Origin: an uncultured Chlamydiae bacterium
GTDB lineage: Bacteria > Chlamydiota > Chlamydiia > Chlamydiales > JAJFMA01
Length of the DNA: 64,000 nt
Direction of reading: 5' to 3'
Assembly: GCA_963713615.1 (NCBI GenBank)
Contig: CAVQMM010000001.1
Location: 1,536,001-1,600,000 of the forward strand
Made by a program: the position numbers and the translations under genes. Below, one piece after another: positions 1 through 64,000 of this stretch. Every line of letters begins with the position of its first letter. The first letter of the stretch is position 1. Under the pieces are notes generated by a model. It had not been told where the DNA came from and searched no databases. It saw only the letters and a program-made list of their open reading frames with translations.

Positions 1-195
1 GTTGGCTCACTACCTGTTCTCTCTTAGTGGTGGCATTGGCTGTTTTGCTCCCCTTCACCCCCTTAGGAGGGGTTCTAGGATTTGTCGCACCTCCTCTGCT
101 ATTCTTTCTTTATCCTGGCCTGCATGGTGATCGTGTACTTACTGATGGTGGAAATGGCAAAACAATGGTTTTACAAGCGTTATGCCTCACGTTGA
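1..195 (+). pseudogene. mgtA: 3' end of Mg2+-importing P-type ATPase (MgtA-like), with a +1 frameshift at about 108-111
   Basis: Frame 3 reads ...VVALAVLLPFTPLGGVLGFVAPPLLFFL. Removing one T from the T run continues it as ILACMVIVYLLMVEMAKQWFYKRYASR*, a typical MgtA C-terminus. The frameshift may be real or a homopolymer error. Confidence 0.7.
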
Positions 196-289
196 AGCGA
201 GAAAGGGACCGTGGCAGTAATGTAAAGATGGGCAATTCCATGACTGCGGATGGACCTTCACCGACACAACCTCGCGAAGAACAATCCCC

Positions 290-438
290 TGTGGCGCAGT
301 CATTCCATGACATTCCATGACTGCGAACAATCTATTGCAATTGTGGAGACGTGCAAAACAAACATCCCATGTGATGCAAACAGAATCTGTTTCAACCGTT
401 CTCGCAGTCATGGAATGTCATGGAATGACTGCGCCACA
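290..438. repeat. REP doublet (REPIN-like): perfect 37-bp inverted arms
   Basis: TGTGGCGCAGTCATTCCATGACATTCCATGACTGCGA at 290-326 and its exact reverse complement at 402-438. Each arm is GTGG followed by a hairpin CGCAGTCAT/ATGACTGCG. Confidence 0.8.
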
Positions 439-507
439 TAGGAAATTGCGTCAGCCAACCTTTTGAGTTACTTGGAAGTTCCTAACTCGCTATTGGACGA
501 ATCAAAC

Positions 508-540
508 TTCCAAAGCGCCCCCAATTCTTCACAAGAACCT
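508..540. repeat. Partial arm of the CCAAAGCG palindromic repeat family
   Basis: TTCCAAAGCGCCCCCAATTCTTCACAAGAACCT matches the right arms near 15376-15402 and 23708-23740. Confidence 0.7.
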
Positions 541-838
541 GAATATCTACGTAAAAAACAGTCTTTAAAAGTCGAACGACTAGCCGAAATATCATTTCGG
601 CTGGTCGATACCTGATAAGCTATACTATTCGGTTCTGAGGTGTTGTGCACGTCTATATGTGCAACTATAAACTGTAACAGCTAGACCCAAACTAAGGATA
701 GACAGGGAGGCAAATAGCATGATTTGTGGCAAATGTACAGAGGTGAAGTTGCAAGGTATTTCACCCTCGATGAAGTTGGGCTGATTGAAGGTAGAGGGAA
801 AAACAACCCTTTGTGAAGATGAATAGGCTTCACACTGG

Positions 839-869
839 AGCTGACATTACGCGAGCGGAATGTCAGCTC
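839..869. terminator. Hairpin downstream of the 883-2013 gene (terminator or REP-like)
   Basis: GAGCTGACATT...AATGTCAGCTC inverted repeat. Confidence 0.45.
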
Positions 870-882
870 GACACGGAAAGGC

Positions 883-2013
883 TTAAACTCCCCAAGGCTT
901 TTTTATGACCTGGAAAAATTTTTCAGTTGGGCCTTGTTCCGAAATTTGTGCTGATGGGTTTTGTTCCGGAAATAGGCCGCTGGCTAGGTCCTGAAAATAC
1001 TCCTTAGCGTTGCTTGCTTGAGCACCAAAAGAGTTCAGTAATCCAAAAGGTTTTGCGATGGGGTTTTCCGAAATTTGTTCAGTTGGGCTGTGTTCCAGAA
1101 TTTGTGCTGATGGGTTTTGTTCCGGAAATAGGCCGCTGGCTAGGTCCTGAAAATACTCCTTAGCGTTGCTTGCTTGAGCACCAAAAGAGTTCAGTAATCC
1201 AAAAGGTTTTGCGATGGGGTTTTCCGAAATTTGTTCAGTTGGGCTGTGTTCCAGAATTTGTACTGATGGGTTTTGTTCCGGAAATAGGCCGCTGGCTAAG
1301 TCCTGAAAATACTCCTTAGCGTTGCTTGCTTGAGCGCCAAAAGAGTTCAGTAATTCAAAAGGTTTTGCGATGGGGTTTTCCGGAATTTGTACTGATGGGT
1401 TTTCCGGAAATAGGCCGCTGGCTAGGTCCTGAAAATACTTCCTAGCGCTGGTCGCGTGAACGCCAAAACAGGAGTTCAGTAAATCCAAATCGATGCAGCT
1501 ATCCACGTCTCCTTTGCGGCACCTCGACTTAAGACTCACAATATTCATCTCCATATGTTCAGAAGCAAAACTGGCACCTGGAAGATAATCAAATAGCTTA
1601 CGAAGCACACAAGCAAGGGCTGAGGGGGTAGAATTATTATCTATACATGCTTGAATTGCCTGCTCTTTGCGGCAAGATAGAAGACGCCCCTCTTCACAAT
1701 GCGCAGACACGGTATCGATGGTACTAGGAATCGCTTTTATGAACTGCTCAAAGTAACCTACATCGTCTCCCATAAGTCGATCGGCAAGGCGTTCACGGTT
1801 GGATGGGCAGGGAAGTACCACCTCTGAGTAAGAAGACGGCTCTGATGGTCGAAAAGCCAGTAGACCGACTCCTATTGCCGAAATGGCTGTAACAACCTTT
1901 GGATTTCGCTTCAATGCGACAGCGTAAGTCGCGAAAGCGGTCACTGCTCCCGCTGAAAAAACGATTGGTTGATTACGAGCAAATGAAGATGCGGCATCAA
2001 TAAAAACGTCCAT
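883..2013 (-). CDS. Hypothetical protein with hydrophobic N-terminus and C-terminal 52-aa tandem repeats
   Basis: 376-aa ORF. The unit NPIAKPFGLLNSFGAQASNAKEYFQDLASGLFPEQNPSAQILEHSPTEQISE repeats with a 156-bp DNA period (e.g. at 1049, 1205, 1361). Confidence 0.75.
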   Translation of the reverse strand: MDVFIDAASSFARNQPIVFSAGAVTAFATYAVALKRNPKVVTAISAIGVGLLAFRPSEPSSYSEVVLPCPSNRERLADRLMGDDVGYFEQFIKAIPSTIDTVSAHCEEGRLLSCRKEQAIQACIDNNSTPSALACVLRKLFDYLPGASFASEHMEMNIVSLKSRCRKGDVDSCIDLDLLNSCFGVHATSARKYFQDLASGLFPENPSVQIPENPIAKPFELLNSFGAQASNAKEYFQDLASGLFPEQNPSVQILEHSPTEQISENPIAKPFGLLNSFGAQASNAKEYFQDLASGLFPEQNPSAQILEHSPTEQISENPIAKPFGLLNSFGAQASNAKEYFQDLASGLFPEQNPSAQISEQGPTEKFFQVIKKPWGV

Positions 2014-3106
2014 TACCCCCCCTAGTTATTTATTAGAGTCATATGGGCAAATAAGCTACCACAAGGCCCTATTATTAATCAAAAGGTTAAGCATAACCGG
2101 GTGCAATCCAAACTTGTACGCAGAGCAATTCTTGTGTAAGATTGTTTACACAATGTTGCGGCTGACCCAGCATGAAACCCTATCCAAATCAATAATATGC
2201 GAATTTAGATGAAGACTATTCCACCATCACACGACCTTTCTGAGGATGAACGTTATATTTTACATGTGCTTAGAGAAAATCCAAGTCTGTTACAGCCGCT
2301 CCTGGAGATGGTTGATGTCGTTGGTAGGAATTTTGAAGAGCTTAAGACGGGCGATGAAGCAGAAGAAGCTACCATAGCTGCTATTCGTAAGTCTGGGCAG
2401 GCCATTCTTCAAAATTGGGCGGATCATCGTGTTAAGCAGGTAGAATCTCAATACGAGCCTGAGAAGGGCATCCGTCCCCACGGAAAAAAAAAGTCGAATG
2501 GCAGACAACACTAGGACGCATCACTGTTGTTCAAAGGTGTTTTCTGCAAAAGAAGCATCGTGGTCGACCTTCACATCGTTTAAGGCCTTTTGAGGACTTT
2601 TCAGGGATAAAACACCAAGATTGGTCAAAGCGGTGTCAACGCTTGATAACTGATCTAGGATCCGAGGAATCTTTTTCGAGGGCCGCGAAACAGATGAAGG
2701 AGCACCATGGATTGGAAATCAGTCCCACTACGATATCAAATATCACGCTTAAACATGCCAAGAGGGCGCAGCTGATGATGAAAAAGCCTCCTATCGGGAA
2801 AAAGGCAGACGATCCAACAACCCCACTTGTGGTTGAAATGGATGGTGGAATGGTGCCCCTAGTTGAAACAGCTGGTTCTGGAGATAGACGGAAAAACAGA
2901 AGAGTATCCTGGGCAGAGCTTAGAGTGGGGGTTATTCAGCGCTTAGGGGAAGCAGACTGGAAATACACGTGTTCCTTTAATAGCCCTGATGATTTGGGAA
3001 ATAGAATGCTAACATTATTAGAACGGCAATTTGGGTGGGAAGGACAGAGCCAATTACATGGTATAGGGGATGGAGCAAAATGGATAACTGAACAGATGGA
3101 AAGGTA

Positions 3107-3266
3107 GGCCTTGTTCGGCTTTCCGGGCAGAATTTCGGTCAGGCGAGAGGTCCCAGATGCAGCAGTCGACGACGAGGGAATAGCGCTAGCTATTGCCGAG
3201 GAGGCGAATGCTGCAGATGGGCGCCTCGCAGCCGACCGAAAACTGCGCGAAAAGTCGAACAAGGCC
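3107..3266 (+). mobile_element. MITE family A (160 bp), copy 1
   Basis: GGCCTTGTTC...GAACAAGGCC termini, 8-bp TSD GAAAGGTA. Confidence 0.92.
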
Positions 3267-3318
3267 GAAAGGTAGCAGGAAGCCGAGGGAACTACCTAAT
3301 TGATCTGTATCATTTAAG

Positions 3319-3480
3319 GGCCTTGTTCACCTTTACGGTCAGAATTTCGGTCGGACGAAAAAGGTCGGATGTCGTGGTTTGTGACGAGGGCATAGCGCCA
3401 GCTATGTCCGAGGAGCAAAACGCGACAGACGATCCTTTTGCAGTCCGACCGAAATTCTGACCGCAAAGGTGAACAAGGCC
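3319..3480 (+). mobile_element. MITE family B (162-bp variant), copy 1
   Basis: GGCCTTGTTCACC...GGTGAACAAGGCC termini, 8-bp TSD CATTTAAG. Confidence 0.92.
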
Positions 3481-4095
3481 CATTTAAGTGAGTATCTAGC
3501 GGGAGCAGCAACGGCCTGGACTGAGGATATTAAAAGGAGACTCGAGCGCTAAAGACCCGCTTAAAAAAAGGACAGATAGTGAATGTGAAGCGAAAGCTTC
3601 GAAAGTACTCCAAAGTTCACCCTGAGCATGAGGGCCTGCAAAAGTGTATACAATACATAACTAATAGACCTGGGCAGTTTAAGTATGATGAAGCGATTAG
3701 AAAAGGTTTGCCAATAGGTTCGGGGAAAATAGAAAGCACGCATCGCCATGTGATTCAGAAGCGGTTGAAAAAGCCCGGAGCATGGTGGAGACGGGATCAT
3801 GCGGATCAAATGGCAAACCTTAGAACTCTTCGAGCTAACGATGAATGGGAAAGGCTTTGGCAAGATGAGGTAGTCTGTGAGCTCGATTGCCTAGCCGCCT
3901 AAGGTGAGTACAAATTTGAATTACACCCAGCATAACCAAAACGTGTCCGAAATCCGAATCTGCCCTTCTAGATAAGCGATGGCGCATACAACACAGCATC
4001 CTTGAAGACTAGGTTGAAGTCGTCTAACATATATCACGCGCGGTTAGATGAATTTAAACATCAGGTTTTATCCCATCACAGTCGAGGAGCAAAAA

Positions 4096-4557
4096 TTGAA
4101 TAACCCTGCAGTATATCTTGTAGGCCTTGTTCGACTTTTCGCGCAGTTTTCGGTCGGCTGCGAGGCGTCCATCTGCAGCATTCGCCTCCTCGGCAATAGC
4201 TAGCGCTATTCCCTCGTCGTCGACTGCTGCATCTGGGACCTCTCGCCTGACCGAAATTCTGCCCGGAAAGCCGAACAAGGCCATCTTGTAAACGCCTTGC
4301 GTCATGGATTCGTTAAGAGCATAGCCATCTTCATTGTAGTCGGTTTGATAACACCCCTTCAAGCAACTCACGAAACGGATGCTTGTAACTTAATCAAGAC
4401 AGTCCTTAACACAGACGGACCATTTACCACGAAGGTCCTTTCAGGTGGTCTGTCGGGTTCGGTCTTAATTAACGTTAATACGTCTGATCAGGCCTATATT
4501 GTTCGCTTTTGGAATATGCAATGGGTTGAATATTACCCTCAAGATTTAGCATTATAG
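4096..4557 (+). pseudogene. N-terminal remnant of a probable secreted phosphotransferase/kinase-like gene, interrupted by MITE A
   Basis: RBS GAGGAG then TTG at 4096. Removing the MITE and one TSD joins LNNPAVYLV to NALRHGFVKS...LSGGLSGS...YIVRF, an APH/choline-kinase-like N-lobe. The frame ends early. Confidence 0.45.
4123..4282 (-). mobile_element. MITE family A (160 bp), copy 2
   Basis: Reverse complement of 3107-3266 with about one substitution, 8-bp TSD ATCTTGTA. Confidence 0.92.
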
Positions 4558-4773
4558 AAACACCAGAAGTTCCGATAAAGAGCCACCTGAACTTTGGCCG
4601 CCACGGCTTAGAGACATCAAGTCCGGATGATTTTTATAAGTATGCTGTTTCCATCTTAAATGAAGTGATCGACTACTCATGCAGTGAACAGTATGCCAAC
4701 GACCTGGCGCTCTTGCAAAACCAATAAATGAGCTTTCGCGCTAGTCGAATGTGAAAAACCTACCTAAGTGTGG

Positions 4774-6654
4774 TTAGCCTCCGGCTTGCTTCCGCTGATC
4801 TAGCTTCTTTTGTCGTCTGTCTAAAACGCTCTTCATCTCACTCAACATCGTCTTTTCGAGAGAATTAAGCCCACCCTTTGTGTTTTGTCCATAGCGTTCA
4901 AATTGCTCTATAGCTCGTTCTGTCATATCACGTTTGAGGCGATTATAGGTTGGTTCTGGAAGAAGATGAAGCCACGTGTTAATCACTTTCTGGGTACAAG
5001 TGCCGGATTCCTGAGGTTTATGGTAATCAGCCGGATTGGTACTCGCAGGGTCTGGATGCCCAAATTCCTGTTTGAGTCTCCCATAAATCTTGCCGATTGC
5101 ATCTGTTGACACTCGCTGGTTAAAACGCAAAAGTTCTCTAATGAAGTGTGGATCTGTAACCTGCTGCTTGTCAAGACCACTCCATTGTAAATGAGTTTGA
5201 AACCTATCTCCTTGGCTGTGGTGAAAGCGTATACCTAAGCCTGTATTCAATACTGAAAAGGTATAAGTCCCGTCCGATGCTTTGTTCACTTTATACATCA
5301 TGGCATGATTGGGGATTCCGCCAGAAAAGATCACTCCGATTGGGTCATCAGCATGCTGTTTAATTTGTTCTACGACTCTGTCTGTCGCTCCCTCAAGTGC
5401 AAGTTTTTGCTCATCAAAACGTTTTAGGACCGTTGAGGCATTTTGGACCTCTTTTTTAGCCAATTCGACAACCTCTTGAGCTATAATCACAGGGGCATTA
5501 CGAGTATTTGAAATGGCTTGATTGAATAGTTCGGGGCTAAAGAAAGCACTTAAATCATAAAAGGGTCCATAAGGTGAAACGGCAGCTTCTTCAATAAAAG
5601 TATTCATTGCGGTAGGGCTTTGATTCAACGACACCGCTAAATTCAATAAACTCTTTTTAAAATCAAGGCCAAATTGTTTTGAGTTGTATAGCGAATTGAT
5701 AAATGCATGGTCTTCACCATTTTTTGCGTCATTTGCAAATTCCTTATCGAAGCTGCGACCGACTGTTGCCTGTGCCTCTTCAAGCCTTTTAGAGGCTTCC
5801 GTCAGATTGTGTGTAGCTTCAGCAAGCGCTTGATATGCTTTATCCGGATCGTCAGGAATGGACTGTTGACGTATGTATAAAAGATTCTCGGTTTCCGCAG
5901 ACCATTGAAGCTGATCACATACTCGTAAAAGTATCTCTCTATCCTCAGAACTGTAATTGCCTGTAAATCTGGGATCATTCAGAACCCCCTCAATGTCCTC
6001 TTTCATTCCCGCTTGTTGAAGCGCAGAGCTAAAGCCCTCTAATGCCTTTTCATTGCCTCTTATTTCCACATTTTCAGTGTGGTCCATACAACGGTGGAAC
6101 ATCAGGCTACGGACCAACCTGGGTTGGTTTAGGCGCAAATCCATTTTTTTGGGGAGGGACTTCTTAGAGTCCTCATAGATACTCTCTCCATCAACGTCGG
6201 CTTTAACTTTAGCTCTCATGTACTGCAAGGCATCGTGAATAAACTGCTGCGCATGGGCCAGATTTTGTCTTTCTGTTTTGTTTGCTTGCACTCCTAGGAA
6301 ATTCAGAACTCTATCGCTGAAAGCGAGCTGACTTTTGGCCGACATCGCGCGTAAGCCTTCGCTTATATTCTCTAACGCATTGCATCGAGCTGCCAGACTG
6401 CCCTCCTGCTTTCCCTTAAATTCATTTAAAATTTGTTGACTTTCGGAATGTACTGTTAATTTAATTACGATAGCGGAAATTTCACTAATCGATAACGCAT
6501 TTTCTTTATTAGATGTTACTGATATGGAATGACCATTAAAAACAATATTTTTACCAGTTTCCACTGATTCTTTTATTGCCTTACTCAATCCTATAAGATT
6601 AAATTCGTAATGACGGTCATCCATGGAATCAGAATTATGAAAAGTTTCTTCCAT
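4774..6654 (-). CDS. Putative secreted effector with cysteine-protease-like domain
   Basis: 626-aa ORF with motifs GGIPNHAMMY, LNTGLG and PQESGTC in His...Asn...Gln-x-x-Gly-x-Cys order. Confidence 0.7.
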   Translation of the reverse strand: MEETFHNSDSMDDRHYEFNLIGLSKAIKESVETGKNIVFNGHSISVTSNKENALSISEISAIVIKLTVHSESQQILNEFKGKQEGSLAARCNALENISEGLRAMSAKSQLAFSDRVLNFLGVQANKTERQNLAHAQQFIHDALQYMRAKVKADVDGESIYEDSKKSLPKKMDLRLNQPRLVRSLMFHRCMDHTENVEIRGNEKALEGFSSALQQAGMKEDIEGVLNDPRFTGNYSSEDREILLRVCDQLQWSAETENLLYIRQQSIPDDPDKAYQALAEATHNLTEASKRLEEAQATVGRSFDKEFANDAKNGEDHAFINSLYNSKQFGLDFKKSLLNLAVSLNQSPTAMNTFIEEAAVSPYGPFYDLSAFFSPELFNQAISNTRNAPVIIAQEVVELAKKEVQNASTVLKRFDEQKLALEGATDRVVEQIKQHADDPIGVIFSGGIPNHAMMYKVNKASDGTYTFSVLNTGLGIRFHHSQGDRFQTHLQWSGLDKQQVTDPHFIRELLRFNQRVSTDAIGKIYGRLKQEFGHPDPASTNPADYHKPQESGTCTQKVINTWLHLLPEPTYNRLKRDMTERAIEQFERYGQNTKGGLNSLEKTMLSEMKSVLDRRQKKLDQRKQAGG

Positions 6655-6906
6655 TACACGCCTATAGCAAACACATGCAAACTCCCATTGTTAATTATAT
6701 AACAACAGTATTTTTACAGTAAATAACTTATCTATTACAGAAAAACTTAACTACTATTTAGTCGGTCAATAAATGGCATGGAAGACATCAGCCTGTAGGC
6801 TCAACTTATCCCAAGTGGTATGAAGGACATTGAGAGGTACAAAATAGGTAAAACTTTAAAGAGCTACCTGATACTGTGATTGGATAACATTAACCTTAGG
6901 GGTGAC

Positions 6907-7362
6907 ATGACACATATAGATTTAACAGAGGCACAATTCGAAAAGCTACTAAGACTTGTCTATCTAGGTAACTGGGTCATCAATGCCCCACGCCCGGAAG
7001 AAGAAAGACTCGAAGACTATGAGTTAGTGATGGAACATCTCTTTAGCTATGCCAACAAGTTTGGCCTCTCAGAATTAGTTCAGCATGATGAGACTCGAGC
7101 TATTCCTAAGCCCGAATTTGAAGAAAATGAGGAAATGCGAACGTTTCTCAGTGACTACAGCGACCGATCCTTTTGGATGGAACTCATTGGACGCTTGGCT
7201 GAACTGGAGGCTATTCGGCAACATGGAGTCGAAGGTCTTAGCGCCATGGAACGCGTCGAACGTTTTGAACTCTTGATGGGCCTCCAAGAGGGACTCCGCG
7301 AGATCTTTTCAACGCAAGGTCTGGAGGCCATTCAGGTGACCCCAGAAGCATCGTCAAATTAA
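6907..7362 (+). CDS. Conserved hypothetical acidic protein
   Basis: ORF with ATG at 6907 after GGGGTG. The LLRLVYLGNWVINA segment looks like a real protein. Confidence 0.7.
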   Translation: MTHIDLTEAQFEKLLRLVYLGNWVINAPRPEEERLEDYELVMEHLFSYANKFGLSELVQHDETRAIPKPEFEENEEMRTFLSDYSDRSFWMELIGRLAELEAIRQHGVEGLSAMERVERFELLMGLQEGLREIFSTQGLEAIQVTPEASSN

Positions 7363-7393
7363 GCTCCTATTGAAGTATGTCCACACCATTGAA

Positions 7394-7442
7394 GGCACAG
7401 GCTTTACCCCTTCGGGCCTAGGAAGGGGTAAAAACCTGTGTC
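7394..7442. terminator. Hairpin between convergent genes
   Basis: GGCACAGG-TTTACCCCTTC...GAAGGGGTAAA-CCTGTGTC inverted repeat. Confidence 0.5.
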
Positions 7443-7549
7443 TCCAGGCCAGATAGTGCCATGCCATCTGAACTCTCTAAAAAGTAATCTTTTTTTCCCG
7501 AGAATCGATTCTATTAGCACAAAGCTAAAACGGCACCGAATATGTCTAA

Positions 7550-8473
7550 TCATAAATCATCGGCAAATCGCTTGATGAGATAGTTTGGAGAATCAAGAAC
7601 TGGAAGCGCGCTCAAAGCATTTTCCAGACCGTGATGAGCAATTCTATCCGCCATGATTCCCGTTTGAATCACCAGTGTGGAGGGCATACCAAATCGGCGT
7701 GCTCCCCTTATATCCGTCTCCGGGGTATCTCCGACCATTAAGATTTCTGATGGGTTCGTCACATCATACTTACGAAATTGATCCAATGCCATGGCATAGG
7801 CTTCGTTGTGCGGCTTACCTGTATAAAATACTTGGCCGCCCATTTCTTCATAAATTTTTGCGATGCTGCCCTGTCTTACTACGGCTCTGGGAGGGTTACC
7901 TTCATGTGCAAATTGGTCTGGATTAGGGCAAACCATGGGTAAATTTTTCGCCGCTATTCTTTCAATTTCTCCTCGGAATACTTCAGGATCTACCTGATCT
8001 TCACCTTCAATGTGCGGAATAGAAACGTAGATAAAATCCGCCTCATTGATGTCCGATGTTTCTAAATAGGTGGAATCTTTAAAAAGCGGTTCATGCGAGG
8101 AAAACCTAGGATGCACTCCACCAAACAGCCAAAATTTATTCGTGGGAGTTTTGAAGGGTAATTTGTCATTTAAAAAGACATCTCTTGCGATTTCCCCGGA
8201 GGTGATTAGGAAATGAAAATGCTCGCCATAAATCAGGCCACGAAGAAGAAATTTGCTTATTTCTTTAGAAGCTAACTGGGTAGAATTAGACAGAATTCCA
8301 ACGATTTTGCCACTAGCGACCAATTTCTTCATGATTTCGGTGGAGCCTGGCAGAAGGCCCACATCGTTACCTCCCCAAAAAACCCCGTAAGCATCAAGTA
8401 ATATGCCCTTGTAATTGTTCGAGATGAGTGTGATACCTGAGGAAATTTCAAGGGTGGCAGTCATGATAACCAA
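7550..8473 (-). CDS. HAD-superfamily class IIA hydrolase
   Basis: Motifs LLDAYGV, LSNS, GKP and MVGDTPETDIRGA. Confidence 0.9.
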   Translation of the reverse strand: MVIMTATLEISSGITLISNNYKGILLDAYGVFWGGNDVGLLPGSTEIMKKLVASGKIVGILSNSTQLASKEISKFLLRGLIYGEHFHFLITSGEIARDVFLNDKLPFKTPTNKFWLFGGVHPRFSSHEPLFKDSTYLETSDINEADFIYVSIPHIEGEDQVDPEVFRGEIERIAAKNLPMVCPNPDQFAHEGNPPRAVVRQGSIAKIYEEMGGQVFYTGKPHNEAYAMALDQFRKYDVTNPSEILMVGDTPETDIRGARRFGMPSTLVIQTGIMADRIAHHGLENALSALPVLDSPNYLIKRFADDL

Positions 8474-8539
8474 AGCTCCTTTTAAGCAGGTTGTGAAACA
8501 ACAATAGATAAAGGGCCGATTTTTTGAAAACGATATCGA

Positions 8540-8920
8540 TTAGGATTAGGATGAGGATTAGGAGTTAGGAATAACACGGATGCACACGGATCTAGGAGGA
8601 TTTAGGAGGATTTAGGAGGATTGGATGGCAAATATGGGCCTTGTTCACCTTTACGGTCAGAATTTCGGTCGGACGAAAAAGGTCGGATGTCGTGGTTTGT
8701 GACGAGGGCATAGCGCCAGCTATGTCCGAGGAGCAAAACGCGACAGACGATCCTTTTGCAGTCGACCGAAAACTGACCGCAAAGGTGAATAAGGCCCAAA
8801 TATGGTTCGTTTAGCTTTTTAGGAGCAACACGGAGTGCATCCGTGTTATTCCTAAAATCCCCACGAACCGTATCTACCATCCTATCCTCCTAAATCCTCC
8901 TAGATCCGTGTTACTCCTTA
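8540..8920. repeat. TAGGAGGA/ACACGGAT palindromic repeat cluster hosting a MITE
   Basis: ACACGGATCTAGGAGGATTTAGGAGGA on the left is inverted to TCCTCCTAAATCCTCCTAGATCCGTGT on the right. A second IR pair is TAGGAATAACACGGATGCAC / GTGCATCCGTGTTATTCCTA. Confidence 0.7.
8637..8796 (+). mobile_element. MITE family B (160 bp), copy 2
   Basis: GGCC termini, 8-bp TSD CAAATATG. Confidence 0.92.
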
Positions 8921-10021
8921 TCATTGGAGTTCGAGCAGATGAATGTCATAGCCTACCGTGGCTAAACGTTTTTTAAAGGGATGTATGGCCAAAACAGCTC
9001 CGCCTTGAGGGGATACTTTTTTATAGTCTGAAATCTGTAACGCATCATTTTTTATTTGACCGAACCATAGAAGGCCTTCTTGCGTACTACAAAGAAAGTG
9101 AATACTTTTCCCTTCGGCAATGCACCCGACATCAAAACTAAAAACCTGCTCCAAATTTTTATTCTCAATCAGATTTTTTGAATCCAAATAGACAAATCGA
9201 TTTTTTTCTATTCTGTATAGCCAGAGATTCCGGTCCCCCCTTCCCACTGCACAGTTAGAAAGAAGCAAGTAATCCCCAGAGATGAAGATGTGGTTAATCC
9301 CCCTTTTCGCTTCTTGATTATATCTTTGACGATGAAGAATCTTACCTTCTAAGAAATCGATCATACACAGGTCTCCATCCTCAGAAGATGTAATCACAAT
9401 TCCTTCCTTCCAGGGTAAGATGCTTCTAATGTTTCGTAGCTTATAAGGACTATCAACGGGGTGATCAGACTGTAGGGAGATAGAGGAGAGAAGGGATGGG
9501 CCTTCAGTGGAAAATTCCCAAGTAAGCACAAATCCTTCCGAATGCCCTGTTAGGAGAATGTGAGGACTCCCTGTCTTGAGGAATTTCGCACTGTCAACCG
9601 CTCCAAAACGACTGTCGAAATGGCATGTCTCTTTTAGGACATATCCTTCGTTGTTTCGTTCCCAGAGAGTGAATGAAGAACGACCATTCGATGAAACAAA
9701 TGCGTCATCATTGATTCTCTCCAACATGGTGATTCCTTGCTTTATAGGAGGCACAAGGACTTGCTGAATGGAGAGTATGTCTTCACAATCAAAAACAGTA
9801 ATTGTTCCGTCCCACCTGCCTACCGCTAATTTATTTTCATTCAACCAAGTCGCTGACTGCGCAAGATTTGTAATGGTCGATAAAGCTTTAAATTGAGTAG
9901 CCTTAGCACCGCTGTCAAAAGCGACAAGGGGGGCTATCTGGAAGAAAGCAAGGGCAACCAGAACAAAAAGGAAGCAGGATTTTTTATGACTGAATGCGTT
10001 CATGTCGTCGATGATGTCCAT
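8921..10021 (-). CDS. Secreted WD40/beta-propeller protein
   Basis: Signal-like N-terminus and WD-like blades (LAVGRWDGTITVFD, LLTGHSEGFVLTWE, VITSSEDGDLCMID). Confidence 0.7.
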   Translation of the reverse strand: MDIIDDMNAFSHKKSCFLFVLVALAFFQIAPLVAFDSGAKATQFKALSTITNLAQSATWLNENKLAVGRWDGTITVFDCEDILSIQQVLVPPIKQGITMLERINDDAFVSSNGRSSFTLWERNNEGYVLKETCHFDSRFGAVDSAKFLKTGSPHILLTGHSEGFVLTWEFSTEGPSLLSSISLQSDHPVDSPYKLRNIRSILPWKEGIVITSSEDGDLCMIDFLEGKILHRQRYNQEAKRGINHIFISGDYLLLSNCAVGRGDRNLWLYRIEKNRFVYLDSKNLIENKNLEQVFSFDVGCIAEGKSIHFLCSTQEGLLWFGQIKNDALQISDYKKVSPQGGAVLAIHPFKKRLATVGYDIHLLELQ

Positions 10022-10163
10022 TACTGTCCATATTTGTCCATTCCTAAGTCCGTCCTTTCGCGTCGAGTCTGTTGCTTTCGAATATTTTATCTAGCGAAAT
10101 GCCTGGCTGATATGGTACTAGGGGATAAAGTAAAGCGGCTATCCTAGTAAGAGGAGGAAATTA

Positions 10164-12269
10164 ATGGATGTGAAATTGTGGCCAGGTCATCCATATCCTT
10201 TGGGAGCTACCTACGATGGCTCTGGGACTAACTTCTCTATCTTTTCTGAAAGAGCTGAACGGGTAGAACTATGCCTTCTTGACGACAACGGAAATGAGAC
10301 ACGCGTTGACCTACCTGAAGTGACCGGTTACTGTTGGCACGCCTATCTACCTAAGGTAAAATCTGGTCAACGCTATGGATATCGGATCCACGGACCATGG
10401 GATCCCGCCAATGGTCAACGCTTTAATCCAAACAAGCTTTTGCTAGACCCTTACGCCAAATCCATCAATGGACAGATTCAGTGGAACGAAGCTTTATTCC
10501 CCTATCACTTTGGCAAAAGTCCTGACGAAAAAAATAATTTAAACAGTGCTCCTTTTATGCCTCATTGTGTGGTCCATGAGCCCTTTTTTGATTGGACCGG
10601 TGACAACAAATTGCAGCACCCTCTGCAGCAAACGATTATTTATGAGGTTCACGTCAAAGGCTTTACAGCCACCCATCCAGAAATCCCCCCAGAACTGCGA
10701 GGGACCTATGCGGGGCTTGCACATCCAGTAGCCCTTGAATACCTCAAGAAGTTAGGCGTCAATGCTGTGGAGTTAATGCCCATTCATAGTTTTGTTCATG
10801 ACAAATTTCTCATAGAACGTGGCTTAAGAAACTATTGGGGTTATAATACCATCGGTTTTTTTGCGCCTCATGCCGAATATTCTTCCGATAAAGCTCCCAG
10901 TGGAAGCGTACCCGAATTTAAGGAAATGGTGAAAAAACTCCATAGAGAAGGGATCGAAGTCATTTTAGATGTGGTCTATAACCACACGGCGGAAGGGAAT
11001 CATATGGGCCCTATGCTGAGCTTCAAGGGAGTTGACAATGCGTATTACTACCGCCTGACAAACGATGCCCGCTACTATATGGATTATACTGGTACGGGAA
11101 ACAGCCTGAACATGCGTAATCCCCATGTTCTTCAAATGCTGATGGATTCGTTGCGCTATTGGATTTTGGAGATGCATGTGGATGGATTCCGTTTTGATTT
11201 GGCATCAACCTTGGCAAGAGAGCTTCACGATGTGGACAGGCTTTCAGCATTTTTTGACCTCATTCAACAAGATCCCGTCATCAGTCAAGTCAAACTCATT
11301 GCGGAACCATGGGATGTCGGAGAGGGGGGATATCAGGTAGGAAATTTTCCACCGTTATGGTCGGAATGGAATGGAAAATATCGGGACTGCGCAAGGGATT
11401 TTTGGCGGGGAGAAAATCAAACGCTAGGAGAGTTTGCTTCTCGGTTTACTGGCAGTTCGGATCTCTACCGTAGCAATTCTAGACTTCCCTCTGCGAGCAT
11501 CAACTATATCACGGCGCATGATGGATTCACTTTGAACGACTTAGTTTTCTATAACGGCAAGCACAACGACGCCAACAAGGATAACAACAATGATGGGGAT
11601 AATACAAACCGTAGTTGGAACTGCGGTGCTGAAGGTCCATCAGATGATCCTAATGTGATCAATCTACGAAACCGCCAAAAGCGAAACTTCTTAGCTTCTT
11701 TGTTTCTTTCACAGGGTACACCGATGTTGCTTAGTGGGGATGAGATGGGGCGCACCCAAAGGGGCAACAACAATGCCTACTGTCAGGACAATGAGATCTC
11801 GTGGCTAAATTGGCAAACTGTTGACGAAGATCTCCTCGAATTTACAAAAAAACTCATCCACTACAGAATCGATCATCCCGTGTTTCGCAGAAGACGCTGG
11901 TTTGAAGGGCATCCCCTCCATGATTCGGAATTGCGCGATATCGAATGGTTTAATACCGAAGGTAAGACCATGGCGTCGGAGGATTGGGGAAAAGGCTTCG
12001 TGAAGTCTCTGGGAGTCTTTTTAAATGGTAAAACGATTCCGAATCCAAATCCTCGCGGAGACACAGTTGTTGACGATGATTTTTACGTCATTTTTAACGC
12101 TTCAGAGAAGGATTTGGAGTTTACCCTCCCCTGCAAGCAATGGAGCGATCAATGGGTGAAAGAGCTTGATACCTCTAAAGGGTGGTTGGAAGAAGAACAA
12201 ACTCTAAAGGCTGAAGAAAAACTGCAAGTCCCAGCTCGAAGCTTAGTGGTCCTACGTCATGCCTCCTAA
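10164..12269 (+). CDS. glgX: Glycogen debranching enzyme GlgX/TreX (GH13)
   Basis: Motifs YPLGAT, NYWGYNT, DVVYNHT, DGFRFDLA, IAEPWD and HDGFTL. RBS GAGGAGG. Confidence 0.96.
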   Translation: MDVKLWPGHPYPLGATYDGSGTNFSIFSERAERVELCLLDDNGNETRVDLPEVTGYCWHAYLPKVKSGQRYGYRIHGPWDPANGQRFNPNKLLLDPYAKSINGQIQWNEALFPYHFGKSPDEKNNLNSAPFMPHCVVHEPFFDWTGDNKLQHPLQQTIIYEVHVKGFTATHPEIPPELRGTYAGLAHPVALEYLKKLGVNAVELMPIHSFVHDKFLIERGLRNYWGYNTIGFFAPHAEYSSDKAPSGSVPEFKEMVKKLHREGIEVILDVVYNHTAEGNHMGPMLSFKGVDNAYYYRLTNDARYYMDYTGTGNSLNMRNPHVLQMLMDSLRYWILEMHVDGFRFDLASTLARELHDVDRLSAFFDLIQQDPVISQVKLIAEPWDVGEGGYQVGNFPPLWSEWNGKYRDCARDFWRGENQTLGEFASRFTGSSDLYRSNSRLPSASINYITAHDGFTLNDLVFYNGKHNDANKDNNNDGDNTNRSWNCGAEGPSDDPNVINLRNRQKRNFLASLFLSQGTPMLLSGDEMGRTQRGNNNAYCQDNEISWLNWQTVDEDLLEFTKKLIHYRIDHPVFRRRRWFEGHPLHDSELRDIEWFNTEGKTMASEDWGKGFVKSLGVFLNGKTIPNPNPRGDTVVDDDFYVIFNASEKDLEFTLPCKQWSDQWVKELDTSKGWLEEEQTLKAEEKLQVPARSLVVLRHAS

Positions 12270-14856
12270 GCCTGTTGCTACCTATAGACTGCAATTGCGC
12301 CCTGGTTTTGGCTTTGAACAAGTCTTGGAGATCGTCGATTATCTTGCGAATCTAGGCATCACCCACCTGTATACTAGCCCCCTCCTGCAAGCGGCAACAG
12401 GTAGTACCCATGGTTACGACATCGTTGATCCCACGCGAATCAATACACAGCTGGGAACCTATGAGTCCTACAGTCGGCTTTGCGAGACTCTTCAGAAAAA
12501 AGATCTCGGCCTTATGATCGATGTTGTTCCCAATCACATGGCGATTATCGGAAAACAGAATCCCTGGTGGTGGGATGTTTTGGAAAATGGACCTTCAAGT
12601 CCCTACGCTATTTATTTCGACGTGGATTGGGACGCCTCCGAAGAGAGGTGGCCGAACAAAGTCCTCTTACCTGTCTTGGGCGATCACTATGGTCAGGTTT
12701 TAGACAAAGGAGAGCTAAAAATAACGTTTCTAGATGGCCACATGATCCTTGATTATCATGAACAGAGCTTTCCCATTGATCCATCCAGTTTAGCCGGCTT
12801 TTTCAGTCGGGTGGCTAGTTCATCCCATTCAGAGCTACTGGCCTTCCTCGCCGAAAGTTATGCACGGTTGCCTAGACCTACCGTCACATCTCGTCCTGCG
12901 GTAGAGCGGCGCCACAAAGATAAGGCTGTGTTATTTAATCTTCTTGTTCGTTTATGCCAGGAGGAGCCGGAATCTACTGCAGCCATCCTCGCCGAAGTAG
13001 AAAGGCTGAACAAGGATCCAGATGCACTCCATGCGCTACTCGAACAGCAAAATTACCGTTTAGCTTTTTGGTCTACCGCCAGCAGAGACCTAGGCTACCG
13101 GCGCTTTTTTGACATCAAAGATCTCGTGGGTATGAGAGTCGAGGATTTTGAAGTCTTTCAGGCCTCACACGCCCTACCTATTTCGTGGTTTAAAAAGGGA
13201 TGGGTTCAAGGTCTTCGGGTGGATCATCCCGATGGCTTGCGCGACCCTGCCCAGTACTTCCATCGTTTGCAAGAAGCCTGTCCAGGCTCTTGGGTTGTGG
13301 CGGAAAAAATTCTTGAACCCGATGAGGAGTTGCCCTCCTCATGGGAAGTCGCCGGAACCACAGGATATGATTTTCTGAACCTTGTCAACGGGCTCTTTAT
13401 TGATCCTCAAGGGAAGGAAGCCTTGACGAAGATCTATCACGACATCATAGGCCAGGAAATTGACTTTAAGGATTTGGTATACACATGCAAATGCCTGGTG
13501 CTCGAGGAGCTCTTTGGTAGCGAAGTGAATCTTCTAGCTAGCCTTTTTGTAGAGATTTGCGAAAAGCATCGACACTATCGCGACTATACCCGGCATGAAT
13601 TACGCGAAGCGCTTCGGCAAGTCGCAGCCTGTTTTCCAGTGTACCGATCATACGCTTCAGCGAAAGACCGCTTTGTTTCCGATGAGGATAAACATCACAT
13701 CGAGACAGCTATCGATCTCGCTAAACTCAGAAAACCCGATATAGATCCGAAGCTCTTACTTTTCCTTAAAGCCGTGCTCCTCCTCAGCGTTGAAGGAAGC
13801 CTCGAAGAGGAGTTCGCCATGCGCTTTCAGCAATTGACAGGACCGGTGATGGCAAAAGGCTATGAAGATACGGCTCTGTATCGATACAACAGACTCATTT
13901 CATTAAATGAAGTAGGAGGAGATCCGAGCGGCTTTGGCATAAGCCTCCAACAGTTTCACGAAGCATGTCTTATAGCACGCCCCCTTTCTTTACTCGCATC
14001 AACGACACATGACACAAAGCACAGCGAAGACTTCCGCGCGCGGCTTTCCTTACTTTCACAAATGCCAGAAGAATGGGGGCAATTCGTACAGAGGTGGATG
14101 AACGCTTATCCAGAACTTGATAGAAACACAGCATATTTGTTTTTCCAAGCCCTAGTGGGAACGTGGCCCATCAACGAAGAGCGCATGCAAGCTTATATGG
14201 AGAAAGTGGTGCGCGAAGCCAAAGAGCACACCTCTTGGCTGAAACCTAACAAACAGTACGAAGAGAATGTCAGGATTTTTGTCGCTACTGTGATGGACGA
14301 TAAGAATTTTATAGCCGATTTGGAAACTTACGTTGCCAAATTACTCTATCCAGGCTGGATAAATGGACTCGCCCAGACCCTAATTAAAATGACAGCACCA
14401 GGTGTATCAGATATCTATCAAGGCAGTGAACTTTGGAATACAAGTCTGGTAGATCCTGATAATCGCAGAGAGGTAGATTATCCCGAAAGAATCCGACTCT
14501 TGAATGAACTCAATAGTCTCAATTACGAAGAGATCCTTGCAAGAATGGATGAGGGCCTGCCAAAGCTGTGGGTGATTCACAAAACCTTACACCTTCGCCA
14601 AAAACATCCTTTTGGTCCCTATAAACCCCTTTATGCCAAAGGTAATTATGCTGATCATGTTGTGGCATATATGCGAGGAGATTCGGTTTTGATTGTTGTT
14701 CCCCGCTTCGATTGCCAAGACACCATGCTGAACTTACCCTCTGGTAATTGGGAGAATATTTTTACAGGAGAAACCCTGTCGGGGGAAATTCGTGTGGAAG
14801 AGTTACTAGCCCGCTTTCCGATAGCCCTGATGTTGTGGGTACCTAAAGGATCTTGA
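12259..14856 (+). CDS. treY: Malto-oligosyltrehalose synthase
   Basis: Motifs ATYRLQ, GSTHGYD, DVVPNHM, GLRVDHPDGL, NEVGG, STTHDTK and SLVDPDNRR. Overlaps the glgX stop. Confidence 0.95.
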   Translation: MPPKPVATYRLQLRPGFGFEQVLEIVDYLANLGITHLYTSPLLQAATGSTHGYDIVDPTRINTQLGTYESYSRLCETLQKKDLGLMIDVVPNHMAIIGKQNPWWWDVLENGPSSPYAIYFDVDWDASEERWPNKVLLPVLGDHYGQVLDKGELKITFLDGHMILDYHEQSFPIDPSSLAGFFSRVASSSHSELLAFLAESYARLPRPTVTSRPAVERRHKDKAVLFNLLVRLCQEEPESTAAILAEVERLNKDPDALHALLEQQNYRLAFWSTASRDLGYRRFFDIKDLVGMRVEDFEVFQASHALPISWFKKGWVQGLRVDHPDGLRDPAQYFHRLQEACPGSWVVAEKILEPDEELPSSWEVAGTTGYDFLNLVNGLFIDPQGKEALTKIYHDIIGQEIDFKDLVYTCKCLVLEELFGSEVNLLASLFVEICEKHRHYRDYTRHELREALRQVAACFPVYRSYASAKDRFVSDEDKHHIETAIDLAKLRKPDIDPKLLLFLKAVLLLSVEGSLEEEFAMRFQQLTGPVMAKGYEDTALYRYNRLISLNEVGGDPSGFGISLQQFHEACLIARPLSLLASTTHDTKHSEDFRARLSLLSQMPEEWGQFVQRWMNAYPELDRNTAYLFFQALVGTWPINEERMQAYMEKVVREAKEHTSWLKPNKQYEENVRIFVATVMDDKNFIADLETYVAKLLYPGWINGLAQTLIKMTAPGVSDIYQGSELWNTSLVDPDNRREVDYPERIRLLNELNSLNYEEILARMDEGLPKLWVIHKTLHLRQKHPFGPYKPLYAKGNYADHVVAYMRGDSVLIVVPRFDCQDTMLNLPSGNWENIFTGETLSGEIRVEELLARFPIALMLWVPKGS

Positions 14857-15180
14857 GAGGTCCTTCCCAGCAGGTTACTGCATGCTTCTCCATGTCGATG
14901 TTCATAGAGATCACACCCTCTAGCAAACTGGAGGGAAGTGCCCAAGTGAATGATGATCCATGCAACCAAAATTCCTGCAAAGATCGGGTTCACAAACCAA
15001 AAGAAAATTGCTCCTAAGATGCATGTCGCAATCGCTGGAAGGATAGGCCAAAATAACTGCTGAATAATCAAATCCATATCCGTCATCTTATTTGCCAAAC
15101 TTCCAGCAAACCGTTCATTGAAGTAGTGCGGGAGGTGGTGCTGGATGTGATCAAACAGGGCCATGCGAAGGTCTGCTAAA
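14857..15180 (-). pseudogene. Internal fragment of an ABC transporter transmembrane domain
   Basis: ADLRMALFDHIQHH...YFNERFAGSLANKMTD...GILVAWIIIHL, with no start and no NBD. Confidence 0.65.
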
Positions 15181-15232
15181 GACCCATTTTTGAAGCCGCA
15201 TGAACTGCCAAACAAAACTGATGATTTCGGCT

Positions 15233-15402
15233 CTTGGGAAGAATTGGGGCGCTTTGGAATCACAATCGTCAATCGGCGCGAAGCGCTTTGGAGCCCCAAC
15301 CGACTGCGTCGCCAATATCCGAAAGTAACGCTAAAAAAGAATTAGGAATTTTCACCGCCGAGTGACGATTGTGATTCCAAAGCGCCCCCAATTCTTCCCA
15401 AG
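15233..15402. repeat. CCAAAGCG palindromic repeat element
   Basis: About 47-bp inverted arms CTTGGGAAGAATTGGGGCGCTTTGGAATCACAATCGTCA / TGACGATTGTGATTCCAAAGCGCCCCCAATTCTTCCCAAG. Confidence 0.8.
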
Positions 15403-15417
15403 CACCTAAGATTTTGC

Positions 15418-15981
15418 CTATGAATGGCAATCAGGTCTTTTGTAGTGCACTTTCAGATAGTAGTCGATAAGTTTCTTTAAAAGCACACGAGGATTTGATT
15501 CGTACATGATCTTCGCGCCTGTTTTCTTTTTTATATATTTAACAATGTGCTTAATCTCTGACGCGATGCCATCAGTACCCAAAAGAATGCCTATAAGGTT
15601 GCCTTCATCATAGGCAATTGAAAATTCACCAAGCGTTCCCGAATGGCCACCCATGATGATCACAATATCCGAACTGCGAATATTTACAACTTCCCTTCCC
15701 ATCAACCCGCTTCCAGTAAAAATAAGCACATCATGGTAGGCTGTGGGGGATTGATATTTTTCGATATGTTCCCTTTCGCTCAGTGCCGGCGATATCCCTA
15801 CAACCAATCCACCGGTGATGCTCGCTCCTCTAGCTGCCTCGAGGGGAAATCCAGGACAGGCTCCAGTGACAGTTATGCAATCATTTTCGGCTATCGCACA
15901 CCCTAACTCAAAAGCTTTATTCTTATGAACTTTTGAAAGCTTACCGGATGCGGATCCCATGACCCCAACTTTTAATTTCAT
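15418..15981 (-). CDS. LOG/SLOG-family nucleotide-binding protein
   Basis: Motifs VGVMGSA, TGACPG, GLMGREV and GGHSGTLGE. Confidence 0.85.
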   Translation of the reverse strand: MKLKVGVMGSASGKLSKVHKNKAFELGCAIAENDCITVTGACPGFPLEAARGASITGGLVVGISPALSEREHIEKYQSPTAYHDVLIFTGSGLMGREVVNIRSSDIVIIMGGHSGTLGEFSIAYDEGNLIGILLGTDGIASEIKHIVKYIKKKTGAKIMYESNPRVLLKKLIDYYLKVHYKRPDCHS

Positions 15982-15997
15982 TTTGTCTCCTTTTTAG

Positions 15998-16053
15998 GGC
16001 CTTGTTCACTTTTGCAGTCGACCGAAATTCTGACCGCAAAGGTGAACAAGGCC
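15998..16053 (+). mobile_element. Internally deleted MITE family B (56 bp)
   Basis: Both GGCC ends retained, 8-bp TSD CTTTTTAG, centre deleted across a CTTT microhomology. Confidence 0.85.
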
Positions 16054-16156
16054 CTTTTTAGTATTACTGTCTTCTCCAGTAAAATAGGCTGCTGCTCTTG
16101 GACCTAAAGCTCTCATCATTCGGAATAAAATACATTTTTCTTAATATGTCAATTAT

Positions 16157-16316
16157 GGCCTTGTTCACCTTTACGGTCAGAATTTCGGTCGGACGAAAAA
16201 GGTCGGATGTCGTGGTTTGTGACGAGGGCATAGCGCCAGCTATGTCCGAGGAGCAAAACGCGACAGACGATCCTTTTGCAGTCGACCGAAAACTGACCGC
16301 AAAGGTGAATAAGGCC
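16157..16316 (+). mobile_element. MITE family B (160 bp), copy 3, without matching TSD
   Basis: Identical to 8637-8796, but the flanks TCAATTAT and GAAAGGAG differ. Confidence 0.92.
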
Positions 16317-16443
16317 GAAAGGAGCCGATCCCACGATACCCGATCCCCTAGGAAATACTATACTTTCTATGGCCCAACTGGACGGCAATCTTGAGGTAAT
16401 CAAGCTTCTTAAAGACAACCAAGTGCCTCCTCCTAGACCCTAA
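16317..16443 (+). pseudogene. 3' remnant of an ankyrin gene paralogous to 16589-19468
   Basis: Reads KGADPTIPDPLGNTILSMAQLDGNLEVIKLLKDNQVPPPRP*, compared with AGADPNIPDPSGSTILSIAQLEGNVEVIKLLGQ* in the neighbour. Confidence 0.8.
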
Positions 16444-16588
16444 TCCGAAGATTAAAACCTATTCACCCGCAATCGCATAGTCGGCCGATTATTTCATCAA
16501 GGTAATGCCTATTAAAATTATTTATTAAAGCCTATAATAAAACTGTATTACCTTTATCTAGCTCTGGATTCTTTTATGAGAGGGACAT

Positions 16589-19468
16589 ATGGAATTTCCA
16601 TCGGAAGCTTCGTCACCTGTTAAGCAACCCAATGAAGAAAAACCTGATAGAGATTCTTTTGTACAGCCGGAATCAGCTGTCATCTCCAGTGGTCATGCTT
16701 TTAAAAAAGTAGATACTCCATTAGATCAAAATGAAAAAAAAGAACAGCGTACGTTGGACAAGGTCTCCGATGTTGCCCCTGATACAGAGAAGCGACCGGT
16801 TGAAGGTGACGTACCCCCTATTCGCAAGCCTGCGCTGCTCGATCCTAAGACTGTTGAACCGCCGCAACCAGAAGGGGTGAAAAGTGCATTACCAGAAGCC
16901 CTAAAGGTGTCTAAGACGATAGGAGACCGAAAGAATATCGCTATTCCCCTAAAACAGGCCCGACCTTGCATCGTCTCTGCTGAGTTAAAAAAAAATAAGG
17001 TACAAAATCGCTTTGCTTTGCATGAGGCCATTTGCAATGGGAATATAGAAGACTTTAAGGCTGTTCTTAGCGTTGGGAAAAATCTGTTGAATGTTCGAGA
17101 TTTTGACGGAAGAACTCCTTTGATGTTAGCCGTCGACCTTGCCAAGCCAGAGATGGCAGTACTCCTCTTAAAAGCTAAGGCAAATCCCAATATTGTAGAT
17201 AGGAATGGAGAGACTCCCCTGCATGTGGTTGCTACCACAGGTGACCTGCCGTTAACAAAGTTGCTGTTGGAGTCAGGAGCAGATCCTAATATAGAGGACA
17301 ACGAGGGATATTTGCCCCTGTTCGCTGCATGTGTAGAGGACCATCCTGAAATAGCAAAGTTGCTATTGGATTTTGGGGCTGATCCTGATAAAAAAACCAA
17401 ACTGGGAGGTCTAGTTGATATCTCATGTTTGAATGGATCTCCAGCGATGATAAATGCACTCATGGAGAAAGGGATTAGTTTTTCCCCTCGGATACTTTCC
17501 GACTCTGACACGCCCTATTTATTGAGCCTCTTTAATGAAAGGTTGGCAGGAACTCCTGAACTAGCTCTTCTTGAAAAGGCTGATGGGGACTTTACTCGCG
17601 AATATTCTTATAGAAAAGAGTTAGCGCACCGTTTTGGATTTGAGGGAATGACCAACATTGCAGGCGATGAAGCATCTCTTGAGGGGTGGAGTGTGCGGGA
17701 ATCCGCACGAACCTTGGTTCTAAAGACAGACAGCTACTACAACCAGCTAAAAAAAGGAATGCAAGATCCGACGCAACCCCAATGGCATGATGTAAAGAAT
17801 GGATTGATGCCCGATACGCAAACCAAAATTGCAGAGTTGGGTTCTGAAAAGGTTGACCAGACTCTGGATGAAGCAACTAAGGCCCTACGCCACAGTCTCG
17901 ACTATGAGAAAGAAACGGCGGAGCAGCTGATGGCACGAGTAGACAAAGGAGAAGTTGTCCCTGTTTTGACCAGTTGGATAGATGAAAACCATTGTGTCGC
18001 AGCCGTCTTTTATAAGGATAGCAGTGGGACATATGTCATAAGTCGATGCAACAAAGGATCTCGTCCAGATGATAAAGAACCCGGAATATACTGCCAAACC
18101 CTTCATTCAGCAACTGGGCTGCTGGAGGTTTTTCAACAACTAAAGAATCCAGGATGGTCATCTGATTACTTCTATAATGGTATAGACAAGGCCCTGGATA
18201 TCAAAGATGAGGTATACATTCGCCAGAAGGATCAAAAAGTAGGTAATTGCACTGTTGCGAACGCAAACAGCATGGAAAGAGCTATTCAGTATATGCTCTT
18301 TGCTCCCAAGATGGGGTCAGAGGCGGCTATCGATCTTTCCAGCGGCTTTCAGAAGGGACGTTGTGCCGATTCGCGCACGGGAACTCTTCAGGAATATCTT
18401 AAGTTTCATACTCCAGCAGAGGCCGGGGCAACCTCATCTCTACCCATCGATTATCAACTATTATTGAATATCTACGAAAAGTATACTACTGATCCTCAAG
18501 ATGATGCTGAACGTAAAGAAATCATCGAAAGTTGGTGCCAACAGCAGGGTATCGAGGTTCAATACCTTCCCTACCACGCATTTGTATCTCGTTACCCTAC
18601 GTTTGAAGCTGTCGAGTTCAATGACGTCGATGGCGTGCAGACAATGACGAGAACGGGGCAAATTGACATAAACTCTAGGGACATGCTTGGCCAAACTCCT
18701 TTGCATGCTGCATGCATGTCGAATCGTGTTGAGGTCATGAATTGGCTAATCGATAACGGTGCAGACCTCTATGCCTTAGATAATGATGGCATCTCACCTC
18801 TGGCCCACGCCATGCTTAGCGGGAGTCCACAACTGGTAGGTGAACTTCTAAAACTGCAAGACATAGACTTTACTTCTATGAACATGTACCTCGGTAGCTC
18901 ACTGCATCGGCTAGCGCTCCAGAACCCCGAACTCGCTGGTACCCCTGAGTTAGCTGCCCTGGCGACAGCAAAGGGTAATTCACCTATTCATAGCGCTATT
19001 CATAATGGGGACATAGGGCAGCTCAGGAATCTTATTAGCGAAGGTAACATTCCATTAGACGCTCTGGATTCTAGGGGAGAAACGCCTTTGAGCATAGCCA
19101 TAGCTAACCTAGGGACAGCAACGCCGAATGAAAAACTGAAATGCAGGGAGGCCGTGAAGCTGCTTTTGCAGGCTGGAGCAGATCCCAATATAATAACCCG
19201 CCAAGGAGTTGCTCCCTTACACACCGCTTCTATGACAGGCAGTCTAGGCCTTGCAAAGGTGCTTTTGAATGCGAGGGCAGATCCCAATTTAGAAGACAAC
19301 GCTGGAATGCGTCCAATCCACCACGCCTACGGCGGCAATATTCACATAATCGAGCTGCTTTTGCAGGCTGGGGCAGATCCCAATATACCGGATCCCAGTG
19401 GAAGTACTATACTATCCATTGCCCAGCTGGAAGGCAATGTTGAAGTCATAAAGCTTCTTGGGCAATAA
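16589..19468 (+). CDS. Ankyrin-repeat protein with central cysteine-protease-like domain (putative effector)
   Basis: N- and C-terminal ankyrin blocks (GRTPLM, GETPLH, GQTPLH, GADPN). Central motifs KELAHRFG, LEGW, NHCVA, RCNKG and QKVGNC. The N-terminus looks disordered. Confidence 0.88.
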   Translation: MEFPSEASSPVKQPNEEKPDRDSFVQPESAVISSGHAFKKVDTPLDQNEKKEQRTLDKVSDVAPDTEKRPVEGDVPPIRKPALLDPKTVEPPQPEGVKSALPEALKVSKTIGDRKNIAIPLKQARPCIVSAELKKNKVQNRFALHEAICNGNIEDFKAVLSVGKNLLNVRDFDGRTPLMLAVDLAKPEMAVLLLKAKANPNIVDRNGETPLHVVATTGDLPLTKLLLESGADPNIEDNEGYLPLFAACVEDHPEIAKLLLDFGADPDKKTKLGGLVDISCLNGSPAMINALMEKGISFSPRILSDSDTPYLLSLFNERLAGTPELALLEKADGDFTREYSYRKELAHRFGFEGMTNIAGDEASLEGWSVRESARTLVLKTDSYYNQLKKGMQDPTQPQWHDVKNGLMPDTQTKIAELGSEKVDQTLDEATKALRHSLDYEKETAEQLMARVDKGEVVPVLTSWIDENHCVAAVFYKDSSGTYVISRCNKGSRPDDKEPGIYCQTLHSATGLLEVFQQLKNPGWSSDYFYNGIDKALDIKDEVYIRQKDQKVGNCTVANANSMERAIQYMLFAPKMGSEAAIDLSSGFQKGRCADSRTGTLQEYLKFHTPAEAGATSSLPIDYQLLLNIYEKYTTDPQDDAERKEIIESWCQQQGIEVQYLPYHAFVSRYPTFEAVEFNDVDGVQTMTRTGQIDINSRDMLGQTPLHAACMSNRVEVMNWLIDNGADLYALDNDGISPLAHAMLSGSPQLVGELLKLQDIDFTSMNMYLGSSLHRLALQNPELAGTPELAALATAKGNSPIHSAIHNGDIGQLRNLISEGNIPLDALDSRGETPLSIAIANLGTATPNEKLKCREAVKLLLQAGADPNIITRQGVAPLHTASMTGSLGLAKVLLNARADPNLEDNAGMRPIHHAYGGNIHIIELLLQAGADPNIPDPSGSTILSIAQLEGNVEVIKLLGQ

Positions 19469-19533
19469 CACCCACCACGCGCGTTTTCATGGCATCTATT
19501 TGGGTTTTATGTTTTGGTAAGCTTTTCCTTTAA

Positions 19534-21429
19534 ATGACCAGGACGGTTTCAATGCTCCCTCACGCACAGAAAAAAGATGGAATCGGCATTCAAGGCTACA
19601 TTGCTATTTTAGCCATCCTGGGTATATCTGCACATTTAGTCTTTCGTTATTTAGTCTCTGATATTCAAGCCTATGCTCTTTATCCCCTGTATATTACTCT
19701 TGCTGTCGGTGGGGGTATCCTGGTTTTCGAGCTCGCATACAAGCTAGTGACCTTCGAATTCGGGTCTGATTTGCTTGCAGGAATTTCCATCATTACCGCT
19801 GTCCTGCTCGAGGAATATTTAGCAGGGTCATTAGTTGTCCTCATGTTATCTGGTGGGCAAACTCTAGAAAATTACGCCATAAGAACTGCATCTCGAATGC
19901 TCGAGGTACTCGCCAAGCGAGCACCCACCACAGCACATTGTAGGAAAAATGATGTGATTGAAGATGTCTCTGTAGAAAAAATTGGTATTGGCGACACGAT
20001 TCTCATATTTCCTCATGAAATTTGCCCTGTCGATGGTGAAGTCATCGCGGGAAATGGTGTAATGGACGAATCGTATTTAACAGGTGAGCCTTTTCTCATC
20101 TCAAAAGCTCCTGGTTCAGGAGTTCTTTCCGGTTCCATCAATGGAGATGCCTCATTAACAATCAAGGCGACAAAATTGGCGCAAGACTCGCGTTACGCCA
20201 AAATCATGCAGGTGATGTCCGAGTCTGCGCAAAAACGCCCTCGGCTGCGAAGACTGGCCGATCAACTAGGAGCTTGGTACACCCCGATAGCTCTAATCAT
20301 CGCGATTTTAGCATGGGGTCTCAGCGGCGATGCAGTTCGTTTTTTGGCAGTGCTTGTGATTGCAACTCCTTGTCCACTATTGATAGCAATACCCGTAGCA
20401 ATCATTGGATCTATTTCTTTCTGTGCCAAGCGAGGAATCTTGATCAAAAATCCAATTGTGCTAGAGCAAATAGATCAATGTAAAACAATGATTTTTGACA
20501 AGACAGGGACATTGACCTATGGCAAACCCACCCTTACTGAGCAGACTGTCTATAGCAACGACAGTCCTATGGAAATTCTCAAATTAGTCGCTAGCGTAGA
20601 AAGATATTCCAAACACCCCTTGGCAGGTGCGGTTCTTGAAAAAGCTACCGAAGAAAAGATCAAATTAGTTGATGCACAGGAAATAAAAGAACCTCAAGGA
20701 GCTGGACTTCAAGCGACTGTGGCAGGACACGAAGTCATCATAACCAGCCGCAAGCAGCTTGGTAAATTTGGTTTAGAAAAAGATGCTGCAGCTTTGCCAT
20801 TAGGGGCCGGTCTTGAATGCATCGTTCTTATCGATCAGAAATTAGCAGCCCACTACCGCTTTCGAGACTCTCCAAGGGCTGATAGTTTGTCTTTCATACA
20901 ACACTTAATCCCCAAACATCGATTTAATAAAGTCATGATCGTCTCTGGAGATCGCGAAGAAGAGGTTCAATATCTGGCTAATTTCGTCGGAATCACTGAA
21001 ATCTATGCAAGTAAAAGCCCTGAGGAAAAAGTCGATATTGTGATGAAAGAAACACAACACGCAAAAACCGCCTACCTTGGAGATGGCATCAACGATGCCC
21101 CAGCGCTGCTTGCAGCCACAGTAGGAATAGCCTTTGGCCGCAATAGTGATATTACTGCAGAAGCCGCAGGGGCCGTTATCATGGAAAGTACGTTGGAGAA
21201 AGTGGATGAATTTTTGCACATCAGTAATAGGATGAGAACAATAGCCTTGCAAAGTGCGCTTGGAGGAATGGCTCTTTCGATCCTAGGAATGATCATAGCC
21301 GCTTTTGGCTTTCTCCCTCCTGTGGCTGGAGCCATTAGTCAAGAGGTGATCGATGTCATAGCGATCATGAATTCTCTAAGAACGATCTGGAAGCCAGCAG
21401 TAATGAGCGACATGAAAGGAACTTATTAG
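19534..21429 (+). CDS. Heavy-metal P1B-type ATPase (P1B-5-like)
   Basis: Motifs TGEP, ATPCPL, DKTGT, SKHP, GDGINDAP and QEVID. Confidence 0.92.
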   Translation: MTRTVSMLPHAQKKDGIGIQGYIAILAILGISAHLVFRYLVSDIQAYALYPLYITLAVGGGILVFELAYKLVTFEFGSDLLAGISIITAVLLEEYLAGSLVVLMLSGGQTLENYAIRTASRMLEVLAKRAPTTAHCRKNDVIEDVSVEKIGIGDTILIFPHEICPVDGEVIAGNGVMDESYLTGEPFLISKAPGSGVLSGSINGDASLTIKATKLAQDSRYAKIMQVMSESAQKRPRLRRLADQLGAWYTPIALIIAILAWGLSGDAVRFLAVLVIATPCPLLIAIPVAIIGSISFCAKRGILIKNPIVLEQIDQCKTMIFDKTGTLTYGKPTLTEQTVYSNDSPMEILKLVASVERYSKHPLAGAVLEKATEEKIKLVDAQEIKEPQGAGLQATVAGHEVIITSRKQLGKFGLEKDAAALPLGAGLECIVLIDQKLAAHYRFRDSPRADSLSFIQHLIPKHRFNKVMIVSGDREEEVQYLANFVGITEIYASKSPEEKVDIVMKETQHAKTAYLGDGINDAPALLAATVGIAFGRNSDITAEAAGAVIMESTLEKVDEFLHISNRMRTIALQSALGGMALSILGMIIAAFGFLPPVAGAISQEVIDVIAIMNSLRTIWKPAVMSDMKGTY

Positions 21430-21492
21430 AAGGGCACTTTTCCATAAGAAAGAGGATCAACCAAAAAAAACACATGAGTGGCGTGGTGCAAA

Positions 21493-22554
21493 ATGAAAGC
21501 TCTTGTATATCAAGGTCCGGGTAAAATTAGCCTAGAAGACAAACCGAAGCCCAACATTGAAAACCCTACGGATTGTATCGTACGCATGACGACGACGACG
21601 ATTTGCGGGACAGATCTGCATATTCGGAAAGGTGATGTCCCGACAGTACAAATCGGGCGCACATTAGGGCATGAAGGCGTGGGTATCATTGATGCAGTGG
21701 GAAGCGCGGTATCGAATTTTCGCATTAATGATAAGGTATTGGTCTCTTGTATTACCTCTTGTGGTAAGTGCAGTTGTTGCAAAGAAAAAATGTACTCTCA
21801 TTGCAAGGAAGGTGGATGGCTACTCGGACATAGAATAGATGGTACTCAGGCAGAATATGTGCGCATTCCCTTTGCCGATATGAGCCTTCATCCCCTACCT
21901 GAAGGAGTAGACGAGGAAGCCGTGGTGATGTTTAGCGACGTGCTACCTACGGCATTTGAGACGGGAGTTCTAAAAGGACAGATTAAATTAGGGGATACCG
22001 TAGCCATCGTGGGTGCAGGACCAATAGGTTTGGCCACGCTGTTAACAGCACAGTTCTACTCCCCTGCTGAAATTATCATGATCGATTTAGACGACTATCG
22101 CCTAGAGGTTGCTAAACGCTTGGGAGCGAGTAAGGTCATTAATGATCACGATAATAGCGCGGTGAACAGCATTTTACAAATGACCAATCAAAAAGGTGTT
22201 GATGTAGCCATTGAAGCTGTAGGTACTCCAGAAGCATTTAACACCTGTCAGTCTATTGTTGCCGCAGGTGGCCATATCGCCAATATAGGAGTGCATGGAA
22301 AGAGTATTAACCTGCATTTAGAAAATCTCTGGGATAAGAATATTACCTTAACAACAGCATTAGTTGATACTTTCACCATACCCACCCTTTTAAGAGTCTT
22401 TAAAAACGGCAAGCTAAACCCTTCTCAGTTAATCACTCATCATTTTGATTTAAATGAAGTAGTCAAAGCCTATGAAGTTTTTGGAGATGCGGCCGGACAA
22501 CATAGCCTAAAAGTTATCTTAAAGAATAAGCAATATCTATATGCTATCAAATAA
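21493..22554 (+). CDS. Zinc-dependent alcohol dehydrogenase
   Basis: Motifs ICGTDLH, GHEG, the structural Zn Cys cluster and GAGPIG. Confidence 0.93.
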   Translation: MKALVYQGPGKISLEDKPKPNIENPTDCIVRMTTTTICGTDLHIRKGDVPTVQIGRTLGHEGVGIIDAVGSAVSNFRINDKVLVSCITSCGKCSCCKEKMYSHCKEGGWLLGHRIDGTQAEYVRIPFADMSLHPLPEGVDEEAVVMFSDVLPTAFETGVLKGQIKLGDTVAIVGAGPIGLATLLTAQFYSPAEIIMIDLDDYRLEVAKRLGASKVINDHDNSAVNSILQMTNQKGVDVAIEAVGTPEAFNTCQSIVAAGGHIANIGVHGKSINLHLENLWDKNITLTTALVDTFTIPTLLRVFKNGKLNPSQLITHHFDLNEVVKAYEVFGDAAGQHSLKVILKNKQYLYAIK

Positions 22555-22590
22555 TGCCATTTTCATATTGATGATAAATAAATAAGACTC

Positions 22591-23361
22591 CTATAGGATG
22601 CGTTCATCCATCAACAATTGCTTAACCCTCTGAATACGTTGAGCAGGGCTTATCTTTGTATCGCGAACGTTATAGGCAAAGGGAAATGAACTTCCTTCTT
22701 TTTCCACCCACCCGACAAACCAGCCAAGTATTAAACACCCACCGTCCTGTTCACTGATAGAACCCATTCCTGTTTTCCCAAATAGTTTCCATGCGTCTGA
22801 TAATTCATCCACCAACAGAAGCTCTTTTGTCCTCCGAATGGCATTGCTTGAGATAGGAAGCTTCCCATGAATCACGCTCTGAATGAAATCCACCTGTCCT
22901 CTTGGAGAAATTTTCAAAGAAGAACTCAGCCATGCAGTTGTTAGCCCTCCAGACATATCCTGATTCCCATAGTCTAATACAGCTAAGTATTTCTGAATTT
23001 TCTCCAATCCTAACTGAGATGCCAGGATCTGTGAGTACCAGACACAGGAATTTTTTATCCATGATTGTGGGCTTTGTGGTGCCTTCCATGAATCGAAATC
23101 ATCCATGTATCCCTCTTGAAAAGCCCAAGTTGGATTCGTTTTGTCTTTTAAGATTCCCGCATCATATCCCATTAAACTCAAAGCAATCTTAAACGTAGAA
23201 GCAGGAGATACGCATTCATTGACATGAGGGCCAAGTTCCAACATAACTTCACTGGTAAGGCCATTGATGAGAAGAAAATTCTCCTCAGCTGAAAAAGCAC
23301 ATGAGCCTGTGAAGACGAGCAGCAAGCAAGCGATTAACCTTGGAAATTGAATACAATCCAT
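22591..23361 (-). CDS. Class D (OXA-like) beta-lactamase
   Basis: Motifs PASTFKI, SCVW, YGN, WL..SLKIS, KTG and GWFVGW. Signal peptide from ATG at 23361; the upstream part of the ORF-track call lies in a repeat. Confidence 0.9.
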   Translation of the reverse strand: MDCIQFPRLIACLLLVFTGSCAFSAEENFLLINGLTSEVMLELGPHVNECVSPASTFKIALSLMGYDAGILKDKTNPTWAFQEGYMDDFDSWKAPQSPQSWIKNSCVWYSQILASQLGLEKIQKYLAVLDYGNQDMSGGLTTAWLSSSLKISPRGQVDFIQSVIHGKLPISSNAIRRTKELLLVDELSDAWKLFGKTGMGSISEQDGGCLILGWFVGWVEKEGSSFPFAYNVRDTKISPAQRIQRVKQLLMDERIL

Positions 23362-23379
23362 TAAAAACCTCTGATTTTG

Positions 23380-23739
23380 GGTTCTTGGGAAGAATTGGGG
23401 GTGCTTTGGGGTCATAATCGTCAGTCGGCGCGAAGCGCTTTGGAGTGCGGTCGCTCGCGACCGCTTTGGATTTGGGCGAAGTTGGCATTGCAAGAAACGT
23501 AACCCTTCTCTCTAGGGGTAACTGTGTGTGTGGGGGCAGCCTCCGTAGAACGGTGCGCGATTCAATAGGCTCGCCCAAATCCAAAGCGGTCGCGAGCGAC
23601 GCGCACTCCAAAGCGCTGCGCGCCGAGATACGATTGTGAGGGCGCAGTTAGTTGCTTAAGTTGATGCCTATGACTCCAAAGCGCTGCGCGCCGAGTGACG
23701 ATTGTGATTCCAAAGCGCCCCCAATTTTTCCCAAGAACC
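23380..23739. repeat. Composite CCAAAGCG/GCACTCC palindromic repeat element
   Basis: Same outer arms as 15233-15402, plus an inner IR GCGCTTTGGAGTGCG...CGACCGCTTTGGATTTGGGCGA / TCGCCCAAATCCAAAGCGGTCG...CGCACTCCAAAGCGC. Confidence 0.8.
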
Positions 23740-23897
23740 TGATTTTGCAAGAACTTTAATGGGACAGTTGGTTTGTAAGCCAGAAAATAAATCGCCACCG
23801 CATGCGGTGTCTTGGGATAAAATAATTGTTGCAAAACGGGTCACTAAGAGGGCAATAGTGAGGTCGAGAGGTTGCTGGAATTTAGTGAAGGACCACG

Positions 23898-25586
23898 ATG
23901 AAAATAAAACAACTCGTTTTGAAAGCTCTTGTTCAAGAAGGCGTAAACTATCTCTTCATGGTTCCTGGTGGCTTGGTCGATCCCTTTCTGACTGCATTCG
24001 ATTTGGAAAAAGGGATCACTCCTATTGTAGCAGCTCATGAGGCAGGCGCGGCTTATATGGCCGATGGATACGCCAGAGCAAGCCGCAAATTTGGAGCCTG
24101 TCTATGTATTGGAGGACCAGGCACAACCAATACCGTAACGGCGCTACTGGCAGCTAAGAGCGACGAGTCCCCTCTGTTAGTTCTAAGTGGTGAAGTCTCG
24201 ACCACAAGAGAGGGCCTTGGAATGTTTCAAGATGCCAGCCTCATAGCCTTGGATGACTTCGACATTTTGAAGGCAGCCACAAAATTTTCGGTCACAATTG
24301 AAAATGCTGATCTCTTTCTCCATCACTTTCAGCGAAGTCTAGAAATGATGTTAGCTTACAATAGCTCTCCTGTACACGTCTGCCTCCCAAAGGACATTCA
24401 GGAGGCAGATATTGCTAAGCCTCTATTTGCACCTATAGACCACTCGTTTTATGGTACAAAATGCCTAGACATGCAAGCCGCTGATCTATGCCTGGAAGAT
24501 CTGAAAAGGGATAAAGTCGCCATCTTAGCTGGAAATGGCATTAGCACCCCTACCGCAGCTCAGACTCTCATCCAATTTAGCGAATTAACCGGTATCCCCG
24601 TAGCCACTACCCTGCGGGCAAAGGGAACTTTCCCCGAAGACCATCCCCTCTCGTTGGGGGTCTTTGGCTATTCCGGGACGGCTCATGCTACAGAAGCCTT
24701 GCTACATGATGATCTGCAGGTCTTGCTTGTGTTGGGATCTGGCCTCAATCAACGTGATTCTATGAATTGGACATTAGGCCTAGCCCCTACGTTGCGCTTT
24801 ATCCAGGTTAATATGGACATTAACATCGGAGCTACATCCTACCCTCATACCCATCTTGTACAAGGAGATTGTGGGACATTCCTAGAGTATTTAATCGGCA
24901 AAAACATCCCCTTTATTCCATCTAGAAAGGCATGGCTAGAGACACTAAAAAAAGGACCACGCCTATATGACACCGAAAACCTTACGTCAAACGCCATTCC
25001 CATACACCCTGCTCGAATGCTTCGTGAGCTGCGTCAGGTGGCACCAAGAAATACGGTATTATTGGTAGACAGCGGAGCGCATCGCGCATTTTGCGGCCAT
25101 TATTGGGAAGCCTATGCCCCTGGAGAGTATATATCAGCGACCAACCTAGGCCCGATGGGTTGGGCCATTCCAGCTGGTATTGGCGCCAAATTAGCTAGGC
25201 CAGATCAGCCTTGTTGTGTGGTGACTGGCGACGGATGCATGCTAATGCATGGAATGGAGATTCAAACAGCCGCAAAGCATAAAATTCCTGTAATCTATGT
25301 GGTGATCAATAATAGTGCGCTGGGTAATGTCTACCTAAGGGCTGAAAAGGAAGGGCCGACTCCCATGGCATTAACCTCGCTCCCCGACCATGACTGGGCG
25401 GGATTTGCCCAGGCTTTAGGGGCACAAGGGGAAACTGTAACGAATCCTGACACTTTAAAAGATGCCTTTAAAAGAGCCTTTGCTTCTAGCAACACTTATG
25501 TCATCGACGTGAAGTGCGGAAAAAGCTTTCCCACACCCGTAGAACCCTTCAATGAAGCAAAAAAAGCATGGAGTTACCACGATTAG
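23898..25586 (+). CDS. Thiamine-diphosphate-binding protein (acetolactate synthase-like)
   Basis: Motifs HEAGAAYMADGYAR, GPG, GPMGW and GDG...NN. Confidence 0.9.
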   Translation: MKIKQLVLKALVQEGVNYLFMVPGGLVDPFLTAFDLEKGITPIVAAHEAGAAYMADGYARASRKFGACLCIGGPGTTNTVTALLAAKSDESPLLVLSGEVSTTREGLGMFQDASLIALDDFDILKAATKFSVTIENADLFLHHFQRSLEMMLAYNSSPVHVCLPKDIQEADIAKPLFAPIDHSFYGTKCLDMQAADLCLEDLKRDKVAILAGNGISTPTAAQTLIQFSELTGIPVATTLRAKGTFPEDHPLSLGVFGYSGTAHATEALLHDDLQVLLVLGSGLNQRDSMNWTLGLAPTLRFIQVNMDINIGATSYPHTHLVQGDCGTFLEYLIGKNIPFIPSRKAWLETLKKGPRLYDTENLTSNAIPIHPARMLRELRQVAPRNTVLLVDSGAHRAFCGHYWEAYAPGEYISATNLGPMGWAIPAGIGAKLARPDQPCCVVTGDGCMLMHGMEIQTAAKHKIPVIYVVINNSALGNVYLRAEKEGPTPMALTSLPDHDWAGFAQALGAQGETVTNPDTLKDAFKRAFASSNTYVIDVKCGKSFPTPVEPFNEAKKAWSYHD

Positions 25587-25587
25587 T

Positions 25588-26103
25588 ATGAGCAAACTAC
25601 CCGACCCAGTCCCCCAACTTCAGGGGCAAGATTTAGCGCTTTATGAGGCTCTCAAAGCAAAAAGAGGTCACATTGATGGAATGTACCGTACACTGTTAAA
25701 TCATCCTGAGCTCACCAAACATGTCTCTGATTTGGGAACTTACCTGCGCTTTGGATCTACTTTAGAGGGACATATCAGAGAGTTTATTATCTTAACGTCG
25801 GCGCATCGGCTTAATGCCGATTACGAATGGGTTAAACATCTACAACCAGCCGCTCAGGCTGGATTACCGGAGGAGATCATCTCCGCCATAAAGAATAATC
25901 AATCACTTCCCGACCCCTACCTCACGCTTGCCTCGGCCATTGAATATCCGCTCAATCTACAGAACATTCCTGTCGCATTGCAGACTCAACTCATTAAGAT
26001 GCTCTCGGTCAAAGGATTGCTGGAGTTTGTTATTCTGGTAGGTTTCTATCGAATGATCGCCGGTGTAATCACCTCTTTCGATGTCCCCCTCCCCCCTGAT
26101 TAA
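25588..26103 (+). CDS. Carboxymuconolactone decarboxylase family protein
   Basis: Motifs LLNHPEL, REFIIL, YEWVKH and GFYRM. ATG lies 1 nt after the previous stop. Confidence 0.8.
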   Translation: MSKLPDPVPQLQGQDLALYEALKAKRGHIDGMYRTLLNHPELTKHVSDLGTYLRFGSTLEGHIREFIILTSAHRLNADYEWVKHLQPAAQAGLPEEIISAIKNNQSLPDPYLTLASAIEYPLNLQNIPVALQTQLIKMLSVKGLLEFVILVGFYRMIAGVITSFDVPLPPD

Positions 26104-26188
26104 CGTTGAAGACACCGAACAGCGCTCTATTTATAAAATAAATAAAATGATATAATGAATTTGGAGAATGTTTTCTATGAGGTAAATT

Positions 26189-26407
26189 ATGGATCCGGTA
26201 TCCAATCAACCATTTTCTCATGACTACGCAAAATATGTATATCAAACTCCCGATGTCTGGGTGATCAACCATGGACTCCCTCCTTCTAAGCCATTTGAGG
26301 TAAAAGCACCTGAGAAATCAAAGAAGACCAAGAAGGACATGGAAAAAGAGAAGAAACAGAATGCGAAAAAGGAGTCCACATGGTGGGCAAGGCACCTTTT
26401 AGGATAG
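26189..26407 (+). CDS. Small Lys-rich hypothetical protein
   Basis: 72-aa ORF with RBS GAGGT and an AT-rich promoter-like region upstream. Confidence 0.5.
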   Translation: MDPVSNQPFSHDYAKYVYQTPDVWVINHGLPPSKPFEVKAPEKSKKTKKDMEKEKKQNAKKESTWWARHLLG

Positions 26408-26521
26408 CTATAGCCCTTTACATCAACAACCCCGACTCGTCTAAAAGCTGCTCCTGATAGCGTTCCCTATAACACTACACCGATTAATGAGGCAGTGTTC
26501 TCAAGTTAAATGAATCCGCCC

Positions 26522-27094
26522 CTACCTAAATCCTGGTTCAAGCTCATCCAGTGCCTTATTGAGCACGAGAACATTGACACAGGCTTCTCCTAAAAAACCT
26601 AGAGGTTGTTCTATGGTCAAGGTATCGACAAGATGCCTAATCTTGTTGCTTTCCATGTTCCGTGCTTTAGCAACGCGTTCAATTTGGAAATAGGCCGTAG
26701 CGATGCTAATGTGAGGGTCGAGCCCGCTTCCTGATGCGAACAGGAGCTCTGCAGGTATTTTGTCTTTATCGACATGATGAACTTTGAGAATCTTATCCTG
26801 CCTTTCTTCTACAGCCTTCTTCAAGGCTTCACTTGTTGGGCCTAAGTTACTCCCTCCCGAGGGAATAGGGTTGTAATCGATTGACGAAGGCCGTGCCCAA
26901 AAATATTTTTCACTCTCAAACTTTTGGGCGATTAGCGTCGCTCCCACAATTTTTTTATTGGAAGAAAGGAACCCTCCATCGGCTTTTTGCTTCATCATCA
27001 GCTGTGCAAGTCCTGTGACTAATAAGGGATAGATGATTCCGGTGAGAACCGTCATCCAAAGAAACATGCGCACGTTAATCCATATCTTTGTCAT
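26522..27094 (-). CDS. kdpC: K+-transporting ATPase subunit C
   Basis: Motifs YFWARPS, SGGSNLGP, ASGSGLDPHIS and VNVLVLN. Confidence 0.95.
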   Translation of the reverse strand: MTKIWINVRMFLWMTVLTGIIYPLLVTGLAQLMMKQKADGGFLSSNKKIVGATLIAQKFESEKYFWARPSSIDYNPIPSGGSNLGPTSEALKKAVEERQDKILKVHHVDKDKIPAELLFASGSGLDPHISIATAYFQIERVAKARNMESNKIRHLVDTLTIEQPLGFLGEACVNVLVLNKALDELEPGFR

Positions 27095-27104
27095 GAATCA
27101 AGCC

Positions 27105-29198
27105 TCATCCAATTAAACCCAAGGAGGTGATAATAAGATCAATAAATTTGATTCCAACGAAAGGAGCTACAATTCCTCCGAGCCCATACACTAAAATATT
27201 CTTTCTCAACAGCGTATTTGCAGACTGGGCCTTGTACTGAACCCCCCTAAGGGCAAGTGGAATTAGGGCAACAATAATCAGAGCATTAAAGATTACAGCG
27301 CTTAAAATGGCACTTTGAGGAGAGTGCAGGAACATTACATTAAGGACTGTCAGGGGTCCTTGGCCTCCATGAAACACGTAAAGGGCTCCAAAAATCGCAG
27401 GAATGATAGCAAAGTACTTGGCGACATCATTAGCTATGCTAAAGGTGGTTAATGCTCCTCGTGTCATCAACATCTGTTTTCCTATCTGAACAATATCGAT
27501 AAGCTTGGTTGGGTTACTATCCAAATCAACCATATTTCCTGCTTCTCTGGACGCCTGCGTTCCCGTATTCATGGCTACACCAACATCGGCCTGGGCGAGA
27601 GCTGGAGCATCATTAGTCCCATCACCTGTCATGGCCACTAACTGCCCGTCCTCTTGCTCTGTTCGAATTTTTGCCAATTTCATTTCGGGAGTAGCTTCAG
27701 CAATATATTCATCTACGCCAGCTTCAGCAGCAATCGCAGCAGCTGTCAAAGGGTTATCCCCAGTAATCATCACTGTACGGATTCCCATGTTTCTCATTTC
27801 CAGAAATTTTTCTTTTATCCCGCCTTTTACGATGTCTTTAAGGTGGATAATTCCCACAATTTTGTCGTTATCACTGACTAGTAGAGGAGTTCCACCTTTG
27901 TGTGAAATAGGCTCTATGGCAGCATCAAATTGTGAGGGATATTTCCCTCCCAGGCTTTCAATATGTTTGCTGATAGCCTCTGCGGCACCCTTTCGTATGC
28001 GACGTATCACGTTACCATTACCATCTGTAAAATCTATTCCACTCATGCGAGTGAGGGCAGAAAAGGGAATGAAGGTGGAATTACAGACTTCCAACGATTG
28101 CGCTCTTAAATTGTGCTGTTTTTTTGCCAATACAACGATAGATCGACCTTCAGGAGTCTCATCGGATAAAGAGGCGAGTTGAGCAATTAAGGCAAAATCC
28201 TTTTCATCAACACCTGTAGCAGGCAAGAACGCCGTCGCCATTCGGTTGCCCATAGTAATCGTTCCTGTTTTGTCCAAAAGCAGCAAATTGACATCTCCAG
28301 CAGCTTCAACCGCGCGACCGCTCATAGCAATCACATTGCGACGTATCAGCCGATCTATTCCAGCAATTCCAACAGCACTCAGAAGAGCACTAATGGTTGT
28401 AGGGATAAGGCACACAAGAAGAGCAATTAAAATAGGAAGGGTAAGGACGTGCGACAAATCCTGCTTGGCAGCATCGCCGCTATATTCGCCAAAGGTCTTT
28501 ACGGAGGCTGTCGTAAGCAGAAAAATGACTGTTAAGGCCGAGAGGACGATATGCAAGGCCACCTCATTAGGAGTGCGCTGTCTCTTTGCGCCTTCAATTA
28601 GACCTATCATTCTGTCTAAAAAGCTGTGACCCGCATCAGACGTCACCCTAATCTTCACCCGATCGCTCAAAATTTTTGTCCCGGCGGTCACAGCGCTTCT
28701 ATCTCCCCCACTTTCTCGAATAACCGGAGCTGATTCGCCTGTGATTGCGGATTCATCAAAAGAAGCAACACCCTCGATGACTTCACCATCTGAAGGGATG
28801 ATGTCTCCTGCCTGACAAATGATGATATCCCCTTTTTTAAGTTGACTGGAAGGTATCTTTATTTCGATGCCATGGTGATCTTGTCTGGCATAGGCCTCGA
28901 TTTTTGTTTTCCTCAAGCTTGCCGCCTGGGCCTTACCACGACTTTCGGCAATAGCTTGAGCAAAGTTTGCAAAGAGGATCGTAAACCACAACCACATTGC
29001 AATTTGAACATCAAACCAAGATATGGAACGAGTTGATATTTCGTTGATGACACATAAAGTTGTCACAATAGCGCCAAGATAGGTGACGAACATAACTGGG
29101 TTTTTAATTTGAACTCGCGGGGTAAGCATCAAAAAGGCATCTCTTATAGAGCCTAAAACCATCGAGATGTTGAGAAAGTCTGTCCGTTTGTGTTCCAT
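27105..29198 (-). CDS. kdpB: K+-transporting ATPase subunit B
   Basis: Motifs KNPVMF, TGES, LIPTT, DKTGT, KGA and GDGTNDAP. Confidence 0.97.
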
Positions 29199-29207
29199 AA
29201 AACTCCT

Positions 29208-30902
29208 CTAAAAGGACCGTCCGTCAAGCATCAGAAGGTGTTCCACAATAGGCCCTAAGGACAAAGCAGGAAAAAATGTTAAGGCACCTACAATTAGGAT
29301 AACGCTAATCAGTAGGATGAAAAATAAGAGTGAGTTGGTAGAAAACGTTCCCGATGATGGATTCGTAAATTTCTTCTTGGCTAACAGACCAGCAACCGCC
29401 AAGCTTGGTAAAATGATGGAAATTCTCGCAAATAGCATCACAGTACCTAACGCCAAATTATAAAAATTTGTATTAGCATTTAATCCGGCAAAGGCACTTC
29501 CATTATTTCCTGCACAGGAGGTAAAGGCATATAATATTTCCGATAGGCCGTGAGGTCCTTGATTTGCTAAACTTGATAAAGCATCTGGTAAAACGCTAGA
29601 AATTCCAGCACCGATGAGTATCAAGGAACCTGGCATTAAAACAGCCATCACTACCCATTGCATTTCTCGCCTTTCAATTTTTTTGCCTAGATACTCTGGA
29701 GTCCTTCCAACCATCAAACCAGACAAAAAAACTGTCAAAAGGGCCAGCATGATCATGCTACATAGGCCTACACCCACACCCCCAAAGATAAGCTCTCCTA
29801 GCATCATGTTAAACATACACACGCCACCTGCTAGGGGCGACAGACTAGATATCATGGCGTTAACCGAACCATTAGCCGTCGCAGTCGTTGTAACAGACCA
29901 CAAAAGAGTATTGGCCGTGCCGAGCCGTGTTTCTTGCCCTTCTAACACCGGATAGACGCCAATCACCGGATTATGCAAATGTTCCGAGCTGAAAGAGATC
30001 AGCACCCCAACAATCCAAAGAGACATCATAGCAAAAAAGAGCAGCCAACCCTGTTTTTTGGAGCCTATCATAATCCCATAGGCATAGACGGAAGCTGCGG
30101 GAATCAGAATGATTGCGAGCACTTCAAGAAAATTTGAAAAGGCAGTTGGATTCTCAAACGGATGTGCACTGTTAGCACTGAAAAAGCCCCCACCATTAGT
30201 GCCCAGTTGTTTAATGGCGATTTGAGAAGCAACGGGCCCAAGAGGGATTGTCTGCTTAGCATTTTCTAAAGTCGTCACCTCCACGTAGGATGAAAACGTC
30301 TGAATCACACCCTCTCCCGCTAGAACAATAGCCAATAGGATTGAAAGAGGCAGCAAAAGGTAAACGACCATACGTACAAGATCGACCCAAAAGTTTCCTA
30401 CCGTATCGGACGTTTTTCTGATAAAGCCTCTGGTCAAAGTAAGTAAGGCCGCCATCCCTGTGGCTGCGCTTAAAAAGTTATGAGATGTCAACCCTAGCAT
30501 TTGCGTCAGATAGCTTAAGGTAGACTCCCCCGCATAGGCTTGCCAATTCGTATTCGTGGTAAAACTTATGGCCGTATTATAAGCAAGAAGCCAAGGTACA
30601 GCGCCAAAACCCTGAGGATTTAGTGGAAGATATCCTTGAATAAGCTGAAGAATAAATAGGGCGGCAAATCCAAGAACATTAAAAAGCAGGAGCGCTTTGC
30701 CATATGCGATCCAGGACATTTCTTCTTTAGGATCCGTGCCCCCAATACGATAACAGAGATTTTCCAGCCAACCTAAGGCCCGATGAGCAAATGGTGAATT
30801 TCCGGTAAAAACATTTGCCATGTAAGTGCCAAGAATGGGTGTAAGACAAATGAATGTACCGATAAAGAAGAGCAGCTGCCCCCAATCAGATGACATATTC
30901 AC
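29208..30902 (-). CDS. kdpA: K+-transporting ATPase subunit A
   Basis: Motifs TNTNWQ, GTNGGG, NGS and NNGSAF. Confidence 0.97.
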   Translation of the reverse strand: MNMSSDWGQLLFFIGTFICLTPILGTYMANVFTGNSPFAHRALGWLENLCYRIGGTDPKEEMSWIAYGKALLLFNVLGFAALFILQLIQGYLPLNPQGFGAVPWLLAYNTAISFTTNTNWQAYAGESTLSYLTQMLGLTSHNFLSAATGMAALLTLTRGFIRKTSDTVGNFWVDLVRMVVYLLLPLSILLAIVLAGEGVIQTFSSYVEVTTLENAKQTIPLGPVASQIAIKQLGTNGGGFFSANSAHPFENPTAFSNFLEVLAIILIPAASVYAYGIMIGSKKQGWLLFFAMMSLWIVGVLISFSSEHLHNPVIGVYPVLEGQETRLGTANTLLWSVTTTATANGSVNAMISSLSPLAGGVCMFNMMLGELIFGGVGVGLCSMIMLALLTVFLSGLMVGRTPEYLGKKIERREMQWVVMAVLMPGSLILIGAGISSVLPDALSSLANQGPHGLSEILYAFTSCAGNNGSAFAGLNANTNFYNLALGTVMLFARISIILPSLAVAGLLAKKKFTNPSSGTFSTNSLLFFILLISVILIVGALTFFPALSLGPIVEHLLMLDGRSF

Positions 30903-30911
30903 TCCATTAAA

Positions 30912-31001
30912 TTAAAATCTCTCAGGAAAAAGCAAAGTATAGACGAGGTAAACCAACACCCCAATCATCAAAATTCCCGCTAAAATAAATTGCGTCGTCA
31001 T
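30912..31001 (-). CDS. kdpF: K+-transporting ATPase subunit F (29 aa, missed by the ORF track)
   Basis: MTTQFILAGILMIGVLVYLVYTLLFPERF*, with the C-terminal PERF signature, directly upstream of kdpA. Confidence 0.9.
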   Translation of the reverse strand: MTTQFILAGILMIGVLVYLVYTLLFPERF

Positions 31002-31136
31002 GTATCACCGCATATATACCCTGAGAAATTTGACAGTAGATTAAACCAAAGAAATCACTCAACCGAAAAGACTGGCTTACCCCCAGCCAGAATTCCGTTA
31101 TCTCGAACCCTCGGCCACTCTAGCAGGACAAAATCC

Positions 31137-31224
31137 AATGGACTTTTGGTCGGAAAATGCTTATGCTGTCGCCGATAACGGTTAGATAGCATGGGGTCTC
31201 AATCCACCCACGTTAGGGTCCGTT
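31137..31224 (+). promoter_or_regulatory. Candidate structured leader RNA (riboswitch-like) upstream of the DUF6580 transporter
   Basis: Closing helix AATGGACTTT/AGGGTCCGTT, inner helix ATGCTGTC-GCCG-ATAA-CGGT-TA-GATAGCAT and hairpin GGGT...ACCC. G-U pairs favour the + strand. Confidence 0.35.
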
Positions 31225-31271
31225 AAGTAAATTCCAAATTCTTGCCCCACTTTTTAAGGTAGAGTATTCAC

Positions 31272-31805
31272 ATGAACGGGTCGCGTCTTTTAGCAATTCT
31301 GGGGCTGATCGTTTTTGGAATAGTGAGCCGACTACTCCCTCATCCGCCAAACTTTACATCACTCACCGCCATTGCTCTTTGTAGTACGTTCTACTTGGGA
31401 AACCGACGGCTTTCGTTCATCACGGTGCTTTCAACGGTTTTTTTGAGTGATCTTGTTATTGGATTTCACACGACAATGCCATTTGTCTATCTCAGCTTTA
31501 GCTTGATCATCTTGATGGGACATGCGTTAAAAGACAGGATCTCTTTGCGTCACACGCCCGTAGTTTGCCTGGCAACCTCTCTGCTATTCTTTTTAGTGAA
31601 CAATTTGGGTGTGTGGTTGACAGGAGTTTTATATCCCAAAACTCTACACGGTTTGGGACTATGCTATCTGGCTGCTATCCCATTCCTCACGCATCAAGTC
31701 TTGGCCGATCTCACCTATGGCATCGTATTATTCGGCTGCTTATCCCTCACTCGGTCACAAATGTGGATTTGGGGCCACGCTAGTAATAAGGCACGACACC
31801 TTTAG
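31272..31805 (+). CDS. DUF6580-family putative transport (ECF S-component-like) membrane protein
   Basis: Motifs SRLLPHPPNFT, SDLVIGFH, LFFLVNN.GVW and CYLAAIPF. Confidence 0.8.
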   Translation: MNGSRLLAILGLIVFGIVSRLLPHPPNFTSLTAIALCSTFYLGNRRLSFITVLSTVFLSDLVIGFHTTMPFVYLSFSLIILMGHALKDRISLRHTPVVCLATSLLFFLVNNLGVWLTGVLYPKTLHGLGLCYLAAIPFLTHQVLADLTYGIVLFGCLSLTRSQMWIWGHASNKARHL

Positions 31806-32096
31806 GGATAGAAGCTCACCCATATTTAACGGATATGCAGGATCGCTTCGCGGCATGATTTGCAGGATCACTCCCACCTTCTAAATGCAAGCAGGCCTGA
31901 CAATGTGCTTAAAGTGAAATGGGTAAAATGGAGAGGACTTGACGCAAACCCAGCCCTCTAGATTATTAATTTTATAAATAGAGTTAACCCTATGATTTTG
32001 AAGATGATGAGAGTGATCCTGCAAATCATGCCGCGAAGCGATCCTGCATATCTTGTTAAATATGGGTGAGCTTCTATCCCTAAAGGTATCGTGCCT
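31789..32096. repeat. Long inverted-repeat element (about 85-bp arms)
   Basis: 31789-31873 and 32011-32096 are near-perfect reverse complements. Confidence 0.85.
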
Positions 32097-32279
32097 ACTC
32101 GCCCTATTATATTACAGGCTGTTCAGAGTTAAGAGGGCTGAAGTTTGAGCGAACAGCTTTCTTCCAAGATGTCAGCTAAAGAATCGCATTGCCCTTCAAA
32201 ATCGCCTTTCAAATTCGTTAGAGGAGAATTCAGGGGTGGTAATCTCTTTTTTTCTCTAAGATAATTGATGAGCGTTCTG

Positions 32280-32410
32280 AGAAATCTGAGCTCCAATTCA
32301 AAGAGGATATCAGGAACTGCGATCTCATAAGGGAGTCGAAAAATAACTGAGGTCAAATTGCCATCTTCGATATCGATAAGAATGTTAGCATCGCTAATGA
32401 CTAAAAGCAT
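32280..32410 (-). pseudogene. Truncated PIN-domain protein (toxin-like)
   Basis: MLLVISDANILIDIE...IAVPDILFELEL is a PIN N-terminus that then runs into unrelated sequence. It overlaps the upstream gene. Confidence 0.65.
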
Positions 32411-33461
32411 GTGACTTTTGCACCTGACGAAGAGCTTTTAATTGAGTAAGAGAACAGGACAACAGTTCTGCGGCTTTTGGTTCCCCAATATATTCTTCAC
32501 CGAGGGCATGAAACAGCATTTGGTTAAAGGCACGATCTTTTTCTGAAGGAATTTCTATCCCCGGCTCTTTGCGATGCCATCCCTTCTGTCGAAAACGAAT
32601 GATGAGGCTTTTGTAGTAGGATTCTTGAATGATTGCCAAATCTTTAAGACGATAGCAAATCGCTCCCATGCTCAATTGAAACTGTTCTTTGAGAAGAAGA
32701 AGTTCCTGCCATTCAATAGCTCGACGCTCTTTTCCCACCACTTGAAACACAGCTTCACGCGGAAATAGAAAAGCACCTGCAAATCGATTGCAAGCCTGCT
32801 CTTCATCTAATTTGGAAGAAAGACGATTAATAAAAATATAGTGAGCGAGTTCGTGAGCTAGATTGAAACGTTGTCGATCGCCAGGCCATCTGGAGCTAAT
32901 CACTATAATTGGTTGATCATTGATGACAGTAGAAAGACCGTCAAAATGCTCTTCATCAGTGTTAATAATAAACACTCTTATGCCATGACTTTCTAAAGCA
33001 TCAATAAGATCGTGAATAGGAGCTAAACCCAGTTTCCAATGATTACGGAGCATTTCAGCAATTGACTCTATCTCTTCAAGACTATTAACTATCTGAGGAA
33101 AATCAGCTGGAAGTTTAAATGTCGGTAAAGGAGAAACCGGATAAAGATTCTCTAATTCTAAACGACGCTCGATTTGACTGATTACTTCAAATTTAATTGC
33201 TTCTTCAACTTTTCCATTCATTTTTTTTCGTTTTCGAAACTTTACACTTTCAAGGGAGACTTTGATTGGACGAAAAAAGAAATCAACACAAACTTTCAAT
33301 GCTCTCGCTAATTTTATGAGCATGTCCGAAGAGGGGTAAACATCTCCATCTTCATATTTTTTAATAGCGGCATGCCTCAAATGCACGAGATCAGCAAGTG
33401 CGCGTAAGCTTAAACCAGCAGCTTTTCTCGCTTGTTGGAGTCGAATGCCTAGGTTACTCAT
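32394..33461 (-). CDS. XRE-family HTH plus ImmA/IrrE (M78) metallopeptidase
   Basis: N-terminal HTH (RLQQARKAAGLSLRALA), RQRFNLAHELAH and E..CNRFAGAFL. Confidence 0.9.
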   Translation of the reverse strand: MSNLGIRLQQARKAAGLSLRALADLVHLRHAAIKKYEDGDVYPSSDMLIKLARALKVCVDFFFRPIKVSLESVKFRKRKKMNGKVEEAIKFEVISQIERRLELENLYPVSPLPTFKLPADFPQIVNSLEEIESIAEMLRNHWKLGLAPIHDLIDALESHGIRVFIINTDEEHFDGLSTVINDQPIIVISSRWPGDRQRFNLAHELAHYIFINRLSSKLDEEQACNRFAGAFLFPREAVFQVVGKERRAIEWQELLLLKEQFQLSMGAICYRLKDLAIIQESYYKSLIIRFRQKGWHRKEPGIEIPSEKDRAFNQMLFHALGEEYIGEPKAAELLSCSLTQLKALRQVQKSHAFSH

Positions 33462-33589
33462 ATAGGTGCCTAAATTTATAGATTTCCTTTACAGTTTACA
33501 TTACAACAAAAAATACATATTTTGTAAACCAGACACCTTTGCAACCCTTCAAACAGGAGAATTTCCCTATGAACGTCTTTGAGAGATTG

Positions 33590-34134
33590 ACTGTCCGATC
33601 TTTTCCTGGAACCCCTTCCCCTGTTGCCAGCAGACGTTCCGTTTCAAGACGAGAATAGGTGTTTCCCTCCAAACGACTGGAATTCCAAGATAGATCAATC
33701 AAAAGTCGCTGATAAATGTTTCTGGCAGATGTTCCTGCGGGACGCCCCCTTTCTGATCCAGATCCTAACTTTAATAATTTTTCAAGAATCGCCTGCGATA
33801 AGTAGAATGTGTCAAATGATCATGCAGAATGACCCACTTGGCGGTCACCAAGTGGGTCATTCTGCATGATCATTTGACAGAATGTTCTATTTGGCTCATA
33901 CGAATCTAAAATTCCCTTCGATAGCTTACGTGTCGTCGCAATTGAATTGGAGTAGATATGAGTCTACGCAATTCCTCTCCCTCTTCTGAGAGCGGAATTC
34001 TAAAGGTAGCTTGTGGTACCTCAACACTTTCTAATGCTGGCTGTTCTAAATTTTTGTTGAGATAATATTTACTATTTCTACCTGCACCATCAAGTCTTAA
34101 TACCCCTGATTTAACAAGAATGGATAGCCTATAC
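33590..34134 (-). pseudogene. Fic-family protein, fragmented
   Basis: After removing the 70-bp palindrome and one frameshift it reads YRLSILVKSG...FLDSYEPNRTFYL...PAGTSARNIYQRLLIDLSWNSSRLEGNTYS. The Fic catalytic motif region is absent. Confidence 0.75.
33810..33879. mobile_element. 70-bp perfect-palindrome mini element (IS21-like ends), copy 1
   Basis: TGTCAAATGATCATGCAGAATGACCCACTTGG-CGGTCA-reverse complement, 5-bp TSD GAATG. Confidence 0.8.
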
Positions 34135-35497
34135 CAGGGAAATTGCATGAAGAAATGATTTGACTATTTTTCAAATTGTTGCGACTACTTCTCCTTTTCA
34201 TCAGGGAGATGTATAATGTCACAACAACATGCAGTCAGAGAAACTTCTATCATGCTCGCGTTTTCAATCCTACCAGATCCTCGTAAGGCAAGAAACCAGG
34301 CCTACAGTGTCTCCGAGATCGTATCGATCGCCATCCTCGCTATACTTTGCGGGGCTGATGATTGGGTAGAGGTTAGCTTATGGTCTGAGTCTAATCTTGA
34401 ATGGTTACACGAGCTTCAAATGTGTTCTGATGGTGTCCCTTCGCATGACACTTTCTCGCGCTTTTTCCGCTTTGTCAACCCACAGGCGTTTGAGCGGTGT
34501 TTTATTAACTGGACTCAGCATATTGCCAAAACGATAGGTGGCATCATCGCTTTGGACGGCAAAACCTTATGCAACTCTTCCGATACGACAAATGATGTAA
34601 GAGCCATTCATATCGTGAGTGCATTTTCAGCGGAAAATCAACTTGTTCTAGGGCAGCTTGCAACAGAGCTAAAATCCAATGAAATCACTGCTTTTCCCTT
34701 GCTTCTTGCCATGCTCGATATTAGGGGTGCTACAATTACAGTGGATGCCGGAGGATGTCATAGGCCACTTGTTAAGCAGATCGTGGAGCAAGGAGGAGAC
34801 TACGTGATAGGTCTAAAAGGGAATCAAGGACATCTACATGCTGAGGCTCAAAACTTTTTTGAGCAAGTGGTTGAAGGTCTACCGGAAGCCAGTGGTTGTG
34901 ACTTTTTTGTGAGCGAAGAAAAGTCGCGAGGACGAGTTGAGAAACGAGAAGTTTGGGTATGTGAAGATCTTGAGTGGCTACCACAAAAAACAGAATGGAC
35001 AGGTTTAAGGAGTCTTGCCGCAGTTAGGAGTACAAGAACAATTAAGGGTGTAACTTCAACAGAAACACGGTTTTACATATCCAGCCTCTCGTCCGATGCG
35101 AGGAAAATGGCCCATGCGATACGCTCTCATTGGACAATTGAGAACCAGTTGCACTGGCAGCTAGATGTATCCTATGCAGAGGATGGATGCAAAGTAAGAA
35201 AAGATTGTACGGCGACAGCGATGATGGCACCTCGGCGACACGCAGTTGGCACCTTCCATCACCGCCCGGCGTCAGCGAGTTGGCACCTTCCATCACCGAC
35301 TGACGACAACCTCCTGGCACCTCCTCCATCACCGACCCGCGACACGCGGTTGGCACCTCCCATCACCGCCCGACGACAGTCGGTTGGCACCTAAAAACAG
35401 GCCAGAATCACCCGGGCCCAGATCCTTCTCGTCTGAAGTCCTTCCAGCCCGGTCCATACCCGCAGGGCGAGTATGGACCATCTGTTCTAACTTCTTC

Positions 35498-35830
35498 TCA
35501 GATCACTGGATCGTCTCCGATAGTCTTTCTAGTGCTACCCTCCAGAGCCTCCAAGTCTTCCTCCAATTTTGCATGAAAGGCATAGATCTGTTCCAGATAT
35601 TCTGCAACAAGTTCTCTAAAACGTCTACGTAGATCTTCCTCCAAGCCAGCTACTAGGGCCAATAGCTGAAAAATCCCTTCTCGCACCTCTAAAGATGGGG
35701 CCACATAAGTCCTGTCTCCACTTAGGGCGTTTTCTATTGAGCTATCGGCTCTACGCTCAAGCTCAGCCACCGCATTTCGTAAATCCTCAACCAAAGCCCT
35801 ACTGAGAAGTATTTCTGAATGATGTTTCAT
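35498..35830 (-). CDS. Hypothetical helical passenger protein within IS21
   Basis: ATG at 35830 with RBS GAGGT immediately after istB; 110 aa, acidic and helical. Confidence 0.6.
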   Translation of the reverse strand: MKHHSEILLSRALVEDLRNAVAELERRADSSIENALSGDRTYVAPSLEVREGIFQLLALVAGLEEDLRRRFRELVAEYLEQIYAFHAKLEEDLEALEGSTRKTIGDDPVI

Positions 35831-35832
35831 GT

Positions 35833-36657
35833 TTACCTCGAATCTTGTATTTCTTGATTCATGCAAGTACTCAATGTTTTCGCCCGATCCTGGTCGGTCA
35901 CACTGGCTCTTGCTTTAGCTGACAAGCTGTTCCTGCGATAACTTTCGCCGTTGATCTGGATAATTTGAGCGTCATGTACCAGCCTGTCTATTGCGGCCAC
36001 CGCCATAGCTTTATCTTGAAATATGTTGGTCCATTCACTGAATGGCTGATTACATGTTATGATCAGGCTCTTTCGCTCATATCGCTCTGAGATCAGCTCA
36101 AAGAGAACATTTGTTTCCATGAGATCCTTGTTGGCATAGCCAAAATCGTCTAAAATCAAACAATCATATTTATCCAGCTTTGCTAGCGTTGTCGGTAGCG
36201 TCAGGGCCTGTTTTGAGGCTTGAAGCCTTTGAATGAGCTCGGTGGTACGCATGAACAAAACACGGAACTTGTGCTCTAAGAGTCCCGCTCCAATTGCAGC
36301 TGCCAGATGTGTTTTACCAACTCCTGAGGGGCCAAAAATCAGAATGTTTCTGCCCTCGCGTAGCCAGTTCCCACCTGAGGCTAATGTACAAATCAACGTC
36401 TTATTGAGCGATGTCACTTTGAAGTCGAAGTCTGTAAGTGTTTTACCTAGGGGCAGGCAGGATTCCTTCAGGTGCCTGATCATACGACGATCCGTTCTTC
36501 CTGTTAATTCGTGTTCACACAAGACTTTCAGGCATTTGGCGCTTCCCCACCCTTCAAGGTCCGCTTGATGACTCATTTCTTCCCACAAAGCGGCCATTGT
36601 TGGCAGGCGAAGCTGCTTGAGTAGTATCGGTAGTACTGCTTCTTCTTTTGTAACCAT
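35833..36657 (-). CDS. istB: IS21 helper ATPase IstB
   Basis: Motifs GPSGVGKT, LILDDFGY and DRLVH. Confidence 0.95.
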   Translation of the reverse strand: MVTKEEAVLPILLKQLRLPTMAALWEEMSHQADLEGWGSAKCLKVLCEHELTGRTDRRMIRHLKESCLPLGKTLTDFDFKVTSLNKTLICTLASGGNWLREGRNILIFGPSGVGKTHLAAAIGAGLLEHKFRVLFMRTTELIQRLQASKQALTLPTTLAKLDKYDCLILDDFGYANKDLMETNVLFELISERYERKSLIITCNQPFSEWTNIFQDKAMAVAAIDRLVHDAQIIQINGESYRRNSLSAKARASVTDQDRAKTLSTCMNQEIQDSR

Positions 36658-36673
36658 GAATCTTCTCCTAAAT

Positions 36674-38170
36674 TTATAATGTGGCGTGCTTTAACAGCTC
36701 GTCGTATGAGCCAAGATCGTGTTGTTCAATCTCTACCAGAGGGACAACGTGCTTCGCTTCCTTAAAGTGTTGCTGTAGCTCTTCAAAGCTTGGTATGCGT
36801 TGCTCGTTTAGTGCCTTTCGAAGCTCGGCTGCAATTTGTTGCTGGTGACCGTCTGCAGCCAGCTTTAAGATCCTCACCATTTCCTTACATGCCATACGCT
36901 CATCAAGCCGCGCATCCAGTAACACCCAAGCCTGGCGAAATTCATCGCTGGGAAATAAATCATCTCTAAAGATGTAGTGTCGAAACGCTTGAGGCTTGCG
37001 GACAAGCTCAGGAATGACATGGCGATAGTCGATGTTTCTTGGGCGAGGACCCGTCTTGCTCCAACGTAATCGCGGAAAAGTAATGATATGAGAGGCTGCA
37101 TGAAAACACTCTAATCGGTCGTCATGAACGTGTACCGTTAACGTATGACCTATCAAGCGCGAAGGCACTGCATAATATGCCTGTCGTACGGTTATGATGC
37201 CCGTGGTAGGAACACCGACGTTTTCTATATCGTGACTGCCTACCTTATGTTTTGGGAGAGGCTTTAGGTGCTTTCGTTCTTCAGCTACTTCAGCCTGACG
37301 TCGCGAATTGTCACTTTTAACAATTTCATCGACAAAGTTTCGATACTCTTGCAGTGAGGAAAAGTCTCTAGAACCCCTCAGGCGCAGCTTTTGATCGATT
37401 TTATTTTTAAGATGTCTGTGCGAACTTTCAATACTGCCATTTTCATGCTTTACTCCTTTATTGTTTCGCGTGGGCTTTACATCATAGTGTGCGCACATTT
37501 CATTGTACGCGTTTGTAAGGTCCTCTCTTGCTGATTCATTTAGATTTTTATATGCCGCTGAAAGACTATCGGTACGATGGGTTTCAGGTACCCCACCTAG
37601 CTCCCATAACGCATTTTGAAAACCTGCAGAGAGAGCTACATGGGACTCTCCTCCCAGAATGACAAAGGCATATGCCCAGCCGCTGAATGGAACCCTGAAA
37701 TGATACAGCAAATGAGGAAGCGAAGTACCCTCTATTGTTACATGCAGTTCATCGCAGTTGGTAAAGTCAGAAATGCCCTGAAAACCGGGAGGGTGGTTTT
37801 GCCGAAAGATCCGTTCCTTCTCCCTTCCATGGAGTGCTTTCCATTGCCGAACCCTTCTTTGTAGGGTTCTAAGTAGGCTGTCGGGATATTCCTGTGGATA
37901 GCGTTCCTGGAGATCCCGCATTAAGGTAATGGGCGTTAGGAACGGATCTCTTTCCAACAGGGGAACGAACTCGGTCCTCCAGACTTTCGCGAAGGGGTCT
38001 GATGAAGATCCAGATTTGGAGCGATACTCCTTGATATGAGTGCCTTTCTCGAAGCGCTTAGCGCTTCGCGTACTAATACCCGCTTTGGCAGCGGCAGTGG
38101 CCTGCATGCTGCCACCGTTTCTAATTTGCATATACAACCTCAATTGTTCTTTCGTAATTCTATTTGACAT
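36674..38170 (-). CDS. istA: IS21 transposase IstA
   Basis: Motifs LRTLQRR, SDFT, HRTDSLSA and HENGSIE. Confidence 0.95.
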   Translation of the reverse strand: MSNRITKEQLRLYMQIRNGGSMQATAAAKAGISTRSAKRFEKGTHIKEYRSKSGSSSDPFAKVWRTEFVPLLERDPFLTPITLMRDLQERYPQEYPDSLLRTLQRRVRQWKALHGREKERIFRQNHPPGFQGISDFTNCDELHVTIEGTSLPHLLYHFRVPFSGWAYAFVILGGESHVALSAGFQNALWELGGVPETHRTDSLSAAYKNLNESAREDLTNAYNEMCAHYDVKPTRNNKGVKHENGSIESSHRHLKNKIDQKLRLRGSRDFSSLQEYRNFVDEIVKSDNSRRQAEVAEERKHLKPLPKHKVGSHDIENVGVPTTGIITVRQAYYAVPSRLIGHTLTVHVHDDRLECFHAASHIITFPRLRWSKTGPRPRNIDYRHVIPELVRKPQAFRHYIFRDDLFPSDEFRQAWVLLDARLDERMACKEMVRILKLAADGHQQQIAAELRKALNEQRIPSFEELQQHFKEAKHVVPLVEIEQHDLGSYDELLKHATL

Positions 38171-39021
38171 CCTAACTCTCGCTTAAGTTTGGGGACGTCA
38201 GCATTCTAAATGCTCTCTTGCAAGCTCCCAAGAAAGGACTGAAAGATTTGAGGGATTGGGCCGTTGATTCTGGCCTGTTTTTAGGTGCCAACCGACTGTC
38301 GTCGGGCGGTGATGGGAGGTGCCAACCGCGTGTCGCGGGTCGGTGATGGAGGAGGTGCCAGGAGGTTGTCGTCAGTCGGTGATGGAAGGTGCCAACTCGC
38401 TGACGCCGGGCGGTGATGGAAGGTGCCAACTGCGTGTCGCCGAGGTGCCATCATCACTGTCGCCGTACAAAAAGATAATGGGGCGGAAAATTTTTCCGTG
38501 CTTCGACGGGCCACGCTAAATATTTTAAAGGCAGATAAAAAGACAAAGGCAGGGATTAAAAATCGCCGTTCGAAAGCAGGGTGGAACCGTGGCTACTTAT
38601 TGGGGTTGCTTGGCGTAAACTAAATTCTTCATGCAATTTCCCTGAGTAGGATATCGATTAATAATTGAGTTCGATCTTTCATTTTCCAATAAACTTAAAC
38701 AAATAATGGATATAGTGAGTAAATATGACGATCATTATTGCTTCGATCGCAGATTCTATAATTATATCGGCACTGATTTTTTGTCCAAAAAACATGCTCT
38801 TATGGGCCCTCCCTTCAGGAAGAAAATGGCTTCAGGAGTGAGTACTATCTGCTCTGGGGAAACAAAATGCCGTTTTAATTATGGTGGATTGCGCGCAAAA
38901 AAAATATTTAAATCCATCGCGGAAATATAGACAATCACTGATTATTTGCATAACCATTACAATTTCAACGATCTTATATTAATTTTATCAAATGAATTAT
39001 CCATTAGTCCCGCTCTAATCG

Positions 39022-40455
39022 TTATATCAGAAGGTGGCTGAAATCGATGACTTTATCGAAGTAATTCTCTTCTAAAACGCTGTCTTCCACGCCGTTCACA
39101 TGAATCAAAACCGGCCTGATTGAAAAGTGCCTAGGAACTTTCAACCGTTTTCTCTTTTCTTCCATTTCTTCAAGGATTTTTTTCCCGATCTTATCTTTTT
39201 TAAACTTGACCTCGCATAAATAGAGGGTATGGAAACGGGTTTGAATCATATAGTCGAGTTGGCATCCCGGCTGTTTTGTTGTCGGGCTTTGAAAAAAAGG
39301 CCCATCCATAACTACCATCTCAGCCGAAACATTCAGCATCTCCCAAAGAGTCTTATAGTTATGCGTAACAAGGTTTTCAAACTGCAATCCCATGACCACT
39401 TCCCAGTTGGGAAAATTATTTAGCATCGACTCCGGCACTTTCCCTTGTTCAATTTTGACTTGGTTTGGGCCAATGTATTTCAGATAGAAGCGCAAATAAT
39501 TATCGCTCAAACGATAACGACTCAACTTCCCATATTTTCCGCTCTTCAGGTCCCATGTAAAATCCCTTCTTACAAAACCAGCCTTCACCAATTCATCCAG
39601 ATACTGGCTGTATAAACCTCCTTGGCTTTTGCCAAGCTCTTTGCAAATTTGAGTAAGCTCTTTAGGCCCACTGGCAAGGCAGGTTACGAGTTCTTTATGG
39701 CTTCCTTTGCGGCGGGAAAAAAGATCTGAGAATATTTCATCGAATTCCCGTACAAGCAGGCCTCCCTTTGCAAAACAGAGCTCTCGAATATTCTGTTCCG
39801 CAGATAGATCTGGCTTGATCCGCTCCAAATAGAATGGCACTCCTCCGGTTACAGACAAAACTTTGAATTTTTCATAGGCTGTTATGCGTGTTTCTTTAGG
39901 ATGCCAGAATGCATTGCATGATTGAAGAGGCAGTTCGTCGAGAACCATATCGATCATGATTCTTCCAAGGAATCCCGTATTGCTGAGAATATTCTTTTCG
40001 ATCCAAGAAGAAATCGACCCGCAAAGAGCAAAAATCAAATGAGGATTCTTGCTGAAATACATATCCCAAGCAGTTTTTAAATGGCCTAAAAATTCAGAGT
40101 CTTTTCCGCCCATCCAGGAAATTTCATCAAACACAATAAGCACCCGCCCTTTTTGGGTGTGCTTGGAAAGATGCCAGAGGATATTCCCCCAATCGTCCGG
40201 CTGGATCCCGGGAATCCCGTTTCTTTCGAGCTGCTTCACAAAGACATCGCGCTGCGATTGCGCTGTTGTTTTACGGGCTGGCGGATTTCCAGAAAAGAAC
40301 AAGCTCTTTACTTCCTTGCCGAATTCGGCCAGCAGCCTGCTTTTCCCGATTCTTCTTCTCCCTCGCACTACAATGAGGCTCGCGCTTCTAGTGCTCAATA
40401 AGCCTTTGAGCCTTGCCATTTCGGCTTCGCGACCGATGAATTGAGCTGTTTTCAT
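39022..40455 (-). CDS. AAA ATPase (archaeal-ATPase type) with C-terminal PD-(D/E)XK-like DUF234 domain
   Basis: Motifs FIGREAE, GRRRIGKS, FDEISW, GGVP.YL and QLD...LCEVKF. Confidence 0.85.
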   Translation of the reverse strand: MKTAQFIGREAEMARLKGLLSTRSASLIVVRGRRRIGKSRLLAEFGKEVKSLFFSGNPPARKTTAQSQRDVFVKQLERNGIPGIQPDDWGNILWHLSKHTQKGRVLIVFDEISWMGGKDSEFLGHLKTAWDMYFSKNPHLIFALCGSISSWIEKNILSNTGFLGRIMIDMVLDELPLQSCNAFWHPKETRITAYEKFKVLSVTGGVPFYLERIKPDLSAEQNIRELCFAKGGLLVREFDEIFSDLFSRRKGSHKELVTCLASGPKELTQICKELGKSQGGLYSQYLDELVKAGFVRRDFTWDLKSGKYGKLSRYRLSDNYLRFYLKYIGPNQVKIEQGKVPESMLNNFPNWEVVMGLQFENLVTHNYKTLWEMLNVSAEMVVMDGPFFQSPTTKQPGCQLDYMIQTRFHTLYLCEVKFKKDKIGKKILEEMEEKRKRLKVPRHFSIRPVLIHVNGVEDSVLEENYFDKVIDFSHLLI

Positions 40456-40838
40456 GGAATTCTCCCGAATTTTAGTCACATTATATATTTTTTTGGATAA
40501 CAAATCAATCTACAAATGGTAAAAATGTCGATTTGCAGATGTTTTTTTGGATTCAAAAACACGGCAACAAACGGCATATTTTGCTTTTTGCGGATGAATT
40601 TTTTCCTTTCGAAATTAATCTGTAAATCTGCAAAATCACCTTTTGCGGATGATTCTTCTGTGAATTCCAAGTGTTTGAGAGAATCATTCGAATAGAATCG
40701 CCAGCAACCTGGAAAAACAGAACATCTATACATAACCCAAATTTTCGGATGCTAAATTTGCTACCTACCTAAAAATTCCTTGGGGTTCCTAGCTTGGATG
40801 AGTTTCATAATCTTTTTGGTGAATCCCTAGCTCCTAAT

Positions 40839-40998
40839 GGCCTTGTTCACCTTTACGGTCAGAATTTCGGTCGGACGAAAAAGGTCGGATGTCGTGGTTT
40901 GTGACGAGGGCATAGCGCCAGCTATGTCCGAGGAGCAAAACGCGACAGACGATCCTTTTGCAGTCGACCGAAAACTGACCGCAAAGGTGAATAAGGCC
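40839..40998 (+). mobile_element. MITE family B (160 bp), copy 4
   Basis: Identical to 8637-8796, 8-bp TSD CTCCTAAT. Confidence 0.92.
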
Positions 40999-41240
40999 CT
41001 CCTAATCTTATGAAATATATTAAGTCCCGAGGCATATTCAATGAAGCAAGGTTTGGCGTAAAGGTGGCGACCTTTTGTCATGAAAATCAAATGACAGTCA
41101 AATAAGAAAATGGGGTCATAAGAAGGATTTACCTAGAGCACGGATTCATTCCGAGATCGATAGCATCTTCACCCATCAAATAGAAAAGTCGCTAGAATGC
41201 TCTGCCCAAAAGGGAACATACTTCATGTATCTTTTACCCG

Positions 41241-41310
41241 TGTCAAATGATCATGCAGAATGACCCACTTGGCGGTCACCAAGTGGGTCATTCTGCATGA
41301 TCATTTGACA
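41241..41310. mobile_element. 70-bp palindromic mini element, copy 2
   Basis: Identical to 33810-33879, no TSD. Confidence 0.8.
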
Positions 41311-41926
41311 GCGCACCCGAAATTCGCTCACGCTTAGAAAATGGTTCATGTGGCCTGCGTATGGCAGATGGTAGCGTGTTAACGGACTTTAAGGTACGCG
41401 AAGCAAAGCCTGGTGAATGGAATGTTTTTATCGCAATTGCTGAAAGGCGCTTCGCTCAAAGTCAAAACAAAGCATTGCCAGATCATGCTGTCAAAGATGA
41501 GACAGATACAATCGCTAGCCGGAATCAAATCACGTCTGTAGCAACAAGCGTAGCAATTACAACACCTTCACCAGGCTCTATTAGTGACAACAGATAGCAA
41601 AACCTACAGACAAGGGATTAATAAGTCCGACCGTACGTCCTTAAAAAACTATGGCGCTGGCGCGCCACAGCTTTTCAATGTTTTTTAAGTTTCTCCTCAG
41701 CATCATGATGTTTAAATTTTGATTGATATTAGAAGTTCAATCGTAGATACTCTCTCAGTATGAATCTCGAGAATCTCCTCTCTGCATTTCCAGCCGAGGT
41801 ACGTGAATCAGCCTCCATGAAAGGTTTGGTAGTTCTAAGTAGGATTGATTGTGTCCCTCCCGTGAGCGTGCGTGAAAAAAATATTCCGCCGTGGCATGAT
41901 ACCCCTCATTAACGTGGGAGGGTATC

Positions 41927-42343
41927 ATGTCCTATCTGGATAAACTGGCTAAAGTCGAGGCGCTTCTTCAACGTGCTTCCTCTGAGGGAGAACGCCACGC
42001 TGCCGAGCTTGCCAAGCAACGAATCTTAGCCAGAATTTCCGATATACACACCAGTCGGCCCATCGAGTACAAGATCTCTCTGGATAGCCCGTGGAAAAGA
42101 AGGCTATTTGCAACGGTCTGCTCCAAACATGGTTATAAAACCTATCGGTATGCCAGGCAAAAACGCACCACAGCTCATGTGATGATTGCTAAGAATTTGA
42201 TGGAAGAAGTGCTTTGGCCTGAATTTTTGCGGTATGCAAAAATTCTGGAAGAACTCGTTGAGGATATATTAAAAGACTTAACGGCTAAGATCCATCATGT
42301 GGAAGAGGAAGAGTTAGAAATTGCTGGCGAGATCGCACATTGA
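41927..42343 (+). CDS. IS66 passenger protein (N-terminal DUF2786-like helix hairpin)
   Basis: 138 aa, LAKVEALLQRASSEGERHAA, intact in all three IS66 copies. Confidence 0.75.
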   Translation: MSYLDKLAKVEALLQRASSEGERHAAELAKQRILARISDIHTSRPIEYKISLDSPWKRRLFATVCSKHGYKTYRYARQKRTTAHVMIAKNLMEEVLWPEFLRYAKILEELVEDILKDLTAKIHHVEEEELEIAGEIAH

Positions 42344-43953
42344 GGAGGAGCAAGATTGTGTGAATAATTCCAGGGCAACCAAGCCTTGGGATCCTCTAGA
42401 ACACTTTCAGTATTCTTTTGGATTGCTGTGAGATAGTTATAGGGATTGATCTTATTTAGAGTGCAGGTTTCGATGACACTCATCAGAATATCAGCAATTT
42501 TGGCTCCAGTTTCATTTTTGAAAAAATAGGCGTTCTTACGGTTAAGTACGGCCCTTTTGAGTTGACGTTCGTTGTCATTGTTTGAGATTGGAACTCCAGG
42601 AATACGTAAGAACAGGGTCAGCCCCTCCCAGTGATTATCAAGATACTGAATAGCCCTCCCAAAACTGCTATTGGGCTCTATTTGCTTGGAGTCTATAAGG
42701 TCTTTGCAATAGGCTCTCATCTTGTTCATGATCGGAGCACTTTTGTCTTGGTGCCACTTTAGCCTATCTTCAGGAGTCAGGCTTTCTTTTTTTGCTATCT
42801 TGTCGTTCAGAAACACTAAGTCAAAGGACGAGACTACATTCACGCACTCATTAGGCCAGTGTGACGCGAGCTCATAAAAATTACGTCGTGCATGGGCATT
42901 GCAATAGGCTAGTTGAGTGGAATGATTCTTTGGAATGTTCCTGGACAAAGCGTCACAGGCTTGTATAGGCACTGGAAGAGCCTCGTCACGCATATCCAAA
43001 AGATCTTTTAAATTTTCTCCTGCGTGCTGTCTTCCAGTAAAAAACAAGGCGATCTCTTTGTCGTGTGCTTTTCCAAGAATGCCCGTTGTGAATATTCCCT
43101 TCCTTTCTGGATTGGCTACTTCGTTTTCCTTCATAAGGCTAAGCACTCTTGCCATCGTATCGTCGTTGTGAAGGCATTCACAGTTGGCCGCGAGTTGGCA
43201 CAGCTCTATGAAAACAGGCTCCATGCACTCTGCAACATCATGGGTCATGCCCCAAATTTCTGTATCTGAAATAGGGTTGCCCAAAATGGTCTGTATTTGC
43301 TCTTGACGATAGAAGGGCATGCCACCGCGATATTTAAGAATCGAGACTATAGCCTTAGCTGACTTATCGATTCTTGACTCAGTGTAAAGCTCTTCGGGTA
43401 GTCTAGCGGTGAACACCTGTTGACAAATAGGACAGCGAAGTCTTTCAGGTTTGTAGATATGCACATTTAACCAGGGTTGCCCCACAATGCGAAGCACCGT
43501 TCCGGAAGCTAGATTGAATAATTTGCCTTTACCACACGCAGGACAGGTAGAGCCCTTTTTAAGAACCTCGTGGGCTACTTTTATGAGCTGCGCTTCTTGA
43601 TAATCGCTTGCTGGTCGATGCCCGTGCCCTTTTGCCGGACCTGCATCAGAAGGCTTCTCACTTGAAGTATCCTCAGAAGTGCTATTTCCTTTCTCGCTTC
43701 CAGTGTTTTTTGGTCGCAGTAGATTCTTTAACTTCTGTGCACTTTCCGTCTTAATCCCGAATACAGCTTTAAGCCTTGCAATACTCAAAGACTGCTCTCG
43801 AAGAGATCCCTCCATCCATATCATTGCCCTTACAAGATCAGCAAGCAAGGGGAAATCGTCTACCTCAAGGGATTGACTCTCGATCCTCTGTATGAGGGAT
43901 TCAATCTCTTCTGTAGTAAAATCTATGCGTTTAGGTCGCTTTGCCATCTTCAA
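42295..43953 (-). CDS. tnpC: IS66 transposase TnpC
   Basis: Zn finger CPACG...CPIC, HNDDT, CNAHARR and NNDNER..K.AVL.RKN. Confidence 0.93.
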   Translation of the reverse strand: MKMAKRPKRIDFTTEEIESLIQRIESQSLEVDDFPLLADLVRAMIWMEGSLREQSLSIARLKAVFGIKTESAQKLKNLLRPKNTGSEKGNSTSEDTSSEKPSDAGPAKGHGHRPASDYQEAQLIKVAHEVLKKGSTCPACGKGKLFNLASGTVLRIVGQPWLNVHIYKPERLRCPICQQVFTARLPEELYTESRIDKSAKAIVSILKYRGGMPFYRQEQIQTILGNPISDTEIWGMTHDVAECMEPVFIELCQLAANCECLHNDDTMARVLSLMKENEVANPERKGIFTTGILGKAHDKEIALFFTGRQHAGENLKDLLDMRDEALPVPIQACDALSRNIPKNHSTQLAYCNAHARRNFYELASHWPNECVNVVSSFDLVFLNDKIAKKESLTPEDRLKWHQDKSAPIMNKMRAYCKDLIDSKQIEPNSSFGRAIQYLDNHWEGLTLFLRIPGVPISNNDNERQLKRAVLNRKNAYFFKNETGAKIADILMSVIETCTLNKINPYNYLTAIQKNTESVLEDPKAWLPWNYSHNLAPPQCAISPAISNSSSST

Positions 43954-43995
43954 CCATCCCTAGGGCATTTATTTGACAATAAAAAAACAATATTG

Positions 43996-44352
43996 TCATC
44001 GAATTTTTCGCCATGTGTCTGAAAAAGAGGCGAGGCCTGGGTCTCCATTCCACAGAAGTGTTTGGAGCTCACGAGCCTCCAAAATCACTTCAACACCGCC
44101 ACTTGCTGGTTTAGGCCACCAAGAAAACCTTCCCTTTGAAAGGCGTTTAATGCAGAGCCAAAACCCCTGTCCATCGTACACTAAAACCCTTAGAGAGTTG
44201 ACAGACCGATTTCGAAAGAGAAAAACCGCACCATCAAAGGGATCTTTGCCTAAGATTTGTCTGCAACAGGATGCAAGGCCATCGATTCCTTTACGAAAGT
44301 CAACAGGAGCAATAGCAACATAGATAAGCATTTGAGGGGTGATTTGAATCAT
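43996..44352 (-). CDS. tnpB: IS66 accessory protein TnpB
   Basis: Motifs PVDFRKGIDGL and YDGQGFWL.KRL.KGRF.W. Confidence 0.93.
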   Translation of the reverse strand: MIQITPQMLIYVAIAPVDFRKGIDGLASCCRQILGKDPFDGAVFLFRNRSVNSLRVLVYDGQGFWLCIKRLSKGRFSWWPKPASGGVEVILEARELQTLLWNGDPGLASFSDTWRKIR

Positions 44353-44741
44353 GAGAACTCCCCTCTAAAGAGTTTACTAATAAGGGCAGGCAGATCCTTA
44401 ACAGGTCCAGTCCAGCGAAGAGTAAGAGGCCCTGCTTGGTGCTTGAGAGTGATTTCAACAAATGAATGAGACTCGCTAGGTAGAGGGCGCACTTGGGCAA
44501 AATCTTGAATAGTTTGTTTTCCACGCGCTAAGCGCTTCTTAAAGTACTGGACAGAGATGCCTAAGGCAGATGCAATTTCAGCAACAGAGTGAGTTGTCGT
44601 AAGATTGAACGCAGCTTGCCAGAGCTCCTTGGAGAAGCGTGGATGGCCTTTTTGCGATCTGACGCGATGAAATTCTTGAGCGACTTGTTCGAGCGAAAGA
44701 GTAGCAGATTTCATGAGCAACCTCCTTGGTTGTTTGCCCAC
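44349..44741 (-). CDS. tnpA: IS66 accessory HTH protein TnpA
   Basis: HTH-like, overlaps the tnpB start (ATGA). Confidence 0.75.
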   Translation of the reverse strand: MGKQPRRLLMKSATLSLEQVAQEFHRVRSQKGHPRFSKELWQAAFNLTTTHSVAEIASALGISVQYFKKRLARGKQTIQDFAQVRPLPSESHSFVEITLKHQAGPLTLRWTGPVKDLPALISKLFRGEFS

Positions 44742-44886
44742 GAATTTCGCTCAACCTTGTTTCAAAATCACGCACGCTCACGGGAGGGACACGATTGATT
44801 TAGTAGCCCAAACTGGGATATTTAGGACTGAGGGAAGTGATGAATGAGAAAAAGGTAAAAGAACTTAGATGGATGGCCGCTCTGGG

Positions 44887-45999
44887 GCTAGGGTCAGATA
44901 TGACTTATTGACTTTTTGTCAAAAATTCTGTTAAGCCTTTTGAAAACCTAACAACAACTCGTTCTTTAGTGAAACAATCTCTTGTTTCAAACTAGGCAAA
45001 TCGTGGCATTTTTTATCAAGGTTACTCGCTAAACGGCTAAGACCACCCGGATCCCTCCCTAGCTTATTTGCCACCTCTATTATTGAAAGCCCCTTCAAAT
45101 CCCTTGCGATAAGTGTGATCACCGCTCTTGCATGAGCCAACTCCCTTGCTCTACTTTGAGACATGATTTCGGTTTCGGAAAGCCCATATTTTGCACATAC
45201 ATATTTGATAAGGCATAAAATCGTAATGTCGAAATCATCTCGTCCATCACATTCATTTTCTTTAGAAAGGACCGCTTGAATAAATGCATCATTTCCTATT
45301 ATTCCCGATTGAAGCCCTATCTTAAAGTCAATTTCCTCTGTCTGACCTATTGCGACATGGACAAACTCATTATATCGCCTTCTAGCAATTTCGCGATCTT
45401 CGGAATATTTTTTGAGGACATAGTCGCACTCAAGCCACGCAACCGGATCAATCCCAAGATAGGCGTTATGTCCACTCCACCTGTAAGCCTCAGGACTCTT
45501 GACGAGACCTGCTCGAACAGGATTTAGGTGAATATAACGGACCAATCTTGCCAAATAATTTTCCTTGTTAACAAGAATCGACTTAAATCTTCCCTGAAAA
45601 ACGTGACCAACTTCTCGACGAAGACGATTAGTCCGTTGCGCATATCGAAAGGCAAAGTTCTGAATAGCTGACGAAAGTCCATCATTACCTTGTTGCCAGG
45701 CGAGATGGATGTGATTCGACATTAGACAATACGCGTGTATTCGATGCCCAAAACGCTCAATGCCTTCTTGTATAAGTAGACAACACTGAACTCTGTCATG
45801 GTCTGAGTAAAAAATAGGACGCCCTTGATTACCACGAAGCATGACATGATGAATGGCTCCCGGTGAAATGTATCGAGGTGATCTTGGCATTGACAATCCC
45901 TTTGTCGTCGCGAACGGCATTCGAAAAAAAATTTATACCGCCTGTGTAATGGAAAAGTCAATAAGTCACGTCTGACCCCTAGCACGTCTGACCCCTAGC
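44887..45999. repeat. Inverted repeats bracketing the RAYT gene
   Basis: GCTAGGGTCAGATATGACTTATTGACTTTT (44887-44916) versus AAAAGTCAATAAGTCACGTCTGACCCCTAGC (45953-45983), with a 16-bp tandem duplication to 45998. Confidence 0.8.
44931..45890 (-). CDS. REP-associated tyrosine transposase (RAYT, HUH/Y1) with DnaA-C-like C-terminal HTH
   Basis: Motifs HHVMLRGN, AYCLMSNHIHL, GHVFQGRFKS, YIHLNPVRAG and YRWS. Confidence 0.9.
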   Translation of the reverse strand: MPRSPRYISPGAIHHVMLRGNQGRPIFYSDHDRVQCCLLIQEGIERFGHRIHAYCLMSNHIHLAWQQGNDGLSSAIQNFAFRYAQRTNRLRREVGHVFQGRFKSILVNKENYLARLVRYIHLNPVRAGLVKSPEAYRWSGHNAYLGIDPVAWLECDYVLKKYSEDREIARRRYNEFVHVAIGQTEEIDFKIGLQSGIIGNDAFIQAVLSKENECDGRDDFDITILCLIKYVCAKYGLSETEIMSQSRARELAHARAVITLIARDLKGLSIIEVANKLGRDPGGLSRLASNLDKKCHDLPSLKQEIVSLKNELLLGFQKA

Positions 46000-46337
46000 A
46001 CAAGATGAAAATGTCGGCTGAGTTCCTGTTTCGACTCGTTAGTCAAGGAAATTAAGATGCGATCGCCCTGGCTACGTTACCGATCAATATTGACCAACGA
46101 TAAGCCAACATGCTACGCTCCTTTGCACAGCCAACAAGATGCCGAAGGCAATAATCTTGTTTGACCACAAAAAACCACCAGCCCTAGGTGTCTACTCGCA
46201 CATGATGCCACCAATGTTACCTCAAAAAAAAGAGTCTTTTCTTTTTTTCTTTCCAACATTAAAGATAGCAGGAGTCGCGTCGCTACAATCTCAACCGGGC
46301 ATCAGCGAGGACAGCACCCCCAAATAAGCCATACATT

Positions 46338-47423
46338 ATGAATTTACAATCGCTAGACTACAACGAATTTTCCTCACAAGACGAGTTTAATCCTTGGGAA
46401 CTCCAAGGGCTTACTCTTGGCAAACACAACCTAATTGTAGGAAAAAATGCGACCGGAAAAACCCGTATCATAGGGGTCATCGATCGCTTAGCCAAGCTAA
46501 TTCAAGTACCTCAAACAAAATTGTATGGAAGTTGGTCAGCTTCCTTTGTTGACCAATTTGACCATCGCTATGAGTACTTGGTTGAGACTGAGCAAGGCGA
46601 GATTTTGCGCGAAAAACTCACTTTAAATGGTCTTGAAAAGCTTAATCGGACTCGTGCCGGTGCCAAGATATATAGTGAAAAAGCCTCAACTTGGCATAGC
46701 ATTTCTCCTCCCAATGATAGATTGGTACTTCACGTTCGCAGAGATAAAGACGAATTCCCATTTTTTGAAAGCCTCGTTTCATGGGCAACTGGAGTACGGG
46801 GTTTTAGCTTTGCCAACACTAGTCCTAACTTGATCGAGATTCCAGGTAACCCAGTTCAATTGACAAGTCTGAATGCCGTGCCATCAGCTCTTGAACAGTT
46901 ATCACCGTTTCAAATCGAAAATGTTCTCAGGCAATTGCGCGACATTGGCTACGAAATCGAAACCGCATCTACCAGGTTTACCGAAGGCTTACTACCCACA
47001 GCAAAAATAATCTATCTAAAGGAAAAAGGGATTCCTAACGCCTTAAAACAATTTGAAACATCTCAAGGGTTATTTCGCGCCTTTTCTCTGCTCACTATTA
47101 TCGAGTTTCTTAAATCACAAAGCAATGTTGGATGTATCCTAATTGATGACCTTGGTGAGGGGCTAGATTTTGACCGGTGCAGGAGAATGGCGGAGATTAT
47201 TTTTAAAAACATTCCTGATTCTAAAATTCAATTCATCACAACCTCAAACGATATTTCTCTAATGAATGCCGTGCCTTTGAGTGACTTTATTGTGTGTGAA
47301 CGATCAAATCACATAGTTCAATGCTTCACTAAAATGAACTCAAAGAAAAAATTTGATGACTGGCAACAACTAGGCTTGAATAATTTTGATCTCTTAACTT
47401 CGAATTTCTTACTAGACCGCTAG
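46338..47423 (+). CDS. ABC/AAA_21-type ATPase
   Basis: Walker A GKNATGKT, signature SQG, Walker B ILIDDLGEGLD and TTSN. Confidence 0.85.
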   Translation: MNLQSLDYNEFSSQDEFNPWELQGLTLGKHNLIVGKNATGKTRIIGVIDRLAKLIQVPQTKLYGSWSASFVDQFDHRYEYLVETEQGEILREKLTLNGLEKLNRTRAGAKIYSEKASTWHSISPPNDRLVLHVRRDKDEFPFFESLVSWATGVRGFSFANTSPNLIEIPGNPVQLTSLNAVPSALEQLSPFQIENVLRQLRDIGYEIETASTRFTEGLLPTAKIIYLKEKGIPNALKQFETSQGLFRAFSLLTIIEFLKSQSNVGCILIDDLGEGLDFDRCRRMAEIIFKNIPDSKIQFITTSNDISLMNAVPLSDFIVCERSNHIVQCFTKMNSKKKFDDWQQLGLNNFDLLTSNFLLDR

Positions 47424-47424
47424 A

Positions 47425-48204
47425 ATGTATTTAAGAAAAATCGCCATCTACGTCGAGGGGCAAACGGAGCAAATTCTCCTTAAGCACCTCATACTGACCT
47501 GGTATTGTTACGCCGGCATCAAAATAGAGACTATTAAGTTACGAGGATACCAGAAAGTCCCCTGTACGGTACTGCCCTTTGAACCACTGGATGCTAACCC
47601 CGAATCGCTAATCTTCTTCGTGATCATTGATATCGATGGTATAGGGTCGCTTGTTTCTGCTATTGCCGATCGTGTAAAGAAACAGCGTGAGGCAAATTTT
47701 GATATTATTGCGCTCAGAGATCTCCATGCCGACGACTATCTGTCCTCCTGGAATAATCAAAAACGTTCTGGAGCGAGGCTAAGCAAGTTAGATATAATCC
47801 AGAAAATCACCAAACAAACGCGGCTAGCTCTACAACAACGAGGCTGTGAGGATAGCGATAAGATTGGTCTTTATTTTGCGATCATGGATGTAGAATGCTG
47901 GTTACTGACTTTTACAACCGCTGTGGCTAAATGGGCAAATATATCGGAAAGTGAGGTGTTGCAAGTCATAACCGGAGATGAGGAACAAGCGCGTCATTTT
48001 AATTTTGAAATGATCGACAATTCTGCCACATGTATGAAACGGATCGCAGAACTGGGCGGTAAGAAGTACGACAAATCACATGGAACCACCAAATTGCTTG
48101 TTGACCATATCACCTGCGAAGAGATTGACAATGTTTATAAATCCAACCAAAACCCGAGCTTCAGTATTTTTTGGAACAACTTACTCTGCCTGAGTCAAAT
48201 CTGA
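47425..48204 (+). CDS. TOPRIM-like (DUF4276/RloB-like) protein coupled to the ATPase
   Basis: Motifs IAIYVEGQTE, LRD and FAIMDVECWLL. Starts 1 nt after the ATPase stop. Confidence 0.7.
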   Translation: MYLRKIAIYVEGQTEQILLKHLILTWYCYAGIKIETIKLRGYQKVPCTVLPFEPLDANPESLIFFVIIDIDGIGSLVSAIADRVKKQREANFDIIALRDLHADDYLSSWNNQKRSGARLSKLDIIQKITKQTRLALQQRGCEDSDKIGLYFAIMDVECWLLTFTTAVAKWANISESEVLQVITGDEEQARHFNFEMIDNSATCMKRIAELGGKKYDKSHGTTKLLVDHITCEEIDNVYKSNQNPSFSIFWNNLLCLSQI

Positions 48205-48342
48205 CTCTCTCCGGTGCAATGGCGGTGCAATTTGAGTCAGCACGAGCCGATAGAATCCAGTAGACTGAAAGGGTACAAGCTGCTTATAGTGTTGCTGATA
48301 GCGGTTGGATCGTGTTGGGTCGTAGGGTATTCCTCCGCCCTC

Positions 48343-48382
48343 GATAATCCGTTGGTCGCAGGTTCAAGTCCTGCTTGCCCCA
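48343..48382 (+). other. tRNA 3'-half remnant (tRNA-Ile2/CAT-like), probable att site
   Basis: ATAATCCGTTGGTCGCAGGTTCAAGTCCTGCTTGCCCCA gives the anticodon 3' side, T-arm and acceptor 3' strand. No 5' half is present upstream. Confidence 0.7.
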
Positions 48383-48411
48383 TTTTGTCTTTCACCATAT
48401 CAAAGAAAAAC

Positions 48412-51353
48412 GTGTCCCTCCCGTGAGCGTGCGTGAAAAAAATATTCCGCCGTGGCATGATACCCCTCATTAACGTGGGAGGGTATCATGTCCTATCTGG
48501 ATAAACTGGCTAAAGTCGAGGCGCTTCTTCAACGTGCTTCCTCTGAGGGAGAACGCCACGCTGCCGAGCTTGCCAAGCAACGAATCTTAGCCAGAATTTC
48601 CGATATACACACCAGTCGGCCCATCGAGTACAAGATCTCTCTGGATAGCCCGTGGAAAAGAAGGCTATTTGCAACGGTCTGCTCCAAACATGGTTATAAA
48701 ACCTATCGGTATGCCAGGCAAAAACGCACCACAGCTCATGTGATGATTGCTAAGAATTTGATGGAAGAAGTGCTTTGGCCTGAATTTTTGCGGTATGCAA
48801 AAATTCTGGAAGAACTCGTTGAGGATATATTAAAAGACTTAACGGCTAAGATCCATCATGTGGAAGAGGAAGAGTTAGAAATTGCTGGCGAGATCGCACA
48901 TTGAGGAGGAGCAAGATTGTGTGAATAATTCCAGGGCAACCAAGCCTTGGGATCCTCTAGAACACTTTCAGTATTCTTTTGGATTGCTGTGAGATAGTTA
49001 TAGGGATTGATCTTATTTAGAGTGCAGGTTTCGATGACACTCATCAGAATATCAGCAATTTTGGCTCCAGTTTCATTTTTGAAAAAATAGGCGTTCTTAC
49101 GGTTAAGTACGGCCCTTTTGAGTTGACGTTCGTTGTCATTGTTTGAGATTGGAACTCCAGGAATACGTAAGAACAGGGTCAGCCCCTCCCAGTGATTATC
49201 AAGATACTGAATAGCCCTCCCAAAACTGCTATTGGGCTCTATTTGCTTGGAGTCTATAAGGTCTTTGCAATAGGCTCTCATCTTGTTCATGATCGGAGCA
49301 CTTTTGTCTTGGTGCCACTTTAGCCTATCTTCAGGAGTCAGGCTTTCTTTTTTTGCTATCTTGTCGTTCAGAAACACTAAGTCAAAGGACGAGACTACAT
49401 TCACGCACTCATTAGGCCAGTGTGACGCGAGCTCATAAAAATTACGTCGTGCATGGGCATTGCAATAGGCTAGTTGAGTGGAATGATTCTTTGGAATGTT
49501 CCTGGACAAAGCGTCACAGGCTTGTATAGGCACTGGAAGAGCCTCGTCACGCATATCCAAAAGATCTTTTAAATTTTCTCCTGCGTGCTGTCTTCCAGTA
49601 AAAAACAAGGCGATCTCTTTGTCGTGTGCTTTTCCAAGAATGCCCGTTGTGAATATTCCCTTCCTTTCTGGATTGGCTACTTCGTTTTCCTTCATAAGGC
49701 TAAGCACTCTTGCCATCGTATCGTCGTTGTGAAGGCATTCACAGTTGGCTGCGAGTTGGCACAGCTCTATGAAAACAGGCTCCATGCACTCTGCAACATC
49801 ATGGGTCATGCCCCAAATTTCTGTATCTGAAATAGGGTTGCCCAAAATGGTCTGTATTTGCTCTTGACGATAGAAGGGCATGCCACCGCGATATTTAAGA
49901 ATCGAGACTATAGCCTTAGCTGACTTATCGATTCTTGACTCAGTGTAAAGCTCTTCGGGTAGTCTAGCGGTGAACACCTGTTGACAAATAGGACAGCGAA
50001 GTCTTTCAGGTTTGTAGATATGCACATTTAACCAGGGTTGCCCCACAATGCGAAGCACCGTTCCGGAAGCTAGATTGAATAATTTGCCTTTACCACACGC
50101 AGGACAGGTAGAGCCCTTTTTAAGAACCTCGTGGGCTACTTTTATGAGCTGCGCTTCTTGATAATCGCTTGCTGGTCGATGCCCGTGCCCTTTTGCCGGA
50201 CCTGCATCAGAAGGCTTCTCACTTGAAGTATCCTCAGAAGTGCTATTTCCTTTCTCGCTTCCAGTGTTTTTTGGTCGCAGTAGATTCTTTAACTTCTGTG
50301 CACTTTCCGTCTTAATCCCGAATACAGCTTTAAGCCTTGCAATACTCAAAGACTGCTCTCGAAGAGATCCCTCCATCCATATCATTGCCCTTACAAGATC
50401 AGCAAGCAAGGGGAAATCGTCTACCTCAAGGGATTGACTCTCGATCCTCTGTATGAGGGATTCAATCTCTTCTGTAGTAAAATCTATGCGTTTAGGTCGC
50501 TTTGCCATCTTCAACCATCCCTAGGGCATTTATTTGACAATAAAAAAACAATATTGTCATCGAATTTTTCGCCATGTGTCTGAAAAAGAGGCGAGGCCTG
50601 GGTCTCCATTCCACAGAAGTGTTTGGAGCTCACGAGCCTCCAAAATCACTTCAACACCGCCACTTGCTGGTTTAGGCCACCAAGAAAACCTTCCCTTTGA
50701 AAGGCGTTTAATGCAGAGCCAAAACCCCTGTCCATCGTACACTAAAACCCTTAGAGAGTTGACAGACCGATTTCGAAAGAGAAAAACCGCACCATCAAAG
50801 GGATCTTTGCCTAAGATTTGTCTGCAACAGGATGCAAGGCCATCGATTCCTTTACGAAAGTCAACAGGAGCAATAGCAACATAGATAAGCATTTGAGGGG
50901 TGATTTGAATCATGAGAACTCCCCTCTAAAGAGTTTACTAATAAGGGCAGGCAGATCCTTAACAGGTCCAGTCCAGCGAAGAGTAAGAGGCCCTGCTTGG
51001 TGCTTGAGAGTGATTTCAACAAATGAATGAGACTCGCTAGGTAGAGGGCGCACTTGGGCAAAATCTTGAATAGTTTGTTTTCCACGCGCTAAGCGCTTCT
51101 TAAAGTACTGGACAGAGATGCCTAAGGCAGATGCAATTTCAGCAACAGAGTGAGTTGTCGTAAGATTGAACGCAGCTTGCCAGAGCTCCTTGGAGAAGCG
51201 TGGATGGCCTTTTTGCGATCTGACGCGATGAAATTCTTGAGCGACTTGTTCGAGCGAAAGAGTAGCAGATTTCATGAGCAACCTCCTTGGTTGTTTGCCC
51301 ACGAATTTCGCTCAACCTTGTTTCAAAATCACGCACGCTCACGGGAGGGACAC
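48412..51353 (-). mobile_element. IS66-family element copy 2 (passenger 48488-48904, tnpC 48856-50514, tnpB 50557-50913, tnpA 50910-51302)
   Basis: Near-identical to copy 1 (offset 6561). The flanks AGAAAAAC and AGTGCAAC do not match. Confidence 0.95.
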
Positions 51354-52374
51354 AGTGCAACTGGTTCTCAATTGTCCAATGAGAGCGTATCGCATGGGCC
51401 ATTTTCCTCGCATCGGACGAGAGGCTGGATATGTAAAACCGTGTTTCTGTTGAAGTTACACCCTTAATTGTTCTTGTACTCCTAACTGCGGCAAGACTCC
51501 TTAAACCTGTCCATTCTGTTTTTTGTGGTAGCCACTCAAGATCTTCACATACCCAAACTTCTCGTTTCTCAACTCGTCCTCGCGACTTTTCTTCGCTCAC
51601 AAAAAAGTCACAACCACTGGCTTCCGGTAGACCTTCAACCACTTGCTCAAAAAAGTTTTGAGCCTCAGCATGTAGATGTCCTTGATTCCCTTTTAGACCT
51701 ATCACGTAGTCTCCTCCTTGCTCCACGATCTGCTTAACAAGTGGCCTATGACATCCTCCGGCATCCACTGTAATTGTAGCACCCCTAATATCGAGCATGG
51801 CAAGAAGCAAGGGAAAAGCAGTGATTTCATTGGATTTTAGCTCTGTTGCAAGCTGCCCTAGAACAAGTTGATTTTCCGCTGAAAATGCACTCACGATATG
51901 AATGGCTCTTACATCATTTGTCGTATCGGAAGAGTTGCATAAGGTTTTGCCGTCCAAAGCGATGATGCCACCTATCGTTTTGGCAATATGCTGAGTCCAG
52001 TTAATAAAACACCGCTCAAACGCCTGTGGGTTGACAAAGCGGAAAAAGCGCGAGAAAGTGTCATGCGAAGGGACACCATCAGAACACATTTGAAGCTCGT
52101 GTAACCATTCAAGATTAGACTCAGACCATAAGCTAACCTCTACCCAATCATCAGCCCCGCAAAGTATAGCGAGGATGGCGATCGATACGATCTCGGAGAC
52201 ACTGTAGGCCTGGTTTCTTGCCTTACGAGGATCTGGTAGGATTGAAAACGCGAGCATGATAGAAGTTTCTCTGACTGCATGTTGTTGTGACATTATACAT
52301 CTCCCTGATGAAAAGGAGAAGTAGTCGCAACAATTTGAAAAATAGTCAAATCATTTCTTCATGCAATTTCCCTG
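51354..52374 (-). mobile_element. ISAs1 copy 2, 3'-truncated at IS66
   Basis: Matches the first ISAs1 up to HWTIENQLH; only one TIR remains, ending at 52374. Confidence 0.92.
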
Positions 52375-52392
52375 AGACAATCCCTGATCAAC

Positions 52393-53553
52393 TTGTACGA
52401 AAATCAAACTATTGACCTAGGGGAAGGAAAAAGAAAGACAAAGGCGAGGATATGGCTAGAGCATCCCAAGCGCCGCCAATATCAAGGAATAGCTTTTGAC
52501 CCAACAAGAGAGGGCCATAGTAATGGCTACTATAACATTTGGCGAGGGTATGCCATTGAAGCGAAAAGGGGATCTTGTGAGCGCTTCAAAGGCCATATGA
52601 AGGACATTATATGCGACGGGAGCGAAGCGCGCTTCAGATATCTTTGGCAATGGTGCGCGCATCTGATTCAGCACCCCGACAAGCCCCTTCCGGGGCTACT
52701 TCTGATGAGTAGCCAGGGTACAGGCAAAAACACGTTCGTAGACGCTCTTGGCAGGATTTTCGGTCCGCATTACTTACCCCTGGATAGCATGCAGCAGCTC
52801 TTAGGTAACTTCAATTTTCATCACAAAAACGCTGTGCTTATTCATGGAAATGAAGCGCTGTGGGGTGGTAATAAGAAGGACCTTGGAAAGCTCAAGACGA
52901 TGATAACAGAGGAATTTTGCTGCATTGAAGCCAAAGGGAAGGACGTCATCCAAATAAGGAATTTCCGGCACCTAATTCTCTCCAGCAATGAGGATTGGCC
53001 AGTCCACCTCGATCGTGACGACAGGCGCTTTGTTGTTTTTAAGGTCAGCGAGACCCGTAAGGAGGACACCGTATACTTTAAGGCGATCAAAGACGAGCTA
53101 CAGACAGGCGGCGATGAGGCGTTTCTTTATGAATTGTTGAATGAGGACCTGTCGGGGTTCAACTTACACAGAATGCCAAATGATAGTGAGGCTTTTAAGG
53201 TCAAGCTGAGGAGTGCTTCATCAGTCGAACAGTACATCTATGAAGCCCTTAACGTGGGGTGCTTTAATGTGTCTAATGCGACTCCGGCAGTTGAGGGGTG
53301 GAGGGATTCTATATCTCGAGATTCGGTCTATGCCGATTATAGGGGATGGTGTGAGGGTCAAGGGAATAGACAAATAGAGAACAAAGAGGCCTTAGGAAGA
53401 GCGTTGGCTAAGCTTGTTACTTCGGTATCTGAATCAAGGCCCACTGCCAATAACGGCGTTCGCTCTCGTCATTATGAGCTTCCATCTCTAGCGAGGGCGA
53501 GGGAGGACTTCCAGAGAGCCTACAAGTCAGGTAGCGACATATGGAGGAGCTAA
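52393..53553 (+). pseudogene. Phage/satellite primase-helicase C-terminal NTPase (D5/DUF5906-like), 5'-truncated by ISAs1
   Basis: Motifs YNIWRG, HLIQHP, SQGTGKN, IEAKG, SSNE and DDRRF. The frame begins at the ISAs1 end. Confidence 0.8.
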
Positions 53554-53569
53554 CCCATGACGATTGTTA

Positions 53570-53852
53570 GGTCCACGTCCTGTCCATGTAATGTCCTGGT
53601 GAAGGATGTTACTTAAACAGTTTATACCCAATGGTCAGTCCACGATGTCCATGCTGTCCAGGAAAAAAATAAAGTGCACACAAAAAGGGGTAAGTACCAA
53701 GGCTTCAATTATGGGTATCCTCTTGACATTTCTTGGCGAACAAACGTTCATGGACTACCTGGACCTCCTGGACGAAAATTAACAATCAGTATGTTAGGAA
53801 GAAAATCACCTGGACACTACCTGGACCGACCAGCAGAACTACCGCCTGGACC
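53570..53852. repeat. Iteron-like GTCCA/TGGAC repeats (putative replication origin)
   Basis: Several GTCC(A) motifs at 53571-53661 face several (CC)TGGAC motifs at 53751-53852 across an AT-rich spacer. Confidence 0.6.
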
Positions 53853-54109
53853 GAGAATGCTCGAGGAGCCATAAACATGGAGAAACCCCGAGAGTGCCAA
53901 TCTGTGTCTTCAAATGAGGACGGGGATGATAAGGTATCAGACAGGTCTCCTAGCTACGAAATCCTCCCAATTTACCTGCCCTAAAAACTAGCGGTGAGGT
54001 CGTGGCAAATCAACGCTAAAAGCAGAAAAATCGGCAACCCTTTTCAAAAAAGAAGCACTGGCAATTGGAAATCTGTATTAACACAGTAAGTGTTTCCTAA
54101 CCTTGATTT

Positions 54110-54631
54110 TCAGGGGGTAGGAGTATTTTTTTCCAACCAATATTTCCTGTTCTTATACACTGTAGACAATTGACTTTCCCATTGGGGCCACTTGCTGACC
54201 ACATAGAAAAGCAGCTCATCTAACTCGCGGATGCTATTTGCTTTTTGCATTTTATTAACGCACCTTGCACATTCCTCATTAGGCGCTATGGGAATGAACT
54301 GCTCCTCTTTTGAAGATGCACTCTCCAGCTTTTCAATTATCCAAGAGCAACCACCACTCACACATATCCACATCAATTTGGCAGCTATCATATAGAGAGT
54401 GAATGCGATAATTTTTGCTATCGTTAGAGATGCTAGTGGTGTTTGGGCTATTTCTACAAAATCATAATAGCCAACCATCAACTTGGAAAAACCATAGCTG
54501 AACATAGATCCAAGATAACCATTTCCTGGACTATCCAGATCGTTTAAGACAAGGATTATCACTACCATCCAGGTAGATGTTTTTACCACTTTTTTTAATC
54601 GTTGATTGCAGTCTTTAAAAAATTCTTGCAT
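54110..54631 (-). CDS. Hypothetical membrane protein
   Basis: 173-aa ORF with hydrophobic segments. Confidence 0.6.
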   Translation of the reverse strand: MQEFFKDCNQRLKKVVKTSTWMVVIILVLNDLDSPGNGYLGSMFSYGFSKLMVGYYDFVEIAQTPLASLTIAKIIAFTLYMIAAKLMWICVSGGCSWIIEKLESASSKEEQFIPIAPNEECARCVNKMQKANSIRELDELLFYVVSKWPQWESQLSTVYKNRKYWLEKNTPTP

Positions 54632-54713
54632 CTATCAGCAGCTTCCTGATTTTTTTAAATTAATTGGTAATGACGTTCTACACCGAAGAGAAAATTTAAG
54701 ATAAACAAATTGA

Positions 54714-55187
54714 CTAGGTAGATATTGCTTCTATATTTCGGGACTTTTCTAACGCGAGCACTTGTGCATACCGATCAGCATCACGCTTAGTTCCTTCCAA
54801 AGAATTGACCTTTCGCAACCGAAGGCAATTAATCCAAAAATAGAGCTCTATAGATAACATCAGAATTAAAATAGGGCACATCATCAGCATAGCATCAACG
54901 CTATAGTCTACAAAAAACGTATCTACAATATGCCTAATCATAACCATCGGCATGCCAATTATCCATAAAGTAAGCAAAATTGTTCCCTTCTTACGGTATG
55001 CACAATGATAAGTGATAAATGCGTCAATGCTGGCAAATGCAAAAAAGAATAGTATGGAACCCATGCTAGACCAATTACCATCATAGCTTGCTAGACAAGC
55101 CACTATCAAAAGGCTTGGCCAAAGAAAGGCATATAGCAGGACAAATGCTGAAAACCACCGTTTTCTAACTAAGTCTTCATGCGACAT
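54714..55187 (-). CDS. Hypothetical multi-pass membrane protein
   Basis: 157-aa ORF with four hydrophobic segments and RBS GGAG. Confidence 0.65.
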   Translation of the reverse strand: MSHEDLVRKRWFSAFVLLYAFLWPSLLIVACLASYDGNWSSMGSILFFFAFASIDAFITYHCAYRKKGTILLTLWIIGMPMVMIRHIVDTFFVDYSVDAMLMMCPILILMLSIELYFWINCLRLRKVNSLEGTKRDADRYAQVLALEKSRNIEAIST

Positions 55188-55261
55188 CTAAATATTCTCC
55201 ATATAATGCGACTTTCGCGATACCACAAGCACTCAAAGTGAGATGACAAGTCTTCCGCAGT

Positions 55262-56299
55262 CTAATCTTGCCCATCACTGCCTCTCTTGAAGAGCCCTTT
55301 AAGAAAGTAAAACAAGCCCGCAAAACAGGCAGCGATGACTCCTTTAAATGCTTTTAGAAGGCCTAGCCCCCCTATAACCGCTGCTTTGCCAAACTTAGCT
55401 CCAACCGTAGCGGCGACAAGGCCGGCAATGCCATAAGAAGCTACCTTGTCACTAGAAATGCGATCCGAATAATGAAAACCTGCGTCAAAACTGTGGGCGC
55501 GGAGCATAACATCCAAGTCCCCCCCAAAATGTTTATACGACGCATTATCTGTAACCCAATTTAAAAGCTCGAAGCCCTTTCTTCCTAACCTTAAAGCCAT
55601 TGAGTTGACGACTCTTTCGCCCGTGCCCCCTTCTACCTCAATAGCCCAATAAACGGTGCTGATACTGCGATCTAGTGTGGGCTCCTGTATCCAATCAATT
55701 ACATGTATTTCTTCTCCATTATGACATCGTCGATACTCGTTATCCTCTTCAGCACCTTTGCGGAATCCCTCAAGAAGCTGCTTTGGATCTATTTCAGTCC
55801 AATCATCGAGAGAAACAAAACCACTGTCGACATACGCAAATAACACAAGGGTCTCTTCGTTTGTATTGAAGGCCAGAGCTTCCAAGCTAGTATTAGGCGG
55901 TTGACCACCAAGTTCCCTAAGACGGTGGGCATCGTTGCCTATAACCGCAATAAATCCCTCTGGCAGTGAAAGAGTTGAGTTAGATTTTGGCATTCTATAC
56001 GTACCTGCAAACAACCAGTCAAACTCAGGATCAGGCTCTAGATAGTCTTCTTCTATTATCGACTGTTTCGTAGCAGATAGTGCTGTGTCGAACGGCATCA
56101 TAAAGCCACCCATCACAAAGGTCAGGCTGCCCAGAAAAATAACCCGTAAATAGTTTACTTTGAACACTTTTCTCCCTCCATTTACATAAACTGGAGCATT
56201 GTAGGCAACACTGTCTTTTTTTGTCCATTTTTCGAACCGATTTTTCGATGTAAAATATTGCATATCATATAGATAGACTTGAGATGATACCGTATTCAT
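55262..56299 (-). CDS. DUF2167-family membrane-anchored protein (start uncertain)
   Basis: Motifs GFVSLDD, WIQEP, VYWA, LGRKG and DKVASYGIAGLVA. Confidence 0.75.
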   Translation of the reverse strand: MNTVSSQVYLYDMQYFTSKNRFEKWTKKDSVAYNAPVYVNGGRKVFKVNYLRVIFLGSLTFVMGGFMMPFDTALSATKQSIIEEDYLEPDPEFDWLFAGTYRMPKSNSTLSLPEGFIAVIGNDAHRLRELGGQPPNTSLEALAFNTNEETLVLFAYVDSGFVSLDDWTEIDPKQLLEGFRKGAEEDNEYRRCHNGEEIHVIDWIQEPTLDRSISTVYWAIEVEGGTGERVVNSMALRLGRKGFELLNWVTDNASYKHFGGDLDVMLRAHSFDAGFHYSDRISSDKVASYGIAGLVAATVGAKFGKAAVIGGLGLLKAFKGVIAACFAGLFYFLKGLFKRGSDGQD

Positions 56300-56436
56300 G
56301 AGCCATAAGAGAGTACCGATAAATAGTCATACGCGACTGCAATACATCTCAACTCTATCGCCGTACATCCATTGCATGCTGAGAGATTATGTGCTGAAGA
56401 GATAAATGTGATACAATTAAGAATAAAGGATTAGGC

Positions 56437-56770
56437 ATGCAGCGGACTAAAACGGACCAGACCCGACTAACAGACCGACAGGTTAAAGCCCTTCCGCACT
56501 TTATTGGATCGTCAAGTGACATTGATGCATGCAAGCAAGCAAAAGTATCCAAAGACACCTTTTACACCTGGCTAAAAGATCCCGTCTTCCGCGCGGAGTT
56601 GCAAAGACTGAGGGATCAGGTGGTGCATGATGCGGTCGAGGTGCTGAAAGCGAGTACAAGCAATGCGGTCGCAACCCTGGTTAACCTGCTAAATACACCA
56701 AACCCAATGCTTCAAAGGAATGTGGCCAACGACATACTGAACCGGGTCGCCAAATTCCAACAGCTACAGG
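56437..56770 (+). pseudogene. Phage-type HTH protein (phBC6A51/TerS-like), cut by IS66
   Basis: LTDRQVKAL...ACKQAKVSKDTFYTWLKDPVF; the frame runs into the IS66 TIR. Confidence 0.6.
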
Positions 56771-59715
56771 GTGTCCCTCCTGTGAGCGTGCGTGATTTTG
56801 AAACAAGGTTGAGCGAAATTCGTGAGCAAACAACCAAGGAGGTTGCTCATGAAAGCTGCTACACTTTCGCTCGAACAAGTCGCTCAAGAATTTCATCGCG
56901 TTAGATCCCAAAAAAAGGGCCATCCACGCTTCTCCAAGGAGCTCTGGCAAGCTGCGTTCAATCTTACGATGACTTACTCTGTTGCTGAAATTGCATCTGC
57001 CATAGGCGTCTCTGTCCAGTACTTTAAGAAGCGCTTAGCGCGTGGAAAACAAACCATCCAAGATTTTGCTCAAGTACGCCCTCTACCTAGTGAATCCCAT
57101 TCATTTGTTGAAATTACTCTTAAGCACCAAGCAGGGCCTCTTACTCTTCGCTGGACTGGGCCTGTTAAGGATCTGCCTGCCCTTATTAGTAAACTCTTTA
57201 GAGGGGAGTTCTCATGATTCAAATCACCCCTCAAATGGTTATCTATGTTGCTATTGCTCCTGTTGACTTTCGTAAAGGAATCGATGGCCTTGCATCCTGT
57301 TGTAAACAAATCTTAGGCAAAGATCCCTTTGGTGGTGCGGTTTTTCTCTTTCGAAACCGGTCTGTCAACTCTCTAAAGGTTTTAGTGTACGATGGACAGG
57401 GGTTTTGGCTCTGCATTAAACGTCTTTCAAAGGGAAGGTTTTCTTGGTGGCCTAAACCAGCAAGTGGCGGTGTTGAAGTGATTTTGGAGGCTCGTGAGCT
57501 CCAAACACTTCTGTGGAATGGAGACCCGGGTCTTGCCTGTTTTTCAGATACATGGCGAAAAATTGGATGACAATATTGTTTTTTTATTTTCAAATAGATG
57601 CCCTGGGGATAGTTGAAGATGGTAAAGCGACCTAAACGCATAGATTTTACTACAGAAGAGATTGAATCCCTCATTCAGAGGATCGAGAGTCAATCCCTTG
57701 ATGTAGACGATTTTCCCTTGCTTGCCGATCTTGTGAGGGCAATGATATGGATGGAGGGATCTCTTCGAGAGCAGTCTTTGAGTATTGCAAGGCTCAAAGC
57801 TGTATTCGGAATAAAGACGGAAAGCGCACAGAAGTTAAAGAATCTACTGCGACCAAAAAAAAATGGAAGCGAGAAAGGGAAGAACACTTCTGAGGATACT
57901 TCAAACGAGAAGCCTTCTGATGCAGGTCCGGCAAAAGGGCACGGGCATCGACCAGCAAGCGATTATCAAGAAGCGCAGCTCATAAAAGTAGCCCACGAGG
58001 TCCTTAAAAAGGGCTCTACCTGTCCTGCGTGTGATAAAGGCAAATTATTCAATCTGGCTGCCGGAACGGTGCTTCGCATTGTGGGGCAACCCTGGTTAAA
58101 TGTGCATATTTACAAACCTGAAAGACTTCGCTGTCCTATTTGTCAACAGGTGTTCACCGCTAGACTACCCGAAAAGCTCTACACTGGATCAAGAATCGAT
58201 AAGTCAGCTAAGGCTATTGTCTCGATTCTTAAATATCGCGGTGGCATGCCTTTCTATCGTCAAGAGCAAATACAGACCATTTTGGGCAACCCTATTTCAG
58301 ATACGGAAATTTGGGGGATGACCCATGATGTTGCAGAGTGTATGGAGCCCGTTTTCATAGAACTTTGCCAACTCGCCGCCAACTGTGAATGCCTTCACAA
58401 CGACGATACGATGGCAAGAGTGCTTAGCCTTATGAAGGAAAACGAAGTAGCCAATCCAGAAAGGAAGGGAATATCACAACAGGCATTCTTGGAAAAGCAC
58501 ACGACCAAGAGATCGCCTTGTTTTTTACTGGAAGACAGCACGCAGGAGAAAATTTAAAAGATCTTTTAGATATGCGTGACGAGGCTCTTCCAGTACCCAT
58601 ACAAGCTTGCGATGCTCTATCAAGGAACATTCCAAAGAACCATTCCACTCAACTAGCCTATTGTAATGCCCATGCACGACGTAATTTCTATGAGATTGCA
58701 TCGCACTGGCCTAATGAGTGCGTAAATGTAGTCTCATCCTTTGACTTAGTGTTTCTGAACGACAAAATAGCAAAAAAAGAAAGACTGGCTCCTGAAGATA
58801 GACTAAAGTGGCATCAAGACAAAAGTGCTCCGATCATGAACAAAATGAGAGCCTATTGCAAAGATCTTATAGACTCCAAGCAAATAGAGCCCAATAGCAG
58901 TTTTGGGAAGGCTATTCAATATCTTGATAATCACTGGGAGGGGCTGACACTGTTCTTACGTATTCCTGGAGTTCCAGTCTCAAACAATGACAACGAGCGT
59001 CAACTCAAAAGGGCCGTACTTAACCGTAAGAACGCCTATTTTTTCAAAAATGAAACTGGAGCCAAAATTGCTGATATTCTGATGAGTGTCATCGAAACCT
59101 GCGCTCTAAATAAGATCAATCCCTATAACTATCTCATAACAATCCAAAAGAATACTGAAAGTGTTTTAGAGAATCCCAAGGCTTGGTTGCCCTGGAATTA
59201 TTCACACAACCTTGCTCCTCCTTAATGAGCGATCTCGCCAGCAATTTCTAACTCTTCCTCTTCCACATGATGGATCTTGGCCGTTAAGTCCTTTAAGATC
59301 TCCTCGACGAGTTCTTCCAGAATTTTTGCATACCGCAAAAATTCAGGCCAAAGCACCTCTTCCATCAAATTTTTAGAAATCATCACATGAGCTGTAGTGC
59401 GCTTTTGGCGTGCATATCGATAGGTTTTATAACCATGTTTGGAGCAGAGCGTTGCAAAGAGCCGTCTTTTCCATGGACTATCCAGAGAGATCTTGTACTC
59501 GATGGGCCGACTGGTGTGTATATCGGAAATTCTGGCTAAGATTCGTTGCTTGGCAAGCTCGGCTGCATGGCGTTCTCCCTCAGAGGAAGCACGTTGAAGG
59601 AGTGCCTCGACTTTAGCCAATTTATCCAGATAGGACATGATACCCTCCTACGTTAATGAGGGGTATCATGCCATGGCGGAATATTTTATTTCACGCACGC
59701 TCACGGGAGGGACAC
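56771..59715 (+). mobile_element. IS66 copy 3 (diverged isoform; tnpA 56822-57217, tnpB 57214-57570, frameshifted tnpC 57613-59225, passenger 59222-59638)
   Basis: Same TIRs but many substitutions relative to copies 1 and 2. One-base deletion at about 58475. No TSD. Confidence 0.93.
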
Positions 59716-59718
59716 CCC

Positions 59719-59955
59719 ATGCAAAGGTGTAAAGCAAAGTCAAAACGTAGCCAACAACAGTGTAAAAACTATGCTATTAAAGGCACTACCGTGTGTCGGA
59801 TGCATGGGGCAAGGGGAGGTCCTAAGACTGACCAAGGCCGTTATAATTGCAAAAAGGGACCTACCAAACATGGTATGTGCTGTCGTAAACGGTTAGACGA
59901 ACTTAAATTTCTTCGAGCTATTCTAAAGAATAAACATCAATGTGCTATAGAATGA
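59719..59955 (+). CDS. HGGxSTG-domain small basic protein (phage TerS-associated)
   Basis: RCKAKSKRS..QCKN.A....VCRMHGARGGPKT..G.......KHG. Confidence 0.75.
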   Translation: MQRCKAKSKRSQQQCKNYAIKGTTVCRMHGARGGPKTDQGRYNCKKGPTKHGMCCRKRLDELKFLRAILKNKHQCAIE

Positions 59956-60021
59956 CATACGCTAGAACTGCCGCAGTTACCAATAATAGAAGTAGTGTGC
60001 AAAGGTTTAAGTGGGAGGTAC

Positions 60022-61074
60022 CTAGGATAACCAACCATGGTTCTTGAGACGATGGAAGGCTACTTCGACTTGCTCAAGTCTCATTAGATGCGCTTTGCGC
60101 GTATTCCAATCCTGTATTGCTTTAAATACGATCTCAAAACTCAGCGGACAATCTCCAATCTCACGCGTTGCAGCCCAGTGGACAGTTGCTAACAACTCCA
60201 TCCCTAAGGGTGTTTCAAAACCTTCAACAAGCTGTGATACCCTATCGAAACGAGCTCGCGTATCGTTATGTTCCCTTAAAAATTGCTCCGCTTCCTCCAC
60301 CGCCATTGGGTCAAGCATAATTGGAGCTTCCGGCTTATTCAAACCAGCGGCATAACCATTAATAAAATGCCCGTCCAGCCTTTCCAAAACATGGCGTAGC
60401 ACATCAGCGTAAGGGCCATAGGGGGCCTTTTCGAATTTTACCTTATTCAATTCTTCGCCCGCCTCAACCAGAAAATAGACCAACTTTTGAATTTCCAATA
60501 ACGAGATTTCATAGACAAACCCCGGAACAAGATAGCGCTTAATCAGACCGATTATTACGGCCCTTCCCACAGTCATATTGGGGCGTGTTGATAGCTTTGC
60601 AATTCTCAGGGGCTTAGGCAAACCACTTGGTTCATAAACTAACCAACGCACCTCAGGCAATTCCTCAAAAGCCAATCGCATGAGGTGTTGAACCTCCTCC
60701 CAAGACAGTCCACCTAATCCACACCCTAGTGGTGGAACTGCTACAGAACGGATACCAAGACGACGAACATCACATATCAGGGCCTGTAACCCAGTCTCGA
60801 TATCGTCAAGCCTTGACTTGCTACGCCAGTGTCGTTTTGTGGGAAAATTAATTATGTACTTTGGATTACTCAGGGAATTACAATGATGGATGAACATTCG
60901 ACCTGGCCGCACATCACCAGCTCTGCATGCGCGTCTATATGCTTTATAGTTGTCAGGGTAAGCGTTTCGAAATTGCAAAGCAACGCCCTTTCCCATAACA
61001 CCTTCTGTATTGACGGTGTTCACGAAGGCCTCCGCATCGGCGTCAAAAAGATTTCCCTGCACTAACTCGAACAT
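60022..61074 (-). CDS. darG: DarG macrodomain antitoxin (DNA ADP-ribosylglycohydrolase)
   Basis: Motifs VNTVNTEGVMGKGVALQF, INFPTKRHW, PPLGCGLGGL and C-terminal EIQKL.YF...YGPY...MELLATVH. Confidence 0.93.
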   Translation of the reverse strand: MFELVQGNLFDADAEAFVNTVNTEGVMGKGVALQFRNAYPDNYKAYRRACRAGDVRPGRMFIHHCNSLSNPKYIINFPTKRHWRSKSRLDDIETGLQALICDVRRLGIRSVAVPPLGCGLGGLSWEEVQHLMRLAFEELPEVRWLVYEPSGLPKPLRIAKLSTRPNMTVGRAVIIGLIKRYLVPGFVYEISLLEIQKLVYFLVEAGEELNKVKFEKAPYGPYADVLRHVLERLDGHFINGYAAGLNKPEAPIMLDPMAVEEAEQFLREHNDTRARFDRVSQLVEGFETPLGMELLATVHWAATREIGDCPLSFEIVFKAIQDWNTRKAHLMRLEQVEVAFHRLKNHGWLS

Positions 61075-61083
61075 AACTACCTT

Positions 61084-61704
61084 TCAATAATACCAGTCGC
61101 TTCTAACCTCAACCTGAGGTTGATGCATTGAAACTTGAATAATACTTTGTACTCTATCAGCCATGGCTTGATTTTTTACCACAACCCTCTCTATCGCAGT
61201 CCAGGGACATCTATTATGAACCAGGAATTCCGCCTGTCTTTTTTCTTTGGTCTCTGGGGGCTTATTCCAATATTTCAATGACATGCTGTTCCAATCCACT
61301 TCAGTGCTAAGCCCGTCCAAAGTATCAAATTGCCGTGCATATTTAAGATCTGCATGGAGATCAGTCCAAAGCCAAGCCTGTCCTGTTACCAAAATCGAGT
61401 TTACCGAACTTACGAGATGTAATATAGGCTCCTGCCCACCAGAATAATCATCGTGTCCCTTAAATAATACAAAAAGCATTACTGAACGATTGCAGAAATT
61501 AAATGGCACATAATCGCCTAATACCCCTAATTTCGAGACTGTTACTGCATGCTTTAACCGCCGTTCTTTTATATGGGCATACCCCACATTCGTATGGGGT
61601 GGCTTCCTGCTCAATCGTTCGCTATCGCACCAAAGACCCCCGTCAGCAATTATGCTGGCCAAGTTATCGATATGGGTAATGTGATAAATGGAATGCTGAG
61701 TCAA
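61084..61704 (-). CDS. darT: DarT ssDNA ADP-ribosyltransferase toxin (DUF4433); start uncertain, TTG at 61704 likely
   Basis: Motifs IYHITHIDNL, IKERR, DYVPF and KRQAEFLV (catalytic Glu intact), WYY end. Confidence 0.92.
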   Translation of the reverse strand: MTQHSIYHITHIDNLASIIADGGLWCDSERLSRKPPHTNVGYAHIKERRLKHAVTVSKLGVLGDYVPFNFCNRSVMLFVLFKGHDDYSGGQEPILHLVSSVNSILVTGQAWLWTDLHADLKYARQFDTLDGLSTEVDWNSMSLKYWNKPPETKEKRQAEFLVHNRCPWTAIERVVVKNQAMADRVQSIIQVSMHQPQVEVRSDWYY

Positions 61705-62006
61705 GGGTAATAGTCCTGTCGTGCCAACACGGTCCCATCGATGCGGCCCCAAATGTTACGGAGAGGGAATTCTAGCTTGGCCTATGCCACATGTCAAGTT
61801 GTAAAAAATCAAAATTTCAATGAGTCAGCGTTTCCATTACAACCTCAGGTCGCCACACTCAGCAACATGGGGGCCGGAAATAATTATAGCAGAATCAACT
61901 AAGCGCACCTGACCGTGAACAGATAAAGTAAAGTCTGATAGTTGTTGAAAATTCTAGGTAATGCTAATATAAAACACTTGCAATCGCTATCAATGAAGTG
62001 ATTTAC

Positions 62007-62260
62007 ATGATGCATTGCGTCATTATTTTTTTGACCGCCCAGCTAAGCATCGCAAGCATTACATATGGCTGGGAAGGTTATGATAGGGAAGCCGGCGGTT
62101 ATAGCGAAATTGAAAAATGGTGAGACTTGGTTACGATATAAAAATGTGCCACTGGACCGATGGAGAATACATAGAAGAAGAAGTGCTCGATGTATCTTAG
62201 GGCGAAGTTGAGACCTACAAACTCGAGACCGGCGAATATCATGTGTACGACATAGATTAA
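62007..62260 (+). pseudogene. DUF5334-like small secreted protein, degraded
   Basis: Signal-like start then WEGYDREAGGYSEIEK...WTDGEYIEEEV...EVETYKLETGEYHVYDID*, with a frameshift and an in-frame stop. Confidence 0.5.
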
Positions 62261-62332
62261 ATCTGGTGATGAAAAGTCCTGAACAATAACCAAGAAAAGA
62301 GAACATATAGCTCTCAATAGAGGAGAAGGAAA

Positions 62333-62498
62333 ATGAATCAACTACTGGTTTTAACATGTGTAGCCATACTTCAGTTCACAGGGTTAGTGGCTGACACGAG
62401 CTGCAACAGTTTCCAGAGCATTGCAGCTCAAAATGACTTTGCAACCTACGGTGATCTTAATGAATCCAACTCGGACACCCTGCTTGCGTCGATACTAA
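62333..62498 (+). pseudogene. N-terminus of a secreted protein cut by IS1634
   Basis: RBS GGAGAAGG and signal-like MNQLLVLTCVAILQFTGLVA, running into the IS end. Confidence 0.45.
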
Positions 62499-64000
62499 CC
62501 TCATTTCCCGTGAAAATTGTAACTAGGTCTGGCCCGGCAACGCAATTTTTAGACCCTGTAAAATTTCCCTCTGTGGTTTTGTAACCTCGGTGAGGATATG
62601 GCCGTACTTACCAGAATACTTTATTTTAGTCAGTGTATCCATTTCTTGTAGAAGCTCCCGAACCGTGTATCGTTTAATAAGACCAGACTGTCTCATTTCT
62701 TTGCGCAGAGCGCTCATGTAAATAAGGGCAATGAATTGCACAAAAAGCCTGCCATCAACAGTTGCTGAACTATGCATGCGTAAGCGTTTCATATCCAACT
62801 GATTTTTCAGGTCATCAAAGCACTTTTCTACCACATCTTTGTCTCGGTAGATTTGCAAGGACTCCACCGGATCCTTAATACTATTGGTCAACAGCGCTTG
62901 GAATCCAGCATAGCGGTTGATGTACTGACTCACAGCTTGATCATTGTACGAGACTCGTATGCCTCGCTTGCGGGTGGTCTTTATCACAAAAAATGCGTCG
63001 TACGCATCTTGATGCGCGTTAATCAAATCTCCTGATTCCAGTTCCTTCTTATACCCAACCAATTCTTCAGTAAACTGATCGACGGCGGTGGCTCGTGCAT
63101 GAGCATTGTAGTAGAGGTGTAGATAGCAGCGACGCTTGTCATCCCCCCATGGGTACAGACGAGAGTGAACATATAGGATCTCATTATCAAGCTTTTGGTA
63201 TCCCTCAGGCCCATGGATCACCCCATAAATGTCATTTATAGCGAGTTGTACCCACTTGTTCTTCAGAGGGATTGATAGAGTAAATCTGTCCCTGGCAGCA
63301 AGCAGGTGATCAACATTTTTTTTGCTGTAGAACCCTTTGTCCATCACGTAGTGAAGTTTCTTTATCTCCAGAGCTTTGAAGGTCTTCAAGAGGTTGTGTA
63401 ATGTAGTCACATCGGTGATGTTGCCCGGAGTCCGTTCGAAATACACTGGCAAACGTCCCTTCTGGCCGAAGAGTATGGCAAGATTCAGCTGTGGTAACTT
63501 ATCCAGGTCGCGGTTGTGGCCGTATTTGATGTATTCATTGAGCTCAGAATATGAGGAAATAGAAGTGATGTCGTAACAGAGATAATCATCCTCTAACACT
63601 TTATTCATCCACTTGGTGAAAAAGGTTTGCTTCTTATCGATGCTAATGGCGCCAAGGATTTCGCTAATCCTCTGGCTGGTTAAGCACTCAACGGAAGGCA
63701 CATGGTTCTTGCACCATGTCCCGCAATAGCTCAGAGGCCCTCCTTGAATGGCAAGATAATAGGCCATTGCCTGAATCTGTTGGTACTCCTGAGGGAAGCA
63801 AGACCTCAACAACTGTTTCAGGCCTAACTGCTCGGTAATAGCATCGAGCACGATCGAAGGTCCCACAACTTCAGCAGATGCAGTGACCGCGGGATCTCGA
63901 ATGACTGCCTGTTCAGGTTTAAGACGCTTGGAGGGAATGAACTCTCCGGTGACTGGATCGAGCTTACCCACACACACTTGCTTATTACGAGACTGTTTTT
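62499..64000 (-). mobile_element. IS1634-family element (transposase 62523 to beyond 64000, 5' end outside the window)
   Basis: Motifs YDITSISSYS, YGHNRD..LPQ.N, VMDKGFYS and Y..KD.VEK.F..LKN. The end resembles CCTCATTTCCCG. Confidence 0.9.

Follow-up and report, generated by a model that had tools for sequence, protein, structure and literature searches.

The 64,000-nt stretch of DNA analysed here (the window) contains six full-size copies of two families of short repeats, A and B, as well as an internally deleted derivative (Table 1). All six copies listed in the initial annotation were recovered, the one at 4123 on the minus strand and the one at 3319 as a 162-nt variant, and exact 8-bp target duplications flank five of the six, the exception being the copy at 16157.

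Table 1. Repeat copies, module parts and sequence context in the window.
Feature	Position	Strand	Remarks
ISKra4-like transposase pseudogene (context)	2643..3902	+	insertion target of the copies at 3107 and 3319
MITE family A copy, 160 nt	3107..3266	+	8-bp target duplication GAAAGGTA
Portable interior module, 3107 copy	3131..3243	+	outer GA/GCA loop, mid-stem tandem GA, double tandem GA core, 9-bp tip stem
Core GACGAG-N3-ATAGC-loop-GCTAT-N3-CGAGGAG	3171..3203	+	two tandem G·A pairs flanking one C-G pair; symmetric, without 3-nt bulge
Tip of the 3107-copy core	3183-3190	+	GCGNNAGC; DNA mini-hairpin according to the part of PMC13037366 that treats it
MITE family B copy, 162-nt variant	3319..3480	+	right arm homogenised to left; duplication CATTTAAG
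MITE family A copy	4123..4282	-	target duplication ATCTTGTA
MITE family B copy	8637..8796	+	target duplication CAAATATG
B internal-deletion derivative, 56 nt	15998..16053		both ends and 8-bp duplication CTTTTTAG; without core
MITE family B copy	16157..16316	+	without target duplication
MITE family B copy	40839..40998	+	target duplication CTCCTAAT

Families A and B are non-coding type II MITEs, with terminal inverted repeats, target-site duplications and dispersed, near-identical copies that lack a transposase gene. The genome holds 127 oriented copies and includes 80 identical copies of B and 10 of A; an exact 8-bp duplication was found for 109 of its 129 end-paired matches, and four more have a duplication with one mismatch. 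An RPE-like in-frame coding repeat was rejected as an alternative identity (2.21 open frames, against 2.17 after shuffling); the frame is still open in 12 of the 24 insertions into ORFs. Resident copies decay freely, as seen from 29 pair-breaking changes, and multi-base events that homogenise the arms were identified in at least five B copies.

The ends and the 8-bp duplication are shared with a 1,883-bp IS (G000:C1:1035800-1037682) that encodes a DUF6399 protein, the interior of which is unrelated to those of A and B and lacks their module. Transposition of the two families is likely attributable to the DUF6399 protein of this genome, a putative DDE-type transposase. The protein did not match any NCBIfam transposase family. 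Its structure model has an RNase H-like core with a helical insertion in the catalytic core and is predicted to fold like a DDE transposase, the best matches being Hermes (hAT) and ISCth4 (IS256), both of which have such an insertion (E 0.002-0.07, all values above 0.001; identity 9-14%). Target duplications of 8 bp, as in the DUF6399 IS, are a trait of the hAT and IS256 families. Furthermore, D166, D221 and E473 are invariant across 60 sequences and may represent the catalytic triad. These findings favor annotation of DUF6399 as a transposase. An IS1595 partner, considered on account of the GGCC ends and the 8-bp duplications, was rejected, the genome having no match to PF12762. The module was not found at the ends of the DUF6399 IS in 18 of 23 loci fetched, apart from one neighbouring MITE.

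The two families differ at 45 of 160 positions. Among the 64 pairs of the rod, 15 are changed on both sides with pairing kept, three have changed to or from a wobble and three are broken or involve mismatches, while eight differences fall at unpaired positions. The 16 pairs changed on both sides compare with a null mean of 5.3, a count that none of 100,000 random placements reached. A and B have identical tandem GA loops and an identical GACGAG/CGAGGAG core. Covariation is also present in alignments of 20 and 28 homologues, as judged against a shuffle control without correction for relatedness, and across phyla the stems turn over completely; one strand keeps its G·A loops and G·T pairs. The initial annotation had described paired differences and fixed unpaired parts, and had proposed that selection acts on the single-stranded interior and not only on the ends; the compensatory changes and the identical loops confirm the description, and the covariation together with the one-strand purine-purine and G·T mismatches upholds the proposal.

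The core itself is predicted to be a symmetric double tandem G·A loop and not the canonical kink-turn layout that had been proposed for it. Like a kink-turn, it has tandem G·A, A·G pairs within an internal loop. It differs in that the 3-nt bulge followed by a Watson-Crick C helix is lacking: the first three flanking pairs are standard in 28 of 46 homologues in the symmetric register versus 2 of 46 in the kink-turn register, and a core kink-turn was seen in neither A nor B and in only 1 of 48 homologues. Furthermore, the central core pair is flipped from C-G to G-C in 4 of 28 homologues, at least three of which retain both GA tandems, and no gene of the L7Ae family (PF01248) was found in the 99%-complete host genome. 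On these grounds the canonical layout was abandoned.

The interior of about 110 nt is a portable module, which recurs on the ends of unrelated elements. Within the phylum, 34 of 101 genomes carry it, next to a wide range of different ends, and it is also present in records of four further phyla. In one clade of intact IS982 elements there is an inward-facing pair, with one module inside each end, and in three such elements (G003, G367 and G281) as well as in 20 doublet elements of G112 the G·A strand of each module reads from the end inward. Like other members of the IS982 family, these three have normal ACCC ends and transposases above the NF033520 cut-off; in the elements with two diverged modules the end branches of the protein measure about 0.7-1.0 changes per site. 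The added modules are what sets them apart, and the parts of PMC7335449 on hairpins, MITEs and stems do not mention them; the same source, in part, describes the mechanism of the family as still unsettled. Of 30 further IS982 loci, 28 were without a clear paired module, and four weak single matches were seen. Neither the core nor the end pattern was matched in viral contigs, and the module was unmatched in plasmid and phage records. An Rfam scan of the window gave no match above gathering thresholds, and only chance-level matches at E up to 10; a literature search likewise matched no published description of the module.

Only one strand of the module, the G·A strand, is predicted to fold. Its mismatches in the arms comprise 181 AG, 123 GT, 48 AC and 8 CT, and the two strands differ in folding energy, the difference being larger with RNA energies (-16 vs -7 kcal/mol); the fold of the module as RNA is strong (z=-8.1). 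The orientation of A and B tracks the direction of replication rather than neighbouring transcription. In this genome 91 of 123 copies have the G·A strand as the lagging-strand sequence (P=1e-7), whereas target composition leads to an expectation of 47-48% on the leading strand. Sense and antisense orientation switch with the replichore, with 26 versus 28 copies behind gene 3' ends. Across 13 other genomes the bias points the same way (52 of 79 copies, P=0.007), although it is weak in G107 (9/17), reversed in G101 (0/2) and without significance among the first 20 outside copies (12/20). Other IS and repeat families of the genome have no strand bias, at small sample sizes, and the target site itself is asymmetric (81/105, a partly circular count). 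The bias could be a by-product, if strand-specific folds are deleted faster from the lagging template. In two peat metatranscriptome runs, small shares of which were available as contigs, one contig spans an off-site B copy; strand, ends and transcription are unreadable from it.

The tips vary among homologues. Of 15 tetraloop tips closed by C, seven are GNNA (five GNYA, two GNRA) and none is UNCG, and many homologues have tips other than GNNA. Triloop tips are ANC or ANA in 12 of 17, and such triloops are stable in DNA. The tip of both A and B is the DNA mini-hairpin GCGNNAGC, which is described in part of PMC13037366 as far more stable in DNA than in RNA, as a weak ligand of SSB and as occurring at sites of single-strand priming.

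We tentatively favor, at slightly less than even confidence, the hypothesis that the interior acts as a signal in the form of single-stranded DNA, with selection on the very element copy that carries it. The element would be unwound, most plausibly at the replication fork, leaving the G·A strand free to fold into a rod that contains sheared G·A loops and is capped by a mini-hairpin, which a putative conserved host protein may read. Folding of the partner strand, whose mismatches are C·T and A·C, would be poor, so that a cruciform would be avoided, and copying or retention would favor variants in which the fold is preserved. The module would then be conserved across transposase families because selection acts in cis. 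The strand bias tied to replication, the one-strand mismatches and the tip sequences speak for this hypothesis, and the arm-homogenising events are consistent with DNA-level pairing of the arms in vivo. Against this hypothesis, DDE transposases work on double-stranded ends, and we know of no single-strand step in these DDE families. G·U wobbles and tandem GA are just as typical of RNA, which also counts against it, as do the larger strand difference with RNA energies, the many tips other than GNNA, the exceptions to the replication bias and its possible origin as a by-product, the asymmetric target site and the high E-values of the fold search.

A bolder version, which we regard as possible but rather unlikely, is that the module is a transposase-independent end signal shared across phyla, the folded single-stranded DNA recruiting a conserved host replication or repair factor and having been captured by unrelated DDE elements. 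If true, it would account for why certain MITEs of about 160 nt out-multiply their parents and would imply an undescribed host-dependent step in bacterial transposition.

A close rival to the single-stranded-DNA hypothesis, and one to which we give appreciable though clearly less than even weight, is that the module works as RNA, either as an insulator or as a processing signal, with the replication bias a side effect. The G·A strand of an incoming host transcript would fold and be cut, or halt the polymerase, which would protect the transposase gene or make the element less costly for its host. The inward-reading G·A strand of the three IS982 and the G112 doublets is indeed the strand of an incoming transcript, and the RNA fold is strong. 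There are also precedents, in the left-end terminator of IS200 that acts against impinging transcription (PMC4513863) and in the processing of Correia and ERIC transcripts by RNase III and RNase E, as covered in part of PMC10969869. However, near genes in this genome there is no sense bias, terminator-like sites in the tested IS982 are not in excess (1 versus 1.3 expected) and few tips are RNA-type tetraloops.

It is improbable that the module has no function, with its symmetry and seemingly compensatory changes arising through template switching or arm conversion and its shared core simply inherited. The homogenised arms and the free decay of resident copies agree with such an origin, but arm copying would have erased the mismatches, yet one strand still has its G·A loops and G·T pairs, and IS982 keeps two diverged modules at both ends despite its long protein branches. 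The earlier reading, in which a mobile structured RNA contains a kink-turn to which an L7Ae-like protein binds, is very improbable and largely refuted. Family A alone can be drawn as C-GAC-GA-G opposite C-GA-G, but the C helix fails to form, the central pair covaries and no PF01248 gene was found in the genome.

The role of MITE folds, as DNA or as RNA, is thereby opened to small constructs, and covarying "RNA motifs" in such repeats should be viewed with caution, as they may be DNA signals. Among known repeats, the one upstream of lpd in E. coli, which we take to be of the ERIC type, also has a rod fold with tandem GA beneath the tip stem; its GA tandem is single and not double, and a search of the E. 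coli K-12 chromosome with model R1 gave no match there or elsewhere. Strand-specific imperfect hairpins are also described for ssoA/CS-6, the G4 origin and Streptomyces telomeres in parts of the literature (PMC10378824, PMC8860593, PMC13037366, PMC5449611). The TAGCG at the A and B tip resembles CS-6 of ssoA. An ssoA-type single-strand origin was rejected, as an exact CS-6 (TAGCGA/T) is limited to 7 of 48 and 2 of 28 homologues, and the module differs from such origins in that neither a Rep gene nor a double-strand origin was seen with it. There is also a likeness to other type II MITEs (Correia/NEMIS, Nezha, Chunjie, QMITE2 and bcr1), which according to parts of PMC10969869, PMC3184786 and PMC5896051 are short, non-coding and folded end to end, with IS-derived terminal inverted repeats and target duplications as in A and B, and, for bcr1, compensatory changes. 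The same parts do not mention an interior module common to different transposase families or phyla, a double tandem G·A core that stays fixed or a strand bias linked to replication. The interior of a MITE is usually taken as filler, whereas here it is the interior that is conserved and the ends that are exchangeable.

The six copies of the ~160-nt MITE families A and B were confirmed where the initial annotation had placed them (A at 3107 and 4123; B at 3319, 8637, 16157 and 40839), with the copy at 4123 on the minus strand and that at 3319 measuring 162 nt. The families differ at 45 of 160 positions, and the pairing of these differences was borne out: on a rod of 64 pairs set by hand, 15 pairs have changed in a compensatory manner, 3 are wobble changes, 3 are broken or mismatched, and 8 differences are unpaired. 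Two-sided pair changes number 16, a value that was reached by none of 100,000 random placements (null mean 5.3), and the folding z-scores of the A interior are -8.1 (RNA) and -7.1 (DNA). The source genome (3.97 Mb, 99% complete) contains 129 end-paired matches of 158-163 nt, 109 of which have an exact 8-bp duplication; removal of one spurious and one unoriented match left a working set of 127 copies (114 B, 13 A).

Some copies have unusual surroundings (see the table). Four B copies lie in frame within apparent protein genes, two of which are transposase genes, and a 5.3-kb segment bracketed by two B copies sharing an 8-bp flank is possibly a tandem duplication or a composite unit. Deletion derivatives of 54-67 nt that lack the core, some with perfect 8-bp duplications, either lost it after insertion or transposed without it.

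The interior is a portable, conserved and strand-specific module. The same core is found between different ends in family C of the source genome and in another genome (G003). The exact core pattern was recovered from at least 73 loci in 35 of 64 parts of a GTDB scan, in bins labeled, perhaps wrongly in some cases, as chlamydiae, Anaerolineae/Caldilineae, one Acidobacteria bin, Pseudomonadota and Actinomycetota; the invariance of the core among these loci is by construction, since the pattern itself fixed it. A covariance model trained on 20 of 48 distinct sequences was run on 101 genomes from the phylum and had matches in 34, none of them among the 25 genomes in family f37. Ends and duplication lengths vary among the 28 new matches examined, the end-bounded elements being mostly ~135-170 nt. 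The covarying fold put forward in the initial annotation extends to this wider set: 85.8% of cells are paired in the training set, with two-sided changes in 32 of 41 pairs (slid controls 30-43%; these statistics ignore kinship), and 86.7% in the new sequences, with two-sided changes in 41 of 41 pairs in an alignment that was fitted to the model and likewise ignores kinship.

Arm mismatches on the strand predicted to fold, here the G·A strand, are dominated by AG (181) and GT (123), followed by AC (48), GG (30), AA (28), CC (9), CT (8) and TT (5) in 46 homologues. The G·A strand has the better predicted fold in 45 of 46 homologues, both as RNA and as DNA, and in 26 (RNA) and 24 (DNA) of 27 model matches. 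At least five B copies are arm-homogenising variants, which shows that one arm can be copied onto the other, and part of the compensatory change may therefore come from single events of this kind. The strand asymmetry persists despite such copying.

The core is not a kink-turn, contrary to the earlier suggestion: in the kink-turn register, all of the first three pairs next to the loop are standard in 2 of 46 distinct homologues (48 minus two truncated), versus 28 of 46 for a symmetric register. The one base pair that separates the two GA tandems is flipped to G-C in 4 of 28 homologues. A search for L7Ae-family genes found none in the 99%-complete source genome and was positive in 7 of 14 control genomes. 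A separate scan with the kink-turn consensus gave no hit at the core of either family and one among 48 homologues.

The orientation of the G·A strand follows replication rather than transcription. With replichores assigned from GC skew, it has the sequence of the lagging strand in 91 of the 123 copies on the chromosome of the source genome (P=1e-7; B 83/110, A 8/13). According to counts that rest on rough ORF calls, copies lying between co-directional genes have it mostly antisense where the genes are leading (28:9) and mostly sense where they are lagging (13:5), and behind gene 3' ends it is sense in 26 cases and antisense in 28. No strand bias was found in ten other IS or repeat families and the DUF6399 insertion sequence of this genome (1-29 copies each). 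For other genomes, replication direction was taken from 20-kb flank skew, which was correct in 169 of 195 test windows, and lagging-strand orientation was seen in 12 of 20 copies of a first set (20 of 22 matches) and 40 of 59 of a second (pooled 52/79, P=0.007). Five near-complete genomes (23 matches) contributed 19 regions to the second set, which also included 12 of 31 from G040, 17 of 25 from G107 and 11 of 13 from G125, with G112 (doublets) and G094 (short contigs) set aside. The bias differs among genomes (G040 11/12, G107 9/17, G101 0/2).

Locations of module-bearing elements, candidate mover and other features (G000, source genome; C1, its chromosome contig; other G numbers, other genomes; L, locus regions)
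Feature	Location	Remarks
MITE family C	G000:C1:191205-191363; 1795356-1795515	Core as in A/B; GGTAC ends, 6-bp duplications
IS982 clade with two inward-facing G·A modules	L209:5-1179; L247:755-1903; L251:1214-2378	Ends approximate
Inspected doublet, 393 bp	G112:C6:14748-15140 (L168:1249-1641)	IS982-type ACCC ends; two opposite modules around AT-rich spacer
Intact DUF6399 IS, 1,883 bp	G000:C1:1035800-1037682 (L021:2001-3883)	Ends as in A/B, 8-bp duplication
Second DUF6399 IS copy	G000:C1:3024579-3027573	Interrupted
B copies in frame within apparent genes	G000:C1:227376; 384250; 2974747; 3263872	160+8 = 56 codons
Segment bracketed by B copies	G000:C1:3502697-3508041	
Core-less element	window 15998-16053	Similar elements in genome
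156-nt tandem repeats	window 915-1471	Within a 376-aa minus-strand ORF (883-2013) that has no Pfam match
Palindromic repeat family (CAAAGCGCCCCC)	window 15236-15412; 23374-23740; 489-540	~29 chromosomal matches
Dense mobile region	window 34135-59690	ISAs1-type, IS21, three IS66 copies, Y1 transposase-like gene
DarT + macrodomain pair	window 60022-61752	
IS1634	window 62523-63977	

An insertion sequence of the source genome with a single ORF of 559 aa is the likely mover of A and B. The sole strong family match of this ORF is DUF6399, on which we found no papers, and NCBIfam gave no transposase family match. Homologues of the protein number 1,563 at E<=0.001 among 7,992 scored, and most of the 120 listed are on contigs of ~2 kb, as expected for repeats. 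D166, D221 and E473 are invariant across 60 aligned sequences, and the protein model (pLDDT 80) has its best, weak fold matches to Hermes and ISCth4 (E 0.002-0.07). We infer that the protein is a hAT/IS256-like DDE transposase that could move A and B. The module is absent from this insertion sequence, and A and B thus likely acquired it elsewhere.

The module also occurs inside autonomous elements. In an intact IS982 of G003, each end is followed directly on its inner side by a module, the two being different versions that both have the G·A strand reading inward, and the same paired arrangement was seen in 2 of 30 further IS982 loci. These three elements (1,149-1,174 bp), from three host families, form a single clade (100/100) among 25 proteins, and their branches are long and marked uncertain by the tree tool. 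Among the matches listed for G112 there are 20 doublets with this paired, inward-facing geometry, one of them inspected (see the table).

Young copies of A and B are identical and decay freely once inserted, which suggests that selection acts on the transposing lineage, most simply in cis on DNA. The tip of both families is GCGNNAGC, described in PMC13037366 as a DNA mini-hairpin that is much less stable in RNA, is poorly bound by SSB and is found at priming sites. Among 15 C-closed tetraloops compared across genomes, the GNNA type accounts for 7 (5 GNYA, 2 GNRA) and UNCG for none. We tentatively favor the hypothesis that the module would act as a signal in single-stranded DNA. The module could instead be an RNA shield against incoming transcription, a possibility that we regard as only somewhat less likely; the inward-facing pairs fit it nearly as well as a DNA signal. 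Searches of the open-access literature by title and abstract found no description of the module, and the MITE census of PMC11602168 may include these elements as unnamed clusters. An RNA shield has precedents in IS200 (PMC4513863), Correia and ERIC elements (PMC10969869).
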